From positions 16,791 through 80,790 of the forward strand of contig DF237297.1 of the NCBI GenBank assembly GCA_000708835.1: 64,000 nucleotides of DNA, given 5' to 3'. Positions within the stretch are counted from its first letter, which is position 1. The number at the start of each line of letters is the position of its first letter. Source of the stretch: Klebsormidium nitens (taxonomy: Eukaryota > Plantae > Klebsormidiophyceae). The translations under genes were made by a program, and so were the position numbers. The notes beneath the pieces are model-generated. The model worked only from the letters and a program-made list of their open reading frames with translations, was not told where the DNA came from and did no database searches. Of this stretch, positions 1 to 64,000 are shown in pieces.

Positions 1-1281
1 TCCTTCGAATTCCTCGGGAGTGCGAACATCAACATAGTGATGTCCTGCATCAACAAGCTCTTTTGCAACTTGCACAGGGACGCTCCGCACACCTGGAAGC
101 AAAAGCAGAGGCTGTCACCGCCAAGCTATGGGGCAGATCAAGCTTACAACCATTTTGTAGGGGGGACAAGACATGAAGTAATACATGATTGGGGTTGTGG
201 ATCAATGTAACTGAAAGATCTGAGAATCTAACTGCTCATACTGTAAAAGTGCTTTAGCAGGTCCTCTGCATTAGGCAATTCCTCAGCTCAGTTGATCTAA
301 GAGCTACAACTTTACCTGGGGCTTCGGACGCGGCTGCTGCATACAATCGGGCCGATACCTGCGCCGAGGGCCTGCGTACGCAGAACACAGATTCAGCCAG
401 CCGCAGAGCAGTCAGTTTGGCCATTTCAATTTGATCGCGAGCATTTACTATCTCTCCGACAAGGAACGGGTTCCATGGATGCGCATGTGAACTGCCAAGA
501 AGGCAGAAAGTCTCAGCTCCAAGACCGAAGACGATGATCAAAACATCTTTGGCATAGGCAAGCAGAGACAGTTCAGGATAGAAGGAGGGTTGACAAGAAA
601 TGAACCGCCGACACTATGCAAGAGACACAGTTCTTGCACCCAAGAAATACTGTGGACATGAACAAACCAGCATGCTTCTCGCGGTGAAGGCAACACATCA
701 GCTCACCTTCGAATGCGCACATCGGAACGCTGGTAAGCAGTAATGCAAGAAGCAAAACGAGAATCTTGTTGCAACTGTGGGTTGGCTCTGCAGAAACGGG
801 ATACGATAGCTGTAGCCACAAATTGCTTTTGCAGTCTGTTTGCAGAGTTTGTTCTTGACTGGAATGCAAAACTAGAAAAAGGATAACTGAAAAGCTCCTG
901 GGCTGTCTACTCAAGCTAGCCTAGTCTCAACATTCCATTCAGTTTACAAGCTAGAACAGTAACCATGTCTGCAGCCGTAGCTCTTAGCGTTTTCTTCTAG
1001 GTTGCCAGTCTAGAAGCCTGTGAACAAGAAACAAACAGTAGAAAGATTCTCAAGCTGATAAGACACCCAACCTGTGCACGTACAAAGCCTGGAACTAAAC
1101 AACAACGTCAACGAATTTTCAAGACCATAAAGTACAGTGCACATACAAATCCTAAATCTCACCTGTTCAAAACCTGAGGCCACAAGCAAAAAGGCGACAA
1201 GTCCCCCCGCAACCGCTGTGCAGAGCCTGTGAAAGATGTTAGCAATGACTTGCCAGAAACAGCACAAATTGAAGACGCCAT
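1..1281 (-). CDS. Rhodanese-like single-domain sulfurtransferase (STR16/HAC1-like) with putative plastid transit peptide; 3' part runs off the window
   Basis: Exon 1-92 reads VRSVPVQVAKELVDAGHHYVDVRTPEEFEG, matching the rhodanese 'DVRTPEEF..GH' motif. An upstream exon ending at 316 (…AAAASEAP g|GT) joins it in phase. First exon 1174-1281 is MASSICAVSGKSLLTSFTGSAQRLRGDLSPFCLWPQ with a GT donor. The internal exon structure between 316 and 1174 is not fully resolved. Confidence 0.8.
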
Positions 1282-2944
1282 TTTACGACCTACACTTTGC
1301 TGAAGCGTCACTGCTTTGCCCCAGATACTGTCCAGCAGTTGTATCTCAACAAACCAGAAGAGGGAGGCAAGCGGCAACTTAGAGGGGCGGCAGCAAGCAA
1401 GGGGAAATGGCGGCCGAAGAGAAGGGAATAAGCAAAATTGGGCATTCCCTTTTGAGGTGCTGCTGTACTGAGCTGTGCTGCAGCAAGGACGCCCTGGGCC
1501 CAGGCATGGGCATGAGTCATGACCTCGCCCTCGGAGTCTCGGACAGAGACGAAAATCCTGCGCTGGCTGACTAGACCCCTGACTCAGCAGCTCGTCATTC
1601 GAACTTGACACTAAAAAGGTTTGCTTTTGGTTCCGGGGCCTCGGCCCGACAAGATCGTACGACGTCGTCTTCCACCGGGGAGTGCTGTATGACAGAGTTC
1701 ACCCGGGCCGCTGGTGCCAGATGCTTGCTTGATGGTGTCAAATCATGAAGCGAGCGCTTTGCACTTTCTGACACGATCCTCACGTGGCAGCCAAGTGTGC
1801 ATGCACTTTGGATATTGTCGACACCGGACTGCCGAACCGTACGATCAGAATAACATCGACGGTATCGCGGTGCAGTAAAAGGTTGCACGTGCCCTCGCAG
1901 GATTTTACACTGGTCAGTTGCGAAGTTCCTGCTGGATGCACTTTGCCAGGCAGAGGCAGACAATTTCAGAAGGGAAAAGGGGGAAGTTTGCAGAGGACGG
2001 TACGTACACGGTACAGCCATTCCACTGCAAGAGACCAATGCTTGGCATAGGCACTTTCATTGTGGGAGGCATCCTGGATTTCTGGGCCTGAACCAGTTTC
2101 TGCTAGGTGGCAGAGCATGGCCTAAGTTTGTTTTCTGTAAGATATCAATGTGCAGAGGCTGAGTGCTGTATAAGGCTCCGAAAGAAAGCGCACACCTTGG
2201 CGGTGTTCCAATTTAACCTTGGAGCTTCTTTCACGTTGATTTCAACAAGTGCAATCATGGCGTCAGCTGCAACAGCCCGCTCTGTGGTTCTACTGCCCAA
2301 CGGCGCCGCAGCAAGCTCCATACAGCAACCTACGACGCGTAGATGTCCAGCCGCTGCTGCTGTTTCCAGGTCAGAATTGCGCCTGAAAAGTGCAATGCAC
2401 CACTCATCGTGCACGTATCAATGTCGCACTGTGCTCATTGCATTTGTGAGTTTGTGCTGAAAGTGGCAAAGGGTGATTGCCAAAATTTCAGAGCAGGAAA
2501 CTACATTTGCACTCATGCTGTTTGAGCGCACGCCTTCTGTGTGGCATGGTCTAATTGAGACTACTGGATTGGCAAGCAAACGTCCCATGAGCACCACTCC
2601 TGTCAATCATCCTCAGCTACTTCAAAGATCGCCACTGCGCCATTATCCCAATTGCCTTCAACAGACTAACGAGTCTGAACTTCATTGAGCTTTGATCGCG
2701 CTTGTCTGCTAGTCCGCGGACTTCGCCCTACGGGCCTGCTAGCAAGGCAGTCCTCCATCAGCGGCGCAGTGACAATTGCATCGGTTAACATTTTCTCACC
2801 CATGCCTGCAGGACCAGTCCTTTCCTTGGCTCACGAACACTATGTCCTCATGGCAGCAGAGAAAAGCTGCTCAGACTAGTTCACGAAGGTCTATGCCCAC
2901 GACCGGGGCGCCATCATTCTGCAGCTGCGAGGCCAGGGCGAACG

Positions 2945-5900
2945 ATGGCCAGCACAGCTATGCAAGATCGCGTGCGTGTGCTGGATGGAAAGAGCAAGTA
3001 CACAATCGCAGTGTTGCCAGGGGACGGACAGGTGCGGCACTTGATTTCAGACAATGTCTCTTCAAAAAGCTTTTGGTGCTTCAAACAAGTATTCGCTGAC
3101 CAGCGGCGTTTGTACGCTATCGCGGAAGCGTCCATCAGAAAATCCGCCACCACTTTGATATACAGGGTCTTCAGATGAGCAGTGGGAGCTGAGATTGATG
3201 CGCTGTTATATAATGAAGGAAGTTAACCCAGGTCGAGAGGCCATGAAATAGTGTTGAACTGAATTGAAGGGTACCAAGATCAGAATTAGTAAAGGGGTTC
3301 GAGCAGAAGAAGCACCCCAGACTGTTCTAACTAGAGACCTGTTCAGGTACTTGGTGGCAGAAGGTGGTCGCTCTTAAAGATCGTAAACCGTACCACTCCT
3401 TTCTCCTTACAATTCTCAGACGTCGCTACGTGCAAAAAGCTGATCAGCGTGACACCAAAGCTTCGATTGTTTGCAGGGGCCTCAAGTTATGGAAGTCGCC
3501 AAGAAGGTTTTGTCGGCGCTCTCCACCACCTCGGGGGTGGACTTTGAGTTCCGGGAAGGTCACGTCGGCCTGACTGCTCTGGAATCGACTGGCAGCATTC
3601 TGCCAGAGGACACCATCAGCTTGTGCAAGTCAGTGGACGCTGTGTTGCTGGGGGGGCTCTCAGGGAAGATCCTGGAGAATGATGTGAGTGGGCCAGACTG
3701 GGCCAACTGCGGTGTGGCGAACAACTGCGTCAAACAACCCCTTTCGAGTCCACCAATGAGCTTTTATGCATGATGCGCATCAGAGAGGCTCCTCGATGCA
3801 GGGTTCTAGCGGCGCACCTTTCGTATCGACCATTCCTGACCTGGCAAGGAACGGGATACATTCATAACGTGCGTCTAAACTGCGATAAATCTTGGGTGTC
3901 TTGGGGTTCTCTTAAGCAAGCACCGGACACCCTGCATAAATATGTTGACGTTTGATTGTCGGATACTTTTTGTAGGTGGATTCTGATCAAACTTTCACCT
4001 TCTATCCGCCCTTCCGGTCTTCTGTCTGCCTGGTGCTTTGTCCCTTCTCGTGAAAGCAAAACGTGTCTTCCAGGACGTCCCACTACGGTCCCGTGTGCTC
4101 AAGAAGTTGCGGTCAGAGATGGACCTGTACTGCCAGCTGTCACCGGCCAAGGCGTTTGAGCAGCTGCTGGAGGACTACTCCCTCAAGGTGGAGTCGCTCA
4201 GGGGCACCGACATGATCATTGTGCGGGAGATTGGGTGCGTTTTTGCGCACCTTCTTGTGAAATCCGGTAGCTTGTTCTGCGCTCTTACGAGTAAGTTTTT
4301 GGGCTAGTCTGGCAACGTGACGCAGCATTTCGTAACTTTGTCCTGAGAAGCGTTCTCGTCCAGGAGTATGGCCCCCGACCGGATGCCAGGGCCCGAGCGC
4401 ATATGAAGATGCCACAAGTAGAACGGTAGTGCGGCATGCTGAAAGTAAGGCGCCATGGGGTTACTGCGATCAGGGCCAAGTACACATTGTGTCTATAAGT
4501 GTGTATAGTCGAATCAAAGGCTGGGAGTGCTGTTTCACCAAGCCAGAAGCTTAAGGCGGACTCTCGTTCGATACAGTTTCTCCCTTGGCAGAGGTCCTTT
4601 GGAGACGCAACGGTGGTCCCTATACCTTCCTTTGGGTGACCGTTAATCTCCCCGAGATGTTTCCGGTCTCCTACCAGTCTGGGTGTTCGGGAACTCTCAA
4701 GATGTGGGTCCTGGTTGCAGTGGTGGCATCTACACTGGCCAGCAGGGCCGCGAGGACCTTCCCAGCGGCGGCCAGCGGGCGTTCAGTACCGCAAGCTACA
4801 CGCGGGAAGAAGTGGAGCGGATTGCGCACGCAGCATTCGGCCTGGCGCGGCAACGCAAGCGGCAGCTTGTGTCAGTGGACCTGGCAAACTACCTGGAAGT
4901 GTCTGTCTTCTGGCGCGAGGTGGGGCCTCTTACTTTGGCGCCTAGCCCGAGATTAGCTCAATCACTGAGCAGGTTTTCCTCTAGGTTGAAAGGGACCTTG
5001 AGGGACGGAGAACGGAAAGTTACAGATTTAGTGCTAGGTGGTGCTTCTTAGCTGAGGCCAGGAATCAGCTTTAGTCAGCCCGAGGCTTCCTAGAGTGGTA
5101 GGTCGTTGATATTGGAAAGCGGGTTGGAGGGGACCGTATCTCAGAGCTACGTGGCTCTTCGTTGCCCCATCGAATTTGGAGGGGCAGCAAATTTGTGCAG
5201 AGTGTAGCGCATCATGCTCGTCCGTTTTCCCCAGCCGATCGCCCCAAACTATCGACAGTCGCGAAACGCTTTGGACTCTTCGGATCCACTCGTGTCCTCT
5301 TAGACCGGGGCCAGGTTCTCGTTTCAAAGAGTGACGTCCAGTTCCCTTTCATGCTGAGGTGTCGTATCGGGTTACTGATATCACGGCTTTTCCGTGTGCA
5401 TAGATCTTCACCCGCTTGGGCAAGGAGGAGTACCCCGACGTGGAGCTCCGTCACGAGTTGGCCGACGACTTCGCAACCCGTCTCGTGCAGGTCAGCCGCC
5501 GCTGAACGTGGAATTATTACCTTTCTCACCAATACAAGGACTCGAAGTGCCAACGAGGGCACTTGACTGAGAAATGAAACCAAGGCTTCCGCAATCCGCA
5601 CCTGCACCCACCCTAATCTCTTAGCCAAGCTCAACCGTCCCACGGCTCTGACCTTACCTTTCTTGGCGCTTACCCTCCTTGAGATTGCTCGATGTCCGTC
5701 CGGAGGCGTTTCACTCGGCAACTCTCATGCAGCGTAATGTCTTTCGCGGGAGTATATCATTCACAGCAAACATCCAACTTCTGCGTACAGGTATCGCATC
5801 TGTTGCTCTGTGAGTTCGAACGATCCGAGGCGTTAGGGTGCAAAAAATTGCCATTTGTATACATTACACTGTTGGCGGATGACGCCCACTTGGACCTTCC

Positions 5901-8610
5901 GAAGTTAACCGTTTGTATCGATTCTGTACACAAGTTTCGCCAAAACACCGGAGTTTTCCAGCCTCATCATCAGAAGAAATGCATGTTTCCCTGCGAGAAG
6001 AAGCCGCCACTCTCTGGACATTTGTCCACCGTCGCCAGAAGGTGAACGTGAATTGCTGAAGTCTGAGCGCGAGGGAACGACCCCTTTTCGAAGATGCGGT
6101 CTTCAGTGCTCTTTCCAGACGCTACAGAAAACGCGACCGCAGCCCGCAGCCCGCCACCTCTCGACACGCTAGAGTCAGACTTTGCGTTCAGCACTGAAGA
6201 ATGCCGTTTCATCGCCTAAACTGAGTAGATGAAACTCCTAATTTCGAACATCGTCGTGAAAAGTGGTCTTTGGTTCAGAACCCCGCCCGCTACGACGTGG
6301 TGAGCATGGGCAATTTGCTGGGCGATATTCTGGTGGAGTCGGCCCGCGGGATCACGGGAGGCAAGCCCATGTCCCCCACCGCGGAGTTCGGCGCCCCCGG
6401 CACGCCCGGCATCTTCGGGTGAGCCTCGTTGTAACAATCTGCGGTTTGGAGTGCACGTTGTTAATGGAGTAGCAAAAAGGATGTTCTGAGGAATCGTTTT
6501 CAGAAGAGGGATCATGAAAGAAGGAAAGGGCACGTGCATCTTGATCGATCCAGGAAACAGTGAGCCTATTAAATAGTTAGTGGGACGGGTGGGGTGAGTT
6601 AGAGGATTGAGGTGGGTTACGGGTGCGAGAATGTGAACCTTACTTCAGACACACGAAAAGCACACGAGAGGCTTACTGTTCAGAGGGGCTTAGTTATTCT
6701 TCAAGCGAGAGAGTGTCATAGAACATGGACCCAAGCCCGCCGATACAGGCCCCGCCCCAGTAAGCGTTATCAACTGCCATTTGCCACAGAAAGCCGGCGA
6801 TCTGTCAAATTGTAACAAACGCAGGGTCGAAGCTGGCCATTTTTTGTACTCAAACGCCATCTCAAGGATTATCCACAAATTCGTCGATTCATGCACGAGC
6901 CTCTGGTTTTCGTACCGAAGTGCGGGGCTGAAGTGCCCTCTGGTTGCGCAGGTACCCCGGTTCGTATGAGACGGTCCAGGTGGAAGGAGCCAAGGAGACG
7001 GCCAACCCGCTAGGGTCAGTCCTCCGTACAATCCATCTCAGTGGGCACTCCTCTTCATGGTGCTCACTACGATCTTCTTCAGTGTGCGCTTCTCTTGATG
7101 GATCTTCCCTGATCGACAAGTGCTCCAAGAAAACCGATTGTAGGCCGGGCTTTGCCAGCTCGGTGAAACCCATTCAGCTAGAGCGACTCTCGACGGTGCT
7201 TTCCTGGTCGGATAATGTTTCATGAAAAGCAGTTGCGAGCGAGGCTTTGATAGCCGCATGGCCGAGATACACGAGTCGTGATTATTATTACAGAGATGCG
7301 TACTTCCGCAATCCGTTACGTTGGTACAAAGAGTCCCCTTTTCCAGTCGCCGGTCTTCGGCAGAACTTTCAGCGTTACTTCGGACACGGCCCGTGTCTTG
7401 TGCGCGAGACACTCTCTGATACAGACGCGCACGCTTTGTCTTAAACCAAAGCCCAACTGTCTCTTTGCGGCGAACTGGGGTGTTCCGCGGATACTGACGC
7501 GAGTCTGCTCTTGCAGGCTCATTCGCTCCGTGTCCATGATGTTGCGGTACCAGTTCGAAAAGGTACGAACCCTCCTCCGCGTTCGGTTTACGACAAACTT
7601 TGACTGTACCTGACGTTGTGATTTGAGGCGCGGCGTGAAGCTCGTTTAGTAAGGATGCTTTGCGCTTTAGTGGATCGAGTCTGTCTGGGTCATGCTAGTG
7701 GTTACGAGCGCCAGGCGATGTTCATTCGAATAACTCGCGTCTAGGTTCAGCTCCCGCCGGCGTCCCCTCATATAAGCAGCCTTCGAATTTGGATTGGCTG
7801 GACATATAGGTATAAAAGCGTTTTGACCACCATGCTGAGCCCACGTATCCGCCCTTGCACGTCGCTGCTCGACGGGCCATCGTTTCCCAGTCATTCGCTC
7901 TCCTTTTTATGAAGCTCTGTGGGTTACCACATCGATTCCACACGTTTTTTCTTCCAATGCGGCTTTACGTCCCAGGACCGTCTCGATTGTTATACCGGTG
8001 CTGCTGCCCGTTGCAGACTTCCTGCCATGAGTCCGCTTTCCGCAAAGTCTGCAGCTCGTGCTGGCATACCTGGTTCAAGAAGACAGTAATGCTCTTTTGG
8101 CCTTGAGCTTCGAATGTGTCCTCCTGACGCACGCTGATACTTTGAGTTACTCACATGGCAGGACTCGCTTCTGCAGCCCGTGTTGGCGATAAGAGTGTGC
8201 TGGCGGGCAATCCGCGGATGCTTATTTGCAATCTAATATCGAAAGCCTCAGGCTTGAAGTCTGGCTTTTGAAACATCATGTCCTTTCTAAGACGCCGGCC
8301 GTCCGTGTTGGCGAGGCTGGTTCAAGAAGCCTTCAAGAGCGTGCTGGCGGACACATCTGGACGTTTTTTACACGCTTTCATTCCTTGCGAACGTTCAAGT
8401 CTGATGTTTCTCCTCTCCAATTTTGCGCAGCCTGTGTTGGCGGACCTGGTTCAAGAGGCCATCAAGAGCGTGCTGGCGGACAAGATTCGGACGCCGGACA
8501 TGGTGGTCGTGCCCAAGGCGCCGGACAATGCGCCGTTCTCGGTGTGGCCCAAGCTGCAGACGGTGGACTGCGAAGAGATGGGCGACCGCCTGGTGCAAGC
8601 CATGGAGTGA
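2945..8610 (+). CDS. 3-isopropylmalate dehydrogenase (LeuB/IPMDH)-like protein with degenerate active site, about 389 aa
   Basis: In-phase GT-AG exons 2945-3031, 3477-3683, 4074-4234, 4721-4919, 5404-5490, 6279-6418, 6952-7014, 7517-7562 and 8431-8610. Motifs: IAVLPGDGQGP, DAVLLGG, IVREIGGGIYTG, YTREEVERIAHAAF, EYPDVEL, GDIL, ANPLG, RTPDM. The true start could lie further upstream. Confidence 0.88.
8049..8482 (+). repeat. Three decayed intronic copies of the IPMDH-like last-exon acceptor and 5' end
   Basis: Copies at 8049-8082, 8171-8209 and 8297-8353 resemble 8428-8482. Segment 8305-8353 matches 8434-8482 at 44/49 nt. Confidence 0.85.
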
Positions 8611-9439
8611 GTGGTCGCTCTCGTGCCCACACGCCTCCGCTGTCCGAAAACCCGCAATCTCTGTTGCAGTCGCTGCCTAAGTATGCAAGAATGGTGCATG
8701 TCGCTGTGTGTGCTTGTGTATTGCATGCGCCTCGATTGCATGCTGCATTCAAATGGCTTTGAATGAAAGACAGCGGGACGGCTCAACTATTGTGTGTCAC
8801 ATATTTCCAATAACCCTGAGCTTGCGACTCGAGTTGCTTTTGAGACAGAAATGCACAGATGGTATCCGATCAGCAATACAGTTGAGGAGAGGCATGCATT
8901 CTCCAGTGCTCTCCTTCTACAAGTAGGAAATTTGCAGGCCGGTGATTCGCGGTGCTTTTTAAGCAGATTTTGCGAAAGCAACAGTAGGTCTAAGATGACG
9001 TCCTTTCCAACGCTTTTGACACCCTGTGGATTGTACTGGTCTCAGGTACTATCAAAGCTTCAAGGTGACGGGAAACCCGGTCGAAGTTGGAGAGTAGCGG
9101 GCCCAGCCATGTCTTGGGACCACTTGACAGCACGTAGTGAAGCGAGAGTGTTGTAGCATGTACCATGTGAGGCATAGTATGTCGGTATTGTAACATGTGC
9201 ACGAGCATCCAGTTGCTTGAGAAAATTGAGCGCTGAAATGAGTAGATTTGCAAACGACCGGCAGATTTATTGACAGCACATCTGTACACATTCTTGGAAG
9301 ATGGGGGTTGTAACTTTCCAACAGCTTCCGGCCCCGAACTTGAAGACTCAGGAACCCTTCGATCAAGTTCCAATTCACGTTGCTTGAACCAGTTACTCAC
9401 AATCACAATCAAATTGCACAAAATTTCGGTGGGCTGGCT

Positions 9440-9830
9440 TCTTCGATCGGCGCATGAACATGTCAGGTCAATTCATAGGTCTGACTACGATTGCATATAT
9501 AATTGAACAAGGGTGATCACTCGCGCGCTTGGACCATGTCCATGGCCCCGCGTACGATCCATGTCACTCATGTACGAGATCCGGTATGCATGCCAGGCCC
9601 GGTGGCACATGCAAATATATCTATCGCTAGCTCTACGTCTACATTGCAATGATGCATGCATACTGCATGTGCGCAATGATGCTTTCTAAGTTGCAGCCTT
9701 ATCATGAAAATGCGACTCGCACTGCATGTGAAATGTGCGCCACGCGCAACTGAGCACTAGTGGTATATCATGTTTCAGCCATGCAATCGTTTTCTGACGC
9801 ATCATTCATACATTCATCGCGCGTATTACT
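9440..9830. repeat. Palindrome-dense island 1 (between IPMDH-like and TOM40 3' ends)
   Basis: GTGATCAC 9513-9520, ATTGCAAT 9643-9650, ATGCATGCAT 9652-9661, plus many 6-mers (CGATCG, CGCGCG, CCATGG, CGTACG, GCTAGC, TGCGCA, TCATGA, ACTAGT). Confidence 0.75.
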
Positions 9831-10386
9831 TAGTCAATGCAGAATTGACATTGGATGTTCCGACGGAATCTATGATTCATAGAAACGAAACATCGCGCGC
9901 GAGCCAAGAACACCCTTGACTTCAAGGAAGGAGATACACCGGATTGATTACATCGAGAAACAGGAAACCTCATGCTCGGATCAGCTTTGTAGACCATCTT
10001 CAATAAGTATCCTCCATATGGGTCAACTGAGAAACAGTGCCAAACATCTTGGACCGAAAGACTTGCCAGCACTTCTGGCAATCAATGTTGCCAGCCCGAC
10101 TTTGATTGACAACCAGCAGAACTCAGGAAAAGTTCAAGCTGCCAACTAGGTGCCCAGTTGGTGCTTTTCGTTGCAACCAACAAGATGGTTGTATGCACAA
10201 CCGTCAATCATTCAGAAGCATTTTTCAGAGGCGTCGCTTGCCCAGTCGCTCAGAGCTAGAGGACTTTTACTGACAACAAACAATCTGACCTACGCTTGCG
10301 ATTGTTGGATCGAAGCCTTCCCAGCCTCAACATTCCGCGACACTCACCTGATCCTGCCTAGCCATATCTACACAAAGAATCCTCAG

Positions 10387-13300
10387 CTACTCTCCGACAG
10401 TCATGCCAAAACCGAACTTGTAATCCTTCCGCCAGTGGTCAACCTGCACCAGCGAAACGGGGGTCAATCTTAAATCAAGGAGACTGATACATGCAAGGGA
10501 GGCTGTGAGAAGGAGTGAAAGCGGGAGGCTGCGAACCGGGAAGCTGCGATAAAACGATGATACGACGACCAGACAACTGACCGGGCGGATTATGCGAATT
10601 TGGAAACGGGCGATGTGCTAATGGATAGGGTCGTTCGAACTATAAGCCAAGACGGGGAACCCAATGAATCTGAGAAGCAAAAATAAAAAAGGACCAACAA
10701 TATCCTCAGTAAACAAGGCCCGAAAGCAAAAACAATTGCAACCCGTTTCCGTGCATCTACGTGCGTGGGCGCCTCATACCTGATCAGAACACTCGGCAAA
10801 TAAGCCGAGTACATATACCTCAAAAAGACTAGGCGAAACCGGCATTTTGGCACATCAAGTTACTAGATACACGGAAAGAGTGAGCCAAGATAAACAAATT
10901 TGGTAATCAGAGTTCGAGCAACCGACTCAACGGACGGGATGGCACAACTTAGGATGTTAAGAAGGCGTGCAAGGACGGGTGGCACGGAGCGCGCACCTCG
11001 GCCGACAGCAGCAGGTTGACGCCCACGTTCAACCTCTCCTCAAGCAGTGCGCCCACAACACCGTTCGTGTCCAGCTTCCCTCGAAGGCGGCACTGCGCTC
11101 AGCAAAGAAAAAGTTAGCAGAAAGATCTCGAGAAGGCGGGCTTAGTTGCAACCCGCGAAGACGACAGCCTGCTGAATCTGAGAACGTGAGGACAACAAGG
11201 TGGGTTTGGAGGAAGGCAAGTCGGAGCAAAGACCGATAGCAAAGGGAGAAACATGCTCATTCCTAGGGGCGGCGGTTCCACTTTCCGTAAGCTACTCTCA
11301 GCACTGGTGACATCCTCCCGGCCCGATGTTTCCAACAACTACGGAGCTTTACCGAAGTTCGACGAACTGTCCGTTCGAACAACCTCAGAGCAAAAGGTCT
11401 GTCGCCGCTACCCCTAGCCAAGAAGCGCCAGAGGGTGTCTGTTGTGGTACCCCTCTTGCAGACGCTGAACTCTGACATCGGAAACAGAATGGATAAGCCG
11501 CCCAGATGCTGGCTGCTGCCGCCGGGAAAACAAGCTTTTGATTTGATGGAGCGGAGCGACTCACTGATCTCAAGTTGTAGTCGTAGCCTACTGAGGACAC
11601 CGCCTCGCCGTTCTTCCAGTTGTACGACAGGTCGCTCGCAAGGTTCACCTGATCGGCCGAGTCACAGCCCTTTAGGTGGGTACAAAGAAGAATGCAAACT
11701 TCTACCCAGGGACTCGTTCACTTCCTCCGTTCGTCATATAAGAATTCCGCCCTTCTTCAAGAAAGCTCCATGATGACAAAGGTTCACAACCTGGGCGGCA
11801 TATGGAAGCACTTGCAGGCGCAGTGTGGGAGATGGAAAAGCGAATCCTGAATTTCGCAGCTATCAGACCCAAAGTCCGAGCGAGGAACCTCCAGAGACCG
11901 ATACGAGTCCATCGCAGAGTCCCAGATACGAGGCAGCATGTTTCAAGCCCTCTCAGTGGGGTGTCCGACCGAGGCCCCTGAAAAGATACGGGTGCCCGCA
12001 CGGGCCAGGCTTACTCAACAACTTCTCCCAGACGTCTTCATATCTAACTGAACCGACGAAGTGTCCGCCAATAATCCTTGCTTAGTTGCCCTGCTCAATA
12101 CCAGGTTTGCACACGTGCACTCGACTTTGCCCCGAATCCAGAAGGGTGTAGTGGGGACTTCCTCACCTTGTCACTGAGCTTGTGACTGTACGTCAGTGCC
12201 GCCATGCCCGTGCTGGCCACCTGCGCGGAGAAGACCTGCGCGCGCACACAGAGCACAATTACAATAAGGCAGCTGAGCGGAACTGGTGCCCAGAAGCGCA
12301 GTTGAGAGTCACCTCTGAAGAGACACGGTTACACTGAACCGACTGAACTGCATTTGCCCGGAACGACAGACCGAAATATTCGACTTTACGATGAGATCGG
12401 CATGGAGACCGCTCGAAACTTTCAGAATTACTGTCGCTTTTCTTGCAGCGTTGGTGTCCGTCTTACACCAGCCTCCAAAGGGTCTCTCCCGCAACTTGAC
12501 AAACGGTAAAGCATCGAACAGCTTGCCAAGGGCTCCCCCCGCCAGTCCACGAGCCAAAATCGTCGTTTTTAAGCTACTCTCCACTAATATTGGGGAAAGC
12601 TCCCTGGAAAACTGAGGAAAAACTGAGGAAAAACTTCCTGCTCTTCCGCGCTTTGGAATACGAGAAGCGGGAAGAAAAAAGAGCAAGCAGATGCAGTGAT
12701 GCTCTCACCCCCTTCCCTTCCTGGTGTCTCAGCGCCAAACCATAGCCCGACTTTCTTTGCTTGCCCAGCCAAAAGATTTCCCCGCCGAGAGAAAGGGTCT
12801 TGGTGACGCTCTGCGCAACAAAAGCACATCACTTCTGAGCTGAGAAGTAACTCAACTCCTCGCCGAATGGTCAGGGAACAGATCAAGGAAGCAAGTGCAT
12901 CGAAAACCGCATCCACTCACTAGACTGAGGCACAATAACACGTAAGACATGGGCTCAAAGCGCAGAACACGACATGAAGTACTTATGATTACGGATAGCA
13001 GAAGTCCTCAAAAGACGGCTCGTACCTGAAGGTAGTTAAAGGAGTAGAAGGCGTTGTTCCCCAGCTTTATCTGGGCTTGGTAGTCGGGTCCCTGCGAACA
13101 GAGATGTTGGGCAGTTCAATCAGCCAGTCCAGGATCCTGTCACGTGCATATTCCATCGTGGTACTACTGAGTGCAGTATTTGAAACGCCCATCTACGTCT
13201 TGAATGCTACGGCGCAAGGAAGACACCAAGTTACAAAAGCAGGGCGTGATCAAATCGAACGGCCTCTTGCATGTGCTCGAACGGATTCGAAGCACACAGC

Positions 13301-15694
13301 AAACGCCCAAAGAGTGGGAGAACATTGCAACTTTGCGAGATGCAAAGCAATGACAAGCATCGGAGCGCACGCATCGGCTCACCCGTTTATCGAAGTCGAA
13401 CATGGCGATGGAGCTATGTGGCTCTGGGCTAAGCTGCAGGCAAAATAGAGGAGGCAGAATTAGCAGCAAGGTGAGATGAGATGCAGTTTGCATTCTGGTC
13501 ACCGCCATCAAAGACAGCCACACCGCATTCCAGTGCAGGTGTGGGCACACCTCGGAAGAATCGAGCGCGTCAGAAAGTCATTAATAGGGCGAAGAGAAGC
13601 ATGTGATGACCGCGAAAACGAACAAACGAATCGTTTACGTCAGCTCGTTTTCTGAAACTGATGTTGCAACCCCTGAACCGGCGACGGGCTTCGACTCGGT
13701 TAGCAGCATGTCGACAGGAGTGTAGCAGTGTCCATACCTGAGAGTTCATCTTGAAGGTCCAGTCCTCGGAAAGGGCTATGACGGCGCGCGCGTTCATGGC
13801 CCCTGTGTTAAGCATACGACCCACCAGCATGCCCTGCACACAACAAAGCGGGGAGAAAAATGATGAGGTAAAAGAGCTGGATGATGCCCTCGAAATCATC
13901 AAGTTCGCAAGAAAGCAGGCCCCTGCAACAGCCCATTTGGATGGGCAGTGTTGGTTAATTTGCAAATTACATCAGCGCCTTTTTGTCCGGAACAAACCAG
14001 AGCCTCTGATGCAGATGGACCCTGCAAATGGCATCTACATCACAGCGCCATGACTTTTCAAACACAGGGCGGCCTTAAGTCCCAAAATTCTGCAGTGCCT
14101 GTCATCCAGTGTCAAGGCCCCATGAGCATACTCCAAGTCCACAGCAACATGACTAGATCCACCCGAATTGAGCCCATCTAGCCCACCCCCTGAGAAGGCA
14201 CACTATACAGCTTTCCGATCCGGCAATCAAAAGCAGCCGGCGCACAAGATACTTCCAAAACCCCCAAGCTGTTTGCACCCACGTCTCGCTTTTCAGCTTG
14301 AAAGACAAATTTCTCTTTTGAGCACCACTCTTCCAGATTCGCGAACAGGGCAGTCATTGAACCAGCAGCAGCGACAGCATTTGAACTTTTGGGTTCCTGC
14401 TTTGCTTTGTTAGGAATTTTTGCGATCGCACTCACCCGGTCCCACACATAGTTGGCTCCAAACTCATACTGCGAGTGCACCACCTTCACAATCTGCGGCG
14501 TCTGCTGAGGGACCTCCATCGGCCCCATCAGGATGCTGCAGAAGATCACTTATGGGTCAGTATCGCTGCTACTTATCGCAAAATAGGACACTTGCAGGAT
14601 ACGTGTCTGGACATCGGCGCATTGAGGGAAAGATGGAAGCGATTGAGGAAGAGCTTGTGGGCTTTTCCTGCATCAGCGAATGCTTAGTCAATCAAGGAAG
14701 TGTTTCTCAGCACTGGCTTCTGGAGCAAAGCAACTGTCCAAGAGAAGCTTGGGACTAGATCAAAGTGTCTGTCGTTGTTGGATCTACCATGGCTCAACCA
14801 CAATCTTAACTTCAATGCGTCAATCGAACGACCAAAGCAGTGCCTGGGATGGCGTCCATATTTCGAGTTGGCGGGCACCTTCAAATCCGTTCTTACCCAT
14901 GGGTCAGCGCAAACTTTGGGCTCAGCGGTCGCGTGAAGTCGAAGCGGCAGCCCTCGAAAAGCTCGGGCTTGAGCGAATCTGAAAGTCGATGTGAAAGTCA
15001 GCAAATGGTTGGCATTTGTTCGTCTTGCAATCAAAAATATCAGATGTCTGAATACTGTACTTGCAACAGGGCGCTGCACACAAAGCTGGCAGCTCTGCCT
15101 ACGGGCAAATATTAATCAATCAAAAGATAGGGTCTGCCCATTTGGAGTGCACTTGAAGATTTGAAATGGCTCGCAGTCAGATCTTGCAACTTTAACCCAC
15201 AGATCGAATGCAAGGATGCCTTTTGTTATATGACAGTTATCAAGATATCAAGATAGGACAACCGACCGATTGCTTGATGGTAATGGTGACGCAGCAAAAG
15301 TCCTTCGTTGCATGCAGTATTGATAACTCAGAAATTGCAGGCCAGTTCATCTGAAGCAGACTGCTAGTTAACCTACAAATGCTCTTAATGGCGCCTTTGA
15401 AAGCTGATCATTTTAAGCATCAAACCAATCTTGAACAGGCGAATGATGGGGGATGCTGGCTGCCCGCAAGCAGACCGCAAGCAGATACTCACAAAGCGCT
15501 TCCTTTTGGATCTCCTCATACTTGACTGGCGTGGGCAAGTTCAAGTAGTCGGTGCGCTCAATCTCTTTCGGCGGTTCGACCAACTGCTGAAGCCCCACGG
15601 GCGGCCCCGCTGCGCCTTTCTCTGGAACTGTGCCCAAAGGGGGCGGCAGAGGAGTGGTGACATTAGCATCTGCGTGACTGATTGAAGCCCCCAT
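10387..15694 (-). CDS. TOM40: Mitochondrial import receptor subunit TOM40
   Basis: Exons give [14 protein letters not shown] (~15496-15694), [14 protein letters not shown] (~14896-14979), [88 protein letters not shown], and the last exon 10387-10443 [18 protein letters not shown]. All are collinear with plant TOM40. Confidence 0.95.
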
Positions 15695-16405
15695 TGTGAC
15701 CCACAGCAGAGTCTACTTTGAGTTGGATGCACGCTGCAGTATGTGTCACCGCTTTACTGCTTCAACGTTCCTCGGCAGCGAGCTGCCGTCTGCTGAGTTG
15801 AGTGTTTCAGGAGTGCTACTCAACTGCCCCCGTCATTCCAAGGAACCCCTGATCGCGCTTAAATGAATGACGCATGCATGCATACAATAGATGAACAACG
15901 GCAGCTTCGTTCCACTCTCAATTCTGCCGAGTCTGCAGCCCACCAGGGAGCACGTCAACTGCAGTCTGTGAAAGGCCCCTTTCAGCCCGGTTGACAGTGA
16001 TGTTTGTAGCTAGCTAGACTGACCTCCCTGGCGACCTGCCAGTGCTTGAGAGAGACCCCCTCCCAGCGCACCCGATCTCAGAAACTGCCAGAGAACTCAG
16101 CCATTGGCATGCCCCCCTCAGCCTCTGGCCTAGCAGCTAGGGGGAACTAGATTGATCACAGTTCACACCAGCTGAGCCAGCCCAAGTTGGCGGGAGAAGT
16201 TTACAGCTTGAGCCAATCAGACCGGATCAAAGTCCTAGTTCAAGCCACGTCACCGCATTCAGCAGCACCCCCGATAGCCTAGCTGGCAAATCTGCCACAC
16301 TGTGACTTCCAAGTTCAATTTCAAGTTCGTCCCCTTGCCCCTCACGCCAGTTTGGCTCACGCTCAAGCTTTCCTCGTCCTCCTCTTGCTGGGGCCTTCTC
16401 TAGAC

Positions 16406-19400
16406 ATGGGCTTCGCCTCTGTTGCCATCAGCCCGGTGGCGGGCGGTTTCAAATGTTGCACGTGCCAACGCCAATGCCGGCCCGCCAACTTGAGAGGCGC
16501 CGCTGAGGTGGCCATCTTTTGGCCAAGCGAGCGGGCATCCTTCCACAAGAAGAGAGGTGGGCACTGGGGGCCTGCGGTTAGGAGCCGGAGGAGATTTGAC
16601 GTGGCTGCAAAAGTTGGGGAGTCTGATGTGGTGAGCTTTGCTTGATTAGTACCAACAACCAAGTAGATTACATTCTTAAGGTATAGGAGGATGTAGAACC
16701 ATTTTTTCTGCTCCTCTGTTGCCTTTGAGGCCCCTCTTTCTCCCCCTTTTTCTATCCCGATGTATCAATGCCCTTTTCAACAGGATATTTCGATCCAGCG
16801 GGTTGATCCTCGTACTCCAGACGAGAAGTGTAGCCCGCTGCCCACTACTTGTTAGTCATGTTGAACCACTAGATTCACGATCACCCTCGCGCAATGTAGC
16901 CCCAGCATCGTAGCATTGCTCTGGTAGGATCTGCTCTTATTCTAAAGCACGATTTTTGCTTAAATCAAACTCTTCAGTCATCATATAATTGAAGTATGAA
17001 TGAATATGCCGTGCGTTCTTTTCTTTCAGAGCCCACAAAATGGAGCGCCAGCTGGCGGTCCAGAGGAGAACGATATGGCGGAGCGGGTGAGTTGGCCGCA
17101 ATTCTTCATAAGCAACACTTAGAGAGTGTTCGAGCGGGTGGTGTAAATAGTGACGCGCCAGTTCTGATCATGTAGATGGTTCTCCCAGGTATGCAACTTG
17201 CGACAACCTGAATGAGGCTATTTCGTAGGATTTTCCTGTATATTTACCTGGCCACGGGCATCCTGAAGTGGATAAAACCCAGTCGCCGCAATCAGTAGTG
17301 TTACGTATCTCATCGCGTTTCGAAGATTTCTTTCAAAGTGGGAATTTGATGTATCACCGTGCGTTGTCAATTGTGGAAGGTGGGGAGTTAAGGACCTCGG
17401 TTTTGTAAAAGTTTCGACTTGTTTTTAATCTCGTCACAATCAAATCAAGGACCTTGACACCACCTTTGCATTCAGATTCCATGCCATAATGTGGGTCCCT
17501 ACCTGGAATCCAAGATCAATGGGCACCACTTTTTACTGGTGCCAAGTTGGCTGCAACCTGTCCCAAAGAATCAGACGTTTGCCAAGAGCCATATCCCTTG
17601 AGACCACTCTTTCTTTACTCCCAGTTGGCGAAAGCAGAGGCGGAGGCGGCAGCTCTGCGGAAAGAGCTAGAGTCGAGGAAAGCAGTTGTCGGGGCAGATC
17701 TGGGGAAGCCCCGTCCGGGAAACAAGAGGATTGATGGGACGGGGCTACGGGAGGTTCTGTGGGAGGGGCCGGGAGCGCAGAAAGAGCGCGCCAAGTTTTC
17801 AAAGTGTGAGTGGTGACACTCTGTTCGTCTCGCGGGGGCAGGGGGGAAAACCAATCAGTCTGGTTGCGAAAGCATCTTTAAAGTTGGCTGACCATCCTTG
17901 TTGATGGAAAGCAGAAGGTGAAGGAAAGACCCACGGTCTATGGGTCCATGTTGTCTTTTCGTACTGACAGGACAGGCTATCTTACAGCTGCTGATGATTT
18001 GACGGTTGACCTGACGCTGCGGTTGCAGGAACGGTTTGGGTCTGGAGAAAAGAGAACTCCTGAATTCAGAACGATAAGACACCTGGTCCTAAGCAAAGCA
18101 GGAGTTCCGATTGGGTCTGAAAGTATGAAGACGAACTCGACGCATCCAATCCTGCACTCTGGGGGTAGTCGTTTCAGAAGACCGGTTGTAGCAGACGCGC
18201 GTCGCTCTGGGCCTGATGGTCGGCAGTGACTTCAACAAAACTGCAAAGGAACCCTCTCTGAACCACCAACGGCTTGCATCCTTTCCTCTGGTCCAGCTGC
18301 CAAGTCGGCCAAGTGGGGCCTCTCCGAGGCGGAGCTATTCATCTCCCGAGGTGCGGGCGAAGGCGAGATGGAGGCGATTGTGGGGCCCGCGACTGACGAA
18401 GGCGCTGAGAACGTCGTCCGAAGAAATCTGATCATTGGGGTTGCGCTCGCTGTCGTGGCGGGCGTGCTCGCTTTCGTGAGGCGCCTTCTTCTGATTCCTG
18501 TCTTAGCCGGTTGCGAGCTGACAGGCTCAATCTCATCTTGATGGCAAATTGCATTCTTGAAACGTTTGTTGCTGATGAAAGGCTTCTTTCCAGTGTCTTT
18601 CCATCAGGAATTGCGAGTCGTGACTTATACTCGACGTGCCCTGCAGACGCTTGTCCGTCAGAGTGATTGACCCGTAAGTCTTCTGCACATCTCTTGCTTT
18701 CTCGGCAGCAGCGACCTAAATTTCCCCTCCTTGGTGCTAGGTTCGTTTTCCCGGCGGCCGCCCCCAGCCCTCCAAGCCGCTCTTCTTCTACTTGGTGCCG
18801 CTGGTCCGGATACAGGGCCTCCTCCCACAGCTGCAACTAGCCATCGAAGGTGAGGCCCTGTTCCGCTTGGGTCCGCCCCGCGGCCAGGCCGCCCGCATGA
18901 ATCATTGATTTCCGCGTGCATGCTTTGTTGAAAGGACCACCAGAAGACAAGAATCTCACGTCTGAGCTCTGAAGAAGGCAGCCAACAGCCGTGCTGATGG
19001 CCGCAGGAAGAGCCAGCTACATTCCGGCACGGTCAACGGATCTGCATATTCATGCACGTTCTTCATGGCCGACTTGTCGCTTCGGAAGGATGCCGTTGCA
19101 GGCGTCACAAGAGTTTGGATTGTCGTGCCAATGCTTCATACGCTTTCAACGGGTTTGCCGATGCAAACGGTGCAGCCGCAAACGATTGCAAGGTTCCCTC
19201 TTCCAGCACTCGGGAAACGGGCCCTGGCGCTGTCTGTGACCACGTAAGCAGACAACGGTTTGGAGCATGTCTGAAGTCATGCTGACGTCACCTTGCTTGC
19301 GTCATGCAGAGGGCCGATTGGCGGACCTGCGGGAGCAGCTGAAGACAATCGTGGGGGAGCCCAACAACCTGAAAGATAACCTGCTCAAGTGAGCGCCGTT

Positions 19401-21709
19401 TTGCAATTTTGCGACAGCAGGGGTGGTTAAAACCTGCAACTCTGATTTAGGACTCCATTTCAGCTTGAAGACGTGTGCTCTTGTAATTCTACAGATAGCC
19501 TATCCAATGGGGGTGACCCTGTTGACTTTGAGTCGAGAGAAAGCGATTGACGAATGCATGTGGTGCTTGAGTGCAGATGCGAGTGCAGGATCTGCTTCTA
19601 TGAAAATCAGATTTTGTGGCCGGTAAAGGCGCCCCTTTCCGCTTAACGGCTCGAGAGGCCCTCGTTTTTCCGGTTTCAAGCCTCAAAGCCGGAAAGAGTT
19701 TGGGGAGGACCCGACAAACAACGAGCTTTTGTCCTGACCTTGGTTCCCACTTTGAGCGGATAGGCTTCTTTCTGTCCGTGGGTCCGTTCGATGTCGCTCT
19801 CTGGGCTTTTTCTGACACCTTTGCAATGATTTCAGTCTCTAGAGCAACACTGAGACGTTAAGGCGTGTACCGGCGTCAATACCAGGGGGGTCAAAATGTC
19901 GACCCACATGAGAACCTGCAGGACAGTCTATTGAAGCCTGCATATGCAAACCAGAAGCACAATCAAAGAGACAGGAGAAAAGCAGATGTAGGTCGTGGAC
20001 ACGAACCGGAAGGACGTCAAAAGAGACAGGAAAAGGTATCAGAAAGTAGAGAAGCGAAACGATAGAGCGTTTGTGTGTGCAGTGCGGCCAGCTGGTTGCC
20101 TACGGACGCCGAGCTGGACGCCGCCAATCAGGTGGCGTTTGACGTGCTCGAATACGTGGACCAGGTATGACTACGAGTCCCTTAGTTTGTTGCCCAATGT
20201 GAAATTTGAAGCCAAGTGTCTCGGAATTTCGACAGAGCTTCCCAATGAGTAGCTTGGACTCTCACTTAAAGGTCTGGATGACGGCTCATTCTCGCGTACT
20301 CTTTCTTCGACGGTTCTCGTCCAGAGCTTCGACTGTTCATTCAATACGACGTAGGACTATGCTGGATTTAAGGGCTTGTGGATTACATGCGTACAAGCTC
20401 GGCTTCCGACGGGATCGTCAAAATGAACGAAATAGGTCCGAATATCTCTTATCTGGACTGAGTGTCGGATGCGCCAGATCTTTGATGGACTGTTTCGGAC
20501 TTCTCGCGTGGTTGAAACGTGTCTGAAGGACGAAGACTCTCCCGTCGACGATTTTGAGGACGGCAGCCATTCAGAATGCCCGCGTTTACTCATCTGCGCA
20601 TAACCTGTTATTCGACCATTCACGAGGCCATCGAGGGAATGAAGCTGCGCACTCGAAGGCAGTTCCTTCTTGCAAGAATCCAAAACGAGCCCTCCGCTCG
20701 GGTCGGTCCGCTTCCATCCGCATCAGACGTGTGGTTTCAGTCAAGGAACTGCGCTTATCGTCGTTGCGCTACTAGGTACCGAGTAGCGGCTCGAGTATTC
20801 TCTCGAACGGCTCGAGAAACTGTCCGGCGTTGTTTTGGAGCCATGCACTGGGAGATACTTTGCGCGCCAATTTGGGAGTGCGATCTCGTGTTAGGGTGGT
20901 GGCTTTCGATCAGGCTTCGCTTTTGAAGCTTGTTCTCCAGGTCTTCCTCTGACTGAGTTTCCTGTCTGTGCAGGCCGACTCCAAAAAGTACTTTGACAAT
21001 TTTGGCGAGCCATCCGCTGCTCAGAGGTGAGCGACGCCTCCCCCTCGAGTGTCAAAAAATCAGACGTAGAAGGCTTGCGAGATACATCCAAACAAGTCTT
21101 TTTGCAGCAAAGAAGATTAGAGACTATTCTTGGGCAACGCTGACTCTCAAACTTCGGAAACTTGGAAGTTGAGCTTGTTGGAGGTGTTCTGCGGGCACGA
21201 TCATCGATATCGTGTCTTTCTAACCATAATAATCGGCCTTCCTCACCGCAGATCCGAGTTTTCCAAGTTCAGCCTTCAGTCTATAAAGGTGAGAAAACTC
21301 TTGTATCTTGCTTGCCATGTGGGGAACAGCACTGGATGATTGCCTTTTTAATTTGAGGCTTTGTCTACTTCCTCAAGCAGGGTAGTCTCGGATTTGGATC
21401 GTTGATCATTTGCGGGGTGTATTACGGGCACACGTTTTGGTTCTTAAGCTTCGCCATTGCGATGTTGTCTTCTGTTGGCGGCTCAGACGGGAGGAATTGC
21501 GCGACGCTGACTGCTCCAATCCGAGTATAATGACCGCATGTGCACAGTCAGATTGCGAAGAAGTCGAGGGCTGTTTCAAATTGAATCTCTTGCAGGCCGC
21601 TTCTCGCAAGCTGGACGAGTTCTTCAAGCTGATGCCCTCGGAAGACGTGGCCGCAGCAAAGGAACAAGTGCTCCGCACTAGTCTACCAGAGGAACAACTA
21701 ACAATCTAG
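16406..21709 (+). CDS. Uncharacterised putative plastid/thylakoid protein (transit-peptide-like N-terminus, coiled coil, RR-hydrophobic segment, helical C-terminal domain)
   Basis: In-phase exons: 16406-16630 MGFASVAISP…, ~17030-17089, ~17625-17806 LAKAEAEAAALRKEL…RIDGTGLREVLW, ~18297-18475 KWGLSEAELF…VRRNLIIGVALAVVAGVLAF, ~18742-18850 PSKPLFFYLVPLVRIQ, ~19310-19389, ~20084-20164, ~20964-21016, ~21252-21288 and ~21596-21709 AASRKLDEFFKLMPSEDVAAAK…*. Confidence 0.75.
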
Positions 21710-21959
21710 AAAATAAACCCGTGACCTCCCCTTTATTGTTCGATGTTCCTGGCTTGAGGGATGACAAAACGGGTTGGCAGCTAGACGCATCTGGTCCAAT
21801 TGGAGTATCCAGCACGTCAGAGGGCCCGCCGCGTGTACACGGTCTTAGTAAGACATATCCAACGCCACTGAGAGTTGCGTGCATGATAGATCTGCAAGCT
21901 TCCATACAATACCACGTCTGTATATTCTACCATGGCGTATACCGTCTGCACCGCAACCT

Positions 21960-22330
21960 CTTGAAATCCCATGCTAATTATAATTAGTGCAGTCTCAGTA
22001 TGCAATGTGTGTCATTGTGGTAACTTTAGTACATGTACACGGGCCGCAGCCGCGGCCGCGTTTATCTATAATGATACAACAGCGAGCTCGCGGCGCCATG
22101 TGTGCCAGTGGCTTCCGAGCCTTGGAAGAAGCATATAATATATAGTAATATAAGAAGCCTTTCTTATGCCTACTCTCGGAGAGTGGACGGTATAGCTGCA
22201 TCATTGGCCCACATTCGCACATGCCCAGTAGCTTTATATACGTGCTAACTACTCAAATACATGTATAGCCGGGATATGGATTCGAGAATCATCAATGACT
22301 GATTGGCGCGGCCGGGCTGCAGTTTAATGT
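21960..22330. repeat. Palindrome-dense island 2 (between plastid gene and TEN1 3' ends)
   Basis: CTAATTATAATTAG 21974-21987, GTACATGTAC 22029-22038, CGCGGCCGCG 22051-22060, GCGAGCTCGC 22082-22091, and ATACATGTAT near 22257-22266. Confidence 0.8.
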
Positions 22331-22596
22331 TGTTCAGCTCTGCCCGGAGCAAACTATGGTTTTTGCTGTGTGTCTGTTGTTGCCGTGTGTCTACCTGGCG
22401 TTTCTGGCAACATTCAGGGGCTTTAAATTCATGCTTCTTTGCTGTACAAGCTTTGAGCAGCCCGTAGCAAGTATTAGCTTATCATATAGTATCAACATTT
22501 CAAAAACATGGGAACTTGTACAAGCGTACAGCAGCATATAGTTGCCAGAGGGTGCTGGCCTCCAGTCAATCAAGCTCAAGTTATTATAGTACAACA

Positions 22597-23498
22597 TCAA
22601 CCTACGGGCATAGATTCCATGAAAGTTCTCCGGAGCTTCAAAGCTTGGTCATAGAGAGCTTGGTCCAATCCATCAACGTTCCTGACAACTCTTGCTGCCA
22701 GAAAAACCTGCAATCAGATTGGCAGCACAAATTTGTAACTGCTTGCGAAGGACAAATTACCTGCTAAGGTAGAGTAGGATCAGCTTCAATAGCTTCTGAG
22801 GTTTGAGTCCAGTATCTATCCTGTGTGTGGTTAAGAGGCACATGTGGATGGTACCAATTTGTCAATGCAAGGGGAACTCTGGGAAAAGCTTGCATGCTCA
22901 CCGCTTGTGCATTAGACTCAGTTCGGTGGTCAGCACGATGAAGTTCTCCGATGACTTGGTATAGGGACCCTTCCTTCAATACCTCGTGAGAGATTGTGGA
23001 TAGGTCAAGGAGCAATTGCTGGCCGCCGTTGGCCAGTTCAGCCGCATTGGACGCGAAGTCTATATTGTGCAGCCTGCAATGAAAATCCATGTAATTCACA
23101 AACCAAAAGTGAGCTGTATTGCTGTGCCACACCGAATAATGCCAGGCAGTTGCTGGTCCCCTCAATGTAATAAGAAGTACTGCTCCAGAAGCAATCTCTT
23201 GGACTTTTTTTTCAATCTCGTGATTTCTTTCAATCTCGTGATTACTTTTTTCAATAGAAAGATTCTAAAAGATTCGCGAGAAGTTATATGAGCACAACAA
23301 GAGTAGCGCCAATCTGCACAAGCAGTGCACTCTCGGCTCAACGCAGGTGAAGGAGCACACCCGTGCAGGTACTGTAGCTTTGCTAGCTTTGGCAGTGTGG
23401 CAGCCTTACCTCCCCATCAGACGGATTGTTGACCCTGTCGCAACATTGACAACCTCGTCTAGAGTGATAATCTGCCCCGACCGGAGTACGGAAGCCAT
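22597..23498 (-). CDS. TEN1: CST complex subunit TEN1 (telomere-capping OB-fold protein)
   Basis: Three exons: MASVLRSGQIITLDEVVNVATGSTIRLMGR | LHNIDFASNAAELANGGQQLLLDLSTISHEVLKEGSLYQVIGEL… | VFLAARVVRNVDGLDQALYDQALKLRRTFMESMPVG*. These match the plant TEN1 motifs 'GSIYQFIGEL' and 'ARTGRNVDGIDMNLY'. Confidence 0.9.
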
Positions 23499-23844
23499 GC
23501 TCAACGGGTGGTGCAAGAGATGGGCGACACCATCAATGTCCCTGATCAAAGTTTGCCAATCTTTGCAGTGCTGCCAACCAATGCATCAAGGGATTGCCAA
23601 TGCTGGCAAGCGGAATTGGGATGAGCAAGACTTGCTGAGCTTGGAAAAGCCTGTGTTTTTGTTGGGAAATCCTGATGAACAGGCGTCGATTGGCCTTAAA
23701 TGTCAATAACCAAGTTTGCCAGGGAGCAATGGTCTGGAGCCCCTTTCCAGACAATGTCAGCCTTCGAGTCAAACTTCTTGACACCCTCAAGCTCAAGAGT
23801 TCGCCGCCAGCTGCCACAGCGCCACAGCGCAACAACAAAAAGAA

Positions 23845-23888
23845 GAAGACCTGATCCGAATCGTGAAGACCTGATCCGAATCGTGAAG
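23845..23888 (+). repeat. 20-bp tandem duplication abutting the Tourist-like MITE
   Basis: GAAGACCTGATCCGAATCGT twice, then GAAG, immediately before the TTA TSD. Confidence 0.9.
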
Positions 23889-23891
23889 TTA

Positions 23892-24404
23892 GGGAAGGGA
23901 CACTTTGAAGCTGTACCCCCCGTATTAACTATGGAGCCCTTTCAGCCAGAGGACCTAAGTCCCCCCCCCTTCCTGACGGGCCGCGCTGGCGCGGGCCCCA
24001 AGCCTCCCCCCCTTGCCCGCTCAGCTTTTGAGGGTCTCCGGTCCCCGCCCCATGCAAAGGCTCAGTTTTTTTTTTCCAAATTTTAGAAAATCGATCATAG
24101 GGGAGTGCATTTGCAGAATTCTTAGGCTGTGTTGAGGCTGACTTCGATCTAGGTGCAACGTGAAGGGCAGTTTTTTGACCAATCACATGTATATTTGGAG
24201 GAAAAATCCATAAACCACACTAAACACCCCTTGAACCGGCCCCCAGATCTCAGAGTCAACTTGGTCCCCCCCCCATGTGACATTGGCCTTCCTTCAGTGG
24301 CAGTAGGTCCCCCCCCCATCTGCCCCCCAGAAGCGGCTCTCGGTCCTCGGTACCCCCCCATTAACAGTTAATTCGGGGGGTACAGCTTCAAAGTGTCCCT
24401 TCCC
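23892..24404. mobile_element. 513-bp MITE, PIF/Harbinger (Tourist-like)
   Basis: 39-bp TIRs GGGAAGGGACACTTTGAAGCTGTACCCCCCG(T/A)ATTAACT at 23892-23930 and, inverted, 24366-24404, with one mismatch. TTA target-site duplication at 23889-23891 and 24405-24407. No transposase recognisable. Confidence 0.9.
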
Positions 24405-25045
24405 TTACATTGGACAAATTGTGAAAATTGTGAATGTGCAATGATAGCGAGGTACGTTGCCGCGCGCGCGAGGCCGGCCGCGTGACCTCGCAGTTTCTCG
24501 CAGAAATTAACGACTCGAAGGTTTTACAAGGTTTATGCGGCTGACCGACCCGGTCGGGCCGCACGCGCCAAGCTGCCGCCCTGCTGAGTTCAAATTTTCA
24601 AGGAGGCCGACACAGACTGGATTCGACGGGGCGCTTCGATGTTCAAATATTTTGGAGCGCTAGGAAGGGTGTGTATTGACTTCAGAATTTTGGGCAGCCT
24701 AGAAAGTCCAAAGTGACCCCATTAGAAAGTTCCGGAAGCAAGGAAAATGTACGTTGTGTAAGACCAAGTCTCTCGAACCTAAGCTTGCAAGCAGCAAGAA
24801 TTGCTGCCATGGCGGGCCTAGCTGGTCTTCCCAGGCCAGCTGCCCAGTGCCAAGCCACCACAAAACGTACCTTTCCAAGGAAAGCCTAGGTATTTCCTAA
24901 AAGTTCGTTTCTTGGCATCAGGCCCTAGTAGGGATTGGTCAGCGATCTGGCGTGGCTGAGCTGGCTTGTCCGTCCTTTGCACCGTCCAGTGAGATAAAAG
25001 ATGCGATAGGCCGCATGTTGGTGTTTACCAGGGTCTAGAGACACC

Positions 25046-28000
25046 ATGAGTGAGGAGCCGCAGTTGGTGGTGGGTGGAGAGGCGAGCGCTGAGAGGCAGC
25101 AGCCTGATGGTGGTGGCAATGAAGATCCATTGGATGCTGAGAGGGCAGCTATGGAGCTGTTGGAACCACTTGAGAGGGTGCTGATGGCAAGCCTTCTAGA
25201 CATGGGGTGGAAGGTATGGCACGCCTCAGCTAGTTGGGAGTTGGGACATTCATGAGTTTTTTAGGGTTTGAATTATGGTGGGAATTGGTTGCCCTCGATT
25301 GGGTCATTGGCTTTATGTGATTATGCCCTGATCAACGCCTTTAGTTTGACTCCATCGCAAGTTGTGTTTACTGGATGTCTTGGTTTATTTGCAGATTGGG
25401 CTGAAGCCAGGGAAGAATGGTTCAAGCAAGCCGACTAGTCCAAAGCTCAGCTTCATAAGCCCAACAAACCAGGTCAGTGCACAACCAGTTCTCCAAGCTT
25501 TTTGATCAGTCAGCCGCCACTGCTTTTTGAGGAAGGTAGCTCAAGAATCAATCAAGACCCCGTACTCAGAATCAAGAGCATCTTATGAAACTTTTGGATT
25601 GCTGCACCAGGGCGCCCTCACCCACCATCTTATATCTTGTTATCCTCACTTGCGTAATTGTTCTTATTCAGGTCTTCGATGCCTGGGATGAGGTTACCCA
25701 ATTTTTTGGGCAGACCAGCGAACAAGAGGGCTGGTTCGCCGGTGGGTCAAACTTGGCAGTGGGCAGGAACAAGGAGGACTCGGCACTGCCGGGCACAGAA
25801 GTGGGCGGCGCAAGCAGAAGCGAGCCTTCAGAATTAGGGTTTTTGGAACAAGGGGCCGAGGCAGCAGGGGGCATTGAGCAGGCTGAGAAGCAGCAGAGGC
25901 CTTTGAACGGTGTCATCCATTCGCTAGAGCCTGGTGCAGCGGGTCCTTCCCAGGGTCCTCTCCAAACGTCCCTCAGTCAGGAGCCTGATCTGCTTTCCAC
26001 TTTAGAGGAGGCTGGCACTGTTCACGCCGAGGAGCTTGCTCTCGCTGCTGAGATTATGAAAGAGCTGGAGGAGAGGAAAGAGCGGTTGCTGCTGTCGGCG
26101 CCAGAACCGAGCCCCCTCCCTGTAGCAGCTGCCAGGCGCTCCCCTCTCCCCCCCCCAATGGCATCAGCCTCTCTAGAGGGGCATCCTTTGGTTTTCCAAG
26201 GCTTCCAGCCTGCAGCCGTAGGCGCTCGAGGTTTTCCGATTGCTGCGCCGGCAAAGGCATTTGGGGGCCAGAACTTCAATGTTGCGGCAGGCAGGCCAGA
26301 ATCTAACCACAGTGGCTCCACTCTAGAGGGGAACAGCAAGGGGGGTTTCGTGTATGAGAGAAAGGACGGGGTCAAGGTGAGCCTCACTGATCCTCCGTCA
26401 TTGGCTGCCTACATACATCTACCGCACGCTCTGCTTAAAAAGTGGTGGAAACGTTGGCGCTAGTATGGCCGATCCGTTTCAAAGCGCTTGGTTGTGACTG
26501 CTAAACGGGCTGTCATGCACAGTACACGTTTCTGGAGGTGCTCAAGCACCACCGCACTGTGAAATCCGGTCGTTCTACAAGTGTGACATCGTTGATCATG
26601 TGTCGATCACACCCTCCTCTCGCACTGCCGCGAAGGCTGCTGTGTTCATTGCATTTGCCCCATGTTGACGCTCGAGTTCATTATGATTCCTTCAGGTCAA
26701 TTGGGGGCCTGACATCCCTTCCCTCCCTTGCAGGTATACCACAAAGAGGCCTGCAAGTGCCGCGGTTGCACTGCCAAGCGGAAAAGCGGCGAGGTCCCCG
26801 GCCCTCCGAGCTTGAGCCCGGAGGCGCTACCTGGGCCTCTTGCTCTTGTTGAGAGGCCCAACTTTTTGCAAAGTGCAGTCCTGCCGGCACTACCATGGGA
26901 GCTCACCGGAGACAGGTGGGGGGGAGGGGAGACGACTCCAGTTCTTGACGAGGCGGCAGCGGCTGTGGCTGCTGCGGTGCGGAGCCTAGAGTTGCAAGGG
27001 GTGGAGGTTTCGCCCCAGAATCTGAACGGGCTAGAGATTATCCCAGGCTTGGCTACTCAGCGGTTTGACCGGGGTGACGAGTACCTCACAGCCGATGAGT
27101 CGCCGCAGGGATCGGTGAGCCTCGAGGGGGGTTTGGGGGGCTTGGCCGGTCAAGAGGATGACACGGCGTTCTGGCAGACACGAGGAGGTGAGGAGGAGGC
27201 AGGGGATGACGATGGGGCAGAGGGTTCTGACGTCGAGGACCTCGACGTGTTTCTCCCACGGATCATGGAACAGACGGGGTTCACACCATTGTTGGCGGGG
27301 CAAGACGCATTTATGGGCTTTGGCCCCGAGGCATATGCCGCCATGCAGGCGGCTGTGCCTGTGGCTGCAGAAGACCAGTCGGCGCTTGTCCTCTATGAGC
27401 CCCTCCGCTCCGAGTTGGACCACCTGTCAGCCGAACAGCAAGAGGCTCTCGACTTGGGCACGACACGCAAGCGCAACGCATACCTGTGCAAGCGGTGCGG
27501 CCAAATAAAAAAGGGGCACAAGTGTAACCCCGCTGCAGCCCGCACCTCCTCGCGGCGCTCCTTAAGCGGTCCCCCCAGCCCCGACGCGACCCCAGAGGCC
27601 CCGCTCCCCCCACCAGAACCCGTTGCCCGGCCCCCAGTCGAACCCCCTAAGCCTCCTCCGGCCAGCCCCTCGCTCCAACCGTACAGCTTCTCCAGTCTTT
27701 CTAAACCACCCCCGCCGCTTCTTGACGACCTCCAGTCTTTCTTTTCCTCCCCCCGCGAGGAGCCCCCCCGGGCCGCGGTTCCGAGCGCTTCGGAGCGGCC
27801 GACGGTGCTCCAGTATGCCGGATACCGGCCGTCTAAAGCGGCGTCGGCAGCGGCGATCGTAGCGGTGGGGGGGCAGGGCTGTCCGAAAGTGGTGCTTCCC
27901 AAGTTCAAGGACCCCCCCACCAATGCGCGGCTGCTGTTGGCGACGGGGCTGCTGGAGGGGCAGCATGTGTCGTACATCATGCAGAGCGGGAAGGTACGTG

Positions 28001-31000
28001 GTGGTTTTAGGGTGCTTCTGTGCCCGGATCTCTAGCGCATCGTACCGTATGTCATGTTCTCGTTTGGTAGGCTGCTGTACGCCGTACGGCATCTTTCAGA
28101 TGGTGACAACATGTGCCCACAAGCGAGATTCTGGACTAAGTTCCACATTGGGTTAACCTCACACTCCCTTTCGCAATCCGTACCCATTGGCTTGTCCATC
28201 AGAATCAAGCGGGGTGGATCGGCGAAAACCTCGCTGCTTGTGTACACTTTAAAGCATGACGATGGGACGGTGCTTGCTGTTTGTTAAGCGGTATCATCTG
28301 GGCCTGCCATGCAAGACCAAGGGTGATTCAGTCCGGTCCCCTTGGGCCCAAAACGCTTTGACAGAGGTGCTGACTTCTGCTATTTGTGGTGCAGTTGCTG
28401 CTGACGGGCTGGGTTAAGGGCGGGGGAGTCATTTGCGACTGCGAAAAGTGCAAGGGCAACTCGGTAAGTTGTTACCAATCGCCTCTTTACATAAGCCTGT
28501 TCTGCCCATATCTTTGCGTTCCGCTCCTCCTCGTTTCTGCCGCAACTCCCGAGGCCGTATGGATCGCACAGCTCTTGAGAAACATGGGGTCTTATTCCCC
28601 GTGACAAAATCTCCTCGAATATGTGAGGACGAGTTTCCTGCAAGCTTCTCGAGTCTCACCGTTAGGGCAGCCGCTCACTCCCTTTTCCGTTTGCCGCAGT
28701 TGGTCAGCCTGTCCGAGTTTGAGAAGCACGCGGGCAGCGTTGCGCGCCACCCGAGCGACTACATCTTTCTCGACGACGGCCGCAACCTGCGCCAGCTGGT
28801 GGAAGACGCTCAGGCGCTGGCGGCAGGGCGCATCGTCATGTCCAACGAGATTGTGACCCGGGAGGAGGTGCCAGCTGGCGCGCTGGGACTAGACGCGGTC
28901 GCGGAGGGCGCGTGCAGCGCCTGCGGGGAGGAGGGCAACGTGCTGCGGTGTTCGTCGTGTAGTAGAGAATACCATGCAGGTGCGAGAATTTTTACCTACC
29001 TTCTGGAGGTATCTGAGGTGGATAATCTTGCACATGAGACTTCACAAGCACACATGATAACAAATATTTTGAATCTTCCGGGCCAACTCTGCGAGAAAAG
29101 GGACTAACTTCAATTACAGTCAACCCCCAGTTTCTGATCACTCAAGCAGGAACGACTAACGGGTCCCTCCTTGCTTCTTTCGAGCCTTGCTCTCTCAACA
29201 AAGATGCCTCTCGCCCGTTGAGGGAGCACTTAGTAACTCGTCAAGACAGACCGCTGTGTCACAAAGGGCATAGCCTGCCATCGCAACTCTCGAAACCAAG
29301 TCCTTCCTAACCCAGCCTCTGACGCCTACGTTCTCTGTTCGTGCAGAGTGCGTGGGGCTGGAGCGCCCCCCGTCTGCTTCCGCGCAGTGGACCTGTCCAC
29401 GCTGCCAGGGGGGGGCCGGGCACGGCATCTACCGCGGCCCCCCCATTGCGCGGCTGGTCCACCAGTCTCCGGCGACCATCCGGCGAAGGACCCCCTCCAA
29501 CGTATTCAGCCTGCTGTTCACTGACAATGGGCTGCCTGACGGGGAGGCGGTGTCGTACCGGATCAGGGGGGAGGTGAGCAAATTGGCGATGCTTCTTGAG
29601 TTCGTATGCACGTTGGAGGCTTGCGCCTTTTCTTGTATCAATGATTTTGTTTCGGGTGTTTATTCTGTAACAGGGACGTTTCCTCACCTTGCGAGAGGGC
29701 TTGCGAGATTCGGCAGAGCCCTAGATTGGGCTCCGCCATATGAGTCCAACTTAGAACGGGTGTCCTGCGTTCCCATCTTTCAGGCTGGAGTGCCCTGCTT
29801 TGGCGCATCCCAACCGTCTTCACTCTGTTCTGTCACACTGACTCCGTATTTCTGAATGCAGACGATCCTGGCGGGCAAGAAGGCGCGCGGCGGCATCGTG
29901 TGCGGGTGCTGCAGCTCCATCGTAAGCCCGTCCACGTTCGAGCAGCACGCCGGGAAGGGCGCCCGCCGTAATCCATACACGTCCATCTTCGTCGACTCTG
30001 CCGACATCCATCTAAAGGATTATGCGCAGCGGGTCGAGGCGCAGGGGGGCCCCTCGCGGGGCGAGGCGGAAGCGGAGGAGTGCGCCGAGTGCGGGGACGG
30101 CGGGAACCTGATCCTGTGCGACGGGTGTCCCAAAGGGTACCACCCCGAGTGCGTCAGGTCAGTGGCCAGATGAGCGCGGCTCAAACGTCGGATATGTGCT
30201 TTTGCACGGCTGTGATTCTGATTAGACTTTTGAGCAGATCCATCTGAGTTCCGCCTTTCCATTCGAGATTTCTGGAAGAGAGCAGGATCTGGGATTCTCG
30301 CTCCTCTACGGCCACGGACCTTGACTGTAAGAGTAATTTCGGGGGGGCAATTGTGTCTTTCGACAAGGCAGAAGGTCTGGGCGACATCATACTCGCGCAA
30401 CCATTCCATTCTCCTTTTCGTAGTCTTACCCTCTTCCCTTGCGTTCCAAAGAAAGTAACTCGGAATGTTTCACAGGGTCATAGTTGAACGGCCGCGTTTT
30501 TTCTGGCAGGCTGAGCAGCGTCTCCTGACAAACATCCCGTGCTCCTTTTCGGAATCTCACCCTTTTAGCCACGTACAAAGAGCTCATTCGAAGTCGTTCC
30601 TACGAAGCCAGGATTTTGACTCCCCGGGCTTTTTCCCGCAGGCTGAGCGCCGTCCCGAAGGGCGACTGGTTCTGCGGCAGCTGCGACAAGCCACGCATTG
30701 CGGCCGCCAAGGCCAAGGCGGCGGCACACCCCGCGGGGGGCAGCAACGCGAGCGGCGCGAGCGACATGGTGGCGCGGTGCGCGCGGCTGCTGACGGAGGT
30801 GGACACGACGACGGGGGGGTGCATCCTGTGCCGCATGCAGGACTTCAGCAAGACGTTCGGGGACAGGACCATCATCCTCTGCGACCAGGTACAGGGGCTT
30901 CGGACTGTGCTGCTTAGGTTGCTCTTCAAATGGTTCATCTTTGAATGGTTCAGTTACCCAAGAAGGTAGTCCAGATTTTATCATCCTCTGCGACCATGTG

Positions 31001-34000
31001 CGGTTGTGTGTTCTGTTCTGCTCAGGTCGCTGTTTGATCAGCGTCCGTGACTCAAAGTGAAGAGGTTATCCCTGTCACTTCTGCGGTTGTGATCATCTTC
31101 TGCGTCCTGACGAGGGCACCCCTAGCGTTAGGGGCTTGTCCTCGATATGTTTGTAGGCTTCTCAAACGGCGAAGATTTGGGAGGAGGGACGGACAAAACG
31201 CATTTACTGGTGGCAATCTTGCTGACGCGAGTGCTACTACCATCATTCTAAGAGACGCCCCCATTGGGCCATAAGCATTTCAAAAGGATTTGGTGCTCTT
31301 TATTTGTTCACAGAACAACCATCAGGGATGACTTCATCTCCTTACTTGCCCACACACTGCATTCGATTCTCAGTCAACAATAAAAAGCGCACTCCATTGT
31401 AGAATAGGGCTCCTGGCTTTCGCCTGCGGCGGAGGGTGATCCCGTCAGCAGAGTCATTCACACCCGTGCCCCTTCCCACCCGTGCAGTGCGAGCGCGAAT
31501 TCCACGTGGGCTGCCTGCGCGAGCACGGCGTGGCTGACCTCAGCGAGCTGCCGGAGGGCGACTGGTTCTGCGGCGGGGAGTGCGCGCGCATCAGCGCGCA
31601 GCTGCAAGCGCTGCTGGAACGGGGCCCGCAGGCGCTGCCGAATTACGTCATGGCGGGGGGCAAGCCGGTGGATGACGGCCGCGAGAGGACGTGGCAGCTG
31701 CTCAGAGGGCGCCAGGGGAGCAAGGACAACGGGAAGGTGCTCGCGGCCGCGGTGGACATCCTCTCGGTGAGGGCACGCTCCAGCCGTCCGTTTCAGAAAG
31801 CTGTCAGAAGAGTACCGAAGGAACAAGTGATCTGTCGATCCAAAGGGCGCCTTTCAGCTCTTCCATGTCCATGCCCCCAGTGAAGTCCGTCACGAGTCGC
31901 CCCAGAAAAGCGGTGGGGATGCAGAGGTTTTGACGGGATAGAGACGAGCGTTTGAGCCGTTAAGGGGAGCAGACTTGTGGGGTAAAGTAGCTCCCGTTCT
32001 ACGTTTGAGCTGTTTCAAGTACGAACGGCGGAGGTCGGCTTCAGGGGATTCAATCGTCGGATCTTGGTGCCTATCAGCCTTTTGGGAAGTTGGAATTCGT
32101 CATAGGCGTGCCGGCGAAGGTTTCTTTTTGGCATGCTGTGTGATTCTGCTTGGAATAGCAAGCGTTGCTTCTCGAAGGCGTTGCAGAGAGGGGCGTCTGC
32201 TTGCACATCTGCCATTTCGAAGGCGTTGCCGCAAAGGGCGTCCTCTTCTTGAAACTTCGCTTAAGTACTTTAGGCATCCAAATCCTCGCTCGTCGTCCCC
32301 ACGCGGAAGTGCCTCAACCCAATCATTGACGGCGCGATCGGCGAGGACCTGCTATTACATCTCCCATCAGATTCATCGCATGAAGAACGGAGGGGATATC
32401 ACAGATTGCCCCTGAAGTGATTTTTAAGCTGAACTTCTCACCCCTGGTCCTGTACAGAGGTGTTTCGACCCGATCATCGAGCGGTAAGGACTTTATGTTG
32501 CGCCTTTGGTCAGTACTTGTCCCTGCGAAAATCAATGCACCATTTGAGCTATCAGTGACGAGCTGACTTCGTACCCGTTATCTCCGTGCAGCGGTGCTTC
32601 GACCCGATCATCGACTGCGCGAGTGGCGAGGACCTGCTGCCCATGATGGTGCACAGCCGGCAGACCAAGGACCACGACTTCAGCGGCATGTACTGCCTCG
32701 CGCTGCGCGCCGCGGGGAAAGTCGCCTCCTGCGCCGTCATTCGCGTGTTTGGGAACAAGCTCGCGGAGATGCCCCTCGTTGCTACCAGCCTCGACGCTCG
32801 CCGCCAGGTGAGGGGTCGCGGCGGGGGAACGGGCATGAATGAGAAAGTTTGGCGTAAAGGCTGGAAAACTGTTTGGCTTTAGAAGGGCTGGACAATCGTG
32901 TTCTGGAGATCCGTTTGGTTTTGGTTGATTTTGGTAAGGGTCGATGTAGACTTTGTTATGGAAGAAGGCGGGGAGTAGCATGCAGGACGGACTGCCTGAT
33001 TAAAATGTGTGTGTAGTAGGTTTACGCTCACGATTGTTGCGGACCCCGGGTTGCCCTTTTGGAAACCGACTCCATCTTGAGCTGTAGCGGTTCCCTTTCT
33101 GCCAAAGATAGGCTGCTGACGTTGCAGAGCATGCTAATTGTTGTCCCTCAGGTTTGTCCAGATTGTCAGGACAGCAAGAGTACTTTTGGTACCCGGCAAT
33201 GACGGTATCTTTGCTTTGCTCTATGAATTTCAGGGCTCTTGAACATAGTGAGAAAATCCAACGTCGGCTTTCTCCGCCTGTAGGGTCACTGTCGGGCGCT
33301 GATGACGGCTACTGAATGGCTGCTGACGACGCTGGGGGTTGCTCGCCTGTCGCTGCCAGCCGCAGAGGGGGCGGAAGACACGTGGCAGACCGGGTTTGGG
33401 TTCAACAAGATGTCCCATACAGACGTAAGTGACCTTTCTTGGGTCTGCCACGTGGAGTACTCCCTGCCCCTGCGTTTAGCATTGTTGTTTGTAGGCGCGG
33501 GTACATTGGCCCCTCAAGCATCTAAGAACTTGTCCCGTAGATATTGCTGCATTGCTCAGATGCCTTTTTTGCATGGCTATCTTAACCCGCATCCGCGGAG
33601 TTGTCTTTCGGCACAACTCCATGATGGCAACTCCAGACTCATCGTTCTCTCGTACTCTCGCCATCAAAGCAGATTCGATCATTTGGCGAAGCAGTTTTTA
33701 TGCCCATCACGAGTGAAACTGACGCAACGTAACCACAATGCCTAGGGCCACTTGCTCTGTTCCTTACTGTGTCCGGTTCAGCACTTCGTCTCTTACAACC
33801 TTGGAAAGTCGCTTTGAATCACAAAAGCAACACAGACAAGCGCCGACAACCGTCTGACCCGTTGCCTCTTGCCGCTTCTTTTCAGCTCCAGAAGTGGCGT
33901 GCGGAGCTGCAGGCCCTGCTAGTGTTCCCCGGCGCCTCCATGCTCGAAAAGGTGATCCCCCCACTTCCCGGGATGGCGCGCCCACAGCCGTCGCCCCCAT

Positions 34001-37000
34001 CTTTGCACCCGCGCCAGCTGTCGGGCCGTGCCGCGGGAGAAGGGGGGGAGCGGATCATGGGGCGGCCGATTGAGGAAGCCCTGGCGGCAGCGGCGGAAGC
34101 ACGCAGCCGCGGGATCAGCAAGGGGAAGAGGAGCAAGACGAGCAGGAGCGGGCAAGGTGAGGATTGATACTTCTGTAACTAGCAGATTAGTCTGAGTTGA
34201 CTTTTCCTGACGAGTTCAGATGGAGCATGGAGGTTGTATGAATGTGCAGGAACGGGGGTGCCGCTTTGCTGGCCCGTGTGTGATGACGAATTGTCGAGAT
34301 GTAAGTTTAGAATGTTTGCGCGAGATGGCTTGGAAATCCTCATGGTCGCAGAAGTCTGGCATACCCCTTGCGTATTTCACGGATTACATCTGGCATCCTA
34401 GTCCAGTTCGTCAGTTGGTTGGTAATTGACGGTTCACCGTTCTGTTTGTCGTCTTTCTCTGCCCTCTCCCTGCAAACGCCACAAGAGGAACTTTTCGATT
34501 CCGCAATCTTTCGATCCACGGTCTCTATCCCGTAGGGAGGTCTGGAGGCTTGTACTGACTCGGCATCTTTCCGCAGGTGCCTCATCGGCTCAGGATGAGG
34601 AGGCGTCAGGCCCCGCCGCATCCAGCCACTCCACTGAGGAGGACGCCCCCATCCTAGTTCAATTTGGGCGCAAGAAAACCCCCCAGCCGGCAGATTCCGA
34701 CGACTCGGTGCCCATTGCTCAAATGCACCTGCAACTGTCGGAGGCCCAGTCGCCCGGCAAGAGGAAACGGGGCCGCCCGCCGGGTAGCGGAAAGCCAAAA
34801 GTCAAAAGCAAGCGGGGGCGACCGAGAAAGCTGCCTGTGGAGGGGGAGAGTCGCCCGGAAGAGGCGACGCGGGAGTCGGACGGGGAGAGCGTGGATCTGG
34901 GCGGAGATGGGTTGCCACCGGCGGCAAAGAAAAGCAGAACGGAGGGAGAAGGAGGGGTGTTGAATCTGGAGGGGGTGGAGGGAGGGGCGAAAGTGTCGCC
35001 GATCCAGTTGCAAAGGAAGGCGCTGCAACATACGCGGCCCCGGTCGATTCTGGGGAGACAACAAGCGAAGGGGTCGGGCGGGGAAGATGGGACGGAGTCG
35101 AAGGGAGAGAGAGAAGGCCCGCCGGTGGACAAGGCGACGATGTTCCTGGCGAACGTGCAGAAGTTCAAGGACAAGAAGCGGCAGCGGAGGGAGAAGATGC
35201 TGGCGGCGCGGCTGGCCAAGATGGGGGGGGATCCCCCGGAGGGCGCGGCCGAGAAGGTGACGTCAGCAAGCGAGGCGTCGAGCAGGAGCACGGGGCTCAA
35301 GGGGCCGCGCAGCAAACGGCGCGCGCGCGTGTTTGTGCCGGGGGCTGAGTTCTGGCTGCCGGGGAGGGAGGAGGAAAGCGAGGAAAAGCAGAAGCCGAGC
35401 AAAAAGATGCGGGTCGTGACGGAGAAAAAGCACAAGGCGGAGGTCGAGAGTGGGGCGGCGGAAAAAGAGGCGCTGGTTGTGCCAGAGGGGGGAAGCAGTC
35501 CGGCGAAGGGCTCGCGAAGAAAGAAGCAGAAGAAAGCAGGAGGAGAAGAGCAGCAAGACGGTGGGGGGAGCACCGCGTCAGAAAAGGCGCGCGATAGTGC
35601 TGTGGAAACGGCGGAGGCGCTGCGGGAAGTTCGCGTGCTAAGCAAAAACCTGGAGCCTCACACGGGGGGTGACGAAAAGGACGGGGGAGGTCAGAAGAGC
35701 GGACGAGAAGCAGCGCAGCGCGGGACCGCCGATGGGGAAACGGCAGGCCGAGACCAGGAAGCGGAGGGAAAAGGGGCCAAGAAGCGGAGACGAATGGAGA
35801 ACGCCGAGACTCCAGCGGGGGAAAAGAATTTCACAGAAGGGGCGAAAGGTGTCCAAGGGGAGAGTAACAAAGAGGCGGAAGGTGTTGACGGGGAGACTTT
35901 TGTGGAGCAGGAAGAGGCGGGATCAAAAGAAGGGGCCGAAGAGGGCACTGCTGGAAAGGAAGTGGAAAAGAGGAGGTCGCGAAAGAGAGCGCGACAGTGG
36001 GGAAAGCGGAAACGGGCGCCGAGGAGTGGCGGCGACGAAGGCACAGAGCCCGTCGCAAAGGATTCGGTGGTCGATATTGATTTTAAGGGGGATAGCAGAC
36101 CGGGGGACGAAGTATCCCCCCAGCAAGAGGAGCAGATTGGCCAGACAAGGAAACACGGTCGAAGCGAGCGGACCGGGACGGCTCAGATGGCTGCTGTTAG
36201 CGAGGGGACTGCCGCGAAAGGTGATTCGAGCGTGCAAGGCACGAAGAACGGGTTGACTGGACACGGCAAAGGGGTCGGTAACGGAGGGCAAAGAGTTGCG
36301 GAGCTGAGCGGGGGCTTGGAGACAAAACAAGCAACGGGCCGAAGTGCTGAAGAAAGGCCGGGGGGGCTGGTTTACCGCAGAAAGAAAGGCAGGGGGGCGC
36401 AGGAAAGGTGGCGAGAAGCTGCACCGGAGGCGGAAGCTGCCCTCGTAAAAGAGACGGTCGAGACGGAGATTGTGTTTCAGGGGGCAAATGCTGCTGCAGG
36501 CAGAGAGGGGGGGCGAGAGCAGACAAAACCGCGGCCGAGCGGATTGCTCGTCAAGGGGGTAAAGGGCTTCCTGATGAGGCAACCCGCAGCGTCACCCCCT
36601 GCTGATGTCATCCCTGAGCCGCCAGCAGCCTCGGTGTCCCCAACCGGCGTGCTTAGCGAGAAGCAGGCGAAGAAGAGGCTCGATAAGGCTGCTGAGAAGA
36701 GGGCGAGCGGAGTGATTGTTAAGGGCGTCAAAGGGTTCCAGAAGAAGAAGGGTCCCGAACCTGGGCCGGTGGTTGGCAGCCAGGAAGTGGTACTGGAGGG
36801 GGGGACAGGTGGGGAAGTGTTGGAGGCAGGAGGCAACCATGACAGGGAGGAAGGAGAAGCGGTGACGGGGAGGGACGCGTTGCCTCAGGAGGAGAGTGCG
36901 CCAGAAATGGGCATAGGAGACGGGCCGGGGGTAGAGGAGGCAGTGAAGGGCGGAGAGGGCGGGACAGAGCCGGCGGAAGTGAAAGTTGTGGAGAGTTTGA

Positions 37001-37410
37001 GAAGGGTGGGCGGTAAGGGAAAGAAGAAGAAGAAAGGCAAACATGTACGCAAACCGCCGGGGGAGGTTGAAGTGGTTGAAGAATTGGTGGTTCGGTTAGA
37101 TCAGGAGGCTGCTGATGGCGGGCTTGGCAAAGAAGGGGCTGACGCAAGCGCTTTGTCGCTGGATGGTGCTGTTAGCGAGAGAGGATCAGGGGAACATGCT
37201 GATGGGCGCAAGGGCAGGGATGGGGAAAAGGGACGCGAAGAACAGGGGGAGAAACAGGGAGTTCCCAATGGGGCCGGCAGAAAGTTCAGAGTGCCGCGCG
37301 AGTTGCAAGCGCTGCAGGCTGCCCCGGGGACTGGTGCACCGGCAGACGGGAGCAAGGGTGCAAAGGCCTTTGCCGGCTTTTTGTCGAGTACTAGACAGAG
37401 GGTGCGCTAG
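25046..37410 (+). CDS. IDM1/ROS4-family chromatin protein: two Tify-binding-type domains, three PHD fingers, GNAT acetyltransferase and a long charged tail with AT-hooks (roughly 2300-2400 aa)
   Basis: Two GGVICDC..C…SEFEKHAG / GGIVCGCC…STFEQHAG modules. PHD fingers at ~28910-29405, ~30080-30685 and ~30820-31580. GNAT motifs RCFDPIID…DFSGMYC…RVFGNKLAEMPLVAT…GHCRALM…LPAAEGAEDTWQTGFGF. Terminal exon ~34578-37410. Fourteen GT-AG exons were reconstructed in phase; the two 5' exons are less certain. Confidence 0.88.
32303..32483 (+). repeat. Two intronic copies of the 5' end of the GNAT exon (true exon starts at 32592)
   Basis: 32303-32353 matches the acceptor and exon start at 41/51 nt. 32458-32483 is a second copy with an intact AG and a GTAAG donor. 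Confidence 0.8.
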
Positions 37411-37659
37411 CCTATCCTGCCAGTTGAAGGATTGCTTGGTAAAGAACAGTGGCAGCATTGATGCTTCCAAAGATACACGAAGTGCCAGCGTTTAAAACCG
37501 GATGTCAAGACGAATGACTTCGACCTTGGCAGGAGTTCTTGTAGTCCGCTTGAAATAAAGCGACAGCCGAGGTCTGCACACGACCTTGAGTGCAAGCTCG
37601 AGTGTTCGCTGTGATCACGCTTTTGATGTGAAGGGATTTCGAAACCAGTCACCCATCAG

Positions 37660-38315
37660 TATTACTAACTTGTGCGGGCCAATATCATGCATGTACCTAG
37701 CTCTGACAATAATTCATGCCGGGATAACGCAGGCCAAAGAATGTTGACTTATATTCAGCCGCGCCAGCTAAATATACAGCTAGAGAAAGCCAATATGGCA
37801 ATGAGACGCTGACCGTGGCCGCACCGCGCACCATGTTATATCCGTGTGAGGCCGGCATGCGCCGATCAGTGTTCGAGCCATGATGTATCATTATACATAC
37901 GTATACTGCAACATGAGATGCAGTCACTGCCTGGGCCATCAGATGGCATCAGTGCGTATACGCTTGAATTAAAAATCTATGCACGCATTCGAGATATATC
38001 GAGCTAGCCCCTGCCGGCGGCCATGCATATATATGCACGTTCAATAACTCATGGCCAAATTTGTGCAATTCAATATGCGTTAAGCCTGATCTACATAATT
38101 CATGCATATTGCAAATATCACACAATCATTCAATGAGTCCCGATGCTATATCGGCACGGTCCGATCGTAATTAACTATAGTGACGGCGTACTAAAGCCTG
38201 GCCGCGCCACAAACTTTGCCAGACAGACATGCGATTAATTGGCAGTATAGCACGAACGTTGAGAAACTACTCAGGCCATGCAGATCTTACCTGCATGATC
38301 TGCAATTGCACATGC
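37660..38315. repeat. Palindrome-dense island 3 (between IDM1-like and F-box 3' ends)
   Basis: GCGTATACGC 37954-37963, TGCATATATATGCA 38024-38037, TGCAATTGCA 38301-38310, plus GATATATC, ATACGTAT, CATGCATG, CGATCG and AGATCT. Confidence 0.8.
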
Positions 38316-38641
38316 TGAGTATCAGCTGGTACAATTCAGACTGAAACTCCCCGGAAGTAGTCAATAGTACACTCCGTCTCTTTACAAAAGTGCGCCGTGC
38401 AAGGTACATAATTCGAGTGCCCTTTCCTGTCTGAAAAGCTTGTCTTATTCCACTGCTGAGTCCATTCCCCGTCCATTCTATCAACTGCAACTAACGGTAT
38501 CATCCAAACACAAGGCTCTTGCATTGATGCTCGCTAGACATCAACACTGGTGTAACGTTTGCCGTAAGCACGGTCCGCAGAAGTACGACGTGCAGCCTCA
38601 CCAGCCCTACTTCCTCAAGTATAGTACAGTAAATGTCGACC

Positions 38642-39985
38642 CTATGACTCGTCCTCCAGATATTCCACATTCGGGAAGACTGCCTCCAGCGTGCTCTTCT
38701 CCCAGCCCCTCAGCGGCCAGAGAGGCCTCACCTGAAACTGCCGCAGCGCAGGGCAGGCCCTCGCTAGTGCTGCCCCCTTCTCTAGACTGCTGGGCTGCCA
38801 TAACTCGACCGACAGGTGGCGCACCAGGGGCAGCTGAGCCCCGCCCCACAGGAAGCGGCCTTCCCCCCCGGCATTCGGCAGCGAGTCCAGCAACCGCGCA
38901 CTGATCTCCAAGCTTTCAAGCGCCGGCGCAGACGCGAGTGCTTGCAGGAACCCCTGTAGTGAGGGTGCTCCAACTACGTCCCCATGCCCTGTGAACAGAA
39001 GCTGCAGACAGATGAGGTCTTGCTTGACAAATGACAGCTGGTGCTCAAAGTAACGCCAGCGCCACCAGTCGTGGGACTCAATTGTGAGGTGCTTGATGCT
39101 GCGGGGGGCTTGCGAGATGGCCCCGTTGAAACCGCTGAAGATGCACAGGTGTTCGAGGCGCGGCGCCTCTAGGTGTGTGGCACCCATCCCTGTCGAACTG
39201 CTGAGAAAGAGGCGGAGGCAGGCCAGGCTGGCGGCGCGCACGGTGCAACTAGAGATGGTGCAGCGCACGCCCGAGATGTCCACCTCGAACAGGGAGTTGG
39301 AGAAGATGACAGGTGCGCGAAGCTGGCTTACGCCTGATAGAACTAGAGTTTCTAGCCGGGGGAAGGCTTCCTGCAGGCGCACCAGGAACTCATCTCGCAG
39401 GTCGCGCCCGCACGCGGTGAGGGTCAGGTGGAGAAGGCTGGGGGCGGGGGGGATGGGCGGCGGGCGACTCCAAAGCGGTTCAACCATGTCCGTCCAGGGG
39501 GTGAGGGCCAGGCTGCGCGCGCTGCTGCCGTAGCCCACGTCAATGGAACAGCTCTCCAGGCAGGGCAGGCCGTCGTGCAAGAACGGCAGGAAGACAACGA
39601 GCGGGACGGGGAACTGCACCAGATGAAGCACGCGTGCATGGTCCTTGGCCGGCAGGAGCGCTGCCTTGAGGGCCTCAAAGCCTTCCGGTGTGAAGCGCCC
39701 GGCGGTGCTGCTGGTCCAAGTCCCATCGACGTCGAACCGCAATTGCAGGATTGTGGCCCCACATGGCGCATTGCGTAGAGCGGCCCCGAGCTTAGGGACC
39801 GCGTTCTGCTGGGTGCAGTCCCAATTGAGAGCGTAGCGAGCGGTGATGCGGCGCCAGTCCTTGCACACGAGAAGCAGATTGCGAAAGCTGCTCCGGGCGC
39901 TGCTGCGCAGGACCTTGCCGAGGATAAGGTCCAACAGGTTGTCTTCTAGGGAGGCTATCCAGCAAACGCTTCCGGGGGACTCCAT
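38642..39985 (-). CDS. Intronless F-box/LRR-type protein (447 aa from the ATG at 39985)
   Basis: N-terminal F-box IASLEDNLLDLILGKV…NLLLVCKDWRRI, followed by degenerate LRRs (PCLESCSID, FPRLETLVLSG, APRLEHLCI, APALESLEI, CPALRQFQV). The stop-free frame extends to 40174. Confidence 0.85.
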   Translation of the reverse strand: MESPGSVCWIASLEDNLLDLILGKVLRSSARSSFRNLLLVCKDWRRITARYALNWDCTQQNAVPKLGAALRNAPCGATILQLRFDVDGTWTSSTAGRFTPEGFEALKAALLPAKDHARVLHLVQFPVPLVVFLPFLHDGLPCLESCSIDVGYGSSARSLALTPWTDMVEPLWSRPPPIPPAPSLLHLTLTACGRDLRDEFLVRLQEAFPRLETLVLSGVSQLRAPVIFSNSLFEVDISGVRCTISSCTVRAASLACLRLFLSSSTGMGATHLEAPRLEHLCIFSGFNGAISQAPRSIKHLTIESHDWWRWRYFEHQLSFVKQDLICLQLLFTGHGDVVGAPSLQGFLQALASAPALESLEISARLLDSLPNAGGEGRFLWGGAQLPLVRHLSVELWQPSSLEKGAALARACPALRQFQVRPLWPLRGWEKSTLEAVFPNVEYLEDES

Positions 39986-40450
39986 GTTTTCACAGAGGAG
40001 GGCCGCAACATGACGGGCTAGACTCTCCTTTCCCCCGCAACTGCAAATCCTTTTCTGTTGAACGTCCTCCCTATGCTCGTCCTGCAAAATCCTCTGCCTG
40101 GCTTCTCGTCGGCAGTGGATTCTCGTTGACTGTCTTCTAAAACTCAGAAGAGAGAATGCCCACCAGCTCGTCATCCATCATCATGTGTCCATGGAGCCGG
40201 CGCACATGAGCATACCATTGAGCAATGTAGCATTGGTGAACAACCGTCGCGTTACCTAGCTTGAAGGTACCCAGAATGGTACGTACCTTCTTGCCACCTC
40301 TATGCAGTTCCGCCCTTTGATTGGTCGAACTCAGTTCCATGTTTACCATGTGCACCATGTGGACAAGTCGAGGCCCAGGGTTGCCTTAATTTGACAGGCT
40401 TTGTGCTGGTGCCAGATCACTTGCAGAAGGACTCGGGCCATGAAGCAATG

Positions 40451-41872
40451 CACGCGGAACGCCGGATCTCGGAATTGGTTTCTTGTATCCCGCATTGGCT
40501 ACAGCTATCACGTGGCTAATGATTTTCTGGGCAAACTTGAAACCGTCGATGAATTGATATTGGACCGTACAGATTGCTTGGACACTTGAAATGGTTCGCC
40601 CGTCCGAAAGGCTCCCTAAAACTGTCCCAATGGTGGACCTTCTTTTTGGCAATGCCAGCAAACGCATCAGGCGTGGCATTGCCTTGTATTACCCCTGTAC
40701 GTCCTCTCCCGTTTCCGCCTCCAGAATCCATTGCCGGTCAACATTAAAATTTCAACGACAGTCTGAAGTGAAGTTCTCAAAGTTGTAACTCAGTATCTTT
40801 AAACGAATCAGGAGCCTGAAAAGTTGCTACCAATTCCAAAAGTTCTACGATGGCCTGTACGGTTGCACCGGGTACCCTACCGGGCTCGATTATAGCCCCA
40901 GCTGTGCCCGGCGGAAGAAAGAATCTTTGGGCCACCGCGACGGGACCGCGACATCATTTTGTACCGGGCGTCGTCGTACGGCATTCATTTCCGCATCTAG
41001 AGTGGGACGAATCTCAAATAAGCGAGGGAGCTGCGCATTGCCATTTTTCGCGATTGATAAATCGCCCCCAGAACTTGTCAGCCTCTCCACCAGCATGGCT
41101 GCCGCATGAGGCAAGACAGCTTCCGGAAGGCATTGTCTTTGCTTTCATGGGGCTACATTTCTGCTCAGGGCCCTATGGGAAGCATCCTTGCAGATTTTAA
41201 TGGCCGGTTTCTGCATTCTTCGTCTCAGCAGAAGGTTGTAAAGTGTGGTGAAACTTTTCGGGAGGAAGGTGAAAGACATTTGAAGTGACAAGCTGCATTC
41301 GCGGAAACATGTTCTCAGCTCGTTCTCAGGCATAGAACAAAGGTGCAATGTGGTTTTGAATGCATCCTGAGAGGAATCAAGACTTTCGCAGACTAGAATG
41401 CCACAATGTTTGCCCTGTAGACCGGAATTTAGGCTGTCCGAAAGCTGAACATGAGCTCCCTAAGGAGAGCTCATTGATTTTTGCGTATGTGACAGGAGAC
41501 AATGCAGCTTATAAATGCTTTCTCGCAGGAAGGCATTTTCATTTGCCAAACGAGCAGAACGGATCCTGCAAACGAAAGTTGGGAGTTGGAATCCCCATGA
41601 CGAGCTGCACATTGCAGTGCTCATGCTCTCCCTCTCTACAGAGAGTACAGAGCTGCCAGCCATGGCGAGCTACTAAGCTACTCTTAGCTGGCTGAGCCGG
41701 GTTCAGCTCACAATCCGTCGATCCAAGTGTCGATGGTACCGACGGTCCAAAGTTGAAGTTGAAGTTCCACTCGATCGCGTCTGGCCGCTCGATGACAAAG
41801 TGAGCTGATCGGACGGCAGCGGGATAAAGGAACGGAAGTTCCCAGCCTTTTCAAGATCCGGCGTTCCGCGTG
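40451..41872. repeat. Degenerate inverted repeat with arms of about 140-150 bp
   Basis: CACGCGGAACGCCGGATCT at 40451-40469 is the exact reverse complement of 41854-41872. Collinear smaller blocks pair 40486-93 with 41819-26, 40560-68 with 41742-50, and 40581-88 with 41724-31. Confidence 0.65.
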
Positions 41873-41929
41873 AATGAAGGTCATACCGTAACCTGTGTCA
41901 CTACCCCGTCACTACTACAGATGCCTACA

Positions 41930-42210
41930 AGGCCTATCCTGGACTCGGAGGTCGCAGAGTCGCGGTGAAAGTCGCGGACGAAAGTCGCGGAAAGTCGCGG
42001 AAAGTCGCGCAACGTCGCGGTGCATTGCAAGCATCTAAACACAAAACTTGCTTGAAAACATGTTTAACCTAAAGCTTAGTAAGGTTTTGGTGAAAGTCGC
42101 AAAGATCGCGAAACAAAGTCGCGGAGCAGTCGCGTAAAGTCGCGAAGAATCGCAGAAAGTCGCGCAACGTCGCGGGCAACTCTGGCAACCTCCGGGTCCA
42201 GGATAGGCCT
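41930..42210. mobile_element. 281-bp MITE with 6-bp TSD and internal AAGTCGCG-type repeats
   Basis: 23-bp TIRs AGGCCTATCCTGGAC(T/C)CGGAGGT at 41930-41952 and, inverted, 42188-42210. CCTACA is duplicated at 41924-41929 and 42211-42216. About 15 same-orientation copies of (A)AGTCGCG-like units lie inside. Confidence 0.85.
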
Positions 42211-42989
42211 CCTACAGCTAGATGAACTGCAAGCAGCCTCCTATTTCTCCGCTGACAAGCCAGAGCCAGGCATCCGATATTCTAAGACGACGGATTGAAG
42301 CATGCGAGCAAACAGAATAAACTAAAGTAAACACAGTACGGTCGAAGGCATAAATTAAAACAGTAGATCACCGTTTTGAAGCCCACTGAGCAGAGGAGCA
42401 GGCTTAGATCGGTCCCCTTAGAGTCCGACCTCTTAGAGTCAAGGCCCACTGAGCTCTGCTCAAATACGTAGTGACGTATGTAGCACGTTTGCCATGTCCC
42501 TGCAGTGTTCGCATATACGAGCTCAGCTTGAGGACTCAGCCCGCTTCCTTTCTTTGGGTTGTTGCCTGCATTTGGGATCCAATTTGCTGTTTCTGATTAG
42601 TTTGCAGCCAAAGAATCTGGGGACGGAATGTTCACTGGTGAATTTGTGACGTTCTACACTGGGACTGGAGAGACCGTGACCGTAGTCGGGCCGTAGTCTA
42701 GGAGCTGTTACAGTGTGGCGGCATGCATACGGCCGGAGGAAAGAACGAAAATGCTAAGTTGGCCAGCACAAGTCAGCTGCGCTGTCGGGGCGCCCCCAAA
42801 GCTAGTTCAACGTAACTGACGTACCCAGCAAGGACTCGGACCCCTAGCCACATCCAATTTTGAACTTCGGGATGCATGCACCTTTATCTCAAGTATGGTA
42901 AGCTCTGAGCGAGCTTCTGGCAGCTAAGGCCGCAAGGTAGTATCTCATCATCTAGTTGTCGAAAAACGGAAATGCGGAAAACGGCTCTC

Positions 42990-43320
42990 CCGCACGTCAA
43001 TGATTCTATAGAGCTTGACAAGCGTACCGTACCTAGTACACTTTGCTATATGGGCTCCCGGTCCAGTACGCATGCATGAACTTGGTAGCGTATGATTCTG
43101 CAATTGGACAATTCGTGGAACGTTATCATATATCTAGACGGTGCTAGTAGGCTTAGTAGCGACTATTCACGTCGTCATATGATCATCATGCGCATCAATT
43201 GTTGCACACCGGCTATTGCATAGTGTATGGACGGACGGTGCAGGCCGGGCAAACATTGTGAAGAGCTAGTTCATTGAAGACAGTTGCGCTGCGACAAAGT
43301 CAGACCTAGCTCGAGCTAAA
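42990..43320. repeat. Palindrome-dense island 4 (downstream of the RUB 3' end)
   Basis: TAGCTCGAGCTA 43307-43318, plus CATGCATG, ATGCGCAT, CATATG, TGATCA, TCTAGA, AACGTT and CAATTG twice. Confidence 0.7.
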
Positions 43321-43870
43321 CTGCGGTCTTCATTGCCAGCACTACTGAGAAATCATGATGATGCCACGGAGATACGAATATTGAGGTCACTAGACGGGCT
43401 GCACTGATGCGCATGCATGTGAGCTAGTTCTTCTGGCACTGAACTATAGACGATATTTTCAACAGATGCATCGAGTGACCTCGCCGGGCTGTTGCATGAC
43501 AGCACTTGTGGAACGCCGGCTTTCATTCGCAATGACATCCGAAACCTCAGCATTTATATCCATCGCATGTACTTTGCCATTGGGACACCGGCAGATCATA
43601 CAAGCTCAGCGGCTGGCTCACTTTGCCTTTTGTCAGCGCCGCGCTCGCAGTCCAAGCGGATGTGGTTAAACAGCACAACGACATGCCTGACTGCCATGAC
43701 GGCTGTGGTCTGGTTTGGACTTCACCTAGATCGGGCATCAGCCAGAGCGGCGCCCATTCAGAGCACAATATCAGCTATCTAAGGTCGAGAAGCGTGTACA
43801 ACGTATGTTTAATGGTCCGCCGGGCGTAATAAGATGGCAGATAGAAACAGATCCGTCGTTGCCCAGAGGA

Positions 43871-45489
<1,619 letters not shown>

Positions 45490-46316
45490 CTATTGCAGAG
45501 CCTGGGTTACGGTAGTTTGCCGAGTCCGAGTCTGACTCTGAGCTGCCATGCAAGGACTCGCAACCCCGGTTATAGCTTGGGTTATGGCGGGACTACATGT
45601 TAACCCTGCTTCTAAACCACTCGCGCCAAAATCGTTTGAATCTGCAGAGGGCCTGCTGATCAGTGATCTTTGTGGGATTCTGAGTGAAAGCGTCTTGGAA
45701 GTTGGAGTACCGTAGTTCTGCTCTGCTTTGCACCAATATACAGACTTTAGCATGTTCAGGACGCCTTCTGCTTGCAAGGACAGAAGAGGCGCTTCAGGGG
45801 CGCTTCTGACGTTAGCAACTTTTGATTTCTGGTCCTTGAAGGCCCTAGATCATTCATTCTAGGCGGATTGCAGTGGTTTCATTGAGGATACTGTCAATGC
45901 AAACATTGCAGCAGCCTGTCATTTCTCCTGGGAGGACCCTGTTCTGAAGGGAGTGGCTGCAAAGTGCGGGCAGCGGTCTAGTGGACTTGCAGAGAAAGGG
46001 GTGATGTCTGTGCAGCTAAGAGATTGCCGCATGGTTTGCTGGCAGCCAACTCATGAGCCCAACTAGAAAGTTGTAAGAAGAAGGCAAGTGGGCCATGAGC
46101 ATTTGAGGCTCCTTAATCTGCGAAGCTGGGGCGCACTGTCGTAGAATCAGGATTGAAGCTTCAAAATTGCTAGTCATCGTACAATGTTCAAAGCAGGTGG
46201 TCGGCCAAGTGTGGCAAGATAACCCACATCAGTCTACATAGGTCAGTGTCCAGCAAACCTCTGCTTGTCCTGGTGAACTGAAGGCACATCAACCTTTTGC
46301 TCAGCGGGGGCTGAGA

Positions 46317-48221
46317 ATGCCTGCCACTTCCGCAGTGGTTGAGCGCTTGTCTGTCCCTGCGGCGCTGGAGAAGGAAACTCTCCATCACCTTCCATGTTCC
46401 ATTGGATACAATGGGCCCGCCAATGTACACAGCTTCTTCCAACCAAAAAGTACAGGTGAGCTGTTGCTTGAAACCATCCCTTTCAGGGCTCACTACAACA
46501 GCTGGAAAGGGAAGCAAATAACCATGGCTGGGCAGCATTAAGCTAATCATAAGCCACATAATGAATATAAGTGGCAGACCTGCTTACTGGCTTCGATTTG
46601 ATCACTCCATCATCTGGAGTGCCTTTACTGGTCCTGACGCAGTCATGTCTGGTGTATTCATGCCACGTTCTAAAAGTGCTTGGGAAGACCAGCAGCCCAA
46701 GAGGTAGTAAGTAGTACCTCCTTTGCTGTTGTCAACCTCCATCACTAAGTGAACCAGTCTTGTTGCAAGTTTATGAGAGTAATATGTCCAGACAAAGTTT
46801 GCGGAAGAGCAAGCTAACGTCTGTAAACCATGGTGACTTCTCATCTCAAGAATGAACGTTGTGCTGTCATCAGGGTCCACCTTTGATGGGGTGACGATTG
46901 TGGAAGCAGCCTTTCGAGGACGGAAGTTGCTTGGGGCTACTGTAGACATTCCGGCAGGTTATCAAGGTGAGTTCTTTTCTAAACCAGTGCAGGAACCAGG
47001 CTCCTGTGCCTAGAAGCCCACCAGCCCGTAGATTCAGCGCCAGGCCTTGACTCCGCTGCCCCATAGTACTGGATTCGGGGTTGCAAAAGATTTACAGTCT
47101 TCATTGAGAGTTGAGAATGGGCAATGAGGATGTCGACCGCACTCGCATGCGGTGGTGTAAAGCAGTGCGGGACATCAGGGATCACAGCCTGTTAGAGATT
47201 CAGGTCATTGTTCTTGAAAAGGAGGGCTTGAAAATCTTTGTCTGCAATCTATGTAGGACTGGTTCTGGCCAAGCGTCCACTGGACGCATCACATGAGAAG
47301 GAGGGTGAGGCCATCCAGGAATGGACGGCGGAGGCAACCTTCAGCGCTCTCAGCTACTGGAAGCATGACACCACACCAAGCTCCGCCGATGGTGTCAGGC
47401 GCTGTTTCGGGTGGTTGCAGTTGGCAGATCTGGTGAGCAGGACGGCCAAAGTATACCAGGCTGCCTGGTGCAGCCGCTTCAGACAGTTTCACCCTTGTCT
47501 TGTGGGAGGCTCTACGAGCTATTGGAGAAGGGATCTAAATGCCGAGCTGAAGGAGCAAAGCAGTAACTTCGATATGATGTAGGAGCAAAGCAGTAACTTC
47601 CAGTGCATGACTTCTTTTTTGTCGTCACCTTCTCACCTGATTGAAAACCTGAGAAGGTCTCAAATGTTTGCAAATTCAGTTGCTTGCTTGGGAAGCATAT
47701 ACTATGATATAGGCCATAGGCATCTCGATTTCTTTGTCGAAGGAAGTTCATTTTCGAGGTTCAACTCGAAAACCTCCTTTGCACCATCGCTACAGATTCA
47801 TTCACCGGTGGATGGGGCCACGCATATGCAGATGCTACAGAAGATCACTGCAAGTGAGTATTGGATCGGGACTCCCATCGCCAAAGCAATTTCGAGACAT
47901 GCTTGGAATGTCAGAAGCGACTAGTTTTGCAAGCTTCTTTAACCTCTCGTACTAAACAATGCTCTCTATGTGTTCCATCATGACGTCCTAGTTGCTGAGG
48001 AGAACACGTCTCCTGATTCGACGGAGTTTCGGCGCAACTATCGTGATCACACATTGGGCTTGTTGGATCAAGAAAGAGGACGGAATTTTTTTTTCACATT
48101 ATTCTGTAGGACTGGAATCATTTAGCCGCCCTCATAGATCTTCTACTGAAGCATCGACCGTTCGTTTCTCTTTGCAGGTGATAGCAGGCCAGGGTCGAAA
48201 CGCAAGTTGCCAGCTGCTTGA
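46317..48221 (+). CDS. RNASEH2C: Ribonuclease H2 subunit C
   Basis: In-phase exons: LHHLPCSIGYNGPANVHSFFQP (46317-46456), AAFRGRKLLGATVDIPAGYQG (~46874-46966), WTAEATFSALSYWKHDTTPSSADGVRRCFGWLQLADL (~47257-47442), IHSPVD… (~47796-47853) and SDSRPGSKRKLPAA* (48178-48221). Confidence 0.88.
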
Positions 48222-48349
48222 GATGCTGTTCTTGCACCCACTACACTCGTTCAGTGCGTCTGCATTGAACCACCGTCGTACAGATTTGGCCTCGTATGAA
48301 TAACGATTACGGGTCACATGGTCATTTATCCCCACCTCACATATCATGC

Positions 48350-48620
48350 ATTGGAAGCTTCGATCGTGCAGCCGGCGGGGCGCGCATATATGAACAACTT
48401 GACATGATATGGTCAAATCAAGCTAGTTGCGCATATAGTCTTTTGATGCACAATTAGGTTTTGCCGCTGCTCAGAGTCCGACCTGGCTCATTGATCAAGT
48501 CGTATACAATCCGATGAACGTTCCCTGCATGGCCGCCAAAATATCTTCAACCACTGCATGATCATTTAACAACACCGGTAGCTTCGTGTTACTGTATCCT
48601 CCATGCAGGCAGCGTGCGCA
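48350..48620. repeat. Palindrome-dense island 5 (between RNASEH2C and EMC8/9 3' ends; weaker)
   Basis: CGATCG 48361-48366, GCCGGC, GCGCGC, CATATATG 48385-48392, TGCGCA, TGATCA twice and GTATAC. Confidence 0.55.
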
Positions 48621-48780
48621 TGTTGAGAGCCTAGCACAATACCCTCCAGAAAGTCGCTCATTGACCAGGACAGATTGAAGATGACTGCGCAGTTCATTAC
48701 TTGGAAAAGTCCGTGGTAGAGGTATTCCTCAATTGAAGACACATTTACTGAGTGAAAATACCGAGAAGCATTCGCTCCGT

Positions 48781-50895
48781 CTATCTGAAGAAGTCGAGAT
48801 TCCTCCAGTCTCTGCACAAGACAGCGACGCAAAAACTGTCAGGCTACTGTGCAGAATGAGCATCGCTCTAGATGTGTATTTCTGAAATGGTCACTTCAGT
48901 AGTCTCTTTTCTGTGCCGGAAGGTCCAGAAAGAAAATACCCAGCAATCTCGAAGTCGAAGTCGAAGTCAAAGTCAAAGTCAAGTAAAGCAGCGCGACTCC
49001 AAGTCTTCAAAAACGATGGTACGCTAAGTACCTCGGAGGGTCGAAAAACGTTTCAAGACTCCTTTAAGAAGTTATTTCAGATCCTTCAAAGTTGAGAGAC
49101 GGAAAGAGTTCTCACTTATAGAGTTGATGACTTCAAATTTGGCCGTCCTCAAACAACAAAGCACTTCAACCGAACACCGCTTTCAAAACTTTCAAAACTC
49201 CAAAATAGAAGGTGACGGGTGACAGCGCAGCTTACTTGGAAACATCGTCAAGGTGGTCGTCGAAGTCTGTGAGACTCCGGTACTTCTTTCCCGCCACGTG
49301 GTCGACCAGTACACTTCCCGCCGAAGCATCCCGCAAGCTCAGGCGAGTGTTCCGCTGCCAACTTGATCGAGCGGTGGTGGTAAAAAGCTGCATGAGGGAG
49401 GCAAGGACAACTGGGTGCCACAAACCACGAACCGAGGACATGGTCGTTTGATACATACGACTGACCGTGGTTGGGTCAGACTTCGTGGCCGACATGAGGA
49501 AGCATCTGGGCATGTTGCTAAACTCGCTGGTATGTTTCGATAATGCAGAGGTTACATTGAATGCAACGATCCGGGAAAAAATCTAGTCTCACCTGCAGAG
49601 TAGCTGTTGATTCCTTCCGCAGGTTCTGTAGCTTCGTGTTGTCAATCTGCATACAAGAAGGTTGCTCAATAGAGTGTTTACTACCCGGGAAGACACACCA
49701 GGCCGAAAATCAACAAGTTGCTAGGTCCATGAAGTCAAGGACAGACAGAAGACGAAGACTTGGGTGAAGTGCTTGTGATCCGTAACACCTGCAGTCAGGC
49801 TTGCATCTTGCTGGCATGCCTTGGAGCATGAATCAGGCAGGTCTCGCAAATCAAGCTGCGACAGAATCTGTCATCCCAATTCAAGGAGACTTTGCATGAC
49901 TAGTTTGATAGGGGCCGCCAGGTTACTGATGGGCGCGTGTTATTTACTTGGCAACTTGAGCTGACACTCAGGCAGAAGTCTCACCAGAATCACCGCTGCC
50001 TGCGGGACATATTGAGCAATCTTGTCAGCAATCTTCTTGGCAGCGGAGCCCAGATCTGCATCGTTGTACCGTTCATTTGCATGGTAGTACCCTACGATCG
50101 AGAGGCCGCCGGCCTGAGACGAGTAATATTCATCAACCTGCATCAAATCAGAATCACTCATCAGTGCTTGCTGAGATGTTTGTTAGGCTGTCAGGAACGA
50201 TCGCAGATATGTGCTGACAGACCTTCGGACCCATTTCATTAAGAATAAGGGGTCCAATTCACCTACTTCTACAACACGTTCTCCTGGACAGGCAAGTTCA
50301 GACTTAGCATTTGTTTCCGGCAAGAAAAGGGATGGAGAGACAATGAGATTGTCAGCCTCAATCAAGCCTCAGCATTTGAGAACCCATCACTGAAACGCCG
50401 GTGCTTGAGAGCAAAGAAAGGTGGATCAACAGCAAGAAGGAAAGTTAAGGAACATGAACTATTAGAACCACTTGGCAACAAAATAACTCTTGTATCTAAT
50501 CTCTTGCTGAAACAGAGGGGCGGTCCGTAAAATGTTCTTCAGGCAGCACAAGGGTGGCTGGCTAGGTACCAGTCCAACCGCAATGACGATTGTTGTTGAG
50601 ATGCAGACGATGACAGGGACTGCAAAAGCTTCGGGCAAATTACCTGAGCCAAAGCAACTTCCAGCATGGGCGCCAGCTCTAGATGACTGTGAAAGAGCGG
50701 CACCGCATCGTGGATGTCGACCGCCCCTCCCGCAGCGACAATTGCCTGTGCTCCAGCGTCGTCATTCTGAGGAGACGCGCTGGACACCTTTCCAATCAGC
50801 AGCCCATTGACAGCAGCAGCTGGATGCTTGATAGCGTGCAGGATCAGTTTTATGTATGCTGCCTGATGCAGGCTGTACTTATAGCCACCCGACAT
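48781..50895 (-). CDS. EMC8/9: ER membrane protein complex subunit 8/9 homologue
   Basis: YSLHQAAYIKLILHAIKHPAAAVNGLLIG…DAVPLFHS; IVGYYHANERYND; IDNTKLQNL; LTDFDDHLDDVSK|DWRNLDFFR*, with the last exon at ~48781-48811. Confidence 0.93.
48949..48984 (+). repeat. Imperfect hexamer microsatellite (AAGTCG/AAGTCA)n in the last EMC8/9 intron
   Basis: TCGAAGTCGAAGTCGAAGTCAAAGTCAAAGTCAAGT. Confidence 0.8.
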
Positions 50896-50976
50896 CCGGC
50901 CCCCAGGTCCGGAAGGAAAGCAGAATTGCGTTCTCCTCTTCCGTTTTAATCTGCTGAGTACCCGGCTTTTCAAGAG

Positions 50977-51690
50977 CTATGTGGGACCGGTGGGTGGTGC
51001 AGCCACCAATTGAATAAGCGGAGAATGCAGTGCTGCCTTCAGATCTTCTGCATTGAACAAATCAATTCCGCAAAAGTGGTCTAGCAAGAATCCACCCCGT
51101 CCCTCCAAAGTAGCCCTGTCGTGTGTATGTTCATCCGCGTGTGTTCCTTTGCTAACCTTCGGGCGCTTTTGGCAGTTTTGCTGAGCGCCTGCCAAATGTT
51201 CTCCTGGAAACTCGTCTCTGAAGCTGCTCTGCCATTGCAAACGTAGCCGCCCTGACCGGAACCTTCTGCAGACCGGAACCCACCGGAACCCACTACATAC
51301 AAGGCTAAGCTCAAGCGGAATCCGCCGGTGCCCTTCCGAGATTCCGCTAGCTGCTTGCCGGCCCTGAGGCTGTGGATTCCGTGCGGCACTCAGAACTCTC
51401 TCAACTTCTTGATCGAGCTCTAGAGTGCGGTAGGCGGGCAGCAGAGGCCGCCATGGATCACAAATGAGAAGCAGCTGATGTTTGCAATCGCAGCAGGCTG
51501 CGGATCCAGCTATGTCTGCTTTGCAGCGAGTACCGCACAAGTCTGCGGTCGCCCCTTTCCCCATTGACCTTCTGACGGCAGGCGTGGGCTGGCAGGGCTC
51601 TGATAATCTGTTTCTGGCACTCGGGAAAGTTCGCAATACGCCGCAGTGGGAGCACAAGGCAAGGGTTAGGAAGCTTCTGTACCGCTGCAT
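50977..51690 (-). CDS. Hypothetical Cys-rich ORF (237 aa from the first ATG; stop-free frame of 319 codons to 51936)
   Basis: Long uninterrupted frame with CSHC, CGTRC and CCDC motifs. No family recognised. It ends 82 bp before the EMC8/9 ATG. Confidence 0.3.
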   Translation of the reverse strand: MQRYRSFLTLALCSHCGVLRTFPSARNRLSEPCQPTPAVRRSMGKGATADLCGTRCKADIAGSAACCDCKHQLLLICDPWRPLLPAYRTLELDQEVERVLSAARNPQPQGRQAASGISEGHRRIPLELSLVCSGFRWVPVCRRFRSGRLRLQWQSSFRDEFPGEHLAGAQQNCQKRPKVSKGTHADEHTHDRATLEGRGGFLLDHFCGIDLFNAEDLKAALHSPLIQLVAAPPTGPT

Positions 51691-52128
51691 AGGAACTTGT
51701 AGAGTGTACTCTGTAGGGGAAAGGCAGCTAGTGTCCGAAGGTGTTGAGCAGCGGGCCCCTGGCTTGGCATCTGGTGCAAGATCCAGGGAACAAGGCAGGA
51801 AAAGGACACGGGCGAATGCAAGCGAGAGTAGTGGGGCTCGCAGCGGGCCAGAGGATGAGGTGGGGCCTTCAGAAACTGCACACTCAATGCAAGGCTGGTA
51901 GCTGGTGCGATCTACAGGTGGTGGTCGTAGTTGCAAGATCTGCGCGGATAGCCAGCAGGGATACTTCGAGACAGGGTGTTAGCAGGAATTAGCGATGACC
52001 TTTGTTCTGGTCTCCAACGCCCATATCACTCTTCCTGGCCAGGTTCTCTTCAAGATATTTTGCGCGCGCACAAGAACCTTCTTGACAACGTGATGTTCAG
52101 AAAGTGGAGATAACTGTTAGAGTCAGGG

Positions 52129-55077
52129 ATGAAGCACAGCTACCTGGACAGATTGCCGACAATAGTTTCTCTCCTCTTGCAGGTGACACTGGGCGACAGA
52201 TTGAATGCCATCTCCCATAGAAAGCCGCTCCCCGGTGTCAATGGCACGGCTGCCCAATCACGGGGCTTCAGCGCTGCAGCTGCGGCCGCGGAGTCAAATG
52301 ACCCTTCCCTCCCACAATCGCGTTTCCGAAGCCGCGCTCTCCCGGAACCATCACACGCCCCCCCCGTTGTCAAGGTGTCCAACCGCCACGATGTCGTTGG
52401 TGTTCTAGGGGGCATCAGCCCCCGCGCGACGGCAGACTTCATGCGGCAGGTCATCCAGGCGACCCCCGCCAACTCCAACAAGGACCACATTCCGCTCGTT
52501 GTGTCGAGCATCCCCCAGATCCCGTCCCTGTCTGCGCCCATTCTGAACCGGCCTGCCGGGCCAGCGCTAGATCAGGCGGTCGTGTCCCCCCTGCCAGCCA
52601 TGCTCGAGACTCGCAGGTTTCTGGAGCAGTCTGGTGCTCGCTGCATCGTCATGCCCTCCAACATGGCGCACTTCTGGTGTAAGTACTCATCGCCTCATTA
52701 TCGCCTGCCGTTGGGCACCGGATATGGGACAGAGACTAAGCGGTTACATGTATCATTGGTGCTTTCCCCTTGCTTTATCAGGTCAGAGCTATACCGTAAA
52801 TTAGACGTTAGTGGCAAACAGGGATGGATATGGACGTCTGAGAAAGAAGTTCAGTTGTAGCATTGAAGTCTACAGCCTGATTGCCTTGTTGGGAGCGAGT
52901 CCTTTGTTGCTCTTGGCTGTACTGCCAAAGAATCACTGGTCGCCTGGTTCTAATGTATACCGTCCCTCTCCTGGTCCAGACGACCAGCTGGCGCTGGACT
53001 GCAGCGTGCCATTCCTGCACATTGCGGATGCGGTGGTTGAGGAGTTGGACCTGGTGAGAGCGCAACGTAACATGCACTCTGCCAGATCTGAGGCTTGTTT
53101 GGAAGCAATCAGGTCCTTGCAGTGTCAGATTCCTGGAGAGCAACGACTCAATCGGTCTTTCTTCGGGGACGTGAGATTGTCAGATTCTCGGGTTTGTCAG
53201 TTAAGGCTCATTCGTACTCTTCTGCAATCTCTTCCCTCATGCTAACAAAACTCCGAGAGCCTCATGTACACACCAAGGTGCTTCAGATTGCTTGTGAGAC
53301 ACCGACCTCGTCTGGCTTCCCGAGTCTGATTTCGTTCCTGGACGCGCAGGCGAAGCTGGAGCCGCTGGAGGCGGGGAGTCGGCCCAAGGTGGGGCTGCTG
53401 GCCAGCGAGGCCACGCTGAAAGCCAGCATCTACCAGCAGAAACTGGAGGCCAGGGTGAGCAACCGCGCGTGGGTGCTCAGCTTCACAATCAGCAAACGTG
53501 TGTAGCACGGCGGTGCTGGTGCAACAAGTTCTGACGCAATGCCACCCGTTGGTGGAAAGTCTCCCAGCCTGGAGCGCGGGAGTTTTCGTACTCAAAGGTC
53601 TCAAGATGAGGGAGCATGAGGGTTGCTGATATCCAGCAGGGCCGTTCCTCTTGCCGTATCGCAATAACTTCTGATTGCGAGATTCGCTCTACTTAATCAC
53701 ACAACAACCCCGGTATACCTCTTTTCTCCTCTCAACCACTTTCCATCAAAGGGCGTTGCCGCTCAAGCCTCGATTACGTGGCAATGACGTATCGGGGAAT
53801 GGCCGAGTTTTGTCGACGTCCGATCTTAAGCCCTCCGACGCTGTTTCACATATTAATGCAGAAGCTTGTATGACCAACAGGGCAGCCCCGCACCCAGCCA
53901 ACTTACCCCGCCCGTTTCCAGGCTCGTGGGACCTCAATTGACCTAAAGGAATGGCGTCTTGCCAACATCCTTCGAAGCTGAAGTGGCTGAATTGTCTTTC
54001 GTCATCGTGGTTGCACCCTTGCTGTCCGACACGGCCCTTCTAGCACTGCGCCGCACGTGAGACCCGGAAAAGGAAATCATGAACCAGGTGCTTGCCCCTT
54101 CTCTCGAGCAGCTGTGTCTTTCTGCTGCGCAGGGGTACACGGTGGTGCTGCCTGACCGCGACACCATGGCCCACGCGGTGCTCCCCGGGATGGAGGCTCT
54201 CGAGCGGGGCGACAACGAGGGCGCCAAGAACCTGCTCGGAATCGGCGTCCAGGTACGTGCGCCCGCAACAGCATCTCTGCTCGCCGGGGCTCGTCAGAGT
54301 ATGGGCCGTCTGCTGAAGGCTGTGTTTGGGGGGCGGATTGCTTTTCGTGGGATCGTTTGTTGTTTGTCACAAAGAGGAGAATGACCAAAAGACGATGCTT
54401 TTGGAGGAGCGGCGAAACAAAGCCTTTTAAGAGACGAACATTGGGACGGCTTCTTCGTGCGTATGGCGATTCTAAGGGGGAACGTCTTGCCGAACCTGTT
54501 AAGCAAGGACCCACACTTTCTTAGGATTCTGGTGGGGCTCAAGCGAGCTCGACGTGAATCTCGTTGTCTTTTGGTTTGGGACGACTTCAGAAAGGGCTTT
54601 TGGCGTGTTTTCACATTTTGCAATTGAGAGATTGGAAATTCTTGCGCTTTGGCCGCGACTCCAACGGTTGCCATGATATCGTTGTGGGACGATTCAATAG
54701 CGCCAGCTCCAAAAGCGGCTTTGTCATCAGTTTATGAAGACAACTCCGAACTCCCGTGGAGGGGCACCCACCACTACTACTACCCAAAATTACTTTCAAA
54801 GCGATGCTTGTTCAGCAGCACCGTTCATTCGCGTAAGTCATGCTGTCAAGCAGAGTGTGGTGCATTGTCATCATTCCTCAGCTCTGGCTTTCCTGTGTGC
54901 CAGATGCTGCTGGTGAACGCGGTGAACGTGGTGATCCTGGCCTTCAGCGAGGCCAGCTCCGTGTTCCCGCCGTCGGACCCCATCCTGAAGCGGTGCCTCA
55001 GCCCCACCGCAGCCCTGGCCAGGGCGACCGTGCGCTGGGTCCTTAAGACCAGGGCGGACGCCACTCCGGGCGTGTGA
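52129..55077 (+). CDS. Aspartate/glutamate racemase-family protein (At1g15410-like), lacking both canonical catalytic cysteines
   Basis: VVGVLGGISPRATADF…HIPLVV…GARCIVMPSNMAHFW | YDQLALDCSVPFLHI | KVGLLASEATLKASIYQQKL | GYTVVLPDRDTMAHAVLPG | VNVVILAFSE…DPILKRCLSPTAALARATVRW. The start codon is uncertain. Confidence 0.88.
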
Positions 55078-55199
55078 ATAGTCAAATAGGTCCTGGTCCG
55101 AATACATGTTCTGAATCTTGAGGCTGTTGTGTTGAGCTTCACGCAGGTTGCTCATCGGTTCCATTTGTCATTAAGTAGTAAAGACAGATTCAACCTTAG

Positions 55200-56100
55200 A
55201 CCGATGGTAGCATAATCGTGTACAGATTGCAAATGATTTGATCAGACCGGGTCTGAATTGATGGAAGCATAATGGTCGATCGATCGGTGTCCAGGCAAAA
55301 GCGAGGGATAGCTAGATAGTCGAATAGTACGTTAGAGCGGATTTGAAGTGATATTAACATTTTCTCCGGGCACGCACATTGGCATGCCCTCAGGTTAGCC
55401 AGCCAGGCACGAGCTGCTGCGTTCGGTACGTCTTCTTCGACCTACAAATCAGAAATGTCAAAAGTTTTAGTACTTCGATGTCTTGAATCTCGACAGCGGA
55501 TTGGATCAGTAGCGAGTCGTGTAGTGTTCGCTTTGCATGAAACATGTCACCCACTGTCACTGCATATACTGCGACATGGCAACCACGCGGTATCGAATGA
55601 TCGGATTGCGATTTTTATTCTTTCAATTCAGCCAATTAATTTGTTTAGCTCGAATTGCTAGCCGCGCATGCGGGATCCTGAATCAGCTGAGCCGTACAGC
55701 AGCCGCCGCGCATGGTACGTACGTACAGCTCGATGGACCGGCCGCCCTTTTAAACAAAGTTACTAACTGTACGCATAGCAGGCCATAGGCGTGCAGCTCG
55801 AGCGACTAGTCGATCGATCGAGCATATCACATGCATGCAATGATGACGGCCGCCGCGCGCCGCAATCATGAACGCGCGGTACATTCATGCAGTCTGGCAC
55901 TGTAAGTCTCATGCAGCGCAGCTGGCAGGCATGGTAACAATTGGGCATTTACACTGCAATATTCGCACATTGTGCGACATGGCACGCTTCTCAGTCAGGC
56001 TCCTGGCGTACCAATAGTTAAGCAATGGTGAACATGCGCACAGTCGGACCACGTAATTATAATCAGTCATTCAACCATGGATCCCTCCGCGGCTGCACTT
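55200..56100. repeat. Palindrome-dense island 6 (between racemase-like and C1orf109-like 3' ends)
   Basis: GTACGTACGTAC 55715-55726, CGACTAGTCG 55803-55812 and TCGATCGATCGA 55810-55821. A hand count gives 20 palindromic 4-mers in 55781-55860, against about 5 expected at 1/16. Confidence 0.85.
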
Positions 56101-57423
56101 TTGAGTACTCTGCTATGTGCAACATTTAATCAATCAATACTGAACTACGGTGATGTGCATTCTTTTAAAGATTTCTGTCCAAAAGTCAAATCAACCGGCT
56201 AGGACCAAACATTCTGTTGACAGTGGCCAGTGGGCCGTGTCGGCACTTTCAGAGGATTGAGCAGTTGACTACTTTGATGGGCTAGTCAACAAATCCGCAA
56301 GAAGCCGGCCTTCAGGACTCGGTGCAATAACAAGCGTCATGTGCACATACGGGCGGCCCTCGGAAAGCGCGCAACAGCCATGCATTCGTGCTCCACAACC
56401 GGCCTCCTGGCCGTCCGACTACAGGAAGAGTTGGTGGGTTGTAATTGCTCCAGTCCCTTGGCCGAAGCAAATTCAGAGATTGTCTGAGCTGGCAGTCAAC
56501 CCGTCGTATTCGCGCAGTGACTCGCTCCAGCCCAACACCGAGCTGCAAACAGTGCGGGACAAGGAGAATAAGTGTCTGCATAACCGGGGCGGTTTTGGAA
56601 AGGTAGTGACAGAAGGCTGAATCGAAGTTGAGTCAACCGTCGGAGGGTTTGAAGGAACTCTAACTGGCGGCTGGATTGCCACCCTCGACGGAACTTGCAC
56701 CAGGTCGTCTCTGAGGCATGACTATCTAAGACGCCATAAGATCCTACTTCTAGAAAGCATCAAGGGCCAAAAGCACCGCCGTGGCACCGGATCCCGCGAC
56801 ACTGACACCGATCCCGGTGCATTGAATGTTTCTCCTTGTCCCGGCTCAGACGGAAGTAGATAAGATCGTAATACGAGGTGATCCTGCTGATGCACCGAGT
56901 GGGGCCGTGTATGTATTTGCTCAACGCACCTTACCAGTGTGGACGGCCTGGGCATGCACGCGGGTCCGGAGCTGCTGCGCGAATCCGACGTGGCAGTCCG
57001 CCCATCGAGCGGCATGCACCAATGGCAAGCAGGCAACTGCGAGCACGCATGATATAAGAAAAATCTGTACATTGATCTTTGCTAGTACTATTCGATATGC
57101 GGCAAGGCACGGGTGCATGCGGTCGCTGCAGACGGCCTAGGGAACTCGACGAGGCCGCACGAGGAGGCTGCGCCTAAGGCGGTGACGACCTTACCTGTGC
57201 AATATCGGACTGAATTCAAATGATTGGGACCCACGAACAGAAGGAAGAAGGAGGAAGTTAATATCGGAAAGGATACGGAAAAAGATGGAGCGCAACAGGA
57301 GCAGACGTCGGCAAAGATTGCCAGCTCAGGTTACCTTGCTGTGGTGGCCAGTCCGATGGCACAGCATGGCCGTGCTTGGGCGGCGGAAGATCCCCCCCGC
57401 GCGAGGTCAGTGTCGCGCCTCCA

Positions 57424-59870
57424 CTACGAACGTCGCTCCCCAGTTGACGTCAGCCGACCTTTTTCGAGGATTTCGCTTACTGCAGTCACATAAGAGGAGC
57501 GGGAAATGAGAGCAAGTGACGCGTCCGAGGAAGCGGCACAGAAATCAAAGACGACTGCAACTGGGCGAAAGTGCCAAACAGGAGTAGAAGAGTGAGACCA
57601 CACAACATCAGCACAAGCATCGATGTTGCATCAGCAAAGCACATGAAGTTGCTTCGTTCGGATCAACGCGTAGCTCAGGCCATAAAAAGTTGTCCCAGGG
57701 TAGAAAGCTGATTACAGGATTATTATGACTCTATCACGACGAAACCTGGAGGTGACACTCCAGGGACAGACCGCAGCCACGTGGCAGCCGAACCCCAGCC
57801 AGCGGCGCCCTCGCTCTTCCCAAAATCGAGCTAGCATCGGGCGCTCAACATGGCAGCACGGCCTTACCCACCAGTCCGTCCAGAAAGTGAGCAATAAGAC
57901 ACAGCCGCAACACATGTCAACGAAATCCATACGATTTGCAAACACGGCGTCCCATGCAGGACTTGTTGAAGGGAGGCGATAGCGTGCGGGAGCGCAGCTG
58001 CTCACTTGTGGCGTGCTGCACGCTGGGCTGGTCGCCCAGAAGGGCCGCAGTGGCGGCCAGCTCGCCGGGGGCAGCGCCGTAAGAGAAGCGCGGGACCGCA
58101 GCCTCGATCAAGCGATACCTGTACAGACCAAGGAAGAAAAGCGTTTGACGTCCTTGAGGCTTGGAGGGGGAGAGAAGTTAACGGCCAGTGTCAAACTCAC
58201 GAAGCCCGCTGTGAATTCATTGCAGAGATGTGCCAAATGCACAGAGCGGCACCATTCAATTCCAGGAGGTAGCCGGAGGGTCACTCAAAACAGGAGAGAC
58301 AGGATGCGAAAACTCCACAACCAGGTTCGTTTAGCGTGGCAAACAAACTTTGTGCAGGTTCATTGGCGTCTCCCGACGGTAGCTTGCTAATCGCGTAAGT
58401 CTGAAGGAGCGCGGCTTAACCACAACAGGCAAAACAAGTAGAAAACGTCGCTGTACGGCGATCTTCACAAAGGAGCACAAGACGAGGCTACGGAGACAGA
58501 CTCCCCGACTGGGCTGAAGGGGCCTAGATTGGAAAAATGCACACAAAGGAGGCTGACAAGACAAGTGATGGGACCATTGAAAGCCTTCGTACTTATCTAC
58601 AAGTTGCAAATCCACATTCTACAACAAGCTGATGAGCGCAACAGGGCTGTTTGTAAGAGACAAGAGGGCCGATGCCAATGCTTGGCAGGTCAATGGACGC
58701 CATCAGCCAACCTGAAAGACTATCATCGACACTGTCATGATCTTCCGGCTGTACTCACTCGTCCTCGTACATTTGGGCCACCTGGCGCAGCCCATCAATG
58801 CAGCTTTGCAGCGACGCCTCGCAGCCGCTGTGGCCCACCAGCTGCTGCACTGTCAGCTGAGGCCGCTGGGACGCCACCTGGCGCTGCGCGTCGCGGGCGC
58901 AGCGGGACAGGCCCTGCGCACATGCGCGGAGGGAGGCCCTGCGGGGAGCAGAGGAGCCGGTCAGGCAACAGTAAGGTGATGCATGGCTGGCAGGGGGCTT
59001 GCAGCTAAGTGACGCACACATGGTAGACACTGGTGGCAATGAGAGAATTGTCGATTCTGGAGGAACACACTGGTTCTAATTCCATTATCTGTGCCTTCTT
59101 CAAGGTCTCTCTACACCGCAACGATTAGAATGGATCTTGTCGCAGGGGCGACCACTGTGGCACCTCCCCATTGTTGCCAGGCTCGTAAGGAAGAGTCCAA
59201 GTGGTGACCCTGAAGAGACAGAGCAGCGCAGAGCCCCTGCTCGGGCGGCAATGTGCCCCTGGCAATGAGACAGCATGCCGCAAGGGCACCAAGTGCACGT
59301 CAATGATGGGATCGAATTGCACAACTGTGGAGAGGCAGCCCACATTGCATCGTGACACTTGCTGAGAAGGCCCTCGAGTGCCCCCACTTGCTGTGCCTGC
59401 AGCCGCTCAGTGTATCCCTCCACCTCCGCCAAGACGCCATAGCTGGCACGGTTGGCCAGAACCTGCAACAATAGCTATTTCTTTACTTTAGGAGCCTGCC
59501 TTCAACCAGGCTTCCTCTTACTGGTATGGGCTTTCCGCCGGAGAGCAAGGCTGGCCGGTCGCACCAATGTAATACTTAACACAGCGCACAACTTTGGCCC
59601 CAATGCCGGCACTTAGGAGGAGGCTGAAAAGAGGCAGGGCAATCTCGAAGGTGACGGAATGCACCGCCGAGTCAGCTGGACAGCTCGAAGTAACAGTTGG
59701 TGACATCGCACATGAGAAGCTCAAGCATCGGTGCTCACCGGCAGCCTGCCCAGGATTGCCTGCGCGTTGCCCAGAAGTGCCAGCAGGCGGACGTGCTGCT
59801 GCTGCCACTGTTCCGTGTACTCCTCAGCGCAGGTGTGCAGGCCAGCCACCTTCTGCCGCAGCCGCTCCAT
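57424..59870 (-). CDS. At5g43822/C1orf109 (AIRIM, CK2S-domain)-like coiled-coil protein
   Basis: Exons MERLRQKVAG…QWQQQHVRLLALLGNAQAILGRLP | VLANRASYGVLAEVEG…QQVGALEGLL | …LTVQQLVGHSGCEASLQSCIDGLRQVAQMYEDE | …ELAATAALLGDQPSVQHAT parallel the plant family. The last exon (…ISEILEKGRLTSTGERRS*, stop at 57424) is a best guess. Confidence 0.75.
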
Positions 59871-60386
59871 CACGCCACCGAGGACCCTGCACTGGCAGCA
59901 TTTTCTTTCTTTCATATGCAAGAAAAAGACTTGGCATATGCGCAATTTGCCTCGCAAATGAAGGGACGGGGCAGGTAAATCTTGGGTGGTAAGAACAGGC
60001 TCAGGTTTTCACACCTCGCCCCGCCCAGCTTTCAGAATACGGCCTTTTCAGATGTCCCTTATGTTGCTACGACAGCCGCTTTCTTCCTTCAAAGCAAAGC
60101 AGGTGTTAAAAGAAGAGGGCTGTCGTCCCTTTTCACACTTTTTAAAAGTGGCCCTGACCCAAGCGCTGCACTACGTGAAGAAGACGCGTCTGCATGCAGC
60201 ATCGCAGCACACCATGTGCTCAGCACGGAAACTCGGGAGGATCACTAGTTGCAGGGGCGCATCGGCCTTCCCTGATGGTGTTGCCTGGTGCTGTGGTGGT
60301 GCTTTCATCGGCACAGCTTGAAGTGCCTGTTTTTCTTCCGCTGATTGCGCGACAGCTGGCGTGCCTTCTGAGCAACCTGTTCAGAG

Positions 60387-63300
60387 ATGAAGATTGTGAG
60401 CTTCAACGTGAACGGGCTACGGCCCCGCGCCAAGGAGTTTGGCGGCCTCAAGCAGCTGCTGGACGCCCTCGATGCTGACATCATCTGTCTGCAGGTGGGG
60501 GTTGCATGTCGAACTTTGTCCTCTTGATAATTTTGGTGCGAGATTGACAGGACTTTGTTTGAATCAACGTCCAGACAGTTTCATGCTTTGCAGTTTGCTT
60601 TCCATGTTGACGGGGGACAATATGTCAGGCAGTTCTATGTGAGGGCTAAGCAATCAGGAGGGCAGTTACAGCATTGCGTCTTTGTCAAGCTTCTGTGAAT
60701 ACCTGGCACTCCGTCAGAGTGGGGAAGAGACGGGGCTACTTGTTTTGCCCTTTTGTACTTCAATTTCATGTTCGTTTCAATTCACCTCACAGCCAGCTTT
60801 GTGAGAAAGAGGTGCCTTTGATCTGCCCCCTCTTTTCGTAAAAATGCTTTCAGCTCCTGCCGCTCTTCCCCTCCCCCAGGAGACCAAGCTGGCCCGCACT
60901 GACCTGTCTGCGGACGTTGCCGTCGCCGACGGCTACGAGTCTTTCTTTGCGTTCCCCCGGGGCAAGCACGCGCGCGGCGGCTGGTCCGGCGTGGCCACCT
61001 TCTGCCGCACCGGGGGTGGCACTTCGGGGACAAGCGCAGTGCTGCCCACTGCCGCGGAGGAGGGCTTTACGGGCGTGCAGCACCTGCGGGCCGGGGGGGC
61101 GCTGGCAGAGGGAGTTGTGGGGCAGTATGAGGCCGTGTGGGCGGGCGAGACGGGGAGCCGGGCGCGGCTGGAGGAGCTGGACCAGGAGGGCAGGACGGTT
61201 GTAACCGACCATGGCGCCTTCGGTGAGAAGGGGAACAAAGAGGTTGAGCGGAGGAAAGGCTTGGAGATCTGAAGATATTGACGGTTTCGCGGCTGGAACA
61301 GGGTCTGTACAGCACTGCCACTTTGTAAATCGGAGACAAAACATAGGCTTCGAAGCATGGACACATGTTTTGTAGATGTTGGCCAGAGAACTGAATGGCA
61401 CCAGCGCCAGTTTGCTTGGCTTGTGAGCATCGCGGTGACGATTTCCCTGAGTCACAATGCTTCGGAGCTGACGATAGCCCCCATCATGCATGCGCAGTGC
61501 TGTTCAACATCTACGGGCCGTGTGTTCAGCCGGGGGACGATGAGCGCATCGCCTTCAAGCTCGACTTTTACCGCACGTTGCAGGTCAGCCCCCACTCCAG
61601 CCCAAGCTCCTGTGGCCAACCCAGACCCTTCGACAGACATTTCGGCAGTTGTTCGTAGATTTACTCCGTCTTTTGTGATACTGGCGCGGATGTGCAGGTT
61701 AGCCTTATGATCTGGATACTTTGGTTTTCCGCAGTTTTTCTCATGTCTACCCTGTAGGGGAGTCTGAACTACTCTTCCAGGGCTTGCCGTCTCTGTTGCA
61801 GAGCCACATGCTCGGGCCATGTGAATTCTTCTGCTCAAAAGGGCTAGTGCGTATAGAGCGCACTACTCGCGTCCTGATCACTGCTCTTTTGTCAAGGGGG
61901 TCCCTGCTTCTGGGTGCTGACACGGTGAGTCTTTGCTCCCTTTCCAGCGTCGATGGGAGAGTTTGTTGGCGGCGGGCCGGCGCCTGGTGGTGGTGGGCGA
62001 CCTCAACATCGCCCCCGCCGCCGTCGACAGCGTGCACGCCGGGCCGGACGTCAACGCCAGCCCGTGACTCATTCGTGCCGCCTTGCTCCGAATTTCTCAA
62101 TGGGCCGACTAGGCGCAGCAACAACTTGTCTCTCAAGAGGGCCAAGAATTCAGCGGATCTGATTCGGTTTACACAACATGGTTATGACAAGGTTCCTCAC
62201 CACTGCCTAGGGGCCTTCAGACCAGCCAATGGAGGGGCACAAGGAGCCTGTTTGTTGAGCCCCCAGTATATCAAGACGTGTTCTGGTCTACTATTCGGAT
62301 AAACGCCAGGCCACCTGCATTGAATCTGTCTTGTGCTGCACGAACCGAACCAGGTCCAGCTTCATCGTGCATAGTGTGACAAGTCGATTCCGCCTTTTGG
62401 TGAAATCGAGCCGTTTCATGCCTCCTTGGTGCGGCTGTGCAGTCTGACCAGCCAGTACTGCTCCACTTTGGGTGTCAAAGTCAATACTTCGAAACGGGCG
62501 ACCGGCCAACCATCCCGTAACGCACCTTCCCTTGTACAGGAGCCGTGTGTGGTTGCAGTCCATGCTGCGCGCTAACGGCGGCCCCTTCACGGACACCTTC
62601 CGCACAGTGCACCCCGACCGGCGGGACGCCTACACGTGCTTCTCCACTGCCAGCGGTGCCGCGGCCTTCAACTACGGCTCGCGCATTGACCTCATACTCG
62701 TGGCGGGGCTCTGCCAGCACGCCGCCCAGCGCCGGCCGGCACAAGGGCAAGGGGGCAAGCAGGCGGTAGATTGGGGTGGTCACGGGACTGGGGAAGTGGG
62801 GATTGCAGAGGCAGATGAGTATAGAAGGGACTGCGTAGGCTCTACAAGCGGACAGAGGGAGGCGTTTGAAGGGGCGTTGCAGCACATGGTTGATACCGAC
62901 GCCTCACTTGCAGGGTCGTTTGATGTTCGCGAGGGATCGCGAGGAGTTGCGGGGGCGGGTGGCCTGTCGGGATCGCTGCAAGCCCACTTGTTTGAGGAGT
63001 TCCGGGAAGCGGTGCGCCGACACAGTACTGGGGCAAACGAGGCAGCGGCAGCTGACGGACTAGCGCGGTTTCGGGCTGACACAGCGGGATGCAGCCCCCA
63101 GTCGACAGTCCAATGTACAGAAGAGGTTAACGAGACGCAGAAGGAACAGCGGCAGACAGAGGGGTCTGTTCGGGTTGCCGGCCAGGGGCAGGACAGCCTG
63201 AAAGACGACCTACCGGCTGCTAGCGTCGATAAACCCGTCGGGCGGCCCGAAGTGGCATGCTGGCCGTGTTCCGCAAAAGACGGTGCGCACGGGCTGGCCG

Positions 63301-64000
63301 AGTGCGAGGTGGTGGGCGCGGACATCTGCAGCGTGTTCCCCGGCTCGTCGGACCACCGCCCCGTCTTCGTATGCCTGCGGCCGCAGCCGGAGGGGCCATC
63401 GCACCGCGTGCCGCCGCTTTCGACGCGCTTCATGCCCGAGCTGCGGGGCAAGCAGACGCGCATCCGTGAGCGCCGCAGTGCATGATCGCCCTCGTATCGT
63501 TTCAGCCGTGTTTCGCGTGACCCTGTGCTATGGTTTGCAGTGAGGCACCGCGCCGATGAGTTGTCGAGCTTGACAACGTCAAAGCGGTCGTCGCATCCAC
63601 CACCTTTGGCAGCTCTCTTCTCTTGAGCCTCTTCCTTCTGGACCTTGAGACGGCCACTTGCTGGGACGGGCTGAACAAAGGCGTGGATGCTGCGAAGTCC
63701 ACAGCTACGGAGTTCAGTCTCTGGCGGCCCTTGCCTCTCAGCCGGTTTCCGCTGCCGGATCCGGTCGTCATCCGGCTTTTATCCGATGTATTCCGTTGTT
63801 TCCCGGGTTTCGATCGTGCTTCATCAGGTCTGTAATCCGGGATAATCCAATGTCAATCCCGCATAAGATTCGCCGTACACCTGGATTCATGCGCCGTGTG
63901 TCCGTTTCGCAGTGGGTTACCTCGGCAGCCGTCCCACAGTGGGGCCCGCTGCCGCCGTTGTGGCGGCCCCACTGCCCCCCGCTCCCGGCGATGCCAGCAC
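60387..64000 (+). CDS. APE2: AP endonuclease 2 (APE2/Apn2, ExoIII family); 3' end runs off the window
   Basis: [18 protein letters not shown]|[60 protein letters not shown]…YTCF…[16 protein letters not shown], and [18 protein letters not shown] (PIP-like start). Confidence 0.93.

Follow-up and report, generated by a model that had tools for sequence, protein, structure and literature searches.

Palindrome-rich zones beyond the 3' ends of genes in a 64-kb window of the Klebsormidium nitens genome

Genes and palindrome-rich islands of the window

The window scanned in the current work is a stretch of 64,000 nt of Klebsormidium nitens contig DF237297.1. Palindromic 4-mers occur across it at a mean density of 0.061, equal to the random expectation, whereas six islands reach 0.12-0.16; in the 500-bp bins 9501, 22001, 37501-38500, 43001 and 55501 the density is 0.10-0.15. 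A scan that used no prior coordinates (200-bp window, density cut-off at least 0.105) returned 9399-9823, 21877-22297, 37661-38377, 42972-43234 (with 43396-43509), 48289-48534 and 55554-56010 as its largest segments, which recovers the six palindrome-packed islands described in the initial annotation. Smaller G+C-rich palindrome patches were also found at 24373-24567 and within exons.

Island 1 (9399-9955, dense core 9399-9823), delimited by the density scan, occupies a convergent gap between a plus-strand gene (4719-9094) and a minus-strand gene (10351-15694), whose strands were taken from conserved exons. The former was recognized by tblastn of the window's open reading frames against the syntenic relative L006, and the latter by ten conserved minus-strand exons (10994-15694). 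One exon of the minus-strand gene was separately confirmed; its 3' end is less certain, because 10351-10458 matches best in a plus-strand frame. At the 5' end of this gene, the head-to-head gap 15695-16405 carries no island (density 0.057-0.062). Island 2 (21824-22682, core 21877-22297), found by the scan and by shuffling, lies beyond the last conserved exon of a plus-strand gene with nine conserved plus-strand exons (16406-21291); a minus-strand gene on its right is suggested solely by strand asymmetry and AT skew.

Island 3 (37652-38377) is placed by the annotation between the stops of two convergent genes: an IDM1/PHD-like giant gene (25010-37410, plus strand; 2356 aa in the annotation, with conserved 5' exons) and the F-box gene KFL_003480090 (38642-40358, minus strand). 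It contains the densest 80-nt palindrome stretch of the window (37988-38067), where 22 palindromic 4-mers stand against 4.8 expected, in agreement with an initial hand count of about four times the expectation. Island 4 (42935-43517, dense parts 42972-43234 and 43396-43509) is located 360-900 bp 3' of the stop codon of a RUB/ubiquitin-like gene (43871-45336, minus strand). Its interval runs from the 3' end of RUB to the 5' end of the F-box gene with no annotated gene between, and the remaining 2.5 kb (40359-42930) has a density of just 0.070.

Island 5 (48289-48604), the weakest, lies between the stops of the annotated genes for RNase H2 subunit C (46317-48221, plus strand) and UPF0172 (48781-50358 and running past it, minus strand). 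Island 6 (55137-56154, core 55554-56010), the strongest, begins 60 bp past the stop of an Asp/Glu racemase-family gene (52171-55077, plus strand) identified by a Pfam match and five conserved exons; strand asymmetry only suggests a minus-strand gene on its right.

All six islands are situated beyond 3' ends, as judged by annotation, conserved exons or strand asymmetry. Five mark switches from the plus to the minus strand, and the sixth, 3' of RUB, is in a tandem interval. Tail-to-tail junctions had been proposed as the sites of such islands, and every such junction in the window does have one; the tandem case, however, implies that the association is with 3' ends and termination gaps rather than with convergence as such. 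Head-to-head gaps had been described as lacking the texture, which is true for five of six (density 0.057-0.072); the exception, 24400-25010, has an enrichment of the G+C type (density 0.090, z about 3). The islands are compositional zones of 0.25-1 kb past gene 3' ends, mostly at converging genes, and not discrete elements, so that the term "element class" in the initial annotation was too strong.

Enrichment of palindromes as a class

Within the window, each island exceeds its own dinucleotide shuffle in palindromic 4-mers (z 2.5-5.8). The pooled islands contain 482 of them; an order-2 Markov model gives 337 (z 7.6), and the expected count is 339 when the purine/pyrimidine pattern is kept (z 9.3) and 277 when the weak/strong pattern is kept (z 14). 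Since the islands were chosen by palindrome density, this test is circular, and it was therefore repeated on gaps set only by stop codons or conserved exons. Against a trinucleotide model these gaps gave z values of 1.9-4.4: 3.0 for the exon-to-exon gap of island 1 (9095-10350; 108 palindromic 4-mers, 81.7 expected), 1.9 for the 1 kb after 21291 at island 2, 4.4 for the stop-to-stop gap of island 3 (37411-38641), 2.4 for the 1 kb 3' of RUB, 1.9 for the stop-to-stop gap of island 5 (48222-48780; 48 against 36.9) and 4.1 for 1 kb beyond the stop of the racemase gene.

All 16 palindromic 4-mers are over-represented in the islands relative to the trinucleotide expectation, by 1.26-1.97 times, compared with 1.03 times outside. 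In the three gaps defined on both sides (9095-10350, 37411-38641 and 48222-48780, pooled), 15 of the 16 words are above expectation. The enrichment thus belongs to the palindromes as a class and not to a motif. Introns, with a density of 0.050, show no enrichment.

An artefact, either of A+T-richer, strand-symmetric non-coding DNA or of regions picked by eye, is hardly credible. Composition does account for part of the density: self-complementary dinucleotides and purine-pyrimidine alternation are raised in the islands and lift the expected value from 0.0625 to about 0.08-0.10. Perfect palindromes extend to 14 bp, as first reported, and the longer ones largely follow from the 4-mer content (order-3 model, z 1-2.6). 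The 4-mer excess itself, however, survives the dinucleotide, order-2, purine/pyrimidine and weak/strong models and persists in gaps defined without reference to palindromes, and other AT/TA-rich segments (16694-17319 and 10636-10876) are of normal density.

The symmetry is not confined to even centres. With arms of 2 nt, dyad symmetry is 1.48 times the expectation at spacer 0 and 1.32 times at spacer 1, weakening by spacer 6-7; a modest additional dyad signal extends to 10-12 bp. Bases on either side of a self-complementary dinucleotide pair with each other in 39.1% of island cases, compared with 24.1% for introns (Fisher P = 4e-19). Direct repeats exceed expectation solely at offsets of 4 and 8, a period of 4 and its multiple. 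Alternating purine-pyrimidine steps make up 0.60 of the steps compared with 0.47, and pyrimidine and purine runs are depleted 3-10 times. The observed/expected ratio of TA is 0.96 (0.52-0.56 in introns and head-to-head gaps) and that of CpG is 1.05 (0.67-0.87). By CpG-island criteria (observed/expected above 0.6, G+C above 50%) the CpG ratio is high, but island G+C is only 46-50%, under the window mean.

These figures bear on the proposal, made in the initial annotation, that the islands are targets of symmetric modification (CATG, GATC, CG); they could then be arrays of sites for one or a few methyltransferases marking gene ends. CATG is indeed the commonest palindromic 4-mer (65 in 4 kb of islands), the leading 6-mer, CATGCA/TGCATG, recurs in every one of the six islands, and CpG shows no depletion. 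The similar enrichment of all 16 words, including those without CG or A, together with the odd-centred symmetry, could not be produced by a handful of enzyme specificities, and long-term 5mC at CG is disfavoured by a CpG ratio close to 1. Such a role is very improbable.

Similarity searches at E <= 0.1 matched the islands neither to one another nor to the rest of the window, which upholds the initial view that they are diverse and not transposon copies; nor are they copies of a satellite. Within islands, only a few short repeats at chance level were detected, and no tandem arrays (TRF), Rfam matches, terminal inverted repeats above chance or transposase remnants were found. A transposon, MITE or satellite family was accordingly rejected. 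Another possibility is that transposons repeatedly entered and left a tolerated landing zone and that the islands are the resulting scars; footprints that keep a few bases from both inverted ends, with duplicated palindromic targets (TA, TTAA), would be palindromic, and repeated insertion and loss would replace the sequence rapidly. Words of the TACATGTA type, present twice in island 2, and the strong enrichment of TA and AT are compatible with such scars, as is fast turnover, possibly by replacement of whole segments. To account for about 160 surplus palindromic 4-mers in 4 kb, however, a footprint would be needed roughly every 25 bp; palindromes made of G and C only are enriched to the same degree, and the islands lack both shared sequence and transposon remnants. 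This origin is improbable.

Hairpins fare no better. The RNA folding energy of 150-nt tiles on both strands (ViennaRNA MFE) was the same as in dinucleotide shuffles (mean z -1.3 to +0.7) and as in controls, and cruciform-type inverted repeats and hairpin terminators were rejected on this ground. Neither canonical poly(A) words nor a strand polarity toward either gene was found in the islands.

Turnover of the islands in relatives

Between K. nitens and the relative L002, intron interiors retain 65-74% identity (z 3-20) and 3'UTR-proximal parts retain 72-79%. The island 3 core (933 bp) showed no homology to L002 in either orientation, and in simulation homology remained detectable with 50% of sites changed. 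This comparison, made at one junction (island 3 in L002), suggests that islands turn over faster than introns. The L002 gap at the same junction has a core of 955 bp and a density of 0.130 (z 5). In L006, a more distant relative in which all non-coding DNA is saturated relative to K. nitens, the island 1 junction contains the top palindrome bin of 51 in a 20-kb locus. In the lineage pair L003/L004, the gap core is also unalignable, and the palindrome signal is weak. Taken from sequence comparison, these results show palindrome texture persisting in L002 and L006, and gap size in L002, while the sequence is not conserved. The islands also show that intergenic DNA regarded as neutral may depart sharply from introns, in how fast it changes and in the kinds of change it undergoes.

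Possible mutational and selective origins of the islands

Among the readings considered, the one that fits best was already raised in the initial annotation, namely a local process templated by the complementary strand. The islands may be scars left in a hypermutable termination gap by repair or replication templated on the complement, an explanation that is held tentatively, at somewhat short of even chances. Island DNA would be rewritten unusually fast by the copying of a few bases off the complementary strand. Candidate sources are short template switches in replication or repair synthesis, snap-back or fill-in synthesis at broken ends, and the repair of symmetric staggered breaks. Each copying event would leave a short patch of dyad symmetry, whichever bases were involved. 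Because the zone has no promoter and presumably lies outside stable RNA, the scars would not be removed. The outcome would be strand-symmetric DNA, rich in alternating purines and pyrimidines, with every palindromic 4-mer over-represented. Polymerase collision, torsional stress, topoisomerase II action or fork stalling may localize such events to termination zones.

Inverted repeats are known to arise, or to be made perfect, through short template-switch mutations (Loytynoja and Goldman 2017, PMC5453318; Walker et al. 2021, PMC7954356). By copying the complementary strand, such mutations leave local reverse-complement identity whatever the sequence, and so would give a uniform, class-level enrichment. 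The islands contain local reverse-complement identity of this kind (all 16 words, even and odd centres, flank pairing 0.391 against 0.241), and their fast turnover without sequence conservation also suits a complement-templated origin. Template switches have been described as scattered events across primate genomes, and not as a signature of termination gaps or at a density that reshapes 4-mer composition. Several observations weigh against a mutational cause. No mutational event was seen directly, since the closest relative compared is already unalignable in the island. Template switching alone predicts neither the strong purine-pyrimidine alternation nor the sharp limits of island 4, which fills about 0.5 kb in an interval of 3.5 kb. 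The preserved gap size (933 and 955 bp) and the persistence at orthologous junctions suit selection equally, and introns may be constrained or subject to transcription-coupled repair, which would inflate the contrast with the islands. A general signature of topoisomerase II fill-in was not seen either, tandem 4-bp duplications of non-palindromic units being at expectation (14 against 11-12).

Selection offers a less probable account, in which the islands would be two-way zones of termination, torsion relief or chromatin organization whose dyad-symmetric, alternating DNA works equally on both strands. The structural signal first suggested for convergent transcripts is not supported in the form of a hairpin, but a termination or boundary role of another kind may apply. 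Topoisomerase II, or another symmetric enzyme, might act preferentially in such zones, at the positive supercoils that gather between converging polymerases; alternatively, by analogy with yeast bidirectional termination zones and their palindromic UAUAUA, the DNA may disfavour nucleosomes and so mark the stopping point of Pol II. Six of six 3' gaps have islands and one of six head-to-head gaps does, weakly and of the G+C type; the property and the gap size persist at orthologous junctions after neutral saturation. Topoisomerase II reportedly favours alternating purine-pyrimidine repeats, as Spitzner et al. are said to have found in 1990. On the other hand, a protein or RNA signal should prefer certain words and not all 16 palindromic 4-mers including CCGG and GGCC, the island core evolves faster than introns, and the islands have neither RNA structure nor polarity toward either gene. 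Z-DNA and cruciform formation, moreover, absorb negative supercoils, and positive ones are expected between converging genes.

Klebsormidium has no known poly(A) signal (PMC1868727), which leaves room for a selected zone. Against one, the words enriched upstream of K. subtile cleavage sites are C/U-rich and the islands are depleted in pyrimidine and purine runs, which puts the islands beyond the processing signals. A stricter form of the selective account, in which the code is symmetry and not a motif, is unlikely: alternating, dyad-symmetric DNA would recruit a symmetric enzyme (such as topoisomerase II) or shape chromatin, halting polymerases that come from both sides and relieving torsion between converging genes. 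The islands would then be a eukaryotic two-way terminator or torsion sink that keeps working while its sequence is wholly replaced.

The literature search found no published description of such palindrome-rich termination gaps. [quoted passage not shown] They were delimited through nucleosome depletion and the mapping of cleavage sites, and have been argued to act on both strands (bioRxiv 10.1101/2022.11.02.514956). Like them, the islands lie between convergent, and in some cases tandem, 3' ends and are strand-symmetric and AT/TA-alternating. ATATA/TATAT is enriched 18 times and TATA 12 times over the rest of the window, as a selected zone would have it. By the yeast motif family (UAUAUA/UAUGUA/UACAUA), however, TATATA occurs only 0-2 times per island and all palindromic 4-mers are enriched, including the G+C-only ones; the islands are also 250-1000 bp long and change faster than introns.

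Short inverted repeats are likewise enriched at yeast poly(A) sites, where nucleosome occupancy is low (Miura et al. 2018, PMC6420913), a second precedent for selection. They share with the islands self-complementary, ApT/TpA-rich sequence concentrated at gene ends; they were, however, picked for cruciform potential, and the islands consist mainly of spacer-less palindromes of 4-10 bp without excess folding energy. In bacteria, REP elements and bidirectional intrinsic terminators also concentrate palindromic DNA in convergent gaps (bioRxiv 10.64898/2026.03.23.713779). REPs are repeated families with stable stem-loops, in contrast to the islands, which are unique, lack hairpin potential and are eukaryotic.

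If the cause is mutational, the gaps would be a natural record of a regional mutation process, either break repair or synthesis templated by the complement, at collisions between transcription units. Its signature is marked enough to shift 4-mer composition and could be tested in an alga of the streptophytes, close to land plants. If it is selective, a terminator or boundary would be defined by symmetry alone, which bears on how 3' ends are specified in Klebsormidium, where no poly(A) signal has been found (PMC1868727). With either cause, the islands can aid annotation by marking gene 3' ends and strand switches in the K. nitens genome.

Tandem duplication in the islands is in excess at unit length 4 alone (z 4.8-6.1); units of 1, 3, 5 and 6 are at expectation, and unit 2 is at z 0.0-2.2. 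Topoisomerase II-dependent de novo duplications of 2-4 bp have been reported (bioRxiv 10.1101/2020.05.03.075358; PMC8795545). Their 4-bp scale, the torsional stress expected in convergent gaps and the short runs of GTAC, TCGA and CATG units in island 6 recall this mechanism. The topoisomerase II signature, however, duplicates any 4-bp unit, and in the islands only palindrome-family units are in excess (10 runs against 2.6-3.3 expected; 14 against 10.7-12 for other units). An order-3 model accounts for most of this excess of 4-bp runs.

Palindrome-dense islands and their controls

Palindromic 4-mers, the 16 four-letter words identical on both strands, occur at a density of 0.061 across the window, which equals random expectation, and reach 0.10-0.15 in the bins that hold islands. 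Six islands had been proposed in the initial annotation, and a coordinate-free scan returned the same six as the largest dense segments. Numbered 1 to 6, the islands span 9399-9955, 21824-22682, 37652-38377, 42935-43517, 48289-48604 and 55137-56154. The 80-nt stretch described there as holding about four times the expectation was also recovered: the densest 80 nt contain 22 palindromic 4-mers against 4.8 expected. Pooled, the islands contain 482 palindromic 4-mers. The expected number is 337 from an order-2 Markov model (z 7.6); preserving the purine/pyrimidine pattern gives 339 (z 9.3), and preserving the weak/strong pattern gives 277 (z 14). The excess survives all three null models, so composition is not its cause, and a composition artefact is among the less likely explanations of the islands.

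Because the islands were chosen by their palindromes, such a test is circular, and it was therefore repeated on gaps delimited only by stop codons or conserved exons. An excess was present in every one of these gaps (z 1.9-4.4); when the three bounded on both sides were pooled, 15 of the 16 palindromic words were above expectation. Mean density was 0.119 in the islands, compared with 0.050 in 21 introns and 0.064 in the six head-to-head gaps pooled; whole convergent gaps also exceeded head-to-head gaps in palindrome density (Mann-Whitney P = 0.015). The claim that head-to-head intervals lack the island texture holds for five of the six gaps (0.057-0.072) and fails for 24400-25010, which carries a G+C-type patch and stands at 0.090.

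The G+C-rich palindrome patch itself, at 24373-24567 (density 0.128, with an alternating CG run), lies upstream of the IDM1-like gene and is the sole case of palindrome excess in a head-to-head gap. Raised palindrome bins are also found upstream of the IDM1-like exons in L003 and L004, two contigs of related algae. The palindrome TGACGTCA occurs three times in the window (19283, 35258 and 57445; about one expected), with none of the three copies inside an island.

Gene orientation and placement at 3' ends

Positions in the DF237297.1 record equal window positions plus 16790. Annotation supplies the IDM1/PHD-like gene (+, ending at 37410), the F-box gene (38642-40358, -), the RUB gene (43871-45336, -), the RNase H2 subunit C gene (46317-48221, +) and the UPF0172 gene (from 48781, -). 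The F-box ORF (510 aa, 38645-40174, -) is 98% identical to K. nitens KFL_003480090. A racemase-family gene (+, exons 52171-55077) was recognized by a Pfam match and by exons conserved in metagenomic relatives; it was the one real match in Pfam scans of 30 window ORFs, and an exact-sequence look-up of window ORFs gave no recorded match. Exons conserved in L006, a syntenic contig from a more distant relative, define three further genes, located to the left (4719-9094, +) and right (10994-15694, -) of island 1 and to the left of island 2 (16406-21291, +).

Strands were called from conserved-exon mapping and from a 4-mer strand-asymmetry score for which the annotated genes served as training set. 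Gene assignments in 1-25 kb and 50-64 kb are thus based on conservation and strand asymmetry, with the score as the sole basis for the genes to the right of islands 2 and 6. A self-trained codon model was dropped because a single low-complexity ORF outweighed the rest and its strand calls were unusable. The score agrees with the annotated and conserved-exon strands and switches from + to - at all five junctions claimed to be convergent; switches from - to + appear near 1.6, 15.7-16.4, 24.5, 45.3-46.3, 51.5 and 59.9 kb, by the score and by AT skew. Along 1-64000 the orientation alternates almost perfectly (- + - + - + - - + - + - +). Apart from one tandem pair, 11 of the 12 junctions are convergent or divergent (P ~0.003 for at least 11 of 12 under random orientation, with four strands taken from the asymmetry score only). 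The last exon of the IDM1/PHD-like gene (34426-37410, 994 codons) is strongly purine-skewed (GC skew 0.35-0.38, AT skew 0.35-0.53) and shares just 65% protein identity with a relative; this exon looks like a low-complexity tail that evolves fast.

The distance from stop codon to island start is 60-480 bp. Islands 1, 2, 3, 5 and 6 lie at + to - switches, in agreement with the proposed link to tail-to-tail junctions. Island 4, however, lies 360-900 bp 3' of RUB, inside a 3.5-kb tandem interval without any other annotated gene, the rest of which is near baseline in palindrome density (0.070). The association is therefore with gene 3' ends and not strictly with convergence. An unannotated transcript may be present in this tandem interval. 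The unannotated 2.6 kb between the start of the F-box gene and island 4 also holds a 10-bp tandem repeat at 41958-42175 (unit GAAAGTCGCG, 4-6 copies, two blocks).

ESTs of K. subtile yielded neither an AAUAAA nor a UGUAA signal, and the words enriched ahead of their cleavage sites are all C/U-rich (PMC1868727). The canonical poly(A) words TGTAA and AATAAA show no pattern in the islands. Because the islands are depleted in pyrimidine runs and their TpA is not depleted, their composition suggests a position past the poly(A) sites.

Anatomy of the signal

Within the islands, all 16 palindromic 4-mers are above trinucleotide expectation (1.26-1.97x, against 1.03x outside), compared with only 42% of non-palindromic words. 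The two bases on either side of a self-complementary dinucleotide are complementary to one another in 39.1% of island cases, versus 24.1% in introns (P = 4e-19). For inverted arms of 2 nt, the enrichment is 1.48x with spacer 0 and 1.32x with spacer 1, and it fades by spacer 6-7; the dyad symmetry is thus short in range and has both even and odd centres. Longer palindromes are mostly explained by the 4-mers they contain; a modest additional signal extends to 10-12 bp. The commonest 6-mer, CATGCA/TGCATG, occurs 28 times in 4 kb and is present in all six islands.

Purines and pyrimidines alternate at 60% of steps in islands versus 47% outside; runs of purines or of pyrimidines show a 3-10x depletion. 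Palindromes are enriched among alternating words and also among non-alternating ones. Avoidance of UV dimers as the source of this alternation was rejected by reasoning: UV converts C to T within dipyrimidines, and such a change leaves the dipyrimidines in place. TpA stands at 0.52-0.56 of expectation in introns and head-to-head gaps, and CpG at 0.67 in head-to-head gaps. Ordinary non-coding DNA thus carries strong dinucleotide biases, and these are absent from the islands. Methylation targets are a less likely reading of the islands; deamination of 5mC, turning CGCG into CATG or TGCA, was rejected, since island CpG is not depleted.

The islands are strand-symmetric in both halves, and their words show no strand polarity. 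A hairpin-based signal was dropped, as the islands showed neither an excess of RNA folding energy nor a match in Rfam. They also contain no tandem arrays. In line with the initial impression, they are not copies of one transposon, each island being unlike the other five and unlike all remaining window sequence; an origin as transposon scars is likewise less likely.

Turnover in related algae and candidate origins

L002, a Logan contig from a related alga with exons about 84-90% identical, carries the orthologous F-box/IDM1-like junction. There, the 140-160 bp adjoining each stop codon align with the island 3 junction at 72-79% identity, and for intron interiors the figure is 65-74% (z 3-20). 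The core of island 3 (933 bp) shows no homology with its L002 counterpart (955 bp) in either orientation. In simulation, homology was still obvious with half of all sites changed; thus, the core has turned over at least 2x as fast as introns in raw differences. The L002 gap nevertheless matches that of K. nitens in size and texture (density 0.130, z 5). In L006, where all non-coding DNA is saturated relative to K. nitens, the orthologous island-1 gap contains the most palindrome-rich bin of the whole 20-kb locus (44 per 400 bp, compared with ~20). Within the L003/L004 pair, conservation falls from 96% just past the racemase stop to unalignable sequence ~870 bp downstream, and the palindrome signal of this gap, whose downstream gene has an uncertain orientation, is weak (z ~1-2.5); the strength of the feature therefore varies among lineages.

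The main rival explanation is that the islands are a selected two-way termination or torsion zone, for which the yeast termination zones built on palindromic UAUAUA and the inverted repeats at yeast poly(A) sites are analogues. Exact placement, the kept gap size and long persistence agree with selection; however, the enrichment spans all palindromic words, turnover is fast, and the islands lack structure and polarity. The leading, though tentative, explanation is synthesis that copies the complementary strand; it would enrich every palindromic word, blind to sequence and at both even and odd centres, and would fit especially unique, unconserved, strand-symmetric DNA that evolves faster than introns. 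Template switching (PMC5453318, PMC7954356) is one candidate process; another is synthesis at breaks, by snap-back or fill-in.

Such copying may be localized by collision, torsional stress, topoisomerase II action or fork stalling at termination gaps. Topoisomerase II reportedly prefers alternating purine-pyrimidine DNA, an observation attributed to Spitzner et al. in 1990. It also leaves 4-bp duplications (bioRxiv 10.1101/2020.05.03.075358), and together these two properties would make its involvement attractive. Against this link, a general 2-4 bp duplication signature was tested in the islands and found no support. The direct-repeat excess is confined to offsets 4 and 8, through short runs of GTAC, TCGA and CATG units, and non-palindromic 4-bp tandem units are at expectation.

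Full-text literature searches returned no description of palindromes at convergent junctions in eukaryotes, or in Klebsormidium. New in the current work are the 16/16 class test, the odd-centre signal, the non-circular gap tests, the turnover estimate calibrated on introns and the tandem case of island 4, as well as the absence of hairpin potential and the negative test for a general 4-bp duplication signature.

Gene order around the racemase gene also differs among these algae. In L003 (10175-20759) and L004 (10253-20789), it shares a strand with the IDM1-like gene and lies ~5 kb upstream of it; in K. nitens, four genes separate the two, and the racemase gene begins ~15 kb downstream of where the IDM1-like gene ends. 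The comparison of contigs indicates local rearrangement between K. nitens and these relatives.
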